This document shows, one piece after another, positions 1 through 64,000 of a stretch of 64,000 nt of DNA; the stretch's first letter is position 1, and every line of letters begins with the position of its first letter. Origin of the DNA: an uncultured delta proteobacterium (lineage in GTDB: Bacteria > Desulfobacterota > RBG-13-43-22); NCBI GenBank assembly GCA_963743305.1, contig CAVUPH010000032.1:32001-96000 (forward strand). The letters are read 5' to 3'. Under the pieces are notes generated by a model, which ran no database searches, was not told the origin of the DNA, and saw only the letters and a list, made by a program, of their open reading frames with translations. The translations under genes were made by a program, and so were the position numbers.

Positions 1-1333
1 TCCCCTCCCAGATGAAGTGGGCCATTTCACCAGGTTCCGATTCCAGGTTCCCAATGAGGCCACGTACCCTTTCCCGCTCCTTCGGCGCCACCAATTCATA
101 AACATCCTCCAGGGAAATCAATTCCTCGGGGGTGTAACCGAAGATCTCCCCCAGACGGGGATTGACGAAGGCAAATCGATCCTTCTGAATCAAAAATACG
201 CCCACCAATGATCCCTCGACCAGGGCCCGGTACTTCCCTTCCGACTCGCCCAAAGAATGGAGGCTTTCATTCAGCTTGCCGCTCATTTCCCTGAAATTCC
301 GGCCCAATTCTCCAATTTCATCCGATCGGGTCAGGATGCCTGGGGGTTCCTCCCAAGTTTCCCCTTTGAATTGTCGGATACTGTGGCTGAGGGCCTGAAT
401 AGGCCTTACCAATATGCCCATCCCCCAGATCCCTAACCCGATGGCGGCGATCAGGGCCAGCAACAGGGCCAGGACGACCTCCCGTCGCAAAGACTTCAAA
501 GGGGCTAAAATTTCCCGGGATTCTGTCTGCAGGGCCACGATCCAGTCCACGCCCGCCATTCGATAAAAGGAAATCCAGACCTCATTCTCATCCCGATTGG
601 CGAGGCAAATCGTTCCTGCGCCCTTTTGAGGAAACAGTTCGGGAGAGATTCGATATCCAGACAACCGAGCCTGATTCATGATAATTCCCGGGTCGGGGTG
701 AAAAATCAGTTGCCCCCTCGAATCGTAAATTAATATTTTTCCGGTTTGGCCGATCCGGTTCCCCTTAAAAATGCCGAACATGTTATCCCGCAGCAAATTC
801 ACGGACCCGGCTATCAGGCCAAAAAATTTCCCGTCATAACTCCGGAGGGGAGCAGTAAAGGTGATTACCGGCGCCCCGGTGCGTTTGGAAATATACGTCT
901 TGGAAATGACCGGACGTTTTTCATCCCGGGTCTTTTGAAAATATTCCCGGAAGGAAAAATCCTTTCCCAAGAAATCCATTCCGATCGGGTAGTCCGCCAA
1001 TCCTTGGCCTTGGGCGTTAAGGATAAAAAAACCATTGTCAAAATTAGAATTATGATAAGAAGCGGATTCCAGATAAGACTCGAGCCGGTCGTGTTTCTCT
1101 TCCTTGATCCAGGAAAAATCCAGATGAGCGGCAATATTCAATAGATCGGTTTGGGCGGTGCGAATACCGGCATCGAGACGTTCACCGAGCAGACTGACAA
1201 TTTCTTCCTGCCGCTGTTGGGCCTGCCTCAGCAGGGCCTTTTCCAGAAAATAATAGAAATAGATGACCTGTCCTAAAAAAACAGCGACCAGGAGGATCGA
1301 TAAAAAAAGAGAGGCTTTGGTTCTTAGTTTCAT
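1..1333 (-). CDS. Membrane sensor protein (TM-dCache-TM-HAMP-PAS), 3' end outside window
   Basis: Not in the ORF track because it runs off the left edge. Manual translation from ATG 1333 gives MKLRTKASLFLSILLVAVFLG (TM), DFSFREYFQ..PVISKTYISKRTGAPVITF (dCache-like), RSDEIGELGRNFREM (HAMP) and KYRALVE..FAFVNPRLGEIFGYTPEEL (PAS). Confidence 0.85.
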   Translation of the reverse strand, partial: MKLRTKASLFLSILLVAVFLGQVIYFYYFLEKALLRQAQQRQEEIVSLLGERLDAGIRTAQTDLLNIAAHLDFSWIKEEKHDRLESYLESASYHNSNFDNGFFILNAQGQGLADYPIGMDFLGKDFSFREYFQKTRDEKRPVISKTYISKRTGAPVITFTAPLRSYDGKFFGLIAGSVNLLRDNMFGIFKGNRIGQTGKILIYDSRGQLIFHPDPGIIMNQARLSGYRISPELFPQKGAGTICLANRDENEVWISFYRMAGVDWIVALQTESREILAPLKSLRREVVLALLLALIAAIGLGIWGMGILVRPIQALSHSIRQFKGETWEEPPGILTRSDEIGELGRNFREMSGKLNESLHSLGESEGKYRALVEGSLVGVFLIQKDRFAFVNPRLGEIFGYTPEELISLEDVYELVAPKERERVRGLIGNLESEPGEMAHFIWEG

Positions 1334-1452
1334 TGCATCCTTGGCGGAAGAATCTATTGACTGAACGCCGGCCGGCAGTGGGACCAATCGATAAATTTCT
1401 ATTATGATTCCTGTAACTTGTCAATCTATTTGTTCCCGGGAACCGAAAGGCA

Positions 1453-1481
1453 TTGACAACTCGGAAAGGCTCTTCCATAAT
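1453..1481 (+). promoter_or_regulatory. Sigma-70-type promoter TTGACA-17-CATAAT, likely leaderless transcript
   Basis: TTGACA at 1453-1458, 17 bp spacer, CATAAT at 1476-1481. ATG 1490 lies 8 nt downstream with no Shine-Dalgarno. Confidence 0.65.
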
Positions 1482-1489
1482 TTACCATT

Positions 1490-2701
1490 ATGGCCAATGA
1501 TTTTAGCCACCCCGGCCTTTACCTGCCGGCCTTCGAGATTGAACGTCGCCTGCAAGGATTTCAGGAAACGATGGTTCAGGATGGGTTCGAGGGGGCCCTG
1601 CTATTCCAGAACCTGGATCGCTTTTACTTTTCCGGGACCATGCAGCCGGGGGTGCTTTTTCTCCAACCCCAGGGAGAACCGATCCTTTTTGTCCGAAAGA
1701 ATATCGATCGGGCCCGGGAGGAATCCTCCCTGGAAAGAATTGTGCCCCTGACTTCCCTGCGGGACCTTCCGGCCAGCCTGCTGGAAATGGACATTCCCCT
1801 GCCTCAGTCCCTGGGATTGGAACTGGATATCTTACCGGCCCAGACCTACCTGCAACTTGAAACCCTTTTCCCTGCGGTCCCCCTGCTGGACATCAGCATC
1901 CAGCTCCGTCGTTGCCGGATGATTAAATCCTCCTGGGAGATTGAAAATCTGAGGAAAGCCGGGAAAATGATCGCCGACCTGGTCCAGGCCATGCCCTCCT
2001 TATTAAAACCCCGCCTGACTGAACTGGAATTAGCCGGACGCCTGGAATCTTTCCTACGGCATCGAGGGCATCAGGGCTTCATTCGAACCCGGGGGTTCAA
2101 CCAGGAAGTGTTTTATGGGCATATACTTTCCGGCAAGGAAGGCACCCAGGCTTCCTACATCGATTCCCCTTCCGGTGGCCTGGGAACCGGTCCGGCTTTC
2201 AGCCAGGGGGCGGGATTTAAGGTCCTCCGTCCCCGGGAACCGATCAGTATCGATTACTGCGGCTGCTTTAACGGATATATCGTCGACCAAACCCGCATGT
2301 TTTCCCTGGGAGAACCTTCGGCAGCGGTCCGGGAAGCCTATCAGGCCATGGTGGAAGTCCAGGAATTTATTAAAAAAAGAACTTATCCGGGGATAACCGG
2401 GGAACAAGTCTACCATTGGGCGCTGGAAGCGGCCTCCCAATTGGGATACCGGGACTTTTTTATGGGTTCCGGCGCCGACCGAGCCGCCTACGTGGGGCAC
2501 GGAGTCGGTCTGGAACTGGATGAATTACCTTTGCTGGCCCCCAAATTTAATTGGCCTCTGCTGGAAAATATGGTTTTTGCTTTTGAACCCAAAGTCATTT
2601 TGCCGGAGGTAGGACTGGTCGGGGTTGAGAATACCTTCCTCCTGACCCAACAAGGTCTTGAACCCCTGACTACGGCACCCGAGAACTTCCAAGTCTTATA
2701 A
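1490..2701 (+). CDS. Xaa-Pro peptidase family (M24) protein
   Basis: Creatinase-like N-domain, IKSSWEI linker, metal motifs D..G.FNGYIVDQTR, GHGVGLELDE, EPK, GVEN. Confidence 0.9.
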   Translation: MANDFSHPGLYLPAFEIERRLQGFQETMVQDGFEGALLFQNLDRFYFSGTMQPGVLFLQPQGEPILFVRKNIDRAREESSLERIVPLTSLRDLPASLLEMDIPLPQSLGLELDILPAQTYLQLETLFPAVPLLDISIQLRRCRMIKSSWEIENLRKAGKMIADLVQAMPSLLKPRLTELELAGRLESFLRHRGHQGFIRTRGFNQEVFYGHILSGKEGTQASYIDSPSGGLGTGPAFSQGAGFKVLRPREPISIDYCGCFNGYIVDQTRMFSLGEPSAAVREAYQAMVEVQEFIKKRTYPGITGEQVYHWALEAASQLGYRDFFMGSGADRAAYVGHGVGLELDELPLLAPKFNWPLLENMVFAFEPKVILPEVGLVGVENTFLLTQQGLEPLTTAPENFQVL

Positions 2702-2881
2702 GTGACGCTTCTTCGCCCTTTCGGATAGGCACTTCCCCATATCTGGTAAGGCCGCCTGAGTCTCTTGAAAAGAGTATTCCAAAGGCCAGCCGGACTCCGA
2801 TTCCGGGTTCAAAACACCAACTTTTTTGAATGGCCGATCCAGAACCGGAGGCCTTTGCCGCCTCCCAAAAGGATGGTTTGC

Positions 2882-4627
2882 ATGAATGCCCGTCGAGTTC
2901 GAGATCTGATATTAACGGCCCAGGGTCGAAAAAAGGCCGATGTGGTCATCGAAAACATCCAATTAGTCAATGTGTACTCCCGAGAAATCCAACCCTCGTT
3001 CTCAGTCGGCCTCTCTCAAGACCGCATCGCCTATGTGGGTCCCGAGCCCGACCATCTTAAGGGACCCAAAACACGGGTAGTGCCCGGGGGGGGACAATAC
3101 CTCCTCCCGGGATTTATCGACGCTCATACCCATTTAGACAATATCTTTACCTTAAGGGCCTACTCCCCTTATGCCTTAGCCACGGGAAATACCTCGGCGA
3201 TAACGGAAATGGCCATGGTCGCCAATGTTCTGGGAAAACCCGGAGTGGATTGGTTCATGGAAGAGGCCGGCCGCCAGCCCCTGAGGACATTCTTTTTAGC
3301 CCCGTCCCTGACCCCTCCCTACCCCAAAATAGAAACCAGCCGCGGGTTGTCTCGGGAAGCATTCCGCCGGATCTTGAAAAATCCCTTGGTCCTGGGGGTT
3401 GGAGAGGCCTACTGGCCCCGGGTTACCGGTCTGGATCCCCGGGCCATGTCCGCTTATGCCCTGGCCCACCGCCTGAATAAAACCCGGGAGGGCCACGCCG
3501 CCGGGGCCCGGGAGAAAAACTTGATGGCTTATACGGCCGCCGGCACGAGCTCCTGCCATGAGGCGACAACCCTGGACGAGGCCTTGGAGCGGCTGCGCCT
3601 GGGTCTGGCGGTCATGATTCGGGAAGGATTTGTCCGCCGGGAATTCGAGGCGATCGCCCCGATTGCCCGGCAAGGGGTTGATCTGCACCGGGTGATGATC
3701 GTCTCGGATCTGTTTGACCCGGCCGACCTGGTGCAAGGCCGGGGGATGAATGCCCTGCTGGCCAAGGCCGTGGAATTGGGGGTGGATCCCCTGGTGGCGG
3801 TGCAAATGGTCACCCGAAACGTTGCCGATTATTACGGCCTGCGGGACCTGGGCGGGGTGGCCCCGGGGAAGATAGCCGATCTCGTGCTGGTGGAAGACCT
3901 GCGCGACTTTGAATGCCGCCAAGTGTGGGTGGGGGGCCGACTGGCCGTGGATCGGGGGCGGCCGCTGCTTTCTGCGGACCCCTTTGTCTACCCGCCCGAG
4001 GCCCGCCGATCTTTTGCCCTCTCCCGAATCGAGCCGGGGATATTGGCCTTGCCGGCACCGCAACCGGAAACCACCGTCCGGATAGTCAAAGCCGTGGGCT
4101 TCACCATCACCCGGGAGTCCACCGCCCGATTGCTGAGTCAAAACGGATTCTTGGAGGCGGATCCCCGGCAGGACGTATTGAAAATGGCGGTTTTTCAGCG
4201 GTTTGATGCGCTGCCCCGTCCGGCATTGGGTTTTGCCCAGGGGATCGGTCTGAAAAAAGGGGCGGTGGCCACCAGTCTGGGTTGGGACGCCAATAATCTC
4301 CTGGTGATCGGGGTCAGCGACCGGGAAATGGCCTTGGCGGTGAACCGCCTGTTGGATTTAAACGGCGGCCTGGTGGTGGCCGCCGGGGAGCAGGTGCTGG
4401 CGGAGATGCCGCTGCCGATCATGGGAATAATTTCCGAGGAACCCTTGCCCGTCCTGCAACGGCAGATCCAAGACCTGGAGCAGGCCTTCCGAACATTAGG
4501 GTCCGACCTGGAACGCCCTTTCCTGACCCTGCAAACCTTTTGCTTTACCGGCTTGCCCTTTATCCGGCTGACCGACAAAGGTCTGGCCGATATCCGAGGG
4601 GAAAAGTTGCTAACCCTGTTCCTTTAA
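2882..4627 (+). CDS. ade: Adenine deaminase family protein
   Basis: PGFIDAHTH, EGH, HEATT, IREG and APGKIADLV motifs plus adenine-deaminase C-domain. Start placed at ATG 2882 (MNARR). Confidence 0.8.
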   Translation: MNARRVRDLILTAQGRKKADVVIENIQLVNVYSREIQPSFSVGLSQDRIAYVGPEPDHLKGPKTRVVPGGGQYLLPGFIDAHTHLDNIFTLRAYSPYALATGNTSAITEMAMVANVLGKPGVDWFMEEAGRQPLRTFFLAPSLTPPYPKIETSRGLSREAFRRILKNPLVLGVGEAYWPRVTGLDPRAMSAYALAHRLNKTREGHAAGAREKNLMAYTAAGTSSCHEATTLDEALERLRLGLAVMIREGFVRREFEAIAPIARQGVDLHRVMIVSDLFDPADLVQGRGMNALLAKAVELGVDPLVAVQMVTRNVADYYGLRDLGGVAPGKIADLVLVEDLRDFECRQVWVGGRLAVDRGRPLLSADPFVYPPEARRSFALSRIEPGILALPAPQPETTVRIVKAVGFTITRESTARLLSQNGFLEADPRQDVLKMAVFQRFDALPRPALGFAQGIGLKKGAVATSLGWDANNLLVIGVSDREMALAVNRLLDLNGGLVVAAGEQVLAEMPLPIMGIISEEPLPVLQRQIQDLEQAFRTLGSDLERPFLTLQTFCFTGLPFIRLTDKGLADIRGEKLLTLFL

Positions 4628-4659
4628 ATCAGAATTTTTTTTGACAGGAGGAAATTACG

Positions 4660-6120
4660 GTGACCGAGTCGTTAGTCTGGGAAAACATCATTCTGGGCCT
4701 GAAGAGGACCACAAAAGATTTTCTCGAAACCGTATTAGAGAACTTGAGCGAATCCATCATAGTGACTGATCTGGAGGGAAAGATTGTCTATTTCAATAAA
4801 GGCTCAGAGAAGATATTCGGGTACCCGCCGGAAGAGATTCTGGGTAGACCTATCATCACCCTAGGGGTAAAGAAACCGAATGTCCTGGAGGAGATACGGA
4901 AGGGGAAGACATTTCGGGGTGAACTGGTCCACACCAGAAAGGGTGGCGAACGCTGCCCAACCTATGTGATCTGTATACCGCTTAAAGACGAACATGAAAG
5001 ACCGATAGCCATGGTGGGTTCCGCCAGAGACCTAACGGAAGAAAAAGAGATAAACCGGTTGAGGGCGTTTAATGAGATGGTCGTTACTTCTTTAAATGAT
5101 GGGATCCAGATAATAGATAAGAGCGGCCAGATCACTTTTATCAACCACAGGTTTGAAGAAATTATCGGGGCGCGGAGAGAGGAGATCATCGGTCGGCATT
5201 ATCAAAGTTTTGTGGCCAAAGAAGTTTTGGATAAATTCATAAAGGAAATGGAAGCCTGGGATCCGCAAACGGGGAAGAAAGTATTAGAGACCACCTACGT
5301 GACAAAAGACCAGACCAGGATACCGGTCTTGGTGAGTACCTCCTATTTACAAAATGACAAAGAGTACGATGGCATGATCAGCGCGGTCACGGATATCACG
5401 GAGATAAAAATCCTTAAAGAAGAGCTTTTCCAGTCGGAAAAGATGACGCTGCTGGGAAAACTGGCCGGAGAGATAGCCCATGAGATCAATAACCCGCTGA
5501 GTGGACTTATCATTGCTACCCAAATGCTGATAGAGGATAGCCAGGCGGGACCCATAGACCGCCAAGGGCTGCTGAAAGAGTTGATGGGGATTGAGGATGA
5601 CGCCCGGCGCTGTAAGAAGTTCATCGAAAAGGTCCTCGGTTTCTCTCGGATGATACCGGAAGAAAAAAAGATATTGAATCTCAATGACACTATTGAGGAT
5701 GCACTCCTTTTGGTCCAGCGCCAGGCGAAATTCGACAATGTGTCCGTCGTCAAGGTATTCTCCACTGCGGACCTCTTGATCTGGGGCAACTCCAACAACC
5801 TCCAGCAAGTCATTATCAATCTGGTGAATAACGCCCGAGAAGCGCTTTCTCCCTTGGGAGGAACGGTGACGATCAAGACCTCGGCCCTCATCGAGAAACG
5901 TAAAAAGTGGGCCTCGATAGAGATCAATGACACCGGCAAAGGCATTCCCGAGGCGGTGCTGGCCAAGATATTCGATTCATTTTTCACCACCAAAAAGAAA
6001 GGTACCGGATTAGGGCTATCAGTCAGCAAGCGGATTATCGAGGAGCACGGGGGGACCATCACGGCGTCCAACTTGAAGGAGGGCTGGACTTCCTTTGTCG
6101 TTACCCTGCCGGGCAAGTAG
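4660..6120 (+). CDS. Double-PAS sensor histidine kinase (NtrB/AtoS-like)
   Basis: Two PAS domains, H-box AHEINNPL, N-box NLVNNA, G-boxes DTGKGI and GTGLGL. GGAGG RBS upstream. Confidence 0.92.
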   Translation: MTESLVWENIILGLKRTTKDFLETVLENLSESIIVTDLEGKIVYFNKGSEKIFGYPPEEILGRPIITLGVKKPNVLEEIRKGKTFRGELVHTRKGGERCPTYVICIPLKDEHERPIAMVGSARDLTEEKEINRLRAFNEMVVTSLNDGIQIIDKSGQITFINHRFEEIIGARREEIIGRHYQSFVAKEVLDKFIKEMEAWDPQTGKKVLETTYVTKDQTRIPVLVSTSYLQNDKEYDGMISAVTDITEIKILKEELFQSEKMTLLGKLAGEIAHEINNPLSGLIIATQMLIEDSQAGPIDRQGLLKELMGIEDDARRCKKFIEKVLGFSRMIPEEKKILNLNDTIEDALLLVQRQAKFDNVSVVKVFSTADLLIWGNSNNLQQVIINLVNNAREALSPLGGTVTIKTSALIEKRKKWASIEINDTGKGIPEAVLAKIFDSFFTTKKKGTGLGLSVSKRIIEEHGGTITASNLKEGWTSFVVTLPGK

Positions 6121-6149
6121 CCACAGAGGATTAAGAGACCGAGGGGACC

Positions 6150-7550
6150 ATGATGAACGAAAAGTTCGAAGTGCTCATTGTTGACGACGACCCGAGCATA
6201 CGGAAAAGATGTGTTCAACTGCTCCACAAAAAAGGCTACCAAGTGGAAGGTATCAGCAGCGGTGATGTGGCCCTGCGCATTGTCAAGAGCCGTTACATCG
6301 GCCTGGTTGTGGCGGATATCCGCATGCCGGGACTTAATGGCCTAGAGCTGCTGGAAAAGATAAAAGGAATAAACCCAAGCACGGAAGTAATCATGATAAC
6401 GGGCTATGGGACCGTGGAAAGCGCAGTAAAAGCCATTAAGCTGGGGGCCTACGATTACCTCACCAAACCCTTCGACATGGACAAACTGCTCAAGGTGGTC
6501 GAAAACGTATCGACCAAATTCTCACTCAGCGAAGAGGTTCGCGTCCTCAGACAGCGACTCAATACGTATGCGGACACACCAAGCATCGTCAGTGCCAGCA
6601 ATCAGATGCATCGGATATTTAATCTCATCGAGAAGGTGGCGCCGATAGATTGCAATGTCCTCATCCAAGGTGAAAGCGGGACAGGCAAAGGTCTCATAGC
6701 CCAAGAGATCCACCGGAGGAGCCCGCGGGGCCTACAACAGTTTGTCATTGTGGATTGTGCCTCCCTGAGCGAAACCCTGCTGGAAAGTGAATTGTTCGGT
6801 TATGTGAAAGGAGCATTTACCGGTGCCTATGCCGATAAGGATGGCTACTTTAAAGTCGCCAACAGGGGGACTATATTTCTGGATGAGGTGGGGGAACTTT
6901 CAATGGCCCTCCAGGGCAAGCTGCTTCGAATCTCGCAAGACCATGAAATGATTCCAGTAGGAGGCACCAAACCGATTAAGATCAATGCCCGGATACTAGC
7001 CGCCACCAATAAAGATCTGGAGGGGTTGGTCCGAGCGGGTCTTTTTAGAGAGGATCTTTTCTTCCGTTTGAACGTGGTCAGGATCGACGTGCCTCCTCTT
7101 AGAAACAGGCAGGAAGATATACCTCTTCTGGCGCATTTCTTTCTTGAGAAATTCAAGACCCGGTTTCAGAAAACGAACTTGACACTGGATCAACAGGTCC
7201 TGGCTTTGATTCAATCCTACGAGTGGCCGGGAAATGTGCGCGAACTGGAGAATTTGATGCAGCACCTGGTCGTGGTGTCCGAGGACGCTATTATCAGCCC
7301 TGAATCCCTGCCCAAAAAAATGCAAAATGTTTTGGCAATTGAATTGAAAAAGGACCAGTCTTTTTTGGAAACGGATTTTACCAGTGCCAGAAAGATGTAT
7401 CTAGATCAATTCACTCGAAATTACCTTGTCCAAGGCCTCCGAAATAACCAAGGAAACATTTCAACTACCGCCAAACAGATAAATATCCCTCGATCGTCTC
7501 TCCAGAGAATGATCAAACGATTAGCGATAACCAAGACGGAGCTAATATAA
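6150..7550 (+). CDS. Sigma-54-dependent response regulator (NtrC family)
   Basis: REC domain, GESGTGK Walker A, ESELFG..GAFTGA, WPGNVREL, C-terminal Fis-type HTH. Confidence 0.95.
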   Translation: MMNEKFEVLIVDDDPSIRKRCVQLLHKKGYQVEGISSGDVALRIVKSRYIGLVVADIRMPGLNGLELLEKIKGINPSTEVIMITGYGTVESAVKAIKLGAYDYLTKPFDMDKLLKVVENVSTKFSLSEEVRVLRQRLNTYADTPSIVSASNQMHRIFNLIEKVAPIDCNVLIQGESGTGKGLIAQEIHRRSPRGLQQFVIVDCASLSETLLESELFGYVKGAFTGAYADKDGYFKVANRGTIFLDEVGELSMALQGKLLRISQDHEMIPVGGTKPIKINARILAATNKDLEGLVRAGLFREDLFFRLNVVRIDVPPLRNRQEDIPLLAHFFLEKFKTRFQKTNLTLDQQVLALIQSYEWPGNVRELENLMQHLVVVSEDAIISPESLPKKMQNVLAIELKKDQSFLETDFTSARKMYLDQFTRNYLVQGLRNNQGNISTTAKQINIPRSSLQRMIKRLAITKTELI

Positions 7551-7568
7551 TCGCCCTTTTAGGCGGCC

Positions 7569-7721
7569 TGCTTCCCTATAGAAGCATCTGGACATCGAGG
7601 GGATATGAAAGAAATTCCTGTCGATAAGTAATTTTTATCATTTAATTTCAATTAGATAAAACATTTCCCTCCAGATATTTCTATTTATCCCTCTATTTTG
7701 AATTGCTTCCGCGAGGTAGCA
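7569..7721. promoter_or_regulatory. Two palindromic candidate upstream activator sites
   Basis: TGCTTC-cctata-GAAGCA at 7569-7586 and TGCTTC-cgcgag-GTAGCA at 7704-7721, separated by AT-rich DNA, upstream of a sigma-54 site. Confidence 0.55.
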
Positions 7722-7786
7722 TCCGGAAACTGCCTACTAAATAGCTATTACGTTTAATAACAATAGGTTATGATAATAGAGCCGTT

Positions 7787-7803
7787 TTGGTAGGCTTTTT
7801 GCT
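7787..7803 (+). promoter_or_regulatory. Sigma-54 (-24/-12) promoter of the hcr-like operon
   Basis: TTGG-taggcttttt-GCT gives exact GG-N10-GC spacing, about 90 bp upstream of ATG 7891 and next to a sigma-54 activator gene. Confidence 0.7.
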
Positions 7804-7890
7804 ATACCACAATCCAACTACAAAATAGATACCTGCGGGCACACGCCCGTGTTCCTCAGCGTCCATGTTTGATAGCATAGGAGCTTCAAT

Positions 7891-8892
7891 ATGAGATTGC
7901 CTAATTTCGATTACCGTGAACCTGCAACACTTGAAGAAGTCTTCTCCATCATGGAGGAATCTCAAGGAGACGTACGGGTGTTGGCCGGTGGGACTGACCT
8001 TATACCGCTCATGAAATACGGCCTCGATGTTCCCTCGATGATCGTCAGTCTTAAAAACGTGACTGCCTTGAAGGGGATCATTCCCCAGGGTAAGGAGGTT
8101 TTTATTGGGGCCATGACGTCCTTAGCAGACCTAGGATCTTCTTCGATCATCCAGGACAATTTTCTGGCCTTGCATCAGGCGGTCGAAGCCGTGGCTGCGC
8201 CACCTATACGGAATGTGGCTACTATAGGCGGCAACCTCTGCCAGAACAGCCGTTGCCTCTATTATAACCAGTCGAGGGCCTGGCGTCTCGAAAAGCCTTC
8301 CTGCCTTAAGGCCGGCGGGAACATCTGCCATGCCGTTCCCCAGGGGAAAAAGTGCTTCAGTGTCTATGCCGGAGATCTGGCGCCGGCCTTGATCGCCTTG
8401 GGAAGCAACGTATCCGTCCAGAAAAAGAGTCGGTCCAGGATCACCCCGCTCATGGATATTTTCAGCGGCCAAGGGCTGGCGCCATTTGCTCTGGCCAAGA
8501 ATGAACTGGTCACCGGGGTGATCCTTCCGTTGCCCGGAAAAGGGGCTGGCTCCAGTTACGCGAAAATGCGGGTAAGATCCGCCGTGGATTATCCCCTGCT
8601 CTCCGCTGCCGCTTCGGTGACGCTCGGTGAGGGGAGGAAAATTAAAGAAATCGCTCTCATCCTCGGCGCGGTCGGTCCGACCCCTATCGTCGTCCAAACC
8701 GATCATCTCTTCGCGGCCGGCACGACCGAATTGGTCGACCCTAAGGCCTTAAGTGAGCTTTTACGCCCAGGGACGCAGATGGTGGATAATCTGGCCCTCC
8801 CCGGATCCTATAGAAGAAAAATGTTGCCGGTGGTTGCCCAAAAAGCTATCCAGGGGGCACTCAAGTCAATTGAGAGATGGGAGCATAAATGA
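7891..8892 (+). CDS. Xanthine-dehydrogenase-family FAD subunit with Cys insert, HcrB-like
   Basis: LAGGTDL and IRNVATIGGNLC motifs. Insert RCLYYNQS..W....SCLKAGGNICH......C is typical of the [4Fe-4S]-containing HcrB/PaoB type. Confidence 0.85.
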   Translation: MRLPNFDYREPATLEEVFSIMEESQGDVRVLAGGTDLIPLMKYGLDVPSMIVSLKNVTALKGIIPQGKEVFIGAMTSLADLGSSSIIQDNFLALHQAVEAVAAPPIRNVATIGGNLCQNSRCLYYNQSRAWRLEKPSCLKAGGNICHAVPQGKKCFSVYAGDLAPALIALGSNVSVQKKSRSRITPLMDIFSGQGLAPFALAKNELVTGVILPLPGKGAGSSYAKMRVRSAVDYPLLSAAASVTLGEGRKIKEIALILGAVGPTPIVVQTDHLFAAGTTELVDPKALSELLRPGTQMVDNLALPGSYRRKMLPVVAQKAIQGALKSIERWEHK

Positions 8893-9452
8893 AAAAACCA
8901 GCGAAGCAACTTATTTCGTTAAAAATTAACGGGTACGAGTACGAGGTTGCCGTCCGTCCGAATAGAACTCTTCTCGAAGTCCTGCGAGAAGACCTGAGGC
9001 TAACGGGAACCAAAGAAGGCTGTGACGACGGGTCCTGCGGCACTTGCACCGTGCTGGTGGAAGGGATTCCCCTAAGGTCCTGCCTCTATCTGGCCGTGGA
9101 AGCGAAAGGTAAGGAAATAACCACCATCGAGGGGCTGGCGGAAGGAGAGCAGTTGCACCCGGTCCAGCAGGCCTTCGTCGATCACGGGGCCATCCAGTGC
9201 GGGTATTGTTCTCCGGGCATGATCCTTGCGGCCAAAGCCCTACTTGACCGGAACCCGACCCCGACGGAGCAGGATATTAAGCTGGCCATCTCGGGGAATT
9301 TTTGCCGGTGCACGGGATACAACAAGATCGTCACCGCCATCAAAATAGCCGGGCAAAACGCTGCAGGCGGAGAAATTGCCGGGCGTCAAGGCAGATTGAT
9401 GGACAAGTTTCCAGGGGACAAGGACACATTATCACCGAAGAGCTCCGGGTAG
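8889..9452 (+). CDS. (2Fe-2S) small subunit, HcrC/CoxS-like (C-terminus extended by an hcrA remnant)
   Basis: GCDDGSCGTCTV, SC, QCGYCSPG and NFCRCTGY motifs. Confidence 0.92.
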   Translation: MKKPAKQLISLKINGYEYEVAVRPNRTLLEVLREDLRLTGTKEGCDDGSCGTCTVLVEGIPLRSCLYLAVEAKGKEITTIEGLAEGEQLHPVQQAFVDHGAIQCGYCSPGMILAAKALLDRNPTPTEQDIKLAISGNFCRCTGYNKIVTAIKIAGQNAAGGEIAGRQGRLMDKFPGDKDTLSPKSSG

Positions 9453-9490
9453 AGAACGGGTGCGTCATAAATCCTTCTTTAATGGTCAGG
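9367..9490 (+). pseudogene. Collapsed remnant of a second hcrA-like molybdopterin subunit gene
   Basis: 9367-9392 is identical (26 bp) to 16713-16738 (AEKLPGVK). It is fused to GQIDGQVSRGQGHIITEELRVENGCVINPS, which matches about 18553-18643 of the full gene. Confidence 0.85.
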
Positions 9491-9622
9491 ATTCAAAATT
9501 GCACCTAGGGGAGAGACTCGGCCGCAAACGGCAGGAAAAGCCCAACCGCAAGGGGAGCCTGAGAAGGAAGGCGAAGTGAAACTTCCCGGGCACTATAAAC
9601 CATACCGAGGGGTACAGTCAGA

Positions 9623-10493
9623 ATGTTTTTCCAGCAGCTTGTAAACGGGTTGATGCTGGGCAGTTCCTATGCGTTGATCGCTGTAGGATACTCGTTAATT
9701 TTCGGTGTTATGGGGCTTCTACATTTTGCCCACGGCGAGGTGTTTATGGTGGGGGCTTTCATTGCCTTGCAGATGGTCCTCTTTCTGCATGTTAGCTTAC
9801 CAGTAGCTATGTTAGGCGCCATGACTGCGACAGCCATCCTGGGGATAATTATTGCAGCAATTGGTTTCCTTCCGATTAAGAAAGAGTATGTCGCAGCTCC
9901 GTTAATCGCCACGATTGGTCTCGGTATTATCATGCAAAATCTGGCTGTCAAAATTTTTGGTGGAGACCCGGTCAGTTTCCCTGAAACCATCGCCCTTGTC
10001 AATTATAAGATAGGCGATGTGATTATCAATTCGCTGCAAATCCTAATGCTCTGTGTCACCTTAGCCCTCATGATTCTTTTATCCGTATACATCAAAAATA
10101 CGAAGATGGGAAAGGCCATGAGAGCCTCGGCCGAAAGACCCATCACAGCTAGCCTTCTCGGTGTCAACTATCAAGAAAGTCGTTCTGGTCACCTTTACGA
10201 TAGCTTCGGCCCTGGCGGGTGTTGCTGGCGTTCTCACCGGTTTAGTCTTCGGTACCATATCCCCTTTTATGTCTGGCCCCGCTACACTAAAAGGACTTGT
10301 CGTTATGCTCATGGGTGGCCTTGGGAATCTTGTGGGGGCTGTAGTCTGCGGGATCATCTTAGGTATTCTCGAGATTTTCAGTGTGGCCTATCTTTCGGCT
10401 TCGTACCGAGATAGCCTGACCTTTGTCATATTGATACTGGTTCTTATCTTGAGACCAGAGGGATTGTTTGGGGTCAGGCTTCATGGTCGTTAG
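9623..10493 (+). CDS. Branched-chain amino acid-type ABC permease LivH-like (one frameshift near 10168)
   Basis: QQLVNGLMLGSSYALIAVGYSLIFG..FAHGE. Continues in another frame as IKKVVLVTF..MGGLGN..LRPEGLFG. Confidence 0.85.
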
Positions 10494-10520
10494 CCGAACG
10501 ACGTTAGGAGGCAATAAGCC

Positions 10521-11377
10521 GTGATATCCCCATACATGGAGTCTATCCTGATGTTTGCCGGGATAAATGTACTTCTGGCTATCAGTTGGTATGTTCCAGC
10601 TTGCGCTGGCTTAATATCCATGGGCCAAGGTGGGTTCATGGCTATTGGCGCTTATGTTTCTGCGTATCTGAGCCTGAATGGAATACCATTCTATCTTGCC
10701 TTATCCCTGGGAGCAATAACTTCCTGCGCGGTTAGCGCCCTGGTTGGTCTTCCAGCTCTAAGAATAAAGGGATTGTATTTGATTCTGTTGACCATCGGTT
10801 TTGGAGAAATAGTCCGTATCTTTTTTCTCAATTTTGAACCGACGGGGTCAGCAAAAGGGTTAGGGGGCATGTTACCGCAGACGACACTTCTGAACGTTTA
10901 TCTGACCTTGGCTATTGTTCTCTACTTTATCCACCTAATCAATAATTCCCATTTCGGCAGAGCGATGGAGGCCGTCTTGGAGGACGAAGACGCTGCGGAG
11001 ACCCTGGGGGTGAACATAACGACTACTAAACTCTTGGCTTTTTCAATAGGAGGCTTTATCGCTGGATTGGGCGGAGGATTTTATGCTCATTACGCCCTTT
11101 ACGTAGCATTCTGACAATTTTGGCATTTTGCGATCTGTCGAGATTCTTATCTATCCGCTTGTCGGGGGCATGGCTTCCTTATGGGGAGGGGTCTTAGGCG
11201 CATTGCTGCTGACATCACTGACCGAAGCACTGAGAGTCGCCCGTGATTTTCGAATGGAGATTTACGGCGGCTATCATTGTTTTGACCATGATTTTTAGAC
11301 CTCAGGGATTCCTCAACAAATATACGATAAGTTTAAAATCTGGGCGGAGAGTTCTTTCCTTAATCAAATTTAGATAA
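10521..11377 (+). CDS. ABC permease LivM-like (frameshifts near 11110 and 11271)
   Basis: GLISMGQGGF, LRIKGLY, TIGFGEI, GRAMEAV. Reconstructed tail DNFGILRS..VGGM..FRPQG ends at TAA 11377. Confidence 0.8.
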
Positions 11378-11389
11378 AGGAAGCACACG

Positions 11390-12158
11390 GTGCCAATTAT
11401 AGAAGTAAAGGGACTCCGGAAAAACTATGGTGGATTCCAGGCCCTTACAGGCCTCGATCTTTCCATTGATCCCGGATTGATTTGGGCTATTATCGGACCT
11501 AACGGGGCTGGAAAGAGTACACTGTTTAATATTATCTCCGGACTTTTAAAACCCAGTGAAGGGGAGATTTATTTCAAGGGTGTTAGACTAAACGGGTTGA
11601 AACCCAACCAAAGAACCGCTTTGGGGATTGCCTTAACCTTCCAAAATCTCCGTCTTTTCCCGAGAATGACGGCTCTGGAAAATCTTTTGGTGGGCCAGAC
11701 ACTGCCGTATCCGGGCAAATCTCATTAAAGTTCTTTTCCGTCTGCCATTTAGGCCGCTGAGCGAAGAGAAGAAGGCTCAGATCTTCGCTCAAGAAGTGTT
11801 GGAGTTCGTGGGCCTGCTGACCAGAAAAGATGAATTGGTTTCTAATTTGTCTTACGGCGAGCAGCAACTGGTCGCCTTCGCCAGAACCTTGGCGACCGGT
11901 CCTGAAATCCTTCTTCTCGACGAACCTTGCGCCGGATTGAATGCGCAGGAAATCTCTTATTTAAAGGGGCTGCTAAGGACCCTTGTCCAAAATGGAAAGA
12001 CGATCTGCTTCATTGAACATCATATAAACATGGTCATGGAGATTTCCGATATGATTACCGTGCTCGACTTCGGGGTCAAGATCGCGGAAGGCCCTCCCTC
12101 AGCTATTAGACAAGACTCAAAAGTTATAGAGGCCTACTTGGGAGCTGAAGAGGAATAA
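11390..12158 (+). CDS. ABC ATPase LivG-like (frameshift near 11700)
   Basis: GPNGAGKS and FQNLRLF in the first ORF. LSYGEQ, LLLDEP, IEH and VIEAYLG in the second ORF. Confidence 0.85.
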
Positions 12159-12160
12159 GA

Positions 12161-12868
12161 ATGCTTGAAATTGCCAATCTTGAAACAAGATACGGGAAAA
12201 TAGCGGCTCTGCAAGATATCAGTCTTCATGTGGAAGCACGAGAAGTTGTGTCCGTTCTGGGCGCAAACGGCGCGGGAAAGACCACATTGTTGAACACCAT
12301 CTCGGGCGTTCTGAGACCCGCGAAGGGATCGATAAAGTTCCTCGGAGAGGAGATCACTAGGAGGCCTGCTCACCAAATCGTTCAGTTGGGTGTTGTCCAT
12401 GTCGAGGAAGGCCAAGGTATTTTTACCCGGATGTCGGTTCAGGAGAATCTCGAAATGGGCGCCTTTCTGGTATCGAATAAGACGAAAATCAGGGAGAGTA
12501 TTAACAACATCTACAAAAGATTCCCCGCGTTAAAAGACCGAAGCAAAAGACCCGCTGCTACGCTGAGCGGGGGAGAACGTCAACAGCTCGCCATTGGCAG
12601 AGCATTAATGGCCAACCCTAAACTTCTGATGATGGATGAACCGTCCATGGGTTTAGCCCCCTTGGTGGTTTCACAGATTTATAAGATCGTGCAAGAGATA
12701 CGGACAGAGGGCATAACAGTCTTGCTGGTCGAACAGAACGTGAGGAGAACCCTGCAAGTCGCCGATCGGGCGTATGTAATGCATCTGGGGAAGATAGTTC
12801 ATCAAGGGACAAGTCAAAGCCTAATTAACGATACTCTAGTGCAGGAAACTTATTTAGGAGGGAGGTGA
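12161..12868 (+). CDS. ABC ATPase LivF-like
   Basis: GANGAGKT, LSGGERQQL, MDEPSMGLAP, VEQN, YLG. Confidence 0.93.
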   Translation: MLEIANLETRYGKIAALQDISLHVEAREVVSVLGANGAGKTTLLNTISGVLRPAKGSIKFLGEEITRRPAHQIVQLGVVHVEEGQGIFTRMSVQENLEMGAFLVSNKTKIRESINNIYKRFPALKDRSKRPAATLSGGERQQLAIGRALMANPKLLMMDEPSMGLAPLVVSQIYKIVQEIRTEGITVLLVEQNVRRTLQVADRAYVMHLGKIVHQGTSQSLINDTLVQETYLGGR

Positions 12869-12987
12869 TAGGCGAAGGGTTCCACAGATCCTTCGATTAG
12901 CCACAAACCACATTTCCATTCCGCTGATCTGGAAAGCCCGGATGTATCGTACCTAGTTAACCTGATATTAAAAAGGGAGGTTGCACA

Positions 12988-14178
12988 ATGAGATCTCGGC
13001 ATTTTACAGGAAAAAGTTGGCTGGGGTTCGCACTCTGTACCTTTGTTGTCCTAGTGTCTCTTCTTATAGTTCAAAACGCTGTGGCCGAAACATCCGGCAA
13101 GTCTTTCAAAATAGGGGTTCTGGCTCCCAGAACCGGCTTTGGAGCCAGTTGGTTCGCGGCCGGCTATCCAGGACTTCAAGTTGCTCAAGAGGAAATTAAT
13201 GCCTCCGGTGGAGTCAACGGCGCGCCCGTTGAGTTTATCGTGTATGACACTGCCACCAAGCCGCAAGAAGCGATTCAGATGATGCAGAAATTGACCTATA
13301 CCGACAAGGTGTTGGCCATTATTGGACCCTCGACTTCATCGGAATGCGAGGTGGTCTTTCCCATTGCAGTGAGAGCAAAAATTACTTCTGTGGGCCTGTT
13401 ATCCGCAGAACCTGGGGTTTCGGCTAAATACAGGCCTTGGGCTTTTCGGAATACCTTAACCTCCGACAAAATCTATGGTCCGTTGGTAAAAAAATGGGCC
13501 AGCCAGAACCAGGTGAAAACAGCAGCTATCATTTATGATAAAAAATCTGCCTTTACGAAAGCCGATGGGGAAAAGGTCTTTCCGGCCGCCTTAGAGAGTG
13601 CCGGCATCAAACTCTTGGGAAGCGTCACCTATCTTACGGGAGATACAGATTTCAGTGCCCAGATCACCAAAATTAAGATGTGGAATCCTGATGGACTCGT
13701 TTTGGCCTCCTTTGGCGCCGAAGGAGGCTTAATCGTAAGGGAGTGCAAGAAGCAAAATCTAAAAGTAGCTCTCGTTGGCGGTATCGACTGTAATGCTCTG
13801 GACTTTGTCCGATTAGCCGGCTCTGCGGCAGACGGCGTGTGGACTTCGCATTCTTACTGGTCAGACAATCCAGACCCGAAAGTCCAAAGAGTTATGAAGA
13901 GAGCCAAGGCGATTCTTGGGGATAAAGACCCTGATTTGACTACCGCCAGATATTACGACAATGCTATGATTATGTACTATCTCATAAAAAAGATGGGGGT
14001 GACTAACCGGCCGGAAGATTTGGAGTCGGATCGAGAAAAAATTCGGAAAGGCTGGGAAACGCTCAAAGATTTCCCAGGAGTTGAAGGCAAGATTACGATG
14101 AACAAGGATGGGGACGGTGAAAAAAGTGCCTATATCTTCGTCATCAAGGGCGGTAAATATGTAAACATCCAAAAGTAG
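12988..14178 (+). CDS. ABC substrate-binding protein (LivK/PBP1 type)
   Basis: Signal/TM segment, KIGVLAPRTG, INASGGVNG, TDFSAQITKIK, FPGVEGKI. Confidence 0.9.
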   Translation: MRSRHFTGKSWLGFALCTFVVLVSLLIVQNAVAETSGKSFKIGVLAPRTGFGASWFAAGYPGLQVAQEEINASGGVNGAPVEFIVYDTATKPQEAIQMMQKLTYTDKVLAIIGPSTSSECEVVFPIAVRAKITSVGLLSAEPGVSAKYRPWAFRNTLTSDKIYGPLVKKWASQNQVKTAAIIYDKKSAFTKADGEKVFPAALESAGIKLLGSVTYLTGDTDFSAQITKIKMWNPDGLVLASFGAEGGLIVRECKKQNLKVALVGGIDCNALDFVRLAGSAADGVWTSHSYWSDNPDPKVQRVMKRAKAILGDKDPDLTTARYYDNAMIMYYLIKKMGVTNRPEDLESDREKIRKGWETLKDFPGVEGKITMNKDGDGEKSAYIFVIKGGKYVNIQK

Positions 14179-14541
14179 ATAAAAAACTCCGAATAGTGAG
14201 GCTTATAACCCGGGTTCCGGGAAGAAATTTGGAAGCATAACAACGCCAAGAGGTTGTCAATCCAGTTTCTGCGACTATAATAGCGACTAAGCCCTTATTT
14301 TTACTGGGACCTGACAATGCAAGACATTTCGCTAACGCCATCGAGCCACACATCGGTCGGGAGGGGTTTTTCCGGACTTAGGTTTATACTTGGGAAGCTG
14401 TTCACTGTTTTGGCTGTGCCGTCTTTGAGTATTCATTGAACGCTCAGGGGCTGGAGGTGCTGTAGCTCAGATGCCTGGTGGCCACTCCACTTTTATGTGG
14501 CCGCAATATCACTCATAAGGTTTGGCTAAAATTCTTCCGAT

Positions 14542-16253
14542 ATGAAAAAAGAAGTCGTACAACCAAAAGAGGTGGAAGATCCCTGAAAGACCGTACTCCC
14601 AGACAGCTTCGCCTGTAACTCATTACGCTGATTTGGTCTTATGCAACGGCAAAGTGGTGACGGTGGATAAAGACTTCACTGTTGCTCAGGCGGTGGCAAT
14701 TCGGGATGGAAAATTCCTTTCGGTGGGCAAGAATAAGAATATTTTAGGCCTCGCCGGACCAAGAACGGTAAAAATAGACCTCAAGGGGAAAACCGTCATT
14801 CCAGGGCTAATAGACTCTCATAACCATATGGACGAAGCTGAAGAGGGATTGCATCTGGTACCTGTGGGAAAGGCAAAAACGGTTGCCGAGGCGCTTGCTC
14901 TCATAAAAGAAGCAGTAGCCAACTCGAAGCCTGGGGAATGGATAAAAGGTGCACCCTGGCATCCGCTTGCCCAGCTCCAGGAGAAGAGATATCTCACCCG
15001 ATGGGAGATTGACTCGGTTGCCCCCGATAACCCGGTATTCTTGCCTACCGTCGGTCATACAGTGATGTGCAACAGCTACGCCTTAAAGCTGGCAGGCATA
15101 ACAAAAGAGACGCCCGACCCCAAAGGAGGAGAAATACTTAGAGATACGGCCAGGGGAGAACCGAATGGCGTGCTTGCCGAAGCGGCTATACCCATTGTCG
15201 CAAAGCTCGTGCCCCTTCGGCCTTTTGATGAAAGAGTGCGGATATTTAAAGATGGGATGAGAACCCTGAATAGCGCGGGTTTGACGGGCGTTGTGATGGG
15301 TGCGACCGATCCCGACTCGTTCAAGGTTTATCAACACATCTGGGCCAAGGGCGATGCAACCATAAGAACGAGTATAATGTACGCCCCCACGGGTGAATTG
15401 ATACCTTCGGAATCGGAGGAGGAGTGGGGAAAAATCATAAAAGCGATGGGTTTCTATTCAGGTTTCGGTGACCATTGGCTCAATTTTGCGGGGATTAAGC
15501 TCATTGAAGACGGCGGTATGACGCTCCGAACCGCCTATATGAGACGACCATACCCGCACGATGCCAACTACTACGGCTCGGGACTGATCCCGCCTGAAAG
15601 GCTCAACAAATTGGTAGCTATCTGCAATCGAAATAACTGGCGCGTTGGCATACACTGTGTGGGAGATGCCGCGATAGATAAAGTATTGGATGCGTATGAG
15701 TATGCAAACAAAGAAAAGTCATTGCTGGACAGACGTTTCAGTCTGATACACGCAAGCCTTATTCAGCCTGACCAGTTGGAGAGGGCCAAAAAGCTGGGCG
15801 TTAGGGTTGAGGTGCAAAACAGCTTCATGTGGGATAAGGCCGCTACCGTTGAAAGGTTCCTCGGGAAGGAGGTCGCAAATCGGGCGTGCCCGACCAGGTG
15901 GATGATAGATCACTATGGGCATAGAGAATATCGGCGGGGGTACAGATAGCCCCGTCAATCCGTACAATCCTTTCGTCACCATGTATGTCATGGTTACGAG
16001 AAAAGACATAAACGGAGTGGTCTATGGGGCAAATCAAAAAATAACGCGGGAAGAAGCGCTTCGCCTCTACACGAACGGGTCGGCCGCATATTCCTTTAAA
16101 GAGCAGGTAGTAGGCTCGATCGAGCCAGGCAAGCTGGCCGACCTGGTTCTCATCTCCGAGGACATACTCACCTGTCCGGAAGAATCTATTAAGGACATAC
16201 AAGCACAGATGACGATAGTCGGAGGAAAAATCGTTTATGAGAATAGAGAATAG
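14542..16253 (+). CDS. Amidohydrolase family 3 (YtcJ/NfdA-like), frameshift near 15910, start uncertain
   Basis: ADLVLCNGKV, PGLIDSHNH, IKLIEDG, HCVGDAA, IHAS. Second ORF supplies GTDSP and GSIEPGKLADLV. Confidence 0.8.
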
Positions 16254-16443
16254 GTATTTTGCTGTCGTAATTTGTTTCGCGGGGTTTATGAGGCAGCGTT
16301 ACGACTGGAGGAGCCACCTGGAGAAACTATCTGTCAACCATGATTACGTAAGATAGCTAACACGGTGATCCGGCGATCAGCCAAGCTGCGGCTCGGGCTG
16401 ATCAACATTAGGCAGGAGAAAATCAAAAGGAGGGATAAGAAAC

Positions 16444-16539
16444 ATGGAACCGTCAAGGAATTTCTGCCGGTGCACCGGATACAACAAGATTGTCACCGCA
16501 ATCAAAATAGCCGGGCAAAACGCAGCAGGAGGTAAATAG
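16444..16539 (+). pseudogene. Duplicated 3' end of the hcrC-like gene as a 31-codon mini-ORF
   Basis: MEPSRNFCRCTGYNKIVTAIKIAGQNAAGGK*. About 16457-16530 is near-identical to about 9295-9368. The stop lies 2 nt before the hcrA-like ATG. Confidence 0.85.
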
Positions 16540-16541
16540 GC

Positions 16542-18913
16542 ATGGATGATCTCTTGTACGTAGGCAAATCGATCCCAAGAAAGGATGGCCCGCTAAAGGC
16601 TACAGGCAGGGCACAGTATACGGTTGACCTATCACTCCCGGGTATGCTTATCGGAAAGGTGCTGAGAAGCCCTTATCCCCATGCGCGGATTCTGAGCATC
16701 GACACCAGTCAAGCGGAGAAATTGCCGGGCGTCAAGGCGGTGGTTACGGCGGCGGATTCGCTGCAGATCAAACACGGTTTTGTAGAAACCCCCCGCTATC
16801 CGGCGGACCAGTTTCCGATCGCCGTAGATAGGGTCCGTCATGTCGGGGAGGACATAGCCGGGGTGGCCGCGATAGACGAGGATACGGCGGAGGAGGCTCT
16901 TTCACTAATCAAGGTGGAATACGAGCTTCTCCCCGCCAGTCTTTGATCCGGAAGAGGCCATGAAACCGGATGCCCCGGAAATCCACCCCAGCCACCCCAA
17001 GGTGAACGAACCCTATCGGAACATCGGGGGCAAGACGGAGACCGGATGGGGAGACCTGGAAAAGGCCTTTGCTGAATCCTATCTCATCCGCGAGGACAAG
17101 TACTACTGCCAAATGCGGGCCCACGGATACATGGAACCGCAGGCTACGGTGGCCCATTTCGACTATTCAGGCAAATTAAACGTCTGGACGTCCAGCATGG
17201 GGGTCTTCATCAAACGGGCCAAACTGGCAAAAACACTGGGGCTCCCGTATGGCCAGGTGAGAGTCTTGAAGACTTATGTGGGAGGAGCCTTTGGCGGCAA
17301 GATCGACCTCTTCCACCACGAATACATTAGCGCTCTGCTTTCCATGAAATGTCACCTGCCGGTGAAAATCGTTTATAGCCGGGAGGAAGTTTTCAAGGCC
17401 GCCCGTCACGCCCAACCGCTGATCGTTCAACTCAAGACGGGAGTAGCCCGGGATGGCACGATCTTGGGGCAGGAAATCCGCACCATCAATGACTCCGGCG
17501 CCTATCATGGCAGCGGCGTAGTCGTTATCTTTCTGGCCTGGGGCTTTGCCATGGCCCCCTACCGGGTGCCGGCCATGCAATATCAGGGTTATTCCGTCTA
17601 TACCAACAATCTGGTGCGCGCCCCGCAAAGGGGACATGGAGCCCCGAAGATGCGGTTCGCGGTCGAGTCCCAGTTTGATATGATCGCCGAGGAGCTCGGT
17701 CTCGACCCCATCGAGTTCCGTCTAACGAATGCCCGAAAACCGGGGGAAATGCTGCCCAACGGAGACTCGGTAAAAAACTTCGGGCTAACCGAGTGTATCA
17801 CGCAGGTGGCCGACCGGACGGATTTCAAGAACAAATACGAAGCGGCCAGGCGGGGGCGTGAAACAGATTCGAAAATCAAGCGCGGCATCGGTATCGGCTC
17901 GACGGCCTATTTCGGCGGCTCGCTCATCTATCCGAACAGCTCGTCGGTCATCGTCAAGTTGAACGATGATGCCAGCGTCTCCCTGATGACCGGCGCCCTG
18001 GACATCGGGCAGGGTTGTGAGACCGTTCTTTCCCAAATCGTCGCCGAGGAACTGGGCGTACCCGTGGAAGAAGTGCAGGTCTATGCCGCGGATACCGAGA
18101 CCACCCCGGTGGATATCGGGTCCTGGATCAGCGGGCTGACCTACGTGACCGGAAACGCGGCCAAAAAGGCGGCGGCCCAGGCCATGAAGAAGCTCCTGGT
18201 TGTGGCCGCCGAGGAACTTCAGGCGGACCGTGAAAGATCTGACGACCCACAATAAGGAGATATTCGTCAACCACTCGCCCGGACCGAAGGATCTCCTATG
18301 CCCAGGCCATTGCCGCCAGTATCGCCAAAAACAGAGGCGATTCCGTCATCGGCGAAGGCCACTTCCGGACGATGAAAGACGAGCCGACCCATCCGAGTCT
18401 GGCCACGGCCAAAGGCCGCTGGACGGAAAACTACTCCAGTTATGCCACGGTGGCCGAAGTGGAGGTCGACACCGAAACGGGCGTGGTGAAGCTATTGAAG
18501 GCCACCACGGCCCATGACTGCGGCTTTCCGCTTCAACCCCATGCTGGTGGAGGGACAGATTGACGGACAGGTCTCCATGGGACAGGGGCACATGCTGACT
18601 GAAGAACTTCGCGATGGAGCAGGGGTGCGTCATCAATCCCTCTTTTCTGGAATACAAGATGCCCTGTGCGCTCGATATGGTGGAGACGGACTATATTGAT
18701 GTGATCACCGAAAAGTACCAGAAGGATCACCACTACAATACCAAGGAGGTCGGGGAGGGTTATGTGTCCGGAACAGTGGCCGCCGTGGCCAATGCCGTCT
18801 ATAACGCCACGGGTGTGCGGTTGAAACGGACGCCATTCTCCCCGGATAGGGTTTTGGATGGTCTGGAACAAACAGGCAAAGAGAAAGGAAGGATCATGGG
18901 TAAGCATGCTTGA
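16542..18913 (+). CDS. Molybdopterin-binding large subunit, HcrA/CoxL-like (several single-base frameshifts)
   Basis: YVGKSIPRKD..KATGRAQY, LRSPYPHA, HGYMEPQ, GGAFGGK, RGHGAP, DIGQG, EVEVDTETG, EGQIDG and KEVGEG across consecutive ORF fragments. Confidence 0.85.
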
Positions 18914-19383
18914 AAATGTTCTCAAGGTCGTAACCAAGATCCTGGATACTATCGGCGGTGCGGCCCTGACTTTTATGATGCTGCTGACGGTCACCGATGT
19001 GATCATGCGCGCCGCCGGCCACCCCCTGGTGGGCACCTTTGAGGTGGTGGCCCTGTCGTTGGCCCTGGTGATCGGCTTTACCATCCCCAAGGTTTCCTTC
19101 GACCGGGGTCATATCCGGGTGGACCTGGTCATCGAGATGGTGTCCAAACGGACCAGAGACGTACTGAACACCTTCACCCGCCTGGTCTGTCTGGCCCTCT
19201 TTATCATCATCAGCGTTAACCTTTTCAGCGTCGCCGCGAGAACTCCGCGCCTCTGGCGAAGTTTCACCCACCATCCAGCTTCCCGCCTATCCTTTTGCCT
19301 ACGGGGTAGCGGTCTGTTGCTGCATTGAATGCTTTGTTTTTGTCTTGGACATCGTCAAGATATGGACGGGCGAATATGAATGA
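18906..19383 (+). CDS. TRAP transporter small permease DctQ-like (frameshift near 19236)
   Basis: Four hydrophobic segments with GHIRVDLV. Reconstructed end at TGA 19381-19383 overlaps the dctM start. Confidence 0.8.
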
Positions 19384-20674
19384 GATTACCGGAATTACCT
19401 TGCTGCTTTTGTTGTTGGTCTTGTTTGCCACCGGCATCGAATTGGGTTTCGCTATGGCCGTCATCGGCTTTGTGGGCTTTGCCTACTTGAAAGGTTTTCA
19501 GGTGGCCACCAACCTGATCGGCCGGGACTTGTTTGATGTCATCACCAACTACGGCTACACGGTTTTTCCCCTCTTCATTTTCATGGGGCAAATCGGCTAT
19601 CATTCCGGCATAGCCAAAAACCTTTACGATGCGGCGCATAAGTTCATCGGTCATATCCCCGGCGGTCTGGCCATAGCCACCATTCTGGGCGGCAGTGCCT
19701 TTAAGTCCATTTGCGGATCGGCTACGGCCACTACGGCCACCTTCGCCAGTGTGGCCATGCCGGAAATGGATCGGTACGGATATGACCAAAGGCTTTCGAC
19801 AGGAACCATTGCCACGGTGGGAACGCTGGGCTGCCTGATCCCCCCCAGCGTCGTTTTGATACTTTACGGCATCATAACCGAACAGTCCATCGGCAAACTT
19901 TTTCTGGCCGGGATTATCCCCGCGCTGATCATCGCCCTCTTTTTCATCGGAATCATTTATGGTTGGGCGCGAATCAATCCTCAGGTGGCACCGGTTTCGG
20001 AACGCTCGACCTGGAAAGTCCGGGGGCGAGCGTTACCCCCGGTGCTCTGGGTGTTGTTGATCTTCCTGGTCATGATCGGGGGAATCATGCTGGGTTATTT
20101 CACTCCCACGGAGGCAGGTTCCGTAGGGGCCTTTGCGGTCCTTTTGCTGGCCTTTCTCCGGGGGAACATGAGTTTCAAGAAGTATGCGGCCTCGCTCTCG
20201 GAATCGATTCGGACGGCCGGTATGTTTCTCATGCTGATCGCCGGCTCTCTGATACTCGGCCATTTTATCGCGGTAACCAATATGCCCCAGAATATTGCCG
20301 ATTACCTGGCTGCGCTAAACGTAAACCGTTACGTGATTTTGCTGCTGATCTGCCTCGTCTATGAGCTCGGTGGTACTTTTATCGAAGACCTGGCCTTCAT
20401 GATTTTGGCTACACCGATATTTTTCCCGACCGTTCTCAAGCTGGGTTTTGACCCCATCTGGTTCGGGATCCTCATCAGTGTAGTCGTCATGGTGGGTATG
20501 ATTATCCCCCCGGTGGCCATCGCTGTCTTTGTGGTTAAAAACATTACCAAAGTACCCACGATAACGATTTACAAAGGTTCGGCCCCGTTTTTGATCGGTC
20601 TGATCTTTTTCTTGGGCCTCTTGTTCTTCTTCCCGCAGCTCGCTCTCTGGCTGCCCTCGATGTTTATCCATTAA
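19376..20674 (+). CDS. TRAP transporter large permease DctM
   Basis: PLFIFMG, PGGLA, GTLGCLIPPS, SIGKLFLAGIIP, FTPTEAG, DPIWFG. Confidence 0.93.
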   Translation: MNEITGITLLLLLLVLFATGIELGFAMAVIGFVGFAYLKGFQVATNLIGRDLFDVITNYGYTVFPLFIFMGQIGYHSGIAKNLYDAAHKFIGHIPGGLAIATILGGSAFKSICGSATATTATFASVAMPEMDRYGYDQRLSTGTIATVGTLGCLIPPSVVLILYGIITEQSIGKLFLAGIIPALIIALFFIGIIYGWARINPQVAPVSERSTWKVRGRALPPVLWVLLIFLVMIGGIMLGYFTPTEAGSVGAFAVLLLAFLRGNMSFKKYAASLSESIRTAGMFLMLIAGSLILGHFIAVTNMPQNIADYLAALNVNRYVILLLICLVYELGGTFIEDLAFMILATPIFFPTVLKLGFDPIWFGILISVVVMVGMIIPPVAIAVFVVKNITKVPTITIYKGSAPFLIGLIFFLGLLFFFPQLALWLPSMFIH

Positions 20675-20707
20675 ACCGGTCCTTGACGGACCTTATTAAA
20701 AGGAGGA

Positions 20708-21769
20708 ATGGTCATGATCAGAAAGCTTTTAGTGGTTGCGGGTGCCGTATCGTTATTGTTTGCAACGCTGGCGCAGGCCGAGGTGATCGAACTATCCTTA
20801 GCGAATTATATGCCGGTCATGCATATCAATTCCGCACTGATGGGTAAATTTTGCGACGAGGTGAATAAAAAGCTGGCCGGAAAGGTGAAGGTAACCCAAC
20901 ACACGGGCGGCACGCTGCTCACCGCGCCGAAAATGGCTGCCGGTGTCGCCTCGGGTATCGCCGATATCGGTCTGGCCCATTGTTCCTATTCCCGGGGCCG
21001 CTTCCCTGTCATGGAACTCACCGAATTGCCCTTGGGGGCGCCGAGCAGCTTTGTGCTCACTCATGTCATCAATGACTTTTATAACAAATTCAAACCGAAA
21101 GAATGGGAGGCTTATCACCCGCTCATGTTCAGCGCGAGTCCCCCATCCGTCATCCAAACAGTAAACAAGCCGATCAAGACGCTCGAAGACCTTAAGGGGG
21201 TGAAGATCAGGGGCACCGGCCGGAGCGGCGACGTCGTCAAGGCCCTGGGAGCCACCGTAGTGCCGGTAGAGATGATGGACATGTACGAATCGCTCCGGAG
21301 AGGTGTAATGGAAGGCAACATGGGTCCCTTTGAACAGCTCAAGAGTTTTAAGACCGGTGACGTGCTAAGGTATCATACCACCTCCTATATGGCCGGAAGC
21401 GGTTACACCTTCTACGTGATCTTCAACAAGGCGAAATGGGATAGCCTTCCCGAGGAAGCCAAAAAAGTATTTACCGAATTATCCAGTCATTATATCGACC
21501 TGTGGGCAGTGGAGTGGAACAAGACCGATATTGCCGGTAAGGAGTTTTTTTTGCAAAAAGGTGGCCAGATCATCCCAATCTCTGACCACGAAATGGCCAG
21601 ATGGTCCAAAGCGGTAGAGGTGGTTATCTCTGATTACAAGAAAGACATGATCGCCAAAGGGTTTAAGGCCAGTGAAGTTGATAGTTGGATAAGCTTCATC
21701 AAGGAACGAATTGACTACTGGAAAAAACAGGAAAAAGATAAAAAAATCCCCACGGCGTATGTCTATTAA
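20708..21769 (+). CDS. TRAP transporter substrate-binding protein DctP
   Basis: Signal peptide, GGTL, GRFP..ELP, DLKGVKIRG, ALGA, YESLRRGV. Confidence 0.92.
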   Translation: MVMIRKLLVVAGAVSLLFATLAQAEVIELSLANYMPVMHINSALMGKFCDEVNKKLAGKVKVTQHTGGTLLTAPKMAAGVASGIADIGLAHCSYSRGRFPVMELTELPLGAPSSFVLTHVINDFYNKFKPKEWEAYHPLMFSASPPSVIQTVNKPIKTLEDLKGVKIRGTGRSGDVVKALGATVVPVEMMDMYESLRRGVMEGNMGPFEQLKSFKTGDVLRYHTTSYMAGSGYTFYVIFNKAKWDSLPEEAKKVFTELSSHYIDLWAVEWNKTDIAGKEFFLQKGGQIIPISDHEMARWSKAVEVVISDYKKDMIAKGFKASEVDSWISFIKERIDYWKKQEKDKKIPTAYVY

Positions 21770-21793
21770 TTCACGAGAAGACCTATACAGATT

Positions 21794-21826
21794 CAGACTG
21801 GCAGGTGGATACCGCCTGCCAGTCTG
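21794..21826 (+). terminator. Stem-loop after dctP (terminator or mRNA-stabilising hairpin)
   Basis: CAGACTGGCAGG...CCTGCCAGTCTG, a perfect 12 bp inverted repeat with no clear U-tract. Confidence 0.55.
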
Positions 21827-21865
21827 GCAAAATTCAAGTAATAATCCAGAACGAAGGAGGTCCAC

Positions 21866-23179
21866 ATGGTGAAAATGTGGAGACCAGAGTTAGAGACCTT
21901 ACCCAGGGAAGAATTTGAGAAAAGACAACTGCGGCTCTTTAGAAAACAGATGAAGTATGTTATTGACCAAAGTCCGTTTTACCGGAGAAAATATCAAGAA
22001 GCAGGGGTGAAACCCGGTGATATTAAATGCCTGGAGGATGTTAGAAAAGTGCCTTTTACGACCAAACAGGAATTACTGAAATCGCAGGAAGATCATCCGA
22101 TCTTCGGAGATTTCCCCTGTATACCTGCGGAGGCGGCCACCAGGGTTTTTCAGACTTCGGGGACAACCGGGACCCCTTTAAAAGTCCCCTATAGCAAGAA
22201 AGACTGGTTCCGGATCTGTTACGAGCAGTTCAGCTATTTCCTTTATGGATACGGTATCGAGAGCCGGGACGTCGTTTTTTTTCCTTTTATGTATGGGCTG
22301 TTCATCGCCTGGTGGGGAATCCAGGCGGCCATGGAGCAGCATCAGGTTACCATCGTGCCGGGGGGTGGACAGACTTCAGAAACACGGTTGCGGAGCATCA
22401 TTGACTGGAACGCTACCGTGGTCTGCGGGACTCCGACCTACATACTCTTTCTCGGCGAACTGGCCAAGAAGATCGGGATCGATCTACCAAATTCCAAGGT
22501 GCGGATGGTCATTACCGCAGGCGAACCGGGAGCGCAGGTTCCGGCCACCAAGAAGCTGGTTGAGCAACTCTGGGGGGCCAAAAATTATGACGACATTGGC
22601 AGTACCGAGATTACGAACTTTGGCTATGAATGTGTCCGGCAACAAGGGACCCATTTAAATGAGATTATGTTCCTGCCCGAATCTTTGGACCTGAAAACAG
22701 GAAGCCCGGCAACGGCCGGTGAAGTAGGCGAATTGGTGTTATCCAATCTCTATTGTGAGAGTGCTCCGCTGTTGCGTTATAAAACCGGGGACCTGGTCCG
22801 ATTCAATTATGACCCCTGCGATTGCGGGAGAACGTTTCTACGGATGGATGGAGGTGTTATCGGCAGGGCTGATGACATGTTTCATTTCGGGGGGGTTAAC
22901 ATTTTTCCATCGGCGATTGAAAATTTCATTAGAAGGGTACCGGAATTTTCCAATGAATACCAATTGGTAGTCCCGCCCCCCGGATCGGGGAAAAGACTGC
23001 GCATTCGGGTCGAACCGGCCTCTGAAGGTCTACCGGAGGATCGGCTACAAACAGCGATAAAGGGATTCATAAACGAGGTTGTGTACAACATAAAGATCAC
23101 TCCTGAGGTTGAACTGGCCAAGCCGAATAGCTTGGTAAGATTCGAGGGAAAGGCCAGAAGGCTGATCAGGGAGAATTAG
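21866..23179 (+). CDS. Phenylacetate-CoA ligase family (PaaK-like) aryl-CoA ligase
   Basis: TSGTTG, AGEPG, GSTEI, RYKTGD, CDCGRT, GRADDM..GVNIFPS, GKARR. Confidence 0.88.
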   Translation: MVKMWRPELETLPREEFEKRQLRLFRKQMKYVIDQSPFYRRKYQEAGVKPGDIKCLEDVRKVPFTTKQELLKSQEDHPIFGDFPCIPAEAATRVFQTSGTTGTPLKVPYSKKDWFRICYEQFSYFLYGYGIESRDVVFFPFMYGLFIAWWGIQAAMEQHQVTIVPGGGQTSETRLRSIIDWNATVVCGTPTYILFLGELAKKIGIDLPNSKVRMVITAGEPGAQVPATKKLVEQLWGAKNYDDIGSTEITNFGYECVRQQGTHLNEIMFLPESLDLKTGSPATAGEVGELVLSNLYCESAPLLRYKTGDLVRFNYDPCDCGRTFLRMDGGVIGRADDMFHFGGVNIFPSAIENFIRRVPEFSNEYQLVVPPPGSGKRLRIRVEPASEGLPEDRLQTAIKGFINEVVYNIKITPEVELAKPNSLVRFEGKARRLIREN

Positions 23180-23253
23180 GGTCAGCGCCAACGTAGCTTG
23201 GCCCGGTATTCTTCTCTGATAAGAAAACAGTAAATTAAATCAAGGGGGTATTG

Positions 23254-23742
23254 ATGGGACCGATTAATAAAATAATGGCGGCTGTCGATTTTTCCGATTA
23301 TTCCAAGGCTACCCTTAAGTACGCGGCCCTTTTAGCCAGTTCCGTGAACGCCACGCTGCTGGTAGCCAACATCATCAACCATCGGGACGTGGAAGCCATC
23401 CGCGCGGTGGAAGATGAGGGATTAGGGCTTTCGGTGGAAAAATTTATCGCCAGGCAGAAGCAGGACCGAGAAACCGAGATCGATCAATTATTGACAGAGA
23501 GCAGTTGTCAGAATCTGAATGTTGTCCGGATCTTCCGCGTCGGGGTTCCCTGGGTGGAACTGCTGGAGATCGTCAAGGATCAGGGAGTGGATTTAGTGGT
23601 CATGGGGACCAAGGGTCGAACCAATATTGTCAATACCCTGTTTGGGTCCACGGCGGAAAAGGTCTTTCGCCGTTGCCCGGTGCCCATCCTCTCTGTCAGG
23701 GGGAAGGAGCATGAAACGATCGCCTGTTCCCGCACGTTTTAG
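23254..23742 (+). CDS. Universal stress protein
   Basis: [35 protein letters not shown]. Confidence 0.93.
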   Translation: MGPINKIMAAVDFSDYSKATLKYAALLASSVNATLLVANIINHRDVEAIRAVEDEGLGLSVEKFIARQKQDRETEIDQLLTESSCQNLNVVRIFRVGVPWVELLEIVKDQGVDLVVMGTKGRTNIVNTLFGSTAEKVFRRCPVPILSVRGKEHETIACSRTF

Positions 23743-23843
23743 TGCGAAAATAGCTTTTACCTACGCGGACCATCGAACGGGTTCTCAGTCGCTAAGGCTT
23801 GACGGATAATTCTGTCCAAGGGATTTTGACGGGTATCACCTGA

Positions 23844-24350
23844 TCATTCCACTCCTTGCAATATTTTCAATTCTTCCTCGCCGACCACTTCCAGCAACAC
23901 CTCTCCCACCGCCTGGGCGCACTCCCCCACGAAACGGGTACACTCGTCCCGTCGGCCGTCCACCCGGCGGGCTTTCACATCTTCCGGGTCATACCAGTTA
24001 CAGTTCGATATGGTCCGGCAACGGGTATCGCCGTATTTTTTTTCCGCCGAGGTCTTCAACCGGTCATACACTTTCCTGACCGTGGACGCCAGCCGGGCAT
24101 CCTCCATTTCATCCAGGCCGGCCCGTCCAAAAAGACAGCCGACGACTTGGGCAGCCCCGGCAATGGCTCCGCAGAGGTCTCCCCGATAGCAGCCGCCGGT
24201 CAATCCGGCCATGGCCCGGATAGCCGCATCCTTTTCCTCTTCGCCGATCATTTCCAGACCCACGGTCAGGATGGCCTGGGCTCAATAAATGTCCCGGGCA
24301 AACAGATCCATGGCTTTTTCTCGCATAGCTTCCGGCGTTACCATACCCAT
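23844..24350 (-). CDS. C_GCAxxG_C_C family redox-active protein, probable selenoprotein (UGA at 24282-24284)
   Basis: GGAGGT RBS, then ATG 24350 reads MGMVTPEAMREKAMDLFARDIY-UGA-AQAIL, in frame with the annotated ORF (GG...GDLCGAIAG, TRC, C). The UGA occupies the conserved first Cys of the CAQA motif. Confidence 0.8.
24253..24271 (-). promoter_or_regulatory. Candidate bacterial SECIS hairpin
   Basis: mRNA UCC-U-GACC-GUG-GGUC-U-GGA begins 10 nt after the UGA and has a G-containing apical loop. Confidence 0.55.
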
Positions 24351-24424
24351 TGATCTACCTCCGAAAAAAGGCGCCGGAAGCATACTCCCGGCGCCCTGTT
24401 TTATAATGAATCCGTTTCTTTCGC

Positions 24425-25102
24425 TTATTGGAGAACTTTCAGTATCCATTCTTCCATTTCATCCATTTCCCGCCCGAATAGTTGCCGTAAATTTTGAAAA
24501 ATGCGCTCGTAGCCGGCGACCTGTCTCTCCAATTCTCCCACCTGTTGAGTCAACTGTTGAACATACAAAAAGGAACTCCGGCCCATAGCCAACAAGTCGT
24601 CCTTTTTGCCTGGTGGGATCGTACGTTGGGCCGCCGCCTTTTTAACGGTCTTTTTCAAGCTCTTTTTTTCAACCGGCCCCGGTTTTCGTCCCGGCGCCTT
24701 TCCGGCCGCCTTTTTTTCAACCGCGGTCTTCTTCTTGGATCTCGGTTTCTTAACTTTTCCCGCCAGGGCCGGGGTTTCGGGTTGGGCCGCCAGGTCGCTT
24801 TCCGTGATCTGCACCTTGCCGAAATCCCGAGTTAAACATTTATCCAAAACGGGCAGCGTAATCTCTTTAACGATGGGCAGGACCGCACCGACAAAGGTCT
24901 TCCCTTTTTTGCCTTCAATGTAGCCATTTCCCAAAAGATTGGCCAGCAGGGTGGAATTATACCGTTTCAAGGTGGGCGGCAAATAAGCCCCTTTCAACTT
25001 TTTTTCCATAAAAAGCGCCAGCGCTTTAGTATCAATTTCGGTTTTCCCCTTCAGGTAATCCAACCAGAACTTCAAGTACTGCCGGCGATAATTTTTTTTC
25101 AT
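24425..25102 (-). CDS. Hypothetical basic protein (helical N-domain, Lys/Ala-rich linker, C-terminal coiled coil)
   Basis: GGAGG RBS upstream of MKKNYRRQ. KKPRSKKKTAVEKKAAGKAPGRKPG linker and LTQQVGELERQV coiled coil. Confidence 0.65.
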   Translation of the reverse strand: MKKNYRRQYLKFWLDYLKGKTEIDTKALALFMEKKLKGAYLPPTLKRYNSTLLANLLGNGYIEGKKGKTFVGAVLPIVKEITLPVLDKCLTRDFGKVQITESDLAAQPETPALAGKVKKPRSKKKTAVEKKAAGKAPGRKPGPVEKKSLKKTVKKAAAQRTIPPGKKDDLLAMGRSSFLYVQQLTQQVGELERQVAGYERIFQNLRQLFGREMDEMEEWILKVLQ

Positions 25103-25233
25103 CCCGCCATCCTCCCCATTAAAGGTGTGTTCCAATTCGCCCGGGTCTCTTCCGACTGAAGCCGAGAAAACCAGGAGGTTTCATTTTTTCAACAGGTTAT
25201 GTGAGCAGGAAAAAAAAGTCAAAGGTTTTTTCT

Positions 25234-26391
25234 TCAAACGCTTTGATCCACCAGTTCATTCAGAAAGGAGTCCACCCCCTGTGGATGGGTGGTCCGCACC
25301 TCCTCCACGGCCCGTTCAATTTTGTTACGCAGCACCAGGTCCTTCATGTCTTTCACCGAGCGGTAGGCGCCTCCCCGCCGTCCGAAGCGGTAAATCAATT
25401 TGTCTTCCGGCGAAAGAAAACGGTAGGCGTCTATAGCCGCCAACATCTTACCCTTGTCCTGAGGGAGCGTGCCGGAAACATCCTCCAACAGATTCATGAT
25501 ATGATCGGAAGTGACGGTACTCGAAATTCCTTCCAAGTGGTCGATCAGCAGACGAAGTTCTTCAGCCGCTTCGTCGTCGGTCAAGGGAACGAAGGAGCCC
25601 TCGGCCACGCGGGCGTAAAGGGGTACTCGGGGCGGGACCCGCAGCGAACGGACCCGGATAAAATCCGGGTCGATGGCATTCAACACCCGAGCCGTCTCCA
25701 AAGCGTGGTTCCGCCACAGTTCTTTTCCCCCCAACCCCGGCATGATATATTCGGATAAGGAGATCCCGGCCGCTTTGACCTTTTGTCCCGCCTCGATATG
25801 CTCGGCGGCGGTGACCCCTTTCTTCATCAGGGCCAAAACGGCGTCGGAACCGCTTTCCAGCCCGATGTGGACCCGATCCAGCCCTGCCAGACGCAGGGTC
25901 TTCAGGTCCTCCAACGATTTCCGGTTTAATGTCTTGGACCGGGCATAGGTGGTAATACGGTTGACCGGTGAAAGCTCCTGCCGTAGAAATTCCAGGATTT
26001 CTCTCAATTCTTTCGTGCCCAGAACCAGATTGTTGGCATCTTGGAGAAAAACATTATACTCCTGATAATACAGCCAGGCGGCCACGTTGCGATAGGCGTG
26101 GCTGTAGTCGGGTTGCTGAAAGACGTGCCCGATTACCTGATCATCCACTTCCCCGCCGGCCCCCAGCCGCCAGGAAAGGGAAACCAAATCCTCTTTGATT
26201 CTTTTGATGGTCCTGATATCTTCCTTGACCTCCTCTACCCCGCGCCGGGAGAATTCCTTTCCTTTGTATACCGGACAAAACAGGCACTGATTCCAGGAAC
26301 AGTTGCGAGTAACCCGAATTAAGAGGCTTTTGGCCTCATTGGGCGGACGAATAGGCCCTTGTTCAAAATCCAATTGGTTTGATTCTGCCAT
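25234..26391 (-). CDS. Radical SAM protein
   Basis: IRPPNEA, CSWNQCLFC (CxxxCxxC), GLESGSD, SDHIMN. Confidence 0.9.
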   Translation of the reverse strand: MAESNQLDFEQGPIRPPNEAKSLLIRVTRNCSWNQCLFCPVYKGKEFSRRGVEEVKEDIRTIKRIKEDLVSLSWRLGAGGEVDDQVIGHVFQQPDYSHAYRNVAAWLYYQEYNVFLQDANNLVLGTKELREILEFLRQELSPVNRITTYARSKTLNRKSLEDLKTLRLAGLDRVHIGLESGSDAVLALMKKGVTAAEHIEAGQKVKAAGISLSEYIMPGLGGKELWRNHALETARVLNAIDPDFIRVRSLRVPPRVPLYARVAEGSFVPLTDDEAAEELRLLIDHLEGISSTVTSDHIMNLLEDVSGTLPQDKGKMLAAIDAYRFLSPEDKLIYRFGRRGGAYRSVKDMKDLVLRNKIERAVEEVRTTHPQGVDSFLNELVDQSV

Positions 26392-26594
26392 GACGGCTCC
26401 TTTTTTTTACGCTTTGCCCTTTGGGTGAGTCTCCCCCATCGCCGGCCTGGCCGCCCCGGGTCTCTGGAAAAGGGATTTCCGAAGACCCTCACGACCCCGA
26501 ATCAGGCCGTAGACATCCGCCCAAAAGTATGAAAAACTGTATAGATATACTAATCACTTATTCCCATTTTGACAACCGTGTTATACTATCTCGC

Positions 26595-28691
26595 ATGCCA
26601 CGCCGCTCGCTTCTCTTTTTGATTACGCTCTCGGCGCTCTTCCTCACTTTTCTGGCGGTTCAATACCGGGAGAGCCGGCTTCCCTGGAAGAAAATCCAGG
26701 GTCTATCCCGGAAGTCCCCTCAAGTCCGGGAGCTCTATCTACCCCACTGGAAAATTCGGGAACGGTGTCTGACCTGTCATTTAGGTATTGAAGAGATTTC
26801 CTCCTCTCATCCCATCTCCACCTTCGGTTGCACCATCTGCCACGGGGGGAACGGCCTGGCTCTGGAAAAGGATCTCGCCCATCAAAATCTTCGGGGAGGA
26901 TCCAATCCCGCGGATTTTCGAGTGGTCCACTTAACCTGTGGTCGCCGGGCCCCGGATGGAACCCGCTGCCATGCCGGGCATCCGGAAAAGGAAAAAAACC
27001 CGGCCTTTAACGCCCCCAGGACCCTGATGGCCACCATGGCCGGGGTTATCGCCGGGCTCCGATACACCTGGGGGGCTCAGGAACGGCCCGAGGCCCGGTA
27101 TGGTTCCCTGGGCGTCGCAGGAGAAGACAAGAGCCTGGAAACCATCCCCGTCTTTGACCGTTTTTCTTTTCGCCTGGATCCGCGGGGGAAACCCTGGTCC
27201 CTGGATGACCGGGGACGCCCCATCAAAACCTCCGGCCAACTGGCCGACGATCACTGGCGAAAATTCTGCAGCCACTGCCATCTTTACAGTCAACGGGATT
27301 CAGGGCCCAGCGCCCACGGAGGCGGATGTGTTTCCTGTCACGTGGCCCGCAACACCCACGGCACTTACGAAGGCCAGGATCGGACCTTGTCCCGGAATAA
27401 ACCCGGATACGGGCGGGTCCATCGCTTCCAGACCGCCATCCCCTCTTCCCAGTGTCTGCGGTGCCACAACCGGAGCGGGCGCATCGGAATGACCTATTCC
27501 GGCCTGATGGAATCCGATCAATACGGGACCCCCTACCAAGCCGGAAATTTGAATGCCGCGCGGCTGAGCGGAGATCGGTTCGTCCTGCACCTGACCCCGG
27601 ATATTCACTTTGAGAAAGGAATGCACTGCCTCGATTGCCATCTGGCCCGGGAGATTATGGGGGAGGGGAAAATCTATTTCCGGATGAACCAGCAGGTGGA
27701 GGTCCGCTGTCAGGACTGTCACGGCACCGAAAAAGCCCCCCCGCGAACCTACACCCTCCGTTCCCCAACGGACCCGCTGATCTGGGCCGCGGCCTATACC
27801 CGGATTCCTCCTTTGAAACCGGGAGATCGCCTCTTGGTTTCATCCCGGGGCCAACCATTCTCCAATATACGGCAGGAAAAGGGGGAATGGGTGCTGTACG
27901 GCAAGGTGGATGGCCGGCGGCATCCCCTCAAAATCATTACCGCCCGCCCGGGGGTCCACACCTTCCCCGGCCACAGTTCCTCCCGCTTCGAGTGCTTTGG
28001 TTGTCATTCCCGCTGGGCGCCTCAATGCTACGGCTGCCACGACTATCGCCGGGCCAACGAAAAACAGACCGATGTCATGCAGCGAACGCCCACGCCGGGA
28101 TTATGGCAGGAAACTCGCGATTATTATCGTTTTGAAGATCCGCCCTTGGGGATCAACCAGCGGTCCAAGGTTTCCCCTTTCATGCCCGGCTGCCAGGTCC
28201 TGTTGACCCAATTGGGGTCGGATAACCGGCCGTTACCCGGCTGGGAAAGGCGGATCTACCGCCGGGAGGGTTTTTCCGGTATTGTTTCCGGCCCCATCAA
28301 TCCCCACTCCACCCGGAAGGAGGTCCGTTCCTGCCCGGAATGCCACCAGAACCCCAAGGCTTTAGGGTTGGGGAACGGCCTCTTCAGCCCGGGGCCCCGA
28401 TTCCGGGATAACCGGCATCAGCCTCTTTTGGGGGGAGAAAAGGGCTTTCCCTATTCCTGGGAGTCCCTAATTACCCCGAACGGCCGCCCGCTGCAATCCA
28501 CCTCCCGGCCGGGCGCTCGTCCTTTTCTTCCGGAAGAGCTAGAAAAGATTCTTCGGGTGAGCCCCTGCTTGCCCTGCCATGATTCCTATGGGGATCCCAT
28601 TTACCAAGACCTGGAAAAAAGTTATCGGCTCGACCGGGAGGAAAAGCATCGGGCGGTGGTCCGCCAATACCAACAGTACTTGCCGAAATGA
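26595..28691 (+). CDS. Multiheme c-type cytochrome (11 CxxCH plus one CX9CH), N-terminal TM anchor
   Basis: CLTCH, CTICH, CSHCH, CVSCH, CLRCH, CLDCH, CQDCH, CFGCH, CYGCH, CPECH, CLPCH. Start placed at MPRRSLLFL. Confidence 0.9.
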   Translation: MPRRSLLFLITLSALFLTFLAVQYRESRLPWKKIQGLSRKSPQVRELYLPHWKIRERCLTCHLGIEEISSSHPISTFGCTICHGGNGLALEKDLAHQNLRGGSNPADFRVVHLTCGRRAPDGTRCHAGHPEKEKNPAFNAPRTLMATMAGVIAGLRYTWGAQERPEARYGSLGVAGEDKSLETIPVFDRFSFRLDPRGKPWSLDDRGRPIKTSGQLADDHWRKFCSHCHLYSQRDSGPSAHGGGCVSCHVARNTHGTYEGQDRTLSRNKPGYGRVHRFQTAIPSSQCLRCHNRSGRIGMTYSGLMESDQYGTPYQAGNLNAARLSGDRFVLHLTPDIHFEKGMHCLDCHLAREIMGEGKIYFRMNQQVEVRCQDCHGTEKAPPRTYTLRSPTDPLIWAAAYTRIPPLKPGDRLLVSSRGQPFSNIRQEKGEWVLYGKVDGRRHPLKIITARPGVHTFPGHSSSRFECFGCHSRWAPQCYGCHDYRRANEKQTDVMQRTPTPGLWQETRDYYRFEDPPLGINQRSKVSPFMPGCQVLLTQLGSDNRPLPGWERRIYRREGFSGIVSGPINPHSTRKEVRSCPECHQNPKALGLGNGLFSPGPRFRDNRHQPLLGGEKGFPYSWESLITPNGRPLQSTSRPGARPFLPEELEKILRVSPCLPCHDSYGDPIYQDLEKSYRLDREEKHRAVVRQYQQYLPK

Positions 28692-30598
28692 AACGCTGGA
28701 TTCCCATAGCCCTGGCCTTGCCGGCCTTCCTTTTTATTAGTACCGGGCGGCCCTTGACGACCGGATCCGGCTGTCTCTCCTGCCACCAGGGGATCGAATC
28801 TCCGGGGAAAGCGCACCAATTTCCCTGTGGGCGGTGCCACGGGGGAGACGCCAAGGCCGACAGCAAAAAAGATGCCCATCAGGGCTTGATCCCCAACCCT
28901 TCCTCCCTGGATCAGGCCCCGCAACGCTGCGGCCCCTGCCATCGGGACCAGGTCCGGCGGGTTCGAGGCTCCCTGATGGCCACCTCGGCCGGGGAAATCA
29001 ATCCGACCCGGTATCTCTGGGGGGCCCAGCCGAAGGAACAGAAACCTTATTTGAATCACCCCCTGGAGGGATACGCGGGGATCCCGGATCCCAAACAGAG
29101 TGGACAAGGGGTTGATGACCTCCTCCGCCGCCGCTGCCTGCGCTGTCACTTGAATACCCGGGGGATGGGCCGGTACGGAGACTGGCGGGCGGAAGGTTGC
29201 GCCGCCTGCCACCTGCCCTATGGGCCGGACGGCCTCAGCCAGAGCCGGGACCGAGCCATCCAGCCCCTGATGAATGAAATCCGTCAGGGAAAACGGCCTC
29301 AGCCTAGGGGATATCCCCTGAAGCATCGGTTTTCCCGGACCATCCCGACCACCCAATGCCTGACCTGTCACAACGGCCACCGCGTGGGCATGGATTATGT
29401 CGGCCTGGCGGAGCGGGATTACGAAGCCAGCTACCGCTTCAATGCCCTGGACGGCGAATCCCCTTCCTTGATCTACGGCTTCGACCCCCGCCGGATGCCC
29501 CCGGATATTCACCAGGAGCGGGGCTTAGTCTGCATCGATTGCCACAACGGGCGGGAGGTCATGGGGCACGGAGGAGTGGCCCGGCAGTCAGGAGATCAGG
29601 TAACCATCCGTTGTCAGGATTGTCACGGCACACCCGACAGCGGGCCGAAAACGAAAATTCCACTACCTTCGACTGGGGGAAAGAGAGGAATCAACGGGGA
29701 GATCGTTGTGGATTCACGGGGTCACCCTTTGTCCCACATACGCCGGGACGCGAAGGAAACGATCCTGATCTCCAAGTGGACCGGGCAAAGGCATCGGATT
29801 CCCACCCTGAACGGCCCGGCCATCCCGGTGGAGCACCGTATCCCCGAGCATATCCAAAAAATGGAATGCCATAGTTGCCACGCCTTCTGGAGCTACCAGG
29901 ACTTCGGTCTTCATCTGATCCGGGAGGATCGGGCCGATTATCAAAAATGGGCCGCTTTATGGATGCAAAACGATCCCCAGGTCCAGACCCTGTTGCGGCG
30001 CAACCTGCCGCTGAAACCGGAACAGCGGACCGTTCCCCGGGCCCGGGACTTCATCGATGGGTCTTTACGCGCCGGCATCTGGTATGCAGGATTCTCCTAT
30101 CGCCGGTTGGAGTCCCCCATCTACGGTCTCAATCCCAGGGGTTTAACCAGCGTCTTTCGCCCTTTCCACCAGTTTGTAGCCAGTCAGGTGGATGCCGCCG
30201 GGAAGGTCTTGATGGACAGCCGAATCATGAGGACCACGGACGGGAGGCCCGGTTTAGGGTTTAACCCTTACGCCCCTCACACCATTCGCCGGCCCACCCG
30301 GCCCTGCGAGGCCTGCCACCTGAATCCCCGGGCTGTCGGCTTGGGGAACCGAATCGCACCGGCTAAAAACGGTCAAGGGAATAAATGGTCCCTCCCCCTG
30401 ACCTTTCCCCAAAAAGACGGCGTGCCCATCGATTTTGAGTGGGAGGCGCTGGTCGATCTGGACGGGAACCCGTTGCAGACCCAGACCCGTGCCGGCGCCC
30501 GGCCTTACAATCGACGGGAGATCAAAGGATTGCTGACGAAATCCAAGGCTTATAAAGGCTGGTACACCCGGTATTTTCAGGAGAAGGGATTGTATTGA
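28688..30598 (+). CDS. Multiheme c-type cytochrome (10 CxxCH), paralog of the upstream gene
   Basis: Signal peptide and ten CxxCH motifs. Shares PDIH, C.DCH..RE.MG, RCQDCHGT and PH..R motifs. ATGA overlap with the upstream gene. Confidence 0.9.
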   Translation: MKRWIPIALALPAFLFISTGRPLTTGSGCLSCHQGIESPGKAHQFPCGRCHGGDAKADSKKDAHQGLIPNPSSLDQAPQRCGPCHRDQVRRVRGSLMATSAGEINPTRYLWGAQPKEQKPYLNHPLEGYAGIPDPKQSGQGVDDLLRRRCLRCHLNTRGMGRYGDWRAEGCAACHLPYGPDGLSQSRDRAIQPLMNEIRQGKRPQPRGYPLKHRFSRTIPTTQCLTCHNGHRVGMDYVGLAERDYEASYRFNALDGESPSLIYGFDPRRMPPDIHQERGLVCIDCHNGREVMGHGGVARQSGDQVTIRCQDCHGTPDSGPKTKIPLPSTGGKRGINGEIVVDSRGHPLSHIRRDAKETILISKWTGQRHRIPTLNGPAIPVEHRIPEHIQKMECHSCHAFWSYQDFGLHLIREDRADYQKWAALWMQNDPQVQTLLRRNLPLKPEQRTVPRARDFIDGSLRAGIWYAGFSYRRLESPIYGLNPRGLTSVFRPFHQFVASQVDAAGKVLMDSRIMRTTDGRPGLGFNPYAPHTIRRPTRPCEACHLNPRAVGLGNRIAPAKNGQGNKWSLPLTFPQKDGVPIDFEWEALVDLDGNPLQTQTRAGARPYNRREIKGLLTKSKAYKGWYTRYFQEKGLY

Positions 30599-30640
30599 GG
30601 CGCCGGTCTGGGGCAGGTAACTGCGAAGCATAAAAAAAAT

Positions 30641-30673
30641 GAACATCGAACATCGAACGTCCAACCTCGAATG
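30641..30673. repeat. Degenerate 7-mer tandem repeat (GAACATC)n
   Basis: GAACATC GAACATC GAACGTC CAACCTC GAATG between convergent genes. Confidence 0.7.
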
Positions 30674-30698
30674 AAAACCAAACCTCCAGTGGAGATTA

Positions 30699-31073
30699 TT
30701 ATCGCAGAAAACCATATACGGTAAGGACCGTGGCCGCTACCATTAACAGAATAAACAGGAAGGTGAAAACCCGAAGGGAAGAGACCGAGAGCCGTTCCTC
30801 CAGGGGCAGCAGGGCCAAAAAGGCCACGGCCGCCAGCGGTAGGACTACCCCGCCCCAAAGGGGGGAGATATATTGCAGCAGCACCTGGAGACCCACAAAG
30901 ATCCAGGGGGCTTTGACGGCCACCCCGGCCGGGGTCAACTCGCCGCCGGGAGCGGACAGGGGAGCGGTCAAGATCAAACTTGCCCAGCAAAGGACCGCCA
31001 GGGCGATCAGACCGGTAATAAATTCCTTGAATAAAAGCCGGTCCCGGGGTACCCTTTCAACATTCTTTTCCAT
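30699..31073 (-). CDS. Cytochrome b C-terminal / subunit IV (PetD/QcrC-like) membrane protein
   Basis: TM helix, APL..., VKAPWIFVGLQVLL (PEWY-equivalent), GGVVLP and two more TM helices. Confidence 0.7.
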   Translation of the reverse strand: MEKNVERVPRDRLLFKEFITGLIALAVLCWASLILTAPLSAPGGELTPAGVAVKAPWIFVGLQVLLQYISPLWGGVVLPLAAVAFLALLPLEERLSVSSLRVFTFLFILLMVAATVLTVYGFLR

Positions 31074-31103
31074 GGTAGATCATTATACCTTACTGACCGC
31101 CCG

Positions 31104-31586
31104 GTGAACAGCCCATTGTCGGCCCCCGATTCTCAACCGTCGCCTTCCCGGCGCCTTTTTCTAGGTCTCAGCGTCTTATTGGGAGGCGGGTCTCTTTATC
31201 TGCTGACCCGCGGCCTGATCGCTTTTATGGCTGGGCCGGGTTCATCCGATCCCCCGGCCCGATTTCCAGCGGCTACCCGGCAGGAATTAGAACGCCTTAA
31301 AACCCCCTGGAAATATTACCGGGGCGTCTGGTTGGTACGGGATGAAAGAGGCTGGTATGCGTTAAACAATCGCTGTACCCATCTGGGCTGCCAGCCGGCC
31401 CTGGACCCAAAATCCGGAGAACTGTGCTGCCCCTGTCACGGCAGCCGTTTCAATCTGCAGGGTCAGGTACTGCACGGTCCGGCCGTCAAACCTTTGTCCC
31501 GCTGGCTGCTGGTGCTGGGCCCCCGGGAAGAAATCTGGGTCGATACCCGGACCGAAGTGGATTCCGCTTTTCGCCTGCGCCTATGA
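31104..31586 (+). CDS. Rieske [2Fe-2S] protein
   Basis: Tat-like SRRLFL plus TM helix, with CTHLGC and CPCHGSRF boxes. Confidence 0.93.
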   Translation: MNSPLSAPDSQPSPSRRLFLGLSVLLGGGSLYLLTRGLIAFMAGPGSSDPPARFPAATRQELERLKTPWKYYRGVWLVRDERGWYALNNRCTHLGCQPALDPKSGELCCPCHGSRFNLQGQVLHGPAVKPLSRWLLVLGPREEIWVDTRTEVDSAFRLRL

Positions 31587-32221
31587 ATAAGAAGCCCTGG
31601 TCGGACAGCTTCTGGAAACACCTCCATCCCTCCTATTTGACGGCGGAGATGATCCGCTTTACCCATACCTTCTGTCTGGGCGGACTGACTTTTTTCCTGT
31701 TTTTGATTTTAAATGTCACCGGGTTGCTGCTGCTCTTTTATTACTTGCCTCTGGCCGATAAGGCCTACCTGTCCGTTTCCAACGTGACCTTCGTGATCCC
31801 CTTCGGCGGATTCATTCGCAGCCTTCATTACTGGGCCGGACAAACGATGGTCGTCACCCTCTTCCTGCATATGATCCGAGTGTTCTCTTCTCGGGCCTAT
31901 CGTCCCCCTCGATCTTTGAACTGGCTGGTCGGGGTGGGTCTTTTACTCCTGACTCTGATCCTGGATTTTACCGGTTATGCTTTGCGCTGGGACGTGGACA
32001 CCTATTCCGCCACGGTGGTGGGGACTCAGATCGTCCAACAGATCCCCTGGGCCGGTTCGGCCCTTTTTCACCTGCTGGTCGGCGGGGGGCAGTTTGGAGA
32101 AACCACGGTGCTCCGCTTTTATGTGCTCCATTGTTTTCTCCTGCCGGGGGGGGCCTTCGCTCTGATTTTTTATCATTTCTGGCGGGTGAGGAAAGACGGA
32201 ATGGCAGACAGCGCCTTGTAA
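31583..32221 (+). CDS. Cytochrome b N-terminal (b6-type)
   Basis: FCLGG, four heme His (RSLH, FLHM, VLHC, FYHF) and FTGY. ATG 31583 overlaps the Rieske stop. Confidence 0.92.
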   Translation: MNKKPWSDSFWKHLHPSYLTAEMIRFTHTFCLGGLTFFLFLILNVTGLLLLFYYLPLADKAYLSVSNVTFVIPFGGFIRSLHYWAGQTMVVTLFLHMIRVFSSRAYRPPRSLNWLVGVGLLLLTLILDFTGYALRWDVDTYSATVVGTQIVQQIPWAGSALFHLLVGGGQFGETTVLRFYVLHCFLLPGGAFALIFYHFWRVRKDGMADSAL

Positions 32222-32382
32222 TACCAGGTAGGTCCAAAACCCTTCCAGCGGGTTTCCAATTTTCAGGAAACCGCCTTTTTAATCTTTAAAATCAGGGAGC
32301 CGCCACAGGGTCTTACTGGAACCTTGCAAGACGTCTCCCTAGGTTAGTCTGGAATACACATTTCTTGGGCATAACGTTTCCT

Positions 32383-33885
32383 TCAGGTTTTGGAAGTGTC
32401 CTGCAGTATCGAGGGCGGATGTTTGTGAACCCACCCGGTTGCTTGTTCATAAGCATAAGCCAATTGAAGGACTGATAGATCAGCCTGAGCCTGGCCGTGG
32501 AGCTGTATTCCCATAGGCAGGCCAGCCCGGTTAAACCCCGCCGGGAGGCTGATCGTCGGCACGCCGGCCATGGTCCCAGGAATGACGACCTCCATCCAAC
32601 GATGATAGGTATCCATGGTTTTTCCGGCAATTTCCTTCGGCCAGTGAATCGTTGCGTCGAACGGAAAGACCTGCGCGCTGGGGGTAACGAAATAGTCATA
32701 ATTCTGGAAAAACTTATTGACGGCTTGATAGTAGGTGCTGCGGTCGACGGATGCCTGGTAGACATCGGTGCCGGTGAGTTTCAGCCCGTTTTCAATCTCC
32801 CAGATAGCTTCTGGTTTCATTAAATCCCGCAGTTTGGGATTTGCGTACATCCCGCCGGCCATACCGACAAGTAAGAAACCACGCAGGGTGAGCCAGGTCT
32901 GCCACAATTTCTCCATAGGATAGTCCAAGGTGGCCTCTTCAACGGCACAGCCCGCATCCTCAAAACCTTGGAGAGCGGTGCGGCAAAGATCCAACACACC
33001 TGGTTCCATCGGCAGATAACCGCCAAAATCACCCAGCCAGGCAACTTTTGCACCCTTGAAGTCGCGCTTGAGCGGTTGGGTAAACATGGCGGCATCTTGA
33101 TCGAGGGACAAGGGAACACGCGAATCGAAACCGGCCTGCACCGAGAGAAGCAGGGCGAGGTCGGTGACGGTACGCGCCAGCGGACCTTCATAGCCCAGTT
33201 GCTGGATGAAAATCTCATGGGCTGGACCAAAGGGGACCCGCCCGAATGATGGACGAAAACCAAACACATTATTAAAACCAGCCGGGTTACGTAACGAACC
33301 CATCATGTCGCTTCCGTCGGCCACGGGCAACATACATAGGGCAACGGAAACAGCCGCCCCGCCGCTGCTTCCGCCGGCGGTCTTGCTTTGGTCGTAGGCG
33401 TTGAGCGTCGTACCAAACACGGTGTTATAGGTCTGCGAGCCAAGCCCGAACTCCGGGGTATTGGTCTTGCCAATCAGAATGGCACCGCTCTTTTTGAGGC
33501 GTTCGACGATGATGGCATCATATTGGGGAATATCGTCCTTGAGAAGGGGGGAGCCCATTGTGGTTGGAATACCAGCGGTAGCGGCCAAGTCTTTTGGCGC
33601 CTGAGGAAAGCCGTGCATCCAGCCCAGATATCTTCCCCGCCGAAGCTGGCTATCGCGCTCATCGGCCTGGCGCAACAGACTCTCCTGCTCTTGCAGTGAG
33701 ATGATGGCGTTGACCTTCGGATTAAGACGTTCGATCTGGCCGAGAAAAGCCCCCATCACCTCACGGCAGGAGACTTTCCGAGCCTTGATCCACGCCGAAA
33801 GCATCGCGGCGTCGGCCAGGACAATATCCTGCAGTGAATGGGGACCGGATTTTGGTGAGTAGTTGGAATGGCTGGACCGGTTCAC
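32383..33885 (-). CDS. Amidase signature family enzyme
   Basis: KD, GKTNTPEFG, GGSSGG, GSDMMGSLRNPA, GLPMGIQL. Confidence 0.93.
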   Translation of the reverse strand: MNRSSHSNYSPKSGPHSLQDIVLADAAMLSAWIKARKVSCREVMGAFLGQIERLNPKVNAIISLQEQESLLRQADERDSQLRRGRYLGWMHGFPQAPKDLAATAGIPTTMGSPLLKDDIPQYDAIIVERLKKSGAILIGKTNTPEFGLGSQTYNTVFGTTLNAYDQSKTAGGSSGGAAVSVALCMLPVADGSDMMGSLRNPAGFNNVFGFRPSFGRVPFGPAHEIFIQQLGYEGPLARTVTDLALLLSVQAGFDSRVPLSLDQDAAMFTQPLKRDFKGAKVAWLGDFGGYLPMEPGVLDLCRTALQGFEDAGCAVEEATLDYPMEKLWQTWLTLRGFLLVGMAGGMYANPKLRDLMKPEAIWEIENGLKLTGTDVYQASVDRSTYYQAVNKFFQNYDYFVTPSAQVFPFDATIHWPKEIAGKTMDTYHRWMEVVIPGTMAGVPTISLPAGFNRAGLPMGIQLHGQAQADLSVLQLAYAYEQATGWVHKHPPSILQDTSKT

Positions 33886-33902
33886 CGCTTCAACACGCCC
33901 CC

Positions 33903-34520
33903 CTATCTGTCTGCCACTCCGAAATGGATATCCTTGATTATCCCCGCTATTTTTTTCATTACCGCCAGAATTAAGACGGCTTGTTCGGGGATGAGTTGGA
34001 CGTGGTAATGGAGAGGAGGCAAAATAATTCTTAGCAGGGAACCGCCATAGGGTCTCACCTGAATTTTACAAGATCCCTCCAGAGGCTCGAAAAGTATCTT
34101 TAAAAATTCAACCTCCAATTTCCAACATTCTTCCAGCAGGTCCTGATCGCTGTGCAGCAGTGAGATTATTCCGCCTTCCGGTCCTTTTGGTTGCGAATAA
34201 CCCCTCAGGGCAAAAAAAGGCTTCCCTTTTCTTATGAAACCCGCATAGCGAAGCTCCAGGCAGACCGAAGGAAGAAGAGGCGCGTAGCCGGTCAATATCC
34301 CCTCCACCGTCAGGAGATAGATCTTTCCCATAAACTTTTTGTTGAGGTCATAGCCGATCGTAAAATGGCGGAAGGGAAGACTTCCCACAGGGAAAGAGAA
34401 CCCCCCCTGGCCTTCCAGGCGAGGTTCTCCCAGGACCTCCGTGAAGGGCTTCGAATCGGTTCGCAGACAGGAAATCAGCTCGGGGTCGCTTAGAGTCGCG
34501 GCGGATTTCCGTTTCTTCAT
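33903..34520 (-). CDS. Hypothetical protein resembling the DUF3156 family
   Basis: Pattern LELRYAGFIR..L..D..L...LEVEFLKI...PYGGS...P..Y.V.L...Q and position next to an APC permease. The family call is from memory. Confidence 0.5.
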   Translation of the reverse strand: MKKRKSAATLSDPELISCLRTDSKPFTEVLGEPRLEGQGGFSFPVGSLPFRHFTIGYDLNKKFMGKIYLLTVEGILTGYAPLLPSVCLELRYAGFIRKGKPFFALRGYSQPKGPEGGIISLLHSDQDLLEECWKLEVEFLKILFEPLEGSCKIQVRPYGGSLLRIILPPLHYHVQLIPEQAVLILAVMKKIAGIIKDIHFGVADR

Positions 34521-34590
34521 TGGGCCTTTTCAAAAAGTGATTTCACTGCCAGGGCGACCGCCGCCTTATACGCCGGCTTGCCCTAACCAG

Positions 34591-35949
34591 CTATTCCTCT
34601 AGGGCTTCCTCGTATCGAACGGGTTTAAATAAACCCTTTTTCATCTTGAAAGTACACCAGAGAAAGGCGTAAACGGCTCCGCCGCCTAAGAAATAGAAGG
34701 CATAGGTATAAATTTCCTTTTTCATCTTAGGATCAGGGAAAATATAGATCATGACCAGGATGATCCCTAAAATCCCCAAAATTTGAGGGACGGGGAAACC
34801 GGGGGTTTTGAAGGGTCGTTCCAGTCGGGGATATCTAACCCGCAAGATGATCGCGTCCACATGGGCGATAATGTAGGCCAGAAGCCAGGAAAAGGCCGAG
34901 GCGACGATGAAAACCACAATGGTTTCAATCGTGGATATGCCGCTCAAGATTTGAACAAGCATGCCCAGGCCCATCAGGAGGATGCCCACCCAGGGAGTAC
35001 GAAAACGGGGGTGCAGCCATTTAAAGATCGCCGGGACCTGCCCGGCATGGGCCATCCCATAAAGCATCCTCGGGACGGAAGCCATCAGGGTATTAATTAC
35101 CCCGGCCGTGGCAAAGAAAGTGGCGACCCCGGCCCAATATAATCCGGCTTTCCCCAGAATGGCTGAAGCGACGTCCACGTGAGGAGTCGGGGAAGTGGAG
35201 AGGACAGTCATCGGCACAAATCGAACCGCGGCTATCCCGAAAACCAGGTTCAAAGCCAAGATGATCACCAGGCCGAGGATCATGGCCAGCGGCAAATCCC
35301 TCCGGGGATTCTTGGCTTCTTCCACCAAGGGGCAGATGAATTCGGTCCCGATGAGCAGCCAGACCCCCAGGGCTACGAAGCCGAGCACATCAACGATTCC
35401 CAAAGGTGGGGAGACGACGGTCACCTGCGGATTTCCCAGGGCGAAGATGCCTGCCAGTCCTATCACCCCCACGGTAATGATCTTGATAATGGTGAAAACA
35501 ATTTCGGCTTTGGCAAAAACATCGACTCCCAGCAGGTTCAGCAGCATAAACAGGAACAACATCAGCACCCCGATCAGGGTGGGCGAGAGGTCAGGGAGAA
35601 ATACGTTTTTGACCACCAGGCTGGCCACGGCAATCTCCGCCGGTCCGGCCAGGAGTTGAACAATGATATATCCGGCTATCGTGGCAATGATAGCCGGAAA
35701 ATGTCCGAGGGCGACCTCGGTATAGGAACTGATGCTTCCGGCCCGAGGCATGGAGATGGCCAGCTCGCTGAAGGTAAAGGCCTGAAAAATCATCAGGACC
35801 CAGGCGATCAGCATGGCCAGGATAAAGCCGTACCCTCCCAGTCCCATTCCCTGACAGAGCGACACCAGCGTCGTTGAAGCCACCACCAACCCCACGGCTA
35901 CCGCCAGCAGTGAAGGAAAACCCAATACTCCCTTTTTAAGTCCTTCCAC
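34591..35949 (-). CDS. APC family amino acid/amine permease
   Basis: About 12 TM helices, FSELA..MPRAG, GTE..EEAKNP, PRMLYGMA, LHPRFRTP, RPFKTP. Confidence 0.92.
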   Translation of the reverse strand: MEGLKKGVLGFPSLLAVAVGLVVASTTLVSLCQGMGLGGYGFILAMLIAWVLMIFQAFTFSELAISMPRAGSISSYTEVALGHFPAIIATIAGYIIVQLLAGPAEIAVASLVVKNVFLPDLSPTLIGVLMLFLFMLLNLLGVDVFAKAEIVFTIIKIITVGVIGLAGIFALGNPQVTVVSPPLGIVDVLGFVALGVWLLIGTEFICPLVEEAKNPRRDLPLAMILGLVIILALNLVFGIAAVRFVPMTVLSTSPTPHVDVASAILGKAGLYWAGVATFFATAGVINTLMASVPRMLYGMAHAGQVPAIFKWLHPRFRTPWVGILLMGLGMLVQILSGISTIETIVVFIVASAFSWLLAYIIAHVDAIILRVRYPRLERPFKTPGFPVPQILGILGIILVMIYIFPDPKMKKEIYTYAFYFLGGGAVYAFLWCTFKMKKGLFKPVRYEEALEE

Positions 35950-36025
35950 GATGATCTCCTTTTTGATCCTGCTTGACGGTCCCTTTGTATTTCATGGTCG
36001 CCTCGGCCTTAATCTAAAAACAGGT

Positions 36026-36517
36026 TCAGCCAGTCCTGGAGACCAGGCGTTCAGCATTCTCCTGGCCGCGAATGGACAGGACCGGTATAGGCGACCGGCG
36101 AATAACTTTTTCGGCCGTGGAACCGAAGAGGGTATTGGCCAGATTGGTTCGGCCCTTGGTTCCCATGACCATCAGGTCCGCTTGTTGCTCCTTGGCGGCC
36201 GCCAAAAGCTCTACCCAAGGGACCCCTACCCGGATAATCCGGGTGCAAGCTATATCTCCACAGCCGGCCTCTTGGAAGAACTGCAGGGCCAAGGCCTCCC
36301 GTTCCGCATGCTGGGTTTTCAGATAATCCTGAACCGAGATATTGATCCCTCTGGTCTTAATGCTGTAGATCATATCAATATCCCGCTGATTAATGACGTT
36401 CACCAGAATCAGGCCGGCCTGGCAGGCCTTGGCCAGCAGACCGGCATATTGAATCGTCCTGTGGGAATAATCCGAGAAATCCACGGCCACCATTATTTTT
36501 TGTATTTCACCCATCAC
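36026..36517 (-). CDS. Universal stress protein (paralog of 23254-23742)
   Basis: [36 protein letters not shown]. Confidence 0.92.
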
Positions 36518-36550
36518 CGCACTGTTCCTTCCTAATTTGACAAATCCCTG

Positions 36551-36967
36551 CTAATGACTGCTTACCAGATAAGAGCCGATGATCGCCTCGGCCTCAATTT
36601 CCACCAGATGGGCCGGACGAGCCAGGGCCGAAATCTCGACCAATATGGTTACCGGTTTGATCTCTTTGAAAAATTCGGAATAGGCCCTCAGGTATTCCTG
36701 AGCCTTCTTGATGTCCGTTACATAGATGCGGACCCGGTACACTTCGGACAGCTTGGCTCCAGCCTTGGATAAAGCCTGCTCGATCTTCTGCAGGATGATT
36801 TTGGCTTGGAGGTAGGCGTCCGCCTCGCCCTCCACTACGCCTTCGGGATTAGTGGATGTGGTCCCGCCCACAAACACAAAATTTCCCACCTTGACCGCCC
36901 GGCTGTACCCCACCTTTTCTTCCAGAGGCGCGCCCGATGAAAAGTTCTCTCTCTTCAGCAAATCCAT
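36551..36967 (-). CDS. Rid (YjgF/YER057c/UK114) family protein, Rid7-like
   Basis: GYSRAVKVG, VEIEAEA. The catalytic Arg position reads PVT rather than PAR. Confidence 0.88.
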   Translation of the reverse strand: MDLLKRENFSSGAPLEEKVGYSRAVKVGNFVFVGGTTSTNPEGVVEGEADAYLQAKIILQKIEQALSKAGAKLSEVYRVRIYVTDIKKAQEYLRAYSEFFKEIKPVTILVEISALARPAHLVEIEAEAIIGSYLVSSH

Positions 36968-37042
36968 GGTCCCTTCCTCCCTGGCCTTAACCAGGGCAGC
37001 TCTGTGCTATCAGACCAAAAAAGCTATCTTGACTCTTAATCT

Positions 37043-39443
37043 TTAAAGGGCCTTCACCCTTTTGAGCAGAAAGTGCGACAGGGAAGGGATCAAAATAAGC
37101 GCGCCAATCATGTTCCAGATAAACATGAATGTCAGGAGAATGCCCATATCGGCCTGAAATTTGATCGGTGAAAATACCCAGGTAACGACACCGGCCGCCA
37201 GCGTGACGCCGACCAGTCCGACCACCTTGCCGGTGAACTGGACGGCGCGTTTGTACGACTCTCCCAAAGACAGTCCTGCCCGCATCCAGTTGAGCTGAAC
37301 GCTGAGAAGATACAGGGCATAATCCACCCCGATTCCCACCCCCAGCGCAATAACCGGCAGGGTGGAGACCTTCACCCCGATGTTCAGCAAGACCATGAGC
37401 GCCTGGCAGAGGATGGAAGTAAGAAAGAGCGGCAGAACGGCCACCAGTACTGCCCGCCAGCTACGGAAGGTGATTAAGCAAAGCAGGATCACCGCACTAT
37501 AAACATAGAGCAACATGTTGCGTTGCGCTTTTTTGACCACGATGTTTGTGGCCGCCTCGATTCCGGCGGTTCCGGCCGCGAGCAGGAACTGTCGATCACC
37601 CGTACTGTGTTGCTGTGAGAACTCGTCCGTCGCCTTGACCACCCTATCGAGCGTTTCGGCCTTATGATCGGAAAGGTAGGCAATCACCGGCATAACGGTG
37701 CCGTCGTTGTTGAACAGGTTCGGGTTGTCGACTATCGACTGATGGGCACCGTAGTTCAGCACCTGCTGATTGCGGGAGATGGTATACCACTTGGGACTGC
37801 CCTCGTACGTGCCGGCCGTGATCAGACGCACCCCGTCGACCAGAGAAACAGTGGTCTGTACTCCGGGGACCTGCTGCAACCCCCAGGCCAGACGATCGGC
37901 CTCGATGAGGGTTTCGTATTTCTGTACCCCGTCCGGCGGAGTCTTCACGATAACGGCGAACTGATCGGTGGATAGGGCATAGTTGGCCGTTATATAGGCA
38001 TTGTCCTGGTTGTAGCGCGAATTCGGGCGCAGTTCGGGTGCGCCGGGGTCCAGGTCGCCTATCTTGAGGTTCAGACCTACCATCCAGCCGCCGGCGGCCA
38101 GGATGAAGTGCAGTTGCCACCGCCCCGATTGCCCAGCGCCGTTCGGTAAAGTGTTCGAGGAAGCCCCAGATCATTCCGGCTCCCGCGCCTTTGCTTTCTT
38201 CTTTTTCTTCTTGGAGGCTGCGCCGGGCCGCATTGAGGCTTACACCGACAAAGGAAAGCAGCACCGGCAAAAGAAGAAGGTTGGTGAAAATCAGAATCGC
38301 GACGCCGATGCTGGCCGTAAGTGCCAGGTCCTTGATGACCGGGATATCGATCAACATCAGTACGGCAAACCCGACCGCGTCGGCCGAAAGCGCCGTCACC
38401 CCAGGCAGGAAGAGCCGGCGGAAGGTGTAGCGGGCGGCAACGAGCCGATGGGTTCCACGTCCCACGTCCTGCATGATGCCGTTCATTTTTTGTGCGCCGT
38501 GGGAGACGCCGATGGCAAAAACCAGAAACGGCACCAGGATGGAATAGGGATCGAGTTCATAGCCGAGGGTGGAGATCAGGCCGAGTAGCCAGACCATCGC
38601 CACCAGCGAACAGCCGACCAACATCACCGTACTGCGCAGACAGCGGGTATAGATGAAGATAATAATCGCGGCGATAACGGCCGCATAGGCAAAATAGGTC
38701 ATCACCTGCAACAGCCCCGCCAGCAGATCGCCGGCGAGCTTCGCAAAGCCGATGATGTGAATCCTGATCTTGCCGCCGCCGTATTTTGTTCGAATGTCCT
38801 CCAATTTATTTGATAATTGATTGTAATCCAGCCGCCTGCCGGTTTGAGGATCCGTGTCCAGAAGCGGAACAAAGATTGCCGCTGACTTGAAGTTGTCGGC
38901 CACCAGATCTCCGACAATCCCCGCGCGGGCAATGTTCTGCCTGAGCTGATCGATGCTTTTTTTCGAGCCGTCATAGTTATCCGACATTACGGGGCCGCCC
39001 TGGTACCCTTCTTCGGTAATCTCACTCCAGCGCACAGCCGGCGTCCAAATCGATTTCATCCAGGCGCGATCCACGCCCGGGGTAAGAAAGACCTCGTCGT
39101 TGATCTGCTTTAACGTTTCAATGTATTCGGGGTCGAAAATATCGCCCCGGGTATTCTCTACCACCACCCGGATCGAGTTGCCGAGGCCGTACAGCTCGCT
39201 CTTATTCTGGAGGTAGTTCTTGACATAGGCCTGTTTATGCGGGATCATCTTTTCAAAGTTGGCATTGAACACGAGCTTCGTTGCCTGATAGGCCAGCACC
39301 AGCGTGGCGATCAGGCAGAGGATGATCATCGGAACCCGGTTGTTGAAAACCAGACGTTCCAAGTGGTTGCCGGATGATTGATCGAAATCCTTCAGTTCCT
39401 TTACGACCGGCATTTCATCTATTTTTTCCATTTTGACAACCAC
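37043..39443 (-). CDS. RND/MMPL family transporter (frameshift near 38100)
   Basis: Two ORF halves with LDPYSILVPFLVFAIGVSHG and LPVIALGVGIGVDY..FSPIKFQADMG. Confidence 0.85.
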
Positions 39444-39463
39444 TTCAGTTCTCCTTCATTGTT

Positions 39464-40543
39464 TTATTTAATCGACTGAACCGCCACTCCGCCAAATCCT
39501 GCCAGCACGAGGGTATCCGCGTCGAAAGCGGTAACCGCGGCGGCCTGCAAGGCCTTCTCTACCTTGGCCATTTTGAAACTCAAGCCCCTGTCTTTACTCA
39601 CCAGCACGTCTCCTGTCTGGCTCACCAGGACTATCCGCCCATCTTTGGTTACGGTCGCTCCCGTCAGTCCTACCGGCACCCCGGTCTCCACCTTCTGCCA
39701 GCTTTTACCTCCGTTATCGCTGCGGAAAACCGTACCGCGCATCCCGAAAACAAGGACTACATCGGATCCGCCTGTGGCCCCAAAGAATGTTCCCTGATAG
39801 GGTATTTTTAACCTGCGGAACATCCCGGCCTTCTGATCAAATTTCAGCACCAGCCCTTGTTCGCCACTGATGAAAATGTCCTGGCCGATGCGCTTTATGG
39901 CATAGAGATGCGAAAAACCCGGGTTTTCGGTTCGTTCAAACCAGGGTTCCCAATTCCTTCCTCCGTCGGTGGTATGGAAGATCGTGTTGAAGGAGCCGAC
40001 AATAAAGCCCTCCGTTTCATTGTCAAACCAGACATCGAGAAAGTGCTTGTCGGCGCCTTCCTGGACGAAACGTTTGATGGTTTCGTTCAAGCCTGAACCC
40101 GCCTCGCTCCCTCCCGGCTTATCGGCAGGAGGATGGGCGGCGTAATAACTGAGCACGACCCGGGCGGCGGCGTAACCGTCAAACTGTTTCACCCAGGTGA
40201 GGCCGCCGTCGGTACTGTGCAAAACCACGCCGTCATGACCGACCGCCCAGCCCTTCTCCGGTGTCGGAAACTGTACGGCCACCAGATCCGAACTTACCGG
40301 CACCTGGAGAACCTGGGTCCAGTTTTTCCCCCGGTCATCCGAATAGAGGATGTGGCCACGCTGACCCACGCTGATCAGGCGCTTGCCGGCCACCGTAATC
40401 CCGTTCAGCAGTGCTTTTTCCGCCAAGGCGCTTTTCATCACCGGGGTCTCGAGCACATCCCTGAATTTTGGTGTACTGCCGGCAAGGCCGGTCGTCAAAA
40501 AGACGATGGCCATCATTACCGTTATTATTGTTCTGCGGATCAT
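39464..40543 (-). CDS. YCF48/BNR-repeat beta-propeller protein
   Basis: Signal peptide MIRRTII and repeated S.D.G.TW motifs (SDDRGKNW, STDGGLTW, TTDGGRNW, SDNGGKSW). Confidence 0.88.
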   Translation of the reverse strand: MIRRTIITVMMAIVFLTTGLAGSTPKFRDVLETPVMKSALAEKALLNGITVAGKRLISVGQRGHILYSDDRGKNWTQVLQVPVSSDLVAVQFPTPEKGWAVGHDGVVLHSTDGGLTWVKQFDGYAAARVVLSYYAAHPPADKPGGSEAGSGLNETIKRFVQEGADKHFLDVWFDNETEGFIVGSFNTIFHTTDGGRNWEPWFERTENPGFSHLYAIKRIGQDIFISGEQGLVLKFDQKAGMFRRLKIPYQGTFFGATGGSDVVLVFGMRGTVFRSDNGGKSWQKVETGVPVGLTGATVTKDGRIVLVSQTGDVLVSKDRGLSFKMAKVEKALQAAAVTAFDADTLVLAGFGGVAVQSIK

Positions 40544-40597
40544 ATTTTCTCCATCGGGATCGGGGCCGGGGCCCCGATTGAACATCGTCCTCGGCCA

Positions 40598-40637
40598 ACC
40601 GTTGCCTCCGGCGGTCGATACCGCCGGAGGCAACGGT
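40598..40637. repeat. Perfect 18 bp inverted repeat between the DUF1329 and YCF48 genes
   Basis: ACCGTTGCCTCCGGCGGT-cgat-ACCGCCGGAGGCAACGGT. A second small hairpin lies at about 40559-40578. Confidence 0.8.
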
Positions 40638-40654
40638 AGGCTAAACCCACCGGC

Positions 40655-42005
40655 TCAGCGAACGCCGGCGCCGGCCAGATTTTCCGGCAGCCATTCCTTT
40701 TCCGGGATGTCCGGGATGTATTTGACGCCGCCGGCCTCGGCGACATAAACGTCCAGCGTATAAATATTGGAACTGAAATCATAGAAACCATGGGTCATGG
40801 CATAAGGCGCATTCACATCGTAGTTCTGCACCATATACATGAAAGCCGATTTATAGAGTTGCCCGCGCGCGTCGTACTCATCGCTGGCCAGCGCTTGCCA
40901 ACTGTCTTCATCCAGGTAAAAGACGCGCTTGTGGTAGATATGCCGCTTGCCCGGTTTGAGGGTCGCCTCCACCACCCAGACCCGGTGCAGTTCCCAGCGG
41001 ACAAAGTCCGGATTGAGATGTTTCGGCGTCAGCAACTGGCTCGCCCTTAGACCAATAAACCAGATTGTAGTTGTTGTAGGGCACATACATCTCCTTCTTG
41101 CCGACCAGTTTGAAATCATAGCGTTCCATCGACCCCAGGAACAGACGCCATTCATCATAAGCGGTCGCTCCGTTCAATTGGGCGTTCGGCGTATCGAAAT
41201 TGATGTCCGGCGCCAGTTTTGTCCGCCGCTGACCGGGGAGGTACTGCCAAGCGCGCCGGCCTTTCCCGTAAAAGTCCAGATAATCCCAGACCATGAGCAT
41301 TTCGCCCACATTGCGGGGCGGTCCAATACAAATATCGCGGAGCCTCCAGAAGATTTCGGGTTTGGTATTGGTAGGGACCCAGTAGGGCCAATTTAAAACT
41401 TCATCCAGCACATAGGTCATCGTGGGCCGCCCGGCGGCGGTCACCACCCAGGACTGGGGAAAATGGTTTAAGGTAACCCCGTTGTAGAACAGAATGTGGT
41501 TCCACATGGCCTCATAGCCGTCCTTCGGAATGGGAAAGGGATAGGCCGCATAGGCGCCCACCACGGTCAAACCGTTGTTGGCGGTTTTGGTCGTGGTGGC
41601 CTGCTTGACGGTATTTTCCAGCACGTATTTCGGAAAAGCCGCCGAACGGTGCGTCTTATAGACGTCCAGGCGGAAGCTGGGATATTTCTCCAGCAGCGTC
41701 TTCTGCCCATGGGTGAGTTTGTCCGCATACTTACCCATGCTCTGCTGGTTGATCGTGAATAAAGGTTTTTCGTCGGCATAGGGATTGGCGCGCAGGCCGG
41801 TCCCCTTCTTGAAGTCGGGCGGTATGGTGGTCAGTCCACCGGTGTACTCGGGGATGGAACCGTCCTGGTTCCCCGCCTTTTCGGCTCCGAGAGGCGTTAA
41901 GGTCGTGCCCAGTTTCTTCGCTTCTTCCGCCGTAACAGCCCCCAGGGCAGCGCCCGCAAATGTCAGCAGTATGATGGCTGCGATGAAGATATAGCGTACT
42001 CTCAT
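40655..42005 (-). CDS. DUF1329 family protein (frameshift near 41045)
   Basis: EEAKKLGTTLTPLGAEKAGN, YKTHRSA, PFPIPK, WQYLPGQRR, YVPYN, RWELHRVWVVEA, DEDSW. Confidence 0.85.
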
Positions 42006-42021
42006 GTCGTCGTTCCTCCCG

Positions 42022-43762
42022 TTAGAATGTGGCTTTAAGTGTGAGTGCAATGGTTCCACGATCCTTAAGCAAAGCATAATCGCCATTGTTGACGGTTACC
42101 GCCCCCGTCGGGTCCGTTGAGTAATTTCCAAAATAACCGTAATAGGCCAGATCGACGCGGTACCGCGACATGATGTCGGCCGATATGCCGACGCTAAAGT
42201 AGCCCGCGCCCTGGTTGATGCCGGCGACTGTAGCCGCGTTGCCGCCCAGGCCGGTTCCAAAGGTGAGTGGCATCAAGAGATCCACCGACGGGAAAACTTG
42301 AAACCAGGTAGGGATGAAGCTGACGATCAACCCCGAAGGCGTCTTTGTCCACGCGGTCAATGGCGGTGTAGTCGGAGCGGCCCTTGAAGACCGCTTCGTT
42401 CTGCGTCACCCGATTCCATCGACACCAACTAAATTCCGCCGTCCAGGTTGCCGTATCAAACACCGGCGTTTTATTGATCAGGCCCAGGAAATTCAGCACC
42501 CCGTGAAAGGTGTCACCCCTCGCCGCCGCGGTGTCGCCGGAATTGGGAAGGGCGGTAATATAACTTCCCGGAGCAAGCCCCAGCGCGGCGGCATTGCTGT
42601 TACTGGCCACGAGGACCGTGTCACTAACCAACGGCATATTGGTCCGGTAAGAAAGTTCCGCACCCACGCTGAGGCCCAGGATTTGCTTAGACAGACTTAT
42701 ACCGTACAGATTGATATTGTCGGCATAGGCGAAATTGAACTCGGCGGGCGAACCGTTTACCACAGGATTCAGATTCAGGAACGCCTGCGGCAACTTGTCG
42801 GACAAATTCCGGTAATAAAAACCGAGCGTCCCGTCAATCCATTCGGGGCTCCAGCGCGTAGCGATCCCCCAGTCTTTCGCTTCGGGTGGATTAATGTCGT
42901 TCCCTCTGCGGATGACCCCGAGATCTGGATCCAGGATTGATTGTGATCCGTTGAGAAAAAAATCGTAGATGCCCAGATACGAGCCGGCTTCCGGATAACG
43001 ACTGGGTTCCCATTGTAAGAAGTATTGTCCGGTAATCGAAAGCCCTTTGAGAGGCGCGACTGAAACCGAGACATTGTTCAGGGGACGGAACAACTCTTTT
43101 ATGCTGGTACCCGGCACGGCATACGCCTTAAAGTAATCAATCGGCGATTGCATGTAAGCGATGCTGTTTAGTCCTGCGGTCAACCCCAGGCTTTCTCCAA
43201 AGAAGAGTGTATACCGCCCGGCCTTGACCTGGACCGGTATGTCGGCAATGCTGAATCTGCCGAAGCCAAAGGCATCGAGAACTTCGCCGTTCGGTCCGGC
43301 ATAGTAGTATTTAACGTAATCACTCACACCGAGGGCCTGTTTTCCATTGTTTAAATGGTTCGAAGTGGCAACCGAATGGTTGTCAAAACTATCCTTCGCG
43401 TAAGCCTGGTCGTACCAGCCGGCCCAACTGACTCGAAATCCGAAATCCTTCTTAAAGGTAGCGTCAAACTCGGATAAAACGTCCAGTCGATTGGCCACAA
43501 TACCGTTGGCAAAGTTACGGTCTCCGTCATCGAGATTCGGATTGGAGAGGATCGCCTTGTCCTGGCTTCCGACCCTGTAGCCCAGGTTGTAACGAAATGT
43601 ATTATCCCAGTTTACCTTGAGGTCATCATTCCCCGTGTCGATTTTAAAGGCACTGGCGCCGCCACCTGCACCGAAAATGAACGCTACTACCAACCCAACC
43701 GCAAGAAAGCGTTTACCTCGATTTTCCAGCAGGCGTTTCCCCCCCATCATGGTTTTACCCAT
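42022..43762 (-). CDS. DUF1302 family outer-membrane protein (frameshift near 42330)
   Basis: Signal peptide, WDNTFRY, NLDDGDRNF, ELSYR.NMPL and C-terminal DRG...KATF beta-barrel end. Confidence 0.82.
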
Positions 43763-44052
43763 CGTTCAACCTCCTCTCCTAAATTTTATGCCCAGGGATT
43801 TCGGTATTGGTTGACATGACATTCCTGCCGCAAGAACGTATTCCAGATGATAACACGAGCGTTGAGAGCGTCTCCGCCTTGGACCACCGCACGATCCCGG
43901 AGAGCTGCCAGGTAAAAACACGGCCTTGTGGCATCACAAAACTGCGTGCTCGGGGTTCCTGTACGGCCCCGATTCTGACCTAAAAATACAAAACCTCCTT
44001 TCAATATATTGTCTTGTTTCAAAAGCACTTGCCCTAGCAGGATAAAGTTTTT

Positions 44053-44496
44053 TCATTTTTGCTGCTGACAAAATCCCTCCTGGCGACTTCTTACCAGATA
44101 AGAGCCAACGATCGCCTCAGCCTCAATTTCCACCAGATGGGCCGGACGGGCCAAGGCCGCAACCTCGGCCATGGTGATTACCGGTTTGATCTCCTTAAAG
44201 AATTCCGAATAGGCCTGCATATATTCAGCGGCCCGCTTGATGTCCGTCACATAAAGGCGCACCCTATAGACTTCCGAGAGCTGGGCCCCCGCCTTGATTA
44301 AAGCCATTTCAATTTTTTGGAAGATGATTTTGGTTTGCCGGTAAGCATCCCCCTCCGCCTCGACCACTCCCTCCGGATTGGTGGTGGTCGTACCGCCTAC
44401 AAAAACGAAGTTCCCGACCTTGACGGCCCGGCTGTAACCCGCCTTTTCTTCCAGAGGCGCGCCAGAAGAAAAGTTCTCTCTCTTCAGCAAATCCAT
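44053..44496 (-). CDS. Rid family protein, close paralog of 36551-36967
   Basis: Nearly identical N-terminus MDLLKRENFSSGAPLEEK and ALARPAHLVEIEAEA. Confidence 0.88.
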   Translation of the reverse strand: MDLLKRENFSSGAPLEEKAGYSRAVKVGNFVFVGGTTTTNPEGVVEAEGDAYRQTKIIFQKIEMALIKAGAQLSEVYRVRLYVTDIKRAAEYMQAYSEFFKEIKPVITMAEVAALARPAHLVEIEAEAIVGSYLVRSRQEGFCQQQK

Positions 44497-44585
44497 AGTC
44501 CGATCCTCTCGCTACTTAACCAGGGCAATCCTTAGTGAAAAAACGATCTTTAATCACTTGCAGCCGAAGCAGGCCTGATTTTTAA

Positions 44586-45653
44586 TCAAAATCCGTACCT
44601 TACATAATCATACTCGCAGGGGTTTCCATAGGCAATGTACATAGCATTGTCCTCAAGATCATAGATTACGGAGGCTACCGTCTTAAAGGGAATGGGCCCA
44701 TCTTGGTCCACATGCCTGCAAATCGCATTCGGGGCGTTGTTATGGTCTCTTAGAACAGCCATCATCGTTTCGGCGGTAATCGACCCGTATTGTCTTTTCA
44801 TAAGCCTATTGATCCGCTGAATACGAAGATAGCTATCCGCCGCCCCCAAGGCGTAGACCCAATCCCCTTTTTGAAATCTGGGAGTCAAATAATGGTTGGA
44901 GTGGACCAGGATATCCTCTTCCGGCTGAAGCACATTAAAATCGTCGGGGACTCCTTCTATCCCGATGATGTCCCCCTCCCGGCTGCCCAAACCATAATAC
45001 AGCAGGCCCCGTCCCGCTTCACAGAAAACCCCCAGGGCATCGCCGATATTTTTTTGCCGCATCGCTTTGTGGTTAACGAACCCACAAGGGATATTTAGGC
45101 GGTGTTGTTCCTGCGGAGCCAAGGTCAGGTTCATGACTAACCCCAGACCGGCTGAGCTTAACGTCCACTCCAGGACACCCCCGAAGGCCAGCGTCAATTG
45201 CTCCAAACCATTGGCGTGTTTTATTTTCAATAAATTCAAAGGAAAATCAGGGGACCAGTCTATGTTTTGTCCGAGTATCGTCTTCCCGCCAGGCGTCGCC
45301 GTGCCCGTAGCCAGAAAAGAAGTGCATAAGGCGGTTATCTGGTTGTAGTAATCGCCCAATTCAATCATACACCTCAGCGCGAAGACCTCCTCAAAGCTGA
45401 CCCCGGCGCCTTCGGCCTGGCCTTTCAACATCTCTATCATCGCTGGATCGAACTTCTCCACGGCCGGGAGAAATTTTTGCGCATTGGCGATTATCTGTTC
45501 CCGGCTGGCCTTATAAACAAACGTAAAGGCCTCCTCATGCATGGCAATGGACTTAACAATATTCTCTTTGGCGCCGGTCCCATACTGTTTGCCGATTTCG
45601 TAGGGTGTACCGCTACACTCGATCACGCTAAACTTCTTCTTATTTAAGGGCAT
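44586..45653 (-). CDS. C45 family autoproteolytic Ntn acyltransferase/hydrolase
   Basis: SGTPYEIGKQYG, cleavage-site CTS, GQNIDW, HSNHY, ICRH, GNPC. Confidence 0.88.
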   Translation of the reverse strand: MPLNKKKFSVIECSGTPYEIGKQYGTGAKENIVKSIAMHEEAFTFVYKASREQIIANAQKFLPAVEKFDPAMIEMLKGQAEGAGVSFEEVFALRCMIELGDYYNQITALCTSFLATGTATPGGKTILGQNIDWSPDFPLNLLKIKHANGLEQLTLAFGGVLEWTLSSAGLGLVMNLTLAPQEQHRLNIPCGFVNHKAMRQKNIGDALGVFCEAGRGLLYYGLGSREGDIIGIEGVPDDFNVLQPEEDILVHSNHYLTPRFQKGDWVYALGAADSYLRIQRINRLMKRQYGSITAETMMAVLRDHNNAPNAICRHVDQDGPIPFKTVASVIYDLEDNAMYIAYGNPCEYDYVRYGF

Positions 45654-45830
45654 GACTTATCTCTCCTTCTCAGGCGCATCGTCAAATTCCGTTACCTGAA
45701 TTTAGCGGTTCATTCCCATCGCAAAAATCCCTAGCCATCTTTTATAATCACTCACCTCCTTATTTTGAGCCAGTTCCAGAGGCTCGACCCGGGGTATTCT
45801 CGCAACCCCAGGGGCCATTTCCGAATATCC

Positions 45831-47273
45831 CTATTCCCCTTGGACCAGACCAGCCACAATCGCACCCGTCCTCTCCAACTCTTCTTTCGACCTCGTTCGC
45901 TGCAGATGTGCGCCACTGATGAAGAAACCCAGCGCTATGATTAGGACAACGATCAAATCAAAGATCTCCGGGATATGGGGGGGAAAAAACATTCCTATGA
46001 GGACAAATAATATGGAGCAGGCTCCCAAACCTGGCACAACGCCATGCTTCCACAGGCTATACTCTCCGGGCTGTTTCCTTCGGTAATAAAAAGTCGAACA
46101 TACGCAGGCTATGCCGTAGCAGGCCAGAGCAGCAGCCATAGCGATGATCACCCCTACGGCCAAGCACCACTGCAACGGGCCGTTATCCCCCCCCCACAGG
46201 AGGGAACCTGGTATCATCGTGATCAGACCAAACGCGTACACCGTCAAAATCGCTACCCAGGGGGTCCTGAACCTCGAATGAAGTCTGCCAAATACCCGTG
46301 GAAGTATCCCCGCTCGTCCCATGGAATATAAAATTCGGGCCACTCCCATCATGCCCGCCGAGGCCGGCCCGATCGTGCCCAGAGTCACTACCCCGATTAA
46401 AAGGACAAAGCCGGGGAAGCCCCAAAATTTCTTGCTGAGCGTCACTATAACCGGGTCTTCTATGGTCCAGCCCCTCATTTCGTTCCAGAAGCCATAGATA
46501 GTCATGGTAGTGTAGATAACATAGAAAATAGTACCAATGATAATAGATACAACGAGGCCGAAGCCCACCCCCTTCAGGGGATCCTTGGCTTCCTCACCCA
46601 TGGCGGCTACAGCCTCAAAGCCGACAAAAACGACTGTGCCCCATAACAATCCGTAGGCAGCGCCGCTAACCCCTTTCAACCCTTCAAGTTTTCCCATGAG
46701 CGGGAGGAGACTGGTTCCTTCCATCGCTCCGCCGTGGAAGGGTCCGTTAGTCATAACATAGGCCGCCAGGGCGAGCACACAAGCAATCTGGAACAAAGCG
46801 GAGTAAAATAAAAACCTAAAACTCGCCGCAACTCCTATCCAAGCAAGAAAAGCCACAAAAGCAAAACCTACTGTAAAAATAATCCACCAGGGGACATAAA
46901 TACCGCACTCGGCCAGGAGCCACCACAGGAACCAGTACCCTAAACCGGTTGCCCCTGCCGAAAGAAAGGCCCACATGGTAAAGCTTAGTCCGGCAACAAC
47001 CCAGCCCACTCTGAATCCAATAGCATTGATGGCAAAGGTATAGAAAGATCCGGCAGAGGGGAGTTTCCTGGTAAGCTGAGACATGCTGTAGGCTACGATG
47101 AGCATCATGATGCCGGAGAGGACCATGGTGACCGGTGTCAAAACCCCGGTGAAGTAGATTACAGAACCAATGGCGACCGCCGCCCCAGCACCGGGGGTAT
47201 AAAAAGAAACTCCTGCCCAGGCCAGCATCCACTTGCCTAAAGCCCTGGATTCTAGCCTGTTCAACTTCTTCAT
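45831..47273 (-). CDS. APC family amino acid/amine permease
   Basis: LPSAGSFYTF, FVGFEAVAAMGEEAKDP, ARILYSMGRAG..LHSRFRTP. GGAGG RBS before MKKLN. Confidence 0.88.
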   Translation of the reverse strand: MKKLNRLESRALGKWMLAWAGVSFYTPGAGAAVAIGSVIYFTGVLTPVTMVLSGIMMLIVAYSMSQLTRKLPSAGSFYTFAINAIGFRVGWVVAGLSFTMWAFLSAGATGLGYWFLWWLLAECGIYVPWWIIFTVGFAFVAFLAWIGVAASFRFLFYSALFQIACVLALAAYVMTNGPFHGGAMEGTSLLPLMGKLEGLKGVSGAAYGLLWGTVVFVGFEAVAAMGEEAKDPLKGVGFGLVVSIIIGTIFYVIYTTMTIYGFWNEMRGWTIEDPVIVTLSKKFWGFPGFVLLIGVVTLGTIGPASAGMMGVARILYSMGRAGILPRVFGRLHSRFRTPWVAILTVYAFGLITMIPGSLLWGGDNGPLQWCLAVGVIIAMAAALACYGIACVCSTFYYRRKQPGEYSLWKHGVVPGLGACSILFVLIGMFFPPHIPEIFDLIVVLIIALGFFISGAHLQRTRSKEELERTGAIVAGLVQGE

Positions 47274-47403
47274 CCATTTAACCCCTCCTCTAAAAATCGC
47301 GGTGGGCCTATAAGCCTTCAACCGGACAATCTGTGGGCCGGAGCAAAAGCCGTATCCTAACCCCTGCGCAAACCCTATTTCATTAGTCTGCCCCTGCGCC
47401 AAG

Positions 47404-48831
47404 TTACGCGCCATAGCGGTACCGGTAATCATCCGTCAGCACACAGCGTCGGACCCGGGTGAAGGTCCGGGGACGGGTCAGACCCTCCCCGCCGGTGGCC
47501 ACATGGAGGGACTTGAAACCCTCCCCGTCCACACCGATCCCGGCCACGGAGGCGCCGTTTTTCACCAGTTGTGAGGCGTCGGCCCGGCTGGCCAGGCGGG
47601 CCATATTGGCCAGGCTGTTGGAGTGAAAAACGATGGTGTGACGCATCCCCTGCTCCGCGGCAATCCCCAGGGTCAGGGCTTCTTCAAAGTCCCGGCAGCG
47701 GACCAGCGGCAGGATGGGCATGATCTGCTCCGTCCAGATGAGGGGGTGTTCGGCGTCGGTCTCCAGGATGGCGATCCGGGTCTCGGACGGAATGGTCAGT
47801 CCGATGGTCCGCTGGAGGATCTCGGCCACCGGCCGGCCGATATAGTCCATGTTGATGACGCTCTGGACCCTCCCGGGACGGATCTCCTTGAAGATCACCG
47901 GCACCAGGGCCCGCCCCTGTTCGGCGGTAAGTTCAAAGGCCCCGTGCTGTTTCAACCGCTCTTTGAGCCGGTCGGCGGCCGAGGCCACCACGAAGATCTC
48001 CTTTTCGCTGGAACAGGGGGTGCAGTTGCTCAACGAGGCGCCCCGAATGATGCAGCGGGCGGCCCGGTCCAGGTCGGCCGTCTCGTCCACGATGACCGGG
48101 GGATTGCCGGGTCCCCCGGAGATGACCCGTTTTCCGGTCTGGGCCGCAAATTCCACGACCCGGTGTCCGCCGGTAACCGCGATCATGTCCACCAGGGGAT
48201 GGGTCATCAGCATCTGGGCCGTGGGGATCGAGGGTTCCGCCACCGTGGTCAGGCAGTCCGGCGGGCCTCCGGCGGCGACGATGGCCCGATTCAGGTCCCG
48301 GACCACCCGGGCCGAGATCTCCTTGGTCTTGGGATGGGGGTTGAAAACAACAGAATTCCCGCCGGCCAGCATGAGGATGCTGTTGTGGAGGATGCCGGGG
48401 GCGGCGTTGGTGACGGCGTTGACCGAAGCGATGACCCCGACCGGAATCCTTTCCAGCAGCGTGGTCCCCCGATCGCCGCTGAACACTTCGGGGGCCAGAT
48501 CCTCCAGGCCGGGGGCCTGACAGGCCACCTCGATCTTCAACATGGTGCCTTCCACGGCCCCCAATTCGGCTTCGGCCAATTCGAGTTCGCCGTAGGTCCG
48601 CCGGTTGGCCAACCCCACCTGCCTGATGATTTGAATTATTTTTTCCCGCAGTTCCAGGGAAAGCCCGACCAGTGCCGCCTGGGCCTTGACCGCCGCCTGA
48701 ATGGCCTCTTCCATGGTCCCGTACACCCCCCAGGCGGTCTCCGCGGCTGAAGACGTCTGTCCCGAACCGGCGGCCGGGTTCATTTCCGACCAGATCAGGG
48801 AAACGATCCGTTCAATCTGATTTTTATCCAT
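47404..48831 (-). CDS. BMC-type CoA-acylating aldehyde dehydrogenase (EutE/PduP-like) with N-terminal encapsulation peptide
   Basis: EP-like DKNQIERIVSLIWSEM, GD.G.TL.E.IPVGVI, NPHP, VTGG, GPGNPP, C..EKE, EQIMP, HT, GEG. Confidence 0.88.
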   Translation of the reverse strand: MDKNQIERIVSLIWSEMNPAAGSGQTSSAAETAWGVYGTMEEAIQAAVKAQAALVGLSLELREKIIQIIRQVGLANRRTYGELELAEAELGAVEGTMLKIEVACQAPGLEDLAPEVFSGDRGTTLLERIPVGVIASVNAVTNAAPGILHNSILMLAGGNSVVFNPHPKTKEISARVVRDLNRAIVAAGGPPDCLTTVAEPSIPTAQMLMTHPLVDMIAVTGGHRVVEFAAQTGKRVISGGPGNPPVIVDETADLDRAARCIIRGASLSNCTPCSSEKEIFVVASAADRLKERLKQHGAFELTAEQGRALVPVIFKEIRPGRVQSVINMDYIGRPVAEILQRTIGLTIPSETRIAILETDAEHPLIWTEQIMPILPLVRCRDFEEALTLGIAAEQGMRHTIVFHSNSLANMARLASRADASQLVKNGASVAGIGVDGEGFKSLHVATGGEGLTRPRTFTRVRRCVLTDDYRYRYGA

Positions 48832-48867
48832 GGCTATTCCAGTCCCCAATTATCCGTTTGATCCGGC

Positions 48868-50322
48868 TCAAGCCGTAAGACCATAGCGGTAGCGAAAGTC
48901 ATCGGTCAGGACACAGCGCCGCACCAGGGTGAAGACCCGGGGCCGGGTGTGCCCTTCGCCGTTGGTGGCGATGTGAAAGGAGACGAACCCCTCCCCGGCG
49001 ACGCCGACGCTGGCCAGTCCGCAGGAGCCGTTTTTGACGAAGGCCGCGCACTTGGCGCGTGCGGCCATTTTTCGAATGGTCTCCAGGTTGTTGGAGTGGA
49101 TGGCCATGGTGTGGCCGTTGCCCTGTTCCGCGGCGATGGCCCGGTCGATGGCCTCCCCCGCGTCCCGGCAGCGAACCAGGGGGATGACCGGCATGATCTG
49201 CTCGGTCCAGACCAGGGGGTGATCGGGCCCCGTTTCCAGGATCACGATCTTGGCCTCCGGACCCACCGTCAGGCCGATGGCCTGGAGGATGAAGGAAGGT
49301 GGCTTGCCGATGTACTCCATGTTGATCACCCCCGGCCGGCCGGGCTCCCGGATTTCTTTGAAGATACGCGGGAGCAGTTCCTGCCCCTGCGGTACGGTGA
49401 TTTCATAGGCCCCGTACCGCTTCAACAGTTCCTTGAAGCGGTCGGCCACGGCGTCCACCACAAAAAGCTCCTTCTCGCTGGCGCAGGCCATGCAGTTCGA
49501 GAAGGAGGCCCCTTCGATCACACAGCGGGCGGCCCGGTCCAGATCGGCTGTTTCGTCGACCACCACCGGCGGGTTGCCGGGGCCGCCGGCGATCAGCCGC
49601 TTACCGGTCTGGGCGGCAAAAGCCACCACCCCGTGCCCGCCGGTGACGGCGATCAGCCGGATCAGGGGATGGGTCATGAGCTGCTGGGCCGAAGGCACCG
49701 AGGGTTCCTCCAGGCAACAGATGCAGTTGGCCGGCCCCCCGGCCTCCTGGATGGCCCGATTTAGGTCCCGCACCACCCGGGCCGCCACGTTCCTGGTCTT
49801 GGGGTGGGGGTTGTTGACCACCGTGTTTCCCCCGGCCAGCATCATGATGGCGTTGAACAGGATGGTGGGAGCACCGTTGGTCACCGGGTTCACCGAGGCG
49901 ATGACTCCCACCGGGATCCTTTCGATGATGGTTACACCCTTGTCTCCGGCGAAGACCTCCGGGATCAGGTCCTCCATCCCCAGGACCTCACAGGCGGAAA
50001 GATTTTTTTTGATATTGTCTTCCGCAGAACCTAAGCCGGTCTCCAAATATTCCATTTGCCCGTAGGTTTCGGCCCCGGTCCGCCCGACCCGGCGTATAAC
50101 CTGCAGGATTTCCTCCCGCTTCCGCAGCGGCAAGGCCATCAATTCTTTTTGCGCCCGGGCCGCCGCTTGAATACAGCTTTCAATGTCCGGAAAGACCCCG
50201 TCTCTTGCCGCCAAGGGGAACGATTCCGGAGCAGATTCTTCGGATACCTCGAACCCCTCGCTTTCCAGGCGACGAATGACCCGGGAAACGATCTGTTCAA
50301 GCCGCTCTTTAGCTAAAGCCAT
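48868..50322 (-). CDS. BMC-type CoA-acylating aldehyde dehydrogenase, second paralog, with encapsulation peptide
   Basis: EP-like KERLEQIVSRVIRRLE, DGVFPD, PVTN, GPGNPP, SFSNCMACASEKE, GHTMAIHS. Confidence 0.9.
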   Translation of the reverse strand: MALAKERLEQIVSRVIRRLESEGFEVSEESAPESFPLAARDGVFPDIESCIQAAARAQKELMALPLRKREEILQVIRRVGRTGAETYGQMEYLETGLGSAEDNIKKNLSACEVLGMEDLIPEVFAGDKGVTIIERIPVGVIASVNPVTNGAPTILFNAIMMLAGGNTVVNNPHPKTRNVAARVVRDLNRAIQEAGGPANCICCLEEPSVPSAQQLMTHPLIRLIAVTGGHGVVAFAAQTGKRLIAGGPGNPPVVVDETADLDRAARCVIEGASFSNCMACASEKELFVVDAVADRFKELLKRYGAYEITVPQGQELLPRIFKEIREPGRPGVINMEYIGKPPSFILQAIGLTVGPEAKIVILETGPDHPLVWTEQIMPVIPLVRCRDAGEAIDRAIAAEQGNGHTMAIHSNNLETIRKMAARAKCAAFVKNGSCGLASVGVAGEGFVSFHIATNGEGHTRPRVFTLVRRCVLTDDFRYRYGLTA

Positions 50323-50427
50323 CTTTGGTGGATACCCTCCTTGTGTTCAGGCATTGGTCCCATTTTCCAGCAGGGCCTTGGCCCTCGTCGGTTGTTTGCC
50401 GAAATCTCAGGCCGATATTTTAGATAT

Positions 50428-51426
50428 CTAGTTTTTACCTAAACCGGGCTTACTTCTCTTCTTTTTATCCTCCCCCCGTGAGAAACCTTCCCCGGCAGAT
50501 AGCAGGGTATAATATTTCGCCTCCAGTGGGTTGCCGGTTATGGGGGAATCAGTATCCAGTGAATAAAAAACCGGCCGCTTTCTTATTCCATCCTCAATCT
50601 GGCTCAGACGTTTCAAGGTAGCCGTTTTGTCCACGAAGGCAATCTCGTGGATTAAAGCCCCCAACAGGGTCAGGATATGGGAAAAAGGATCTACAAAAGA
50701 CAATCCCTCCACATCCACGATGAGGTATTGGTCGGAAAGGGGAATAATCGGCGATTTGGGGGTATCGCTGATCCCAACGACAAAGGCACGACACTTTTTG
50801 GCGAATTCGATCAACTCGATGGCCTGATTGGCATAGCGGGGGAAAGCGAAGACCACTAGAAGCAGGGAAGAACCATGGAGGGCAATATGGTCGAAGTTCT
50901 CCCAGGAAAGCTGGGTATCCAGACGCACTCCCGGTCGGATCTTTTTCAGGAGAAAGCCAAAATAGGAAGCCAGAACGGAGGAAGCCCGGTAGCCGGCTAC
51001 GAGAACGCGTTCACTCCGGAAAATCTTGCGGGCCAGATTTTTAATTTCCTGTTCCGAAATGGAATGAATCATATGTTCCAGATTCCGCAGGGTGTTTTGA
51101 TGATAGGCCTTCATGGGAGTCAGATTGTCGGTCCGTTTGGTGGACTTCAACATACGCTCCACACTGGTCAATTCAATATGGAGCAGCCCCTTAACGTAGA
51201 CTTCAAATTCCTCATACCCGGAAAATCCGAGATCCAGAACAAAGCGAGTGACGGTAGGTTCGCTCACCCGGCATTCCCTAGCGATTTCTTTGGCTTTGAT
51301 CAAAAAAAGCTTTTTATAATCGTTGATGATGAAATCCGCGATCCGTTTCTTCTTAGGCGACAGTCCGGGATAAATATTGATGATGCGATCGAAGAGTTCT
51401 TTTTTTGCAGAATTGGTTTTCATCAA
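50428..51426 (-). CDS. MurR/RpiR family transcriptional regulator
   Basis: LSPKKKRIADFI..VSEPTVTRF..LGFSGY HTH, and SIS domain G.R.S, FPRY, ISD..SP. Confidence 0.9.
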   Translation of the reverse strand: MMKTNSAKKELFDRIINIYPGLSPKKKRIADFIINDYKKLFLIKAKEIARECRVSEPTVTRFVLDLGFSGYEEFEVYVKGLLHIELTSVERMLKSTKRTDNLTPMKAYHQNTLRNLEHMIHSISEQEIKNLARKIFRSERVLVAGYRASSVLASYFGFLLKKIRPGVRLDTQLSWENFDHIALHGSSLLLVVFAFPRYANQAIELIEFAKKCRAFVVGISDTPKSPIIPLSDQYLIVDVEGLSFVDPFSHILTLLGALIHEIAFVDKTATLKRLSQIEDGIRKRPVFYSLDTDSPITGNPLEAKYYTLLSAGEGFSRGEDKKKRSKPGLGKN

Positions 51427-51443
51427 AGATTCGGGGAAAAGGG

Positions 51444-52061
51444 TTAGTGGTCCCGACCCACCAAGGTGGCCAGAGCTTCCTCGGCGGCTGCCTTCGCGGC
51501 CTGAATGTTGGAGAGGGTTCCGGATAGATAGACCCGTCCGCTGGCTCCGAAGACGCTGGCATGAACCAGTTTGATATCCGCCGCCTTCTCCGCCTCATTG
51601 GCCGCGAATCCGGCATAGCCGGCCGGCACGACTTCAAGGATATACAGGGCGTCATCGGCCAAAATCATGTTGGCGTCCCGAAACCGGTTGACGATGGGGG
51701 TCATGAAAGGGTCGATCCGATCGATGGTTTCGGCCGCCAGTATCTTGGGCTTCAACCGGTCGGTCTCCTTCATTCCCAGATAATTCAAAACCACCTCCCC
51801 GGCTTCCCGGACATCGGCCGGAGAATCTCCGTGGACTTCCAGCATGCCATAGGTCCGTTCCACCACCATGGCCCCCGGTCGAACCTTGGCCTTTTTAAGC
51901 ACCACATCTGTCAGGGAATTGATCTCGATCCCCGGGGCAATTTCCAGAAAAAGACCCGATTGACCGGCGACCGGGTAGTAGCCTCGCGCCGTGCTGCTGA
52001 TGTAACCGACGAATTGCTTCTGCAGTTGATCAATAAAGGCAAAGGCTCGCAGTTCAATCAT
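51444..52061 (-). CDS. BMC-T shell protein, permuted stacked-trimer type
   Basis: IELRAFAFIDQLQ, LEIAPG, VVER.YG.LE.H, LE..PAGYA..AANEAEKAA, FGASGR.YL.G. Confidence 0.9.
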   Translation of the reverse strand: MIELRAFAFIDQLQKQFVGYISSTARGYYPVAGQSGLFLEIAPGIEINSLTDVVLKKAKVRPGAMVVERTYGMLEVHGDSPADVREAGEVVLNYLGMKETDRLKPKILAAETIDRIDPFMTPIVNRFRDANMILADDALYILEVVPAGYAGFAANEAEKAADIKLVHASVFGASGRVYLSGTLSNIQAAKAAAEEALATLVGRDH

Positions 52062-52071
52062 GGGAGCTCCT

Positions 52072-53277
52072 CTAGATGCTCTTTAACCATTCCCGCTTAT
52101 TCGGGCAGATGGCCGTGTTGATGGTGCAAGTGGCGTTTCCCTGGCAGGTACAGACGTGGTCGCCCCCCCGACTGAAGCGGCTGTAACAGAAATCGCTGAT
52201 CGGCTGCGCTACCCGGCAGTCCATGATCAAATCGGCGATCAGGCGGCCGATGGCCGGGGCCAGGCCAAAACCATGGCCGCTGAACCCCGCACAAAAAACA
52301 AATCCGGGGACTTCGCCGGTAAAACCGAGGATGGGGATACCATCCGACACTTGATCGATCAGCCCGGACCACACGCGAATGACCTGGACGTTTTTCAGGA
52401 TCGGGAAATAATCCAGGACCTGGCGGGAAATGGCCGGGCCGATGAAGTTGAACAGGGGCTTCCCGTCGCGGTAGATAAAATTCTCCGTTCCCACAAATCC
52501 CCCCCAGAAAAACGGTCCGTGAACGGTCTGGCGCCCGTAAAACAGCCCCCGGGCATGACCGATCATCTGCGGGAACAGCGGCGGGTAGGGTTCGGTAATC
52601 AAGGCCTCGGAAAACACCGGTTTCATGGGATAATCCAACCCCACCAGATTGGCGATCTTCCGACCCCCGATCCCGGCGGCATTGACGACCAGGTCCGTGT
52701 CGAAGACCTGTTTATCCGTTATAATTCGGGCGACCTTTCCCTTTTTCAACTTGAGGTCCACCACTTGCTCTTGGGTAAAGAATCGCGCCCCCAATCGCTT
52801 GGCTTTCAGAAAAAATCCGTAGGTCACCCGGAAGGGGTTGGCATGCCCGTCCGTCGGGCAATAACTGGCGCCAATCACTTTTTCCCCCACGTGGGGATTG
52901 ATGTCCAGGACTTGTTGTCGATCGAGCATCTCCAGCTCCAGGCCGGTCGTTCGTTGATTCTCCACTGACTTCCGCATCGTAGCCAGATCTTCCTCGGTGG
53001 TGCAGAGGCGCAGGTTTCCCTGGCGGACATATTCCACATCCATTTCCAGTTCTTCGTGAAGCTGGCCGTAGAGGCGGATGCTTTCCAGGGCCAGGGGCAT
53101 CTCTTTGAGATTACGGGCCGACTGCCGGACTCCGCCGCCATTGCTGCCCGAGGCCTCGCCCCCGATATCTCCCTTTTCGATGACCACGGGTTTGAGTCCC
53201 TCTTTGGCCAGATAGTAGGCCACGGCACATCCCATGACCCCTCCTCCCACAATCACTACATCGGCCGTATTCGCCAT
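52072..53277 (-). CDS. FAD-dependent amine/amino-acid dehydrogenase (DAO/SoxB/PdhB-like)
   Basis: VVIVGGGVMG, ASGSNGGGVR, DGHANP, RVWSG..DGIPILG, GFSGHGFGLAP and a Cys-rich C-terminal tail. Confidence 0.9.
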   Translation of the reverse strand: MANTADVVIVGGGVMGCAVAYYLAKEGLKPVVIEKGDIGGEASGSNGGGVRQSARNLKEMPLALESIRLYGQLHEELEMDVEYVRQGNLRLCTTEEDLATMRKSVENQRTTGLELEMLDRQQVLDINPHVGEKVIGASYCPTDGHANPFRVTYGFFLKAKRLGARFFTQEQVVDLKLKKGKVARIITDKQVFDTDLVVNAAGIGGRKIANLVGLDYPMKPVFSEALITEPYPPLFPQMIGHARGLFYGRQTVHGPFFWGGFVGTENFIYRDGKPLFNFIGPAISRQVLDYFPILKNVQVIRVWSGLIDQVSDGIPILGFTGEVPGFVFCAGFSGHGFGLAPAIGRLIADLIMDCRVAQPISDFCYSRFSRGGDHVCTCQGNATCTINTAICPNKREWLKSI

Positions 53278-53377
53278 AGTCTCTCCTGCCCTTGACACTC
53301 TCAACCCTTACTCATCCCGATCCACCCAGATCGGTCCGTGGCTTCCAAGATCCCTCTCCGATCCCTTTTCCGGTTTC

Positions 53378-54037
53378 TCAGCCGGTGGCAAAAACCGATA
53401 AAGGCAAGGGCCGGACCGGGGCCCGGGCGGTCATCGGCTCCAGTTCCGCCGGCGACCGGCCCAGTTCCTGGGCCAGGATCTGGGTGACCAACCGCTCACA
53501 GGTCTGTCCCTGGCACAACCCCATGCCGGCCCGGGTAATGCGTTTAATCCCGCTGACCGTTTGCATCCCGTTGCGGATGGCCTCCTTGATCTGGCCTCGA
53601 GTGATCTCCTCGCAGCGGCAAATCACCAAGTCGTCGTCAGCCGGGGCGGTCCCCGGGGCCTCCGGTTTCAGGCCCGATGCCCGGCCCTTCAGGGCTTTAA
53701 ACCGCTCGACGACCCGATCGACGATCCGTTCCAATTCTTCATCCTCGGAAACCGGGGGTGGAGCCGCAACGCCCACCCCAGTTCCAGCCTCGGCCGTCTC
53801 GGTTGCCGGACCGGTTTCACCCCGAGACGTTTCTCGGCCGGGTTTCGATTCCGACGTCGTGGGAAAGGCGTCCGGCGGCGTCTCCGCTTCGGGACGGTAA
53901 ACCACCTCGATCCCCTGCTCCTGGATTAGATCCTGGGCCGCGGCCGATATCCGGGCCCCCTCCCTTACGGCTAAGGTTTTATGCCCCTCCCGGACCAGGT
54001 CTTCGATATCTCGAGAAAAAATAAATTCAGGTCCCAT
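53378..54037 (-). CDS. BFD-like [2Fe-2S] domain protein (opine/sarcosine-oxidase-alpha-like) with internal encapsulation-peptide-like helix
   Basis: VICRCEEIT..IKRITRAGMGLCQGQTC..R.PVRP, preceded by a P/E/T-rich linker and EELERIVDRVVERF. Confidence 0.82.
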   Translation of the reverse strand: MGPEFIFSRDIEDLVREGHKTLAVREGARISAAAQDLIQEQGIEVVYRPEAETPPDAFPTTSESKPGRETSRGETGPATETAEAGTGVGVAAPPPVSEDEELERIVDRVVERFKALKGRASGLKPEAPGTAPADDDLVICRCEEITRGQIKEAIRNGMQTVSGIKRITRAGMGLCQGQTCERLVTQILAQELGRSPAELEPMTARAPVRPLPLSVFATG

Positions 54038-54047
54038 GCGGGCGCCC

Positions 54048-54666
54048 TTATTCTTTCCGACCGGTTAGACCGTTTAAGGTTTCCACCACTTTAGCGGCGG
54101 CCGCCAAAATTTCCGATTCGGTCCCGGCCAGATAGAGCCGACCGGCGGCCCCGAAAAAACTCAGGTCCACCAGGCGGACGTTACAGTGTTTTTCCGCTTC
54201 GTTGGCGGCAATCGAGGAATAAGCCGCCGGGGTAACTTCCAGCAGATAGACGTCGTTGCCCCCTAAGATGAGCATGCCCCGACTGTTCCGGTTGATGATG
54301 ACGGCCTGATAGGGATCGATCTTGTTGACAATACTGGTCGCCAGAATCTTCGGGGTCAGCCGGTCTTCTGGCTTCAGACCGATTTCATTAAGGATCATCT
54401 GCCCGGCATGGAGGATCTCTTCTTGATCGAAGGAATGGATTTCCAGCATGCCGTATCTTCTTTCCACGATCATCTCTCCCGGGCGGGCACTGGTCACCTT
54501 GAGGGCTATATCGGTCAACCGGTTGATTTCAATACCCGGCACGACCTCCACAAAGAGGGAAGACATGCCCTCCACCGGAAGAAATCCCCGGCAGCGACAG
54601 GCGAAATAGAGAGGCGAATTGAGGCTGAAGCCGATCAAGATGGCAGTAAGCACGTAGTTCCGGCAT
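54048..54666 (-). CDS. BMC-T shell protein, stacked-trimer type, second paralog (frameshift near 54610)
   Basis: MPELRAYCHLDRLQPQFAS joins RGFLPVEG..VEVVPGIEINRLTD..ANEAEK..FGAAGRLYL. Confidence 0.85.
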
Positions 54667-54678
54667 GGGTGGATCTCC

Positions 54679-55300
54679 TTAGCTGTTAATCCTGTTTTCT
54701 TGAATGAAGTCTTTGGTGATACGACGGAAGGTCTCGGACAACTCCTGGGTCTGGCAAAAGACTACCCCCAAGCCCTCCAATTTTTTTAACAAGCGTTCCA
54801 TTTCCGTTTTGAGGGCCTCGTTGGCCAGGACCTCGCAGACCATAAATCCGTCCCTGGCGGCGAGAACCCGCTTGCCTTGCAGCAGGGCCGAAAAAACCAG
54901 GTCGGGAGTCCGGATCATCGGCCATCAGATGAGCCACTTTGGAGGCCACCATCAGGCATAAAGTGGGTAGCACGAGCACATCGGCGCGGGCCAATACCTT
55001 CTCCAGCCCCTCGGGTTTGACCGTATCCAGGATGCACGGCGCCCCTCCCTGCTCACGGACATCGGCCCCACAGACCCGAGAACGCACTGCGGGAACCGTA
55101 TACACCCCGGACCAGCCGGCCTGGGCTTCCAAGAGCGGCAATTGTTTCAGCGCCTCTTCCAGCCGCCGAATCCCGGCTTGGAAAACAATCAGCGCCCGGG
55201 GTCCCGGAGGGGCCGAAGAACGGACCCGCGGCCTCCCTTGTTCGCCCGATTCCAGCAGGACTTCCGCCACCAGTTTCCGAATCTCTTCTTTCGAGATCAT
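54679..55300 (-). CDS. BMC-associated flavoprotein-like protein with N-terminal encapsulation peptide (frameshift near 54910)
   Basis: EP-like MISKEEIRKLVAEVL, DVLVLPTL....SKVA, ALLQGKRVLAA.DG, L..LE.LGV. Confidence 0.7.
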
Positions 55301-55322
55301 GGTGTGAAAAACGTCTCCCTCA

Positions 55323-56171
55323 TCACGAGGCCTGTGCCCAGGCAACGGATTGGCCTTTCTCTCCTAGACAGGAAAGGGCGATCCCGTAGGGCGTTACGAC
55401 CTGGGGGACTTGAGGTTTAAAGACCTCCAGACCGAGATTCTGGGCGACCAATTCCGTTAAGCCACCCAACTCGCAGGTTCCCCCCACCAAACAAACCCTG
55501 GGGATGCCCTCGAACCCTTCCAAGGCTTTTCGAATAATGGCCGAAACCTTTTCAATCACCGGACGAACAACGGGGAGGATCTCCGGATGACGGGAAGGGT
55601 CGATTTTGATCCTTTCGGCTTCCTCAAAGCTGATCCGCAGGTGACCGGACAGGACCAGGGAAAGATGAACCCCTCCGGTGGCTTCATCACTGGTCCGGAT
55701 AATCCGGCCGTCTCGAATCAGGGCTATCCCCGTGGTTCCCCCGCCGATATCCACCAGGGCCCCATCTTGGAGGTTGAGAAAACGGTTGGCCGCCGTGGGT
55801 TCGTCCAGGACCCGGACAACTTCCAACCCGGCTCCCTGCAGGATATAGCGGGTGGTATGCACATTGCCGGATTCCGTCTGCGGGGGAAAGGAGGTAGCCC
55901 CCTGATCGATGGGCAGCGAAGAGCGGCTTCGGATTTCTTCCATTATCGCCTTCAACAGGGTGAGGGTCCCGAAGTAATCAATAATCAGACCGCTGCCTAT
56001 TCCTTCGGAGCGCCGCATAGCCGCCGCCCTGGGCCGTCCCTGTTCATCCACTACAATCACCTTACTCTTGTAGGTTCCCAGGTCCACCCCGGCAAACAAT
56101 TCCCGGGCCCCGGAGAAATCCCAAGTTTCCGGCCGATTCATGATCCGACGAATGGTCTTGAGGGCTGTCAT
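55323..56171 (-). CDS. eutJ: EutJ-like Hsp70/actin-fold BMC protein
   Basis: GVDLGT, G.IIDY.G, VLDEPTAA, VDIGGGTTG, DEATGG.H, EEAE..K, LVGGT, TP.GIA. Confidence 0.9.
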   Translation of the reverse strand: MTALKTIRRIMNRPETWDFSGARELFAGVDLGTYKSKVIVVDEQGRPRAAAMRRSEGIGSGLIIDYFGTLTLLKAIMEEIRSRSSLPIDQGATSFPPQTESGNVHTTRYILQGAGLEVVRVLDEPTAANRFLNLQDGALVDIGGGTTGIALIRDGRIIRTSDEATGGVHLSLVLSGHLRISFEEAERIKIDPSRHPEILPVVRPVIEKVSAIIRKALEGFEGIPRVCLVGGTCELGGLTELVAQNLGLEVFKPQVPQVVTPYGIALSCLGEKGQSVAWAQAS

Positions 56172-56723
56172 CAGATTAAATTGGGATAAAGCTCCCGACT
56201 CAGGGAAGGGATCACCACATGGCTTTGAATCAACCCTTCATCGGTCAGGGCCGCTAAACCGGCGTCTACCGCCGCCTGGACGGAACCGACATCTCCGGTT
56301 AAGGAAACATAGGATTTTCCGGCCAGACCCGTGGCACAGCGGATCTCGATAATCTCCACCGCCGCCGCCTTAACTGCCGCATCGGCCGCCAGGATGCAGG
56401 AGGACGCCGAATAGGTTTCAATGATCCCCAGGGCGCCAATGTTCAGGATCTGGGTGGCGCAACTGAGGGCCGGAAAAATACTCGGGTGGACATTGGGGAT
56501 CGTAAAGGAGTCGACCAGAAACTCCCCGGCGATTTCCCGGCCCACGTCCACCGCAGTTCTGCACCGAACCGACGTCGCCGGCGATCAGGGCCAAATAGCG
56601 CCCGGGGCAGACCGGCCGGGCCATGATCAGCTCGACGCTGGCCGCTTTGATCATCTCATCGGCGCAGTGGACCCCTTTGGCCACGCTGTTCAGTTCGATC
56701 AGCCCAATCGCTTTGTATGCCAT
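56171..56723 (-). CDS. PduT-like BMC-T shell protein (frameshift near 56557)
   Basis: AIGLIELNSVAKG..ADEMIKAA..VCPGRY..GDVGSV, with second domain ALGIIETYS..AADAAVKAA..GDVGSV..VIPS. Confidence 0.88.
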
Positions 56724-56727
56724 GACC

Positions 56728-58077
56728 CTACCTCTTCTCCCGTTGGATAACGACCTGCCCGTCCACCGAAACCACCCGACCGGCCAGACTGGCATGGATC
56801 CGGGCACCCAGGGCCTTCTCCGGTATCTCTCCCAGCAGATCCCCCTGGTTGACCCGATCACCGGCTTGGACGACGGGCCGGGCCGGCGCCCCTAAATGCT
56901 GTTTCAAGGGGATGGCCACCCGATCCGCCCGGATTTCCCGGGAATCGAAACGGGGATGACGGTCGTATTTCTTGATTTGAAGACGTTCCATCAGCCGCTG
57001 CGTCGGGATCCTTCTCCCCTCGCGAAAGGCCGAGGGCCGGTAGTCCTCCCGAACGGTAGGCCGCTTCACCCCTTGGGCCAGCAGTTCCCGTTTGATCTGG
57101 GCGTTGACCTCCCGCGGGGAGATCATCATGGGGCAGGCGTATTTTTCGCAGACCCCGCATTCCGAACAGATCAGGGCGTCTTTTTGGATCTCTTGAGCCG
57201 CCGGGGAGGTGGACCCCAGTTGCCGCATGATTTTATGGGGGTTCAGGGAATGTCCCAGCAAATAGCGAGGGCACATGTCGGTGCAGCGGGAGCATTGGCA
57301 GCAGGCCAAACGGGTAATATTCCGTAGACGGGCCGGATCCTTGATCTTATCCACGACCACCGGATGATCCGGAGCCAGGACTAAAAGGCCGCTGGTGGTC
57401 TTGCCGACCGGCGTCGCCAGATCCGAGACCACCTGGCCCATCATGGGCCCTCCCAGAACGACCCGAAATTCCCCGAGCACGGGCCCCCCCCGCCAACCCG
57501 ATCACCTCTCCGACCGACAGGCCGATGGGGACCTTCAGGATCAGAGGTTCCGCCACCTCTCCCCCGACGGTTAGATACCTTTCGAGTAACCGGGCGGCCT
57601 TCCTCCACGGCTTGGTCGATATTCAGGAGGGTTTCCACGTTGCTGACCACGGCCCCCACCTGCAGGGGCAGACCCCCCTTCCGGGACCACCCGCCCCATG
57701 ACCTCGTACACCAGGACCTGCTCATCCCCGGCCGGGTAGAAATCCGCCAGTTCAAAAAGATCGATCTTTTTGTAAGGCCCCCGCCCGACCTTATCCCGCA
57801 GGACGGCCAGGGCCTTTTGATGTTTTCCCTTTAGACACAGGGTTCCTTGAGGGGCCCCGGTGCATTCCATGACCCGCAGGAGACCCCGGAGGATCCGATC
57901 GGCTTCCTGCTCCAGCAGATAGGGATCACTCATCAGCAGCGGTTCGCAGGAAGCCCCGTTGGCCAGGACCCGCTCCACCCTGGCCTTCAATTTGACGTGG
58001 GTCGGGAAGCCGGCCCCCCCGGCCCCGACCACCCCGGCTTCCTGCACCCGGCTGATGATCTCCTGGCTCGTCATCAC
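56728..58077 (-). CDS. PduS/RnfC-like flavo-Fe-S protein (several frameshifts in 57480-57680)
   Basis: AGVVGAGGAGFPTHVK, NGASCEPLL, YPAGDEQ, GGPMMG, CCQCSRCTDMCP, CSECGVCEKYACP, LKQHLGAP. Confidence 0.88.
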
Positions 58078-58087
58078 GCTGCTTTTC

Positions 58088-58363
58088 CTAAGTTCCGCTC
58101 AGATCCAAGCTGTCCACAATCCCCACCACCACCGCGTCCACGGGGATTAATTTCTCCTGGTCGAAGGCCTGCATGGCCGGACTGCCCTGGGTGATGATGA
58201 CCAGTTCTCCCACCCCCGCTCCGATTTCATCGGCCGCCACCAGGACGTCGCCGGCCGGGGTCAATTTCTTGCCCAACGGCTGGACAAAGAGCAGCCGCAA
58301 CGCGTGGATCTTTTCATTTTTTTTGGTCGACCAGACGTTCCCCATCACCTTGGCAATTTTCAT
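58088..58363 (-). CDS. BMC-P pentamer (EutN/CcmL family)
   Basis: M.IAKV.GNVWST.K, VAADEIGAGVGELV, GS.A, PVDA.VVGIVD. Confidence 0.95.
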   Translation of the reverse strand: MKIAKVMGNVWSTKKNEKIHALRLLFVQPLGKKLTPAGDVLVAADEIGAGVGELVIITQGSPAMQAFDQEKLIPVDAVVVGIVDSLDLSGT

Positions 58364-58449
58364 GGTATCTTTCCCGAGACCCGCTTAGGCCGGTCTAGCC
58401 GTTAGATTCTCTCTTAGGTGTCCGTGATGCCGAAGCCAGGCCCCACCGA

Positions 58450-58755
58450 TCATCCCAGTCCTTCCCGGGCCTGAATGGCCTCCAGGCTGGTTTTGACCGC
58501 CGCAATATCCCCGAAGATCCCGATCATGGTCAAGTGCTGGGGACAGCTTCCTTTGAGGTCAAAGACATGAACGGCAGCGGCCTTTTCGGCAATGTCCGCG
58601 GCCGCCACCATATCCACCAACCGCCCTTGAACCAATCCCACGGCGCTGAAGTTGATGATCTCCAGCGTCTTCTTGCCGGTGGAACCCATCCGGGTCATTA
58701 AGATATCGATGACCCCCGGTCCGGGGTGGGTAATGAACTGAATATTCAGCGCCAT
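58450..58755 (-). CDS. GrpU-like BMC-H shell protein (Fe-S pore motif)
   Basis: AVGLVQG..AADIAEKAA..GSCPQH...IFGD.AAV matches the GxCPQ motif. Confidence 0.8.
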   Translation of the reverse strand: MALNIQFITHPGPGVIDILMTRMGSTGKKTLEIINFSAVGLVQGRLVDMVAAADIAEKAAAVHVFDLKGSCPQHLTMIGIFGDIAAVKTSLEAIQAREGLG

Positions 58756-58890
58756 CCTCTTTTCCTTATGGGTCCAGCCGGGCTGGTCCCCTTACCAAAA
58801 CGAATCCGGCCTCTCCGCCCGCGGGGATCGATTTTTTGTTCTGGCCGGGGGACTGGTCCCGACCCCGCGGTCAACCGGACCCGGAACGAT

Positions 58891-59172
58891 TTATTTTTCG
58901 GCCTTGGGGAGAATGAACTCGATATCCCCGTGGGGTCTGGGGATAACGTGGACCGACAGGAGCTCGCCCACCCTTTTGGCCGCCGCCCCGCCGGCATCGG
59001 TAGCGGCTTTGACCGCGCCCACATCCCCCCGGACAAAAATCGTCACCAAACCGCCGCCGGCATGCTCTTTTCCCACCATCTTGACGTTGGCCGCTTTCAC
59101 CATGGCATCGGCCGCCTCAATGGCACCGACCAATCCCCGGGTTTCCACCATACCTAATGCTTGTTCACCCAT
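58891..59172 (-). CDS. BMC-H hexamer (EutM/PduA-like)
   Basis: [46 protein letters not shown]. Confidence 0.97.
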
Positions 59173-59197
59173 GTTTTTTTCCTCCTACAGTTTGTTT

Positions 59198-59701
59198 TTA
59201 TCGTTTCAATCGAATCGCCCTGGCCTTCATGGACCAGGCACGAGGTACTTCAATGGTTACCACGGCGGTTTGATCCATCCGCTCCGTCTTACGGACCGCG
59301 GTGGCCGGAGCCTCTCCTAAAACGGCCCCGGACCGATCCAAAACCACCACCAGCTCCCCCTTTTCCGGGAGCGGCAGAAACTCATGGGGCAGGGTCACCG
59401 CCGCCTTATCATCCGGCAGGCTTTCATCGACGATGAAAATGGCCTGACCCGGACAAATGGGCACGCAGGACTGACAGCCAATGCATTTATCTTCATCCAG
59501 GTGCGGGAGGTTGGTAATATCCCTCCCCACCGAGATGGCTTCGACCCGGCAACTGGCCTCGCAGGGGTTGCAGGGAATATGTTCGGTGCACTCGATCACG
59601 GCCACCGGCCCCCGCCGCCGCCGGGCTTCGGTAGGGATACCGGGACTGTCCCTTAATTCTTCTTCCGATAGAAAGCCTGTTTGCGATAATCCTGGGGCCA
59701 T
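59198..59701 (-). CDS. 4Fe-4S dicluster ferredoxin-like subunit
   Basis: C...IPCNPCEASC and CIGCQSCVPICPG, with C-terminal LPHEFLPLP domain. Confidence 0.85.
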   Translation of the reverse strand: MAPGLSQTGFLSEEELRDSPGIPTEARRRRGPVAVIECTEHIPCNPCEASCRVEAISVGRDITNLPHLDEDKCIGCQSCVPICPGQAIFIVDESLPDDKAAVTLPHEFLPLPEKGELVVVLDRSGAVLGEAPATAVRKTERMDQTAVVTIEVPRAWSMKARAIRLKR

Positions 59702-59706
59702 CCGTT

Positions 59707-60795
59707 TTACCTTTCCATCAGGGCGTAAAGTTGTTCCTTGTTCTGCCGGCGAGCTTCGCCATAGGGTCCGCTGCGCAAACCGGACATGCTTTCCAACTGC
59801 TCCGCCCGCTGGTGTTCAAAGGCGTCGGTATCCAAGTATCCCAGGCTGTGGGCCGCGGCCAATCCGGCAATGCGCCCCTCAATAATCGCCGTGCTGGCTT
59901 CCTCAATTCCGGAGACATCCCCCGCCACGTAAATCCCCGGAAGGGAAGTTTGCTGGTCGAGATCATGGATCGGCACATTCCCTCCCAAAGCGGAAAGCGA
60001 GGCCATTTTACAGCCGGCCATCCGCAAAAGCTGGGTCATCGGGTTGAGGCCCACGGCAATGCAGATGGTATCCACTTCCAGTTCCTTTTCCGTTCCGGCA
60101 ACGGGTTGCCACTTGGAATCGACCTCAACGATCGTAGCCCCGATCACTCGGTCACTCCCCCGGGCCTCCTTGATGGTATGGGACAGGAAAAAAGGGACCC
60201 CGTAGCGGGCCACCTTGGCCGCGTGGACCCCATACCCGGAAATCCGAGGGGCGGCGTCGATGACTGCGGCTATCTGGCATCCGGCTTGAAGCAGTTGAAA
60301 ACTGACCACGACCCCCACATTGCCGGAACCCACCATGAGAATGTTGTTCCCCGGCCGAACGCCATGAAGGTTGGCCATGGTCTGGGCCGCGCCGGCTCCG
60401 ATTACCCCGGGAAGGGTCCACCCAGGGAAAGGGATCATATTTTCCGAAGCGCCGGTGGCCACCAGAACCCGCTCCGCCTTGACCTCTTCAATCCGGTCCT
60501 GAATCATGACATTCATGGTCCGGTTCTCATAAATCCCCAGGACCACTGCCTTCAGAAGGACTTCCACGCCAAGTTGGCGGGCCTCGTCCAACAGGCTTTG
60601 GCCGATATGAAATCCCCGTTCCTGGGCGCGGTGTTCTTTGGAACCGAAAAACTTATGGATCTGTTTAAAGAGCTGGCCGCCCGGCCGTTCGTTTTCATCA
60701 AAAACCACCACTTCGACCCCGCAGCGGGCCGCCTCGATCGCGGCGGAAAGGCCGGCCGGTCCCGCCCCAATACAAACCAGTTCGCATCGTCTCAT
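59707..60795 (-). CDS. FAD/NAD(P)-dependent oxidoreductase subunit (sarcosine oxidase alpha / HcnB / PdhA-like)
   Basis: IGAGPAGLSAA, PGGQLFKQIHKFFG, ATGASE..FPGWTLPGV, VGSGNVG, YVAGD. ATG 60795 overlaps the upstream TGA. Confidence 0.9.
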   Translation of the reverse strand: MRRCELVCIGAGPAGLSAAIEAARCGVEVVVFDENERPGGQLFKQIHKFFGSKEHRAQERGFHIGQSLLDEARQLGVEVLLKAVVLGIYENRTMNVMIQDRIEEVKAERVLVATGASENMIPFPGWTLPGVIGAGAAQTMANLHGVRPGNNILMVGSGNVGVVVSFQLLQAGCQIAAVIDAAPRISGYGVHAAKVARYGVPFFLSHTIKEARGSDRVIGATIVEVDSKWQPVAGTEKELEVDTICIAVGLNPMTQLLRMAGCKMASLSALGGNVPIHDLDQQTSLPGIYVAGDVSGIEEASTAIIEGRIAGLAAAHSLGYLDTDAFEHQRAEQLESMSGLRSGPYGEARRQNKEQLYALMER

Positions 60796-61115
60796 TTTTT
60801 CCCCGCCGGCGGCTCCGGTCCATGGCCGTGCTGCGTTTGGATTGACATACCCGCTTGAAGCGGTTCCACACAGGTCCGCACGTTGGGCCTTCCATCCACG
60901 ACCATGATGCAGTCGGTGCATCGGCCAATGGCACAAAACATCCCCCGGGGTTCTTTTCGTTTCGCCGTGTAACGGTGGATGATAACCCCGTTGCTCCGGA
61001 GGGCCATGGCGATGGGTTCCCCCGCGAAACCCTCCATCGGTTGTTGATCAAAGGTAAACCGGACCTTTTCACCCTTTTCAAAAGTCCCCAGAATGGGATG
61101 GTCCTCGATGCGCAT
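60792..61115 (-). CDS. (2Fe-2S)-binding subunit (HcnA/PdhF-like)
   Basis: HPIL, GEPIAMAL, PRGMFCAIGRCTDCIMVVDG.PNVRTC. Confidence 0.9.
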   Translation of the reverse strand: MRIEDHPILGTFEKGEKVRFTFDQQPMEGFAGEPIAMALRSNGVIIHRYTAKRKEPRGMFCAIGRCTDCIMVVDGRPNVRTCVEPLQAGMSIQTQHGHGPEPPAGKK

Positions 61116-61148
61116 AGGTTTAAACCCGATTAGATGAAAATAATTTTA

Positions 61149-61228
61149 CGGGAATACTGGTATGGAGTAATGGAATATTGATTTTTTTCAGACCAGCGTT
61201 CCATTACTCTAATACTCCATATACTCCG
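61149..61228. repeat. Imperfect inverted 8-mer-based repeat (TGGAGTAA / TTACTCCA-like)
   Basis: GGAATACTGGTATGGAGTAATGGAATATTG faces GTTCCATTACTCTAATACTCCATATACTCC. Confidence 0.65.
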
Positions 61229-61259
61229 TTTCCTTTCAGTCCTCTTGCTGCCGGGGTCC

Positions 61260-62583
61260 CTAACAAAATCCGAACATTTCCGTAAAAGTGAAGTTGGTCC
61301 CCACCAGGGGTATCCCGGTCATGGCGCAGGCCTCCAGAGTCAGGGAGCGGATGTCTTCCCGTTCCAGATTGGCCAGCTTGGTCTTCCCGGCGGCCTTGGC
61401 CAGGAGAACGGTCTCGTAAGTCATGGCCTGAATATAGTTGGCCACCCGTTGCGCCGCCGCCTCGATGTCCAGGTTCTTTCGCAATTCCGGGTCCTGGGTT
61501 CCGATCCCCCAGGGGCATTTTCCCTCGTGGCAGCGGAGGCAGACCACGCAGCCCATGGCGATCATGGCCCCGGTTCCGATGGCCACGGCATCGGCGCCGA
61601 TGGCCAAGGCCTTGGCTACATCGGCCCCGTCTTTGATCCCGCCGGAGACGATCAGACTCACCTCATCTTTGACGCCCATCTCCTCCAGGGCCCGGACGGC
61701 CTGGACCAGGGCCGGCAGGGTGGGGATCCCCAGGTGTTTGGAAGCCATGACCGGGGCGGCCCCGGTGCCGCCTTCGGAACCGTCGATGACGACGCCGTCG
61801 GCGCCGGTCTTGACGGCGATCTTGACGTCTTCCTTAACCCGGCCGGCGGCCATCTTGATGAAGATGGGGATCTGATAGTCGGTCACGTCCCGCAGTTCCT
61901 GGATCTTCAAGACCATATCGTCGGCCCCGAAAATATCCCCATGGCGGGGATGACTGTGCAGGTCAATACCTTCCGGCAACTGCCGGAATTGCGCAATTTC
62001 CTTGGTGATTTTACTGCCCATCAGGTGTCCGGAAAGACCGGGTTTGGCGCCGATGCCGGTGATCAGCTCCAGGGCATCAGCGGCCTCGATGTTGGTCAGG
62101 GAAAAGCCCATCCGGCTGGGGGTGATCTGCACCACCTGTTTATAGGAATTCGCTCGTTCTTCGGGAAGCAACCCGCCTTCTCCATTGTTGATCGAGGTCC
62201 CCACGATCTGGGTGGACTTGGCCAGAGCGATTTTGGCCTCTTTGCTCAAGGCCCCATAAGACATGCCGGAAATCATGATCGGCGTTTCAATGACCAGGGG
62301 TTTTTTGGCGAAGCGAGCCCCCAGGACCGTCCGGGTCTGGCAGTCCTCCCGGTAGGTGTCCACCGACAAACGGGAGAGCTGGGCCGCCAGGATGAGCAGG
62401 TCGTCGAAATTGGGATAGCGGGCTGGTGGAACCACATCCCCGTATCCGGTGCTTACCCGTATAGGCCTTGTATTTGACCTCGGCCACCGTTTCCGCATTC
62501 CAGACCCCGCGCTGGACATCCTTGGCCTTGGGCACCTTCCCTTTTTCCTCCTGGTATTGCTTATATTCTTTTTCCTCGGACAT
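61260..62583 (-). CDS. FMN-binding glutamate synthase-like subunit (GlxD/MgsC-like or archaeal-type GltS), frameshift near 62420
   Basis: FDDL, SGMSYGALS, GEGG, GAKPG..GHL, DGSEGGTGA, SGGI, C..CHEGKCPWGI.TQDPEL. The N-terminus MSEEK.. is in the adjacent frame. Confidence 0.87.
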
Positions 62584-62585
62584 GG

Positions 62586-63290
62586 CTACCTCCCCGGCTG
62601 AACCTGAAGATGTTGGGGTTTGAAGAGGTAATATTCGTGGCGGCCCAGGACCTTCGGAACCACACTCCGGAAGTGGTCCACCCCCTGCTCCAGACCATAC
62701 TGCTTGAAAAGGCCTTCCAGCGCCTTTTTTTCTTCATCGGAAATGGGGATGATCGAGGCGTTTCCGCCCAGTTTGTCTTCCACCGCGGGGTCCAGGGTGT
62801 GAATGATGCCGTTGTACATGGACTCCCCAATAACCGGCCCCATTTCCCCGAGGACGATGATCCGTCCCCCCAGGGTCATGTATCCGGTCCACCGGCCCAC
62901 ACTGCCGCAAATGATGAGGTTGCCGCCTTTCATCCCCAGGCCGGCCCGGGTGCCGCTGTTTCCTTTGACCAGGATGGTACCCCCGAGCATGGAAGGGCCG
63001 CAGTTGCTGCCGGTGTTCATCTCGACGATGATCTCCCCGGCCTTCATGTTGTCACCGGTGTACCAGCCGGTATTCCCCTTGACGTGCAGGGTCGGACCTT
63101 CCAGGAACCCACCGGTGTAGAAACCGGTGCTGCCCTCGACGGTGACGGTGCCTTCCCCTTTTAAGGCTGTAGCGAAATTGTGGACCGAGTGGGAATTCTT
63201 GATAACGATTTCCCGGTCCTGCTTAATGGTTTCCCTCAGTTTTCGGTTTACATCCCAACTGGTCATCCCGGCAATGTCTAAATTGACCAT
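62586..63290 (-). CDS. GXGXG beta-helix subunit (GlxC/MgsB/GltB domain 3-like)
   Basis: Repeated V.G..G..G..M.GG turns. Confidence 0.87.
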   Translation of the reverse strand: MVNLDIAGMTSWDVNRKLRETIKQDREIVIKNSHSVHNFATALKGEGTVTVEGSTGFYTGGFLEGPTLHVKGNTGWYTGDNMKAGEIIVEMNTGSNCGPSMLGGTILVKGNSGTRAGLGMKGGNLIICGSVGRWTGYMTLGGRIIVLGEMGPVIGESMYNGIIHTLDPAVEDKLGGNASIIPISDEEKKALEGLFKQYGLEQGVDHFRSVVPKVLGRHEYYLFKPQHLQVQPGR

Positions 63291-64000
63291 ACCTTTACTC
63301 CTCCTGGCTCCATCTCGGTGGCATACACATCCGAGACGATCGGGGTTAAGCAGATTTGCTCCGACCCAAATAGTACGGTCCCGTCTTCCCTTTCAAAGTA
63401 GAGCACCGGTTTAAAACCCAACCAATCCCGAAAGGCCCCTATCTGTTTATCCGTGCTGGCCAGGATGGTGAACACCCCGTCAAAGGCCTCCAGGGCCTGG
63501 TGCATGGCCCCTTCCAGGTCCTGTCCTTTTTCTTTCATCTGGTACGCGAGATACTGGGCCGCCAGCTCGGAGTCATTATTGGTCTTGAAGCGGACCCCCT
63601 TATTTTCCAGACTCCGCCGCATCTTGAAATAGTTGGTAAACTGGCCGTTATGGACTATAGCCAATTCCGGATAGAGGTAGGAGATAAAAGGATGGGCGAA
63701 GTTGATGTTTTCCACCGTCTCGGTAGCCAGGCGCACATGCCCGATACCGTGGGTGCAGGTTCCTACGCGGATCTCATGGGTGCGCTGCAGGTCTTCGGCC
63801 GAACCCTGGTCTTTGTAGACCTTCAAGTGTTGGCCCAGGGAGTGCACACATAATTGGGGATGACTGTCTATGTCCCAATGGAGCCGGCCGATCTGGGAAG
63901 GATCCATGTCGATGGATCCTTCATAAAAGCTGAAGATCCCCTCGCCATGGTAGCTGCGGGCCTTACGGACTTTGCCGAACATGGCGATGATCTCCTCCAG
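63278..64000 (-). CDS. Class II glutamine amidotransferase-like subunit (GlxB/MgsA-like), 5' end outside window
   Basis: GIGHVRLATE, AHPF, VHNGQ..NY, NDSE, DG.F, RD.LG.KP. Confidence 0.87.
   Translation of the reverse strand: MEEIIAMFGKVRKARSYHGEGIFSFYEGSIDMDPSQIGRLHWDIDSHPQLCVHSLGQHLKVYKDQGSAEDLQRTHEIRVGTCTHGIGHVRLATETVENINFAHPFISYLYPELAIVHNGQFTNYFKMRRSLENKGVRFKTNNDSELAAQYLAYQMKEKGQDLEGAMHQALEAFDGVFTILASTDKQIGAFRDWLGFKPVLYFEREDGTVLFGSEQICLTPIVSDVYATEMEPGGVKVWSI

Follow-up and report, generated by a model that had tools for sequence, protein, structure and literature searches.

A conserved gene cluster of sulfate reducers that probably joins a microcompartment with glutamate-tagging and amine-oxidising enzymes

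The window, i.e. the whole stretch of 64,000 nucleotides analysed here, contains a long minus-strand run of genes for a bacterial microcompartment (BMC), the only BMC locus in the genome. Pfam and NCBIfam profile searches of the open reading frames (ORFs) confirm all genes named in a first-pass annotation of the sequence, i.e. a shell set, a PduS-like protein, EutJ, two acylating aldehyde dehydrogenases, a glutamate-synthase-like trio and five dehydrogenase modules, all of them on the minus strand. The run exceeds the extent given there: it begins outside the window with a glutamine synthetase (GS)-like gene (window-equivalent 64243-65583), and its downstream part holds an APC-family amino acid/amine permease (45831..47432; AA_permease of Pfam), a C45 hydrolase and a RidA-family imine deaminase (44053..44496; PF01042, 3e-25), down to position 44053. 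A comparison of synteny demonstrates that the RpiR/SIS regulator (50428..51426; HTH_6 and SIS of Pfam) lies within the operon in nearly all loci, and that the RidA gene is kept downstream in most.

All three classes of shell protein found in metabolosomes are encoded. BMC-H is represented by a canonical protein (58891..59172; PF00936, 1.4e-28) and by a GrpU-like permuted form (58450..58755), whose conserved GSCPQ motif aligns with the PDB entries 4olo (5e-22) and 4olp (2e-14). The vertex protein BMC-P is of the EutN/CcmL type (58088..58363; PF03319, 7e-29). Two BMC-T proteins are CcmP-like (51444..52061 and 54048..54653), with scores of 234 and 216 bits against NF053796, below the cut-off of 340. 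A PduT-like tandem BMC-T (56171..56861) carries one 1-base insertion in this assembly relative to the intact gene of locus L002; the intact copy matches 3nwg at 6e-55 and PduT (3n79) at 2e-43, and the Cys of its PVCPG motif is aligned and conserved. The PduS-like iron-sulfur flavoprotein gene (56728..58077; Complex1_51K, Fer4_17 and RnfC_N) has three 1-base insertions relative to L002 and is unbroken in L002, L004 and L010. The set is accompanied by an EutJ-like actin-fold chaperone (55323..56171; NF011660, 287 bits vs a cut-off of 182).

No match to PduL (PF06130) occurs in the genome, which is 90% complete, and Pfam searches of the ORFs in the window and past its edge yield no alcohol dehydrogenase in the locus; the core is therefore labelled incomplete. 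Ethanolamine lyase, diol dehydratase, glycyl-radical enzyme and aldolase are all absent from the window and from the 16 kb past its right edge (Pfam search of three sets of 27, 16 and 37 ORFs), in agreement with the earlier statement that no classical signature enzyme is present.

The two acylating aldehyde dehydrogenases are paralogues of the EutE/PduP type (48868..50322 and 47404..48849), scoring 502 and 506 bits against PRK15398, respectively, vs a cut-off of 403. The second is found in about half of the loci, and two of the 28 contigs that extend far enough (L099 and L105) have no aldehyde dehydrogenase nearby. The N-terminus of the enzyme shows a conserved helix and a linker in 10 loci, and may serve as an encapsulation peptide. 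The same pattern, a conserved amphipathic helix and then a linker that varies, is shared by both aldehyde dehydrogenases, the BFD subunit described below and an accessory protein (54686..55345), whose N-terminal helix is recognised as encapsulation-peptide-like by this conservation pattern. The accessory protein is about 267 aa long in other loci, and the copy of L010 has a sub-threshold match to TIGR02536 ('eut_hyp', 3e-14).

The dehydrogenase is composed of a DAO-family catalytic beta subunit (52072..53304; PF01266, 6e-75), a BFD/SO_alpha_A3 alpha-C subunit (53378..54037; PF04324 and PF17806), a 4Fe-4S ferredoxin-like subunit (59198..59701; Fer4 families), an FAD/NAD (Pyr_redox_2) alpha-N subunit (59707..60795; PF07992, 2e-37) and a 2Fe-2S (Fer2_4) gamma-like subunit (60792..61115; PF13510, 4e-28). 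The DAO beta, Pyr_redox plus BFD alpha and 2Fe-2S gamma components are those of the heterooligomeric L-proline, opine and D-hydroxyproline dehydrogenases. The DAO subunit, ascribed in the first-pass annotation to a sarcosine/opine/proline-dehydrogenase-like complex, is nearer to the proline dehydrogenase beta subunit of P. horikoshii (PDB 1y56_B, 1e-52) than to SoxB (2e-32). Residues 130-446 of SoxA are matched by the Pyr_redox_2 subunit at 2e-18, and PDH1 alpha at 5e-12. The BFD subunit matches PDH1 alpha alone (residues 410-491, 2e-8), and has in addition a 45-aa N-terminal domain, the variable linker and the encapsulation-peptide-like helix. In Chloroflexi and in L018, the 4Fe-4S subunit is fused with the DAO subunit; in L018 the same ligase and dehydrogenase adjoin an aldehyde:ferredoxin oxidoreductase. 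The folate-binding GCV_T domain, carried by 18 canonical N-methylglutamate-type loci, is absent from all shell-linked and all Chloroflexi loci, and the tree places the DAO subunit in a clade of its own, outside those linked to folate-type clusters.

Upstream of these modules lies a trio of the MgsABC type: a class-II (Ntn) glutamine amidotransferase (63278..64000, full gene to 64177; GATase_6 and GATase_7) that begins with Met-Cys and thus keeps Cys-1, a GXGXG subunit (62586..63290; PF01493, 3.7e-22) and an FMN (Glu_synthase) subunit (61260..62519; PF01645, 2e-106), which retains its Cys cluster motif. The 5' end of the FMN subunit gene is out of frame in this assembly, judged from the N-terminus in other loci. 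In the phylogeny that the first-pass annotation had proposed as a check, the FMN subunit branches together with its counterparts from N-methylglutamate-type clusters, where it forms its own clade at about 50% identity to the folate-type counterparts, and is far from the genome's own GltS, which sits on a very long branch. Separate GlnA and GltS are encoded on contig C10 of the same genome, at identities of only 32% and 30%, so that the tree and the identity both speak against orthology of the trio with GltS and against a role alongside the housekeeping GS.

A GlnA/GmaS-like gene had been anticipated past 64 kb, and the GS-like gene just beyond the edge (minus strand; Gln-synt_C, 4e-102) bears this out, although not as a member of the GmaS-like clade. 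Two hallmarks of true glutamine synthetases, FDGSS and the flap Glu, are missing from the putative gamma-glutamyl ligase; its motifs at the loop and the flap are also unlike those of GmaS-like rows, and it scores 328 bits against TIGR03105, below the cut-off of 470. A FastTree phylogeny places it outside the GmaS-like clade, in a distinct clade that is well supported, comprises 16 rows and takes in a Streptomyces locus with a permease, a class-I amidotransferase and an aldehyde dehydrogenase. The NCBIfam model for gamma-glutamylputrescine synthetase gives 265 bits, below its cut-off. Divergent from the ligase lies a gene for a Peptidase_C26-type (PuuD-like) class-I amidotransferase, which at least 8 loci have within the operon or next to it; like this gene, Amidohydro_3 genes are frequent companions of the locus.

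A further 28 Desulfobacterota contigs, from Desulfobacterales, Desulfatiglandales, Syntrophobacteraceae and Desulfarculia, show the same gene order. The linkage of trio, dehydrogenase and shell genes, for which a synteny check had been suggested, is kept throughout, and the arrangement is far beyond what chance would produce. Shell-less modules of ligase, trio and dehydrogenase occur in Chloroflexi (5 loci), Firmicutes and a Desulfovibrionaceae MAG, together 8 of the 60 non-shell loci. The linkage of ligase and trio to the dehydrogenase spans four phyla. In 41 of the 60, an ornithine-cyclodeaminase-family gene is found instead of the ligase and trio; the two never occur together in these 60, and the cyclodeaminase gene is absent from all shell-linked loci and from all 8 shell-less loci with ligase and trio. 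This exclusivity suggests that the ligase and trio take the place of an enzyme that supplies this type of dehydrogenase with a secondary amine (proline). As for transporters, a TRAP system is found in 12 of 20 loci and an APC permease or a Liv ABC system otherwise, with TRAP DctPQM occupying the place of the APC permease in most other loci. In L099, a variant locus, a pterin-binding methyltransferase-like gene lies upstream.

Taken together, we propose, with a probability of about 0.5, that an amine is converted via a gamma-glutamyl amide to an N-substituted glutamate, whose oxidation in the shell yields an aldehyde and, from it, acyl-CoA. A primary amine would be imported via the APC permease here and via the TRAP system in most relatives, and the GS-like ligase would couple it to the gamma-carboxyl of glutamate at the expense of ATP. 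Acting as an N-methylglutamate synthase, the trio would then free the amine from the amide by its Cys-1 amidotransferase, and its FMN subunit would place it on the 2-oxoglutarate skeleton. The resulting N-substituted glutamate, a secondary amine, would pass into the shell, where the five-module dehydrogenase (DAO, Pyr_redox_2, BFD/A3, Fer2_4 and Fer4) would oxidise the N-C bond on the substituent side. Since the dehydrogenase has no folate-binding domain, the imine would hydrolyse, perhaps with the help of RidA, to free aldehyde and glutamate, and the encapsulated acylating aldehyde dehydrogenases would convert the aldehyde to acyl-CoA. Electrons from flavin and NADH might exit via PduS and the Fe-S-type shell proteins (PduT-like and GrpU-like).

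We suppose that the aldehyde is released by the dehydrogenase; that the aldehyde-generating step belongs to a flavin/iron-sulfur amine dehydrogenase, rather than to a lyase, dehydratase, radical enzyme or aldolase, has an even chance of being correct. Judged by the transporter types, the amine more likely has a carboxylate as well, e.g. as an omega-amino or diamino acid, in which case the intermediate would be saccharopine-like; methylamine or ethylamine is less likely. The idea of amine, N-alkyl-glutamate, aldehyde and acyl-CoA in the first-pass annotation is borne out in part, by the gene linkage and the presence of a ligase, and it withstood three of the refuting conditions named there. A ligase of the GmaS-like clade, a DAO subunit nearest to SoxB, and methylamine with formaldehyde as the main substrate are not supported.

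Several observations count against our proposal. The DAO subunit is closest to an archaeal L-proline dehydrogenase, the ligase is outside the GmaS-like clade, and the aldehyde dehydrogenase is missing near L099 and L105. RidA enzymes are mainly known to act on 2-imino acids, shell-less relatives would let the same aldehyde out unprotected, the PuuD-like amidotransferase and Amidohydro_3 genes have no role in the scheme, and several genes are frameshifted in this assembly. Flavin-containing opine dehydrogenases are the characterised relatives that act on N-substituted glutamate, and according to the available text of PMC4575208 they cleave nopaline on the glutamate side to give 2-oxoglutarate and no aldehyde.

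If the five-module complex were instead a dehydrogenase of L- or D-proline, or of hydroxyproline or pipecolate, the shell would confine a pyrroline-carboxylate/semialdehyde pair oxidised by the aldehyde dehydrogenases, and the ligase and trio would only handle nitrogen and glutamate. The relationship of the DAO subunit to P. horikoshii PDH1 beta, its best solved relative, the match of the BFD piece to PDH1 alpha only, the cyclodeaminase gene beside 41 of 60 shell-less relatives and the amino-acid-type transporters all point in this direction. Nevertheless, we regard this as unlikely, because neither the shell-linked loci nor the 8 ligase/trio loci contain the cyclodeaminase gene, the close association of ligase and trio across phyla is left unexplained, and the ligase lacks the ammonia-site motifs. 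Moreover, we know of no precedent for an acylating oxidation of glutamate semialdehyde.

A Puu-like route would begin with gamma-glutamylation of a di- or polyamine on one nitrogen. The dehydrogenase, as an anaerobic stand-in for PuuB, would oxidise the remaining amino end, forming a gamma-glutamyl amino-aldehyde in the shell, and the PuuD-like amidotransferase would strip the glutamyl group after the aldehyde dehydrogenase has acted. The locus does present a GS-like ligase, a DAO-family enzyme, an aldehyde dehydrogenase and a Peptidase_C26-type amidotransferase, and the Streptomyces locus in the ligase clade and the sub-threshold match to the gamma-glutamylputrescine synthetase model fit such a route. 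However, the always-present trio would have no role and TRAP transporters are not typical for polyamines, which makes the route quite improbable. The dehydrogenase family is moreover known for secondary amines in the available text of PMC4575208.

If methylamine specifically were the substrate, a sub-case of the proposed pathway, the oxidation of N-methylglutamate in the shell would give free formaldehyde, from which formyl-CoA would be made. GmaS, MgsABC and Mgd have parallels in the gene set, the methyltransferase-like gene of L099 would be in keeping, and loss of the folate domain would leave formaldehyde free, which would justify a shell. Yet the shell-less relatives would have to cope with the same free formaldehyde, and the ligase, FMN subunit and DAO subunit are each outside the clades linked to folate-type clusters. 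The TRAP, APC and Liv transporters are not carriers of the ammonium/methylammonium type and argue against free methylamine, and therefore against formaldehyde as the main species, so that the main substrate favoured earlier now seems very doubtful. It is highly improbable that ligase and trio simply assimilate ammonia as a normal GS/GOGAT pair next to an amino-acid dehydrogenase microcompartment: the domain content is that of a split glutamate synthase and the Cys cluster motif is retained, but the genome has its own GlnA and a very distant GltS on C10, FDGSS and the flap Glu are absent from the ligase, and the linkage to the dehydrogenase holds across four phyla.

From catalogue labels and shared features, the locus appears to belong to MIC6 ('metabolosome with incomplete core 6') of Sutter et al. 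2021, the comparison resting on the labels in supplementary files 3 and 4 (PMC8217296). The MIC6-labelled HMMs in these files include DAO (PF01266) and Fer2_BFD (PF04324), and the catalogue's shell-protein tree includes a GrpU-like protein labelled MIC6 (99 aa, from a Desulfobacteraceae MAG; PMC8217296). Both have an aldehyde dehydrogenase and lack PduL and alcohol dehydrogenase. In contrast, the trio is without mention in the catalogue's text-form files, which give no match for PF01645 or PF01493, and the Gln-synt_C model there is tied to MIC2, not MIC6 (PMC8217296). As far as its available text goes, the catalogue lists MIC2-7 as of unknown function, without an obvious signature enzyme (PMC8217296). 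The earlier remark that no characterised BMC has such chemistry therefore stands as to function, although the type itself appears to be catalogued.

The N-methylglutamate pathway (GmaS, MgsABC, MgdABCD) resembles the locus in its GS-like ligase, trio and DAO-based multi-subunit dehydrogenase. It differs in that the dehydrogenase here lacks GCV_T, has extra Fe-S modules and a split alpha chain, all three enzyme sets fall in their own clades apart from folate-type clusters, and the genes are set among shell genes in an anaerobe. DAO beta, Pyr_redox plus BFD/A3 alpha and Fer2_4 gamma are common to archaeal L-proline dehydrogenase, D-hydroxyproline dehydrogenase, flavin-containing opine dehydrogenase and HCN synthase, as far as the available source describes them, whereas here alpha is split in two genes, its C-terminal piece has a targeting-type extension, and a separate 4Fe-4S subunit, ligase, trio and shell are partners. 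Glycyl-radical-enzyme ('redox-replete') microcompartments likewise combine GrpU-, PduT- and PduS-like genes in one locus; here, however, no glycyl radical enzyme or activase lies beside the shell genes, and the Fe-S shell proteins would carry electrons out, not in. The Puu pathway and the actinobacterial GlnA2-4 routes share a ligase of the same broad subfamily, through the Streptomyces relative, and a nearby PuuD-like amidotransferase, but have no trio, Fe-S dehydrogenase or shell.

To our knowledge, all characterised metabolosomes form their aldehyde by a lyase, dehydratase, glycyl-radical enzyme, aldolase or phospholyase. The conserved cluster of sulfate reducers described here probably joins a microcompartment with glutamate-tagging and amine-oxidising enzymes, a chemistry of which no demonstrated example is known among such organelles. 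Whether it defines a new functional class, with an N-substituted glutamate formed in the cytoplasm, folate-free oxidation in the shell, the aldehyde trapped as acyl-CoA and electrons leaving via Fe-S shell proteins, we put at slightly below even. If true, this would bring a new chemistry to metabolosomes, with a signature enzyme of the dehydrogenase type supplied through a gamma-glutamyl/N-alkylglutamate route, would give a function to the catalogued orphan type MIC6, and would be a natural case of electron export via Fe-S shell proteins. The sister shell-less modules of gut Firmicutes and Chloroflexi are likewise uncharacterised. For sulfate reducers, the pathway would mean an oxygen-independent oxidation of amines, and an unrecognised amine-oxidising capacity in Desulfobacterota from sediments, groundwater and a gutless-worm symbiont would bear on which organisms consume amines in sulfate-reducing zones.

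When the minus-strand ORFs from 44 kb to 64 kb were scanned with Pfam and NCBIfam, every locus element named in the first-pass annotation was recovered. In the direction of transcription from the right edge of the window, the genes encode the class-II amidotransferase, GXGXG and Glu_synthase FMN subunits (the trio) and Fer2_4, Pyr_redox_2 and 4Fe-4S proteins, then BMC-H, permuted BMC-H, BMC-P, a PduS-like protein, a tandem BMC-T, EutJ and a family-less protein, and finally a CcmP-like BMC-T, the BFD/SO_alpha_A3 and DAO proteins, a second CcmP-like BMC-T, an RpiR/SIS regulator and two EutE/PduP-type aldehyde dehydrogenases, both scoring above the NCBIfam cut-off. An APC permease, a C45 hydrolase and RidA follow downstream in the same run. 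An 18-kb stretch spanning the right edge gives the class-II amidotransferase at full length as a 299-aa protein beginning Met-Cys, and a glutamine-synthetase-like gene (the ligase; Gln-synt_C, 4e-102), which the annotation had suggested looking for past the edge, lies directly upstream of it. Beyond the ligase, the opposite strand encodes a class-I amidotransferase of the Peptidase_C26 type, Usp, a PAS-LuxR regulator, glutamate dehydrogenase, an Amidohydro_3 protein and a Liv-type ABC system. In agreement with the earlier reading, neither the sequence across the right edge nor the other 44 kb of the window encodes an ethanolamine lyase, diol dehydratase, glycyl radical enzyme or aldolase. The window covers bases 32001-96000 of contig C32. 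The source genome consists of 4.9 Mb in 43 contigs, and its completeness of 90% and contamination of 5.7% imply that it is probably a MAG; its BMC-domain matches are all confined to this single locus, and PduL is absent from the genome at that completeness.

Several genes in the window are interrupted relative to their homologues. In the 56171-58077 region, the PduS gene carries three single-base insertions within about 200 bases and the PduT-like gene carries one, compared with the intact genes of three related loci from other genomes (L002, L004 and L010). The FMN gene is out of frame over roughly its first 30 codons (62400-62519) when compared with eight other loci, and at 9623-12158 two Liv ABC genes are split or frameshifted relative to intact homologues. 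These are probably indel errors of the assembly; alternatively, they may reflect true decay of this gene copy.

Elsewhere in the window, 1490-18255 looks like an island for nitrogen-compound catabolism, with a creatinase/prolidase-type M24 peptidase, an adenine-deaminase-like amidohydrolase, a PAS kinase and sigma-54 regulator, a xanthine-dehydrogenase-family molybdoenzyme, a Liv ABC system and another Amidohydro_3 protein. At 26421-32221, two genes for large multihaem cytochromes c precede Rieske and cytochrome b genes. A second small nitrogen-related cluster at 32383-36967 comprises an amidase, an uncharacterised gene, an APC permease and a second RidA.

The linkage of trio, dehydrogenase and shell genes first seen in the window is kept in other genomes, with identical gene order throughout, as judged by tblastn with the window proteins. 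A scan with the DAO protein, taking one genome per species, gave 12 loci, and a second, with seven aligned DAO proteins, gave 80, of which 20 combine shell genes with Desulfobacterota origin; four of these 20 lie on contigs already in the first scan. Apart from the window, the two scans together yield 28 different contigs on which these genes are linked to a shell; their sources are Desulfobacterales, Desulfatiglandales, Desulfococcaceae, Syntrophobacteraceae, Desulfarculia and an Olavius symbiont. The FMN gene was found in 8 of the 12 first-scan and 13 of the 20 second-scan shell-linked loci; those lacking it are ended by the contig or by the 10-kb flank limit, except L099. Aldehyde dehydrogenase 1 was found in 10/12 and 15/20 loci, respectively, and is missing in two loci of sufficient reach, L105, where unrelated genes lie beyond the last BMC-T, and L099. 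The latter (7040-13500), a Desulfobacula variant, retains only BFD, DAO, BMC-T, RpiR, RidA and a class-I amidotransferase, with a pterin-binding methyltransferase-like gene and an MscS channel upstream where shell genes would stand. In the eight Desulfobacterota loci from a scan with the glutamine-synthetase-like protein, the ligase immediately precedes the trio and shell genes wherever the contig permits. Two of these ligase-centred loci share contigs with DAO-centred ones (L019 with L011, L014 with L101), so that the complete ligase-to-DAO span is documented there as well as on the contig of the window.

The shell-less relatives fall into distinct groups. Canonical N-methylglutamate-type clusters (18 loci, the majority from Acidobacteriota, some from Chloroflexota and one from Nitrososphaerota) combine the trio and a glutamine-synthetase-like ligase with a DAO protein and a SoxA-like alpha chain that bears SO_alpha_A3 and GCV_T folate-binding domains. 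A second, folate-free group includes five Chloroflexi loci with the ligase, an APC permease, the trio, Fer2_4, a Pyr_redox+BFD/A3 fusion and a DAO+4Fe-4S fusion. To this group also belong 8 of the 60 non-shell loci of the second scan, from Anaeromicropila, Desulfosporosinus, other Bacillota and a Desulfovibrionaceae MAG, in which the trio genes are followed by Fer2_4, Pyr_redox, Fer4, BFD, DAO and RidA, the order of the window; six of the eight have the ligase as well. GCV_T occurs in no shell-linked locus and in none of this second group. A third group has the five-module cluster without ligase or trio, accompanied by an ornithine-cyclodeaminase/mu-crystallin gene (41/60 non-shell loci; Pfam-confirmed in the four examined), a gene found in none of the eight trio loci and in no shell-linked locus. 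The remaining 11/60 show neither the cyclodeaminase gene nor ligase and trio within the stretch compared. One further locus, L018 (1966-8688), lacks the trio in the stretch compared; its ligase, 60% identical to that of the window, is followed by the two fused dehydrogenase genes and by genes for an aldehyde:ferredoxin oxidoreductase and a Liv ABC system. Across the 60 non-shell loci (L113-L173), the five-gene flavin/Fe-S dehydrogenase cluster is widespread in gut Firmicutes and Collinsella. Two Chloroflexi loci, L024 and L026, carry two successive copies of the trio.

Phylogenies separate these groups. In the FMN tree (quick IQ-TREE; 40 rows, those below 70% coverage dropped), the shell-linked rows come together in a group with a support of 96, which also includes two rows whose contigs end before the shell genes, while the Chloroflexi rows (99) and the folate-type rows (88) form a second and a third; the genome's own GltS sits on a very long branch. 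A Cys motif of the FMN subunit was dropped as a discriminator between glutamate synthase and Mgs-type proteins, being conserved in all groups. The DAO tree (32 rows, FastTree) splits cleanly into 12 shell-linked, 3 folate-free shell-less and 17 folate-type rows. The ligase tree (76 rows, those below 85% coverage dropped; FastTree) contains 32 true glutamine synthetases, 28 GmaS-like rows linked to trio/GCV_T clusters, and a third group of 16 comprising the window, other Desulfobacterota, L018, Chloroflexi and two rows on long branches, one from Neobacillus and the other from a Streptomyces locus that also encodes a permease, a class-I amidotransferase and an aldehyde dehydrogenase. The support values given by FastTree are only local, and long branches were flagged. 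In the ligase alignment, the FDGSS motif and the VPGYEAP flap mark the true synthetases; in the window's group, an 11-residue insertion replaces FDGSS and Phe replaces the flap Glu, and the GmaS-like rows show a third pattern at these sites, distinct from both. Among solved structures, the ligase is about equally close to archaeal/Bacillus-type synthetases (1e-70) and GmaS entries (1e-64). The Pyr_redox protein is similar to PDH1 alpha and to SoxA over the latter's N-terminal half, and the BFD protein is similar only to PDH1 alpha, at its C-terminal end, so that the two genes represent a split alpha chain.

Encapsulation peptides typically consist of a conserved amphipathic helix and a poorly conserved linker. 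Both aldehyde dehydrogenases and the family-less accessory protein (about 267 aa in other loci, with weak TIGR02536 likeness) begin with such a helix and linker in the 10-11 loci compared, so that they have the usual look of shell-targeted proteins, and their targeting is putative. In the BFD subunit, a conserved N-terminal domain of 45 residues is followed by a variable linker, a helix of similar kind and the BFD/A3 domain; the N-terminal domain shows only weak likeness, to the EutT and EutQ N-termini (E 0.02-0.05). The shell-less homologues lack the extension, since the BFD/A3 part is fused to Pyr_redox there. The PduT-like protein retains the pore Cys when aligned to 3nwg, the GrpU-like protein retains GSCPQ, and PduS is encoded despite the lack of a B12 enzyme; together with the absence of alcohol dehydrogenase and PduL, this suggests that reducing equivalents exit as electrons.

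We prefer, at a probability of about one half, a gamma-glutamyl/N-substituted-glutamate reading. As in the scheme first proposed, an amine would be converted to an N-alkyl-glutamate, from which an aldehyde would be released in the shell and carried to acyl-CoA. This reading is favoured in that it gives all conserved enzymes a use. It explains why the same dehydrogenase is partnered by ligase and trio instead of the cyclodeaminase, and why loss of the folate domain coincides with aldehyde-handling enzymes, namely shell and acylating dehydrogenases in the window and the aldehyde:ferredoxin oxidoreductase in L018. A weak point is the side of N-C oxidation that this reading assumes: nopaline dehydrogenase, the one characterised family member acting on an N-substituted glutamate, yields 2-oxoglutarate and arginine (PMC4575208). 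The existence of shell-less relatives and several companion genes without a role weaken it further.

A proline-type substrate is unlikely. It would suit the DAO subunit, whose nearest solved relative is the Pyrococcus horikoshii proline dehydrogenase beta chain (1y56_B, 1e-52; SoxB, 2e-32), and the BFD protein with its match to PDH1 alpha alone; it would leave the linkage of ligase and trio unexplained. Less probable still is a Puu-like route, which would suit the PuuD-like class-I amidotransferase and in which the trio would have no role. Methylamine specifically, a sub-case of the preferred reading, is improbable: the trio and ligase recall the N-methylglutamate-type clusters, but the ligase falls outside the GmaS-like group. 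That ligase and trio form an ordinary GS/GOGAT pair is very improbable, as the ligase lacks FDGSS and the flap Glu and the genome's own GltS is distant in the FMN tree.

The locus has a transporter of its own. A TRAP DctPQM set follows the operon directly on the same strand in 12 of the 20 loci listed, and in L108 and L111 it lies within the operon, with the regulator on one side and the aldehyde dehydrogenase on the other. An APC permease takes its place in the window and in L002, and a Liv ABC system in L003; APC permeases also accompany the Chloroflexi and Firmicutes modules. TRAP binding proteins mostly bind carboxylates or sulfonates, with exceptions. The nearest solved relative of the TRAP binding protein linked to the locus, a lactate-binding protein at only 1e-23, is too distant for a substrate call. 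RidA, an Amidohydro_3 protein and the PuuD-like class-I amidotransferase also often accompany the locus. Outer-membrane proteins occur in some loci, either Phenol_MetA_deg or DUF1302 with DUF1329; the latter pair lies at 40908-43762 in the window and after the locus in L109 (15823-19101), a Syntrophobacteraceae MAG, and may be a substrate uptake system. A BNR protein and a 593-aa family-less protein also follow the locus in the window (37662-43762, the DUF pair included). Transporter types and companion genes point to an amine that is amino-acid-like or freed from an amide, rather than free methylamine. We speculate that the amine could be the side chain of a diamino acid, with a saccharopine-like intermediate and an amino-acid semialdehyde as the aldehyde.

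In the catalogue of Sutter et al. 2021 (PMC8217296), MIC2-7 (MIC, metabolosome with incomplete core) are types of unknown function with no obvious signature enzyme. Its Supplementary file 4 includes the locus-specific HMMs 'HMM01266_1_mic6' (DAO) and 'HMM04324_1_mic6' (Fer2_BFD), and Supplementary file 3 lists a 99-aa GrpU-like shell protein assigned to MIC6, from a Desulfobacteraceae MAG; the window's permuted BMC-H is a 101-aa GrpU homologue with the GSCPQ motif. From these labels and this homology we infer that the locus is probably MIC6. The GrpU-like homologues form 265 clusters, and none of 10 NCBI-sourced matches looked up bears the catalogue's MIC6 accession. In the text-format supplementary files, PF01645 and PF01493 are absent and the sole Gln-synt_C model bears a mic2 label.

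In the literature searched, no paper ties a microcompartment to glutamate synthase, sarcosine oxidase, gamma-glutamyl or N-methylglutamate chemistry, and nothing relevant appeared on MIC6 or on methylamine in sulfate reducers; in candidate papers, microcompartments or gmaS come up only incidentally or among the cited references. The shell and its aldehyde dehydrogenases are of kinds already known, as is probably the locus type. What appears to be new is the tie of ligase and trio to a microcompartment and the signature chemistry proposed for it, neither of them found in that literature.
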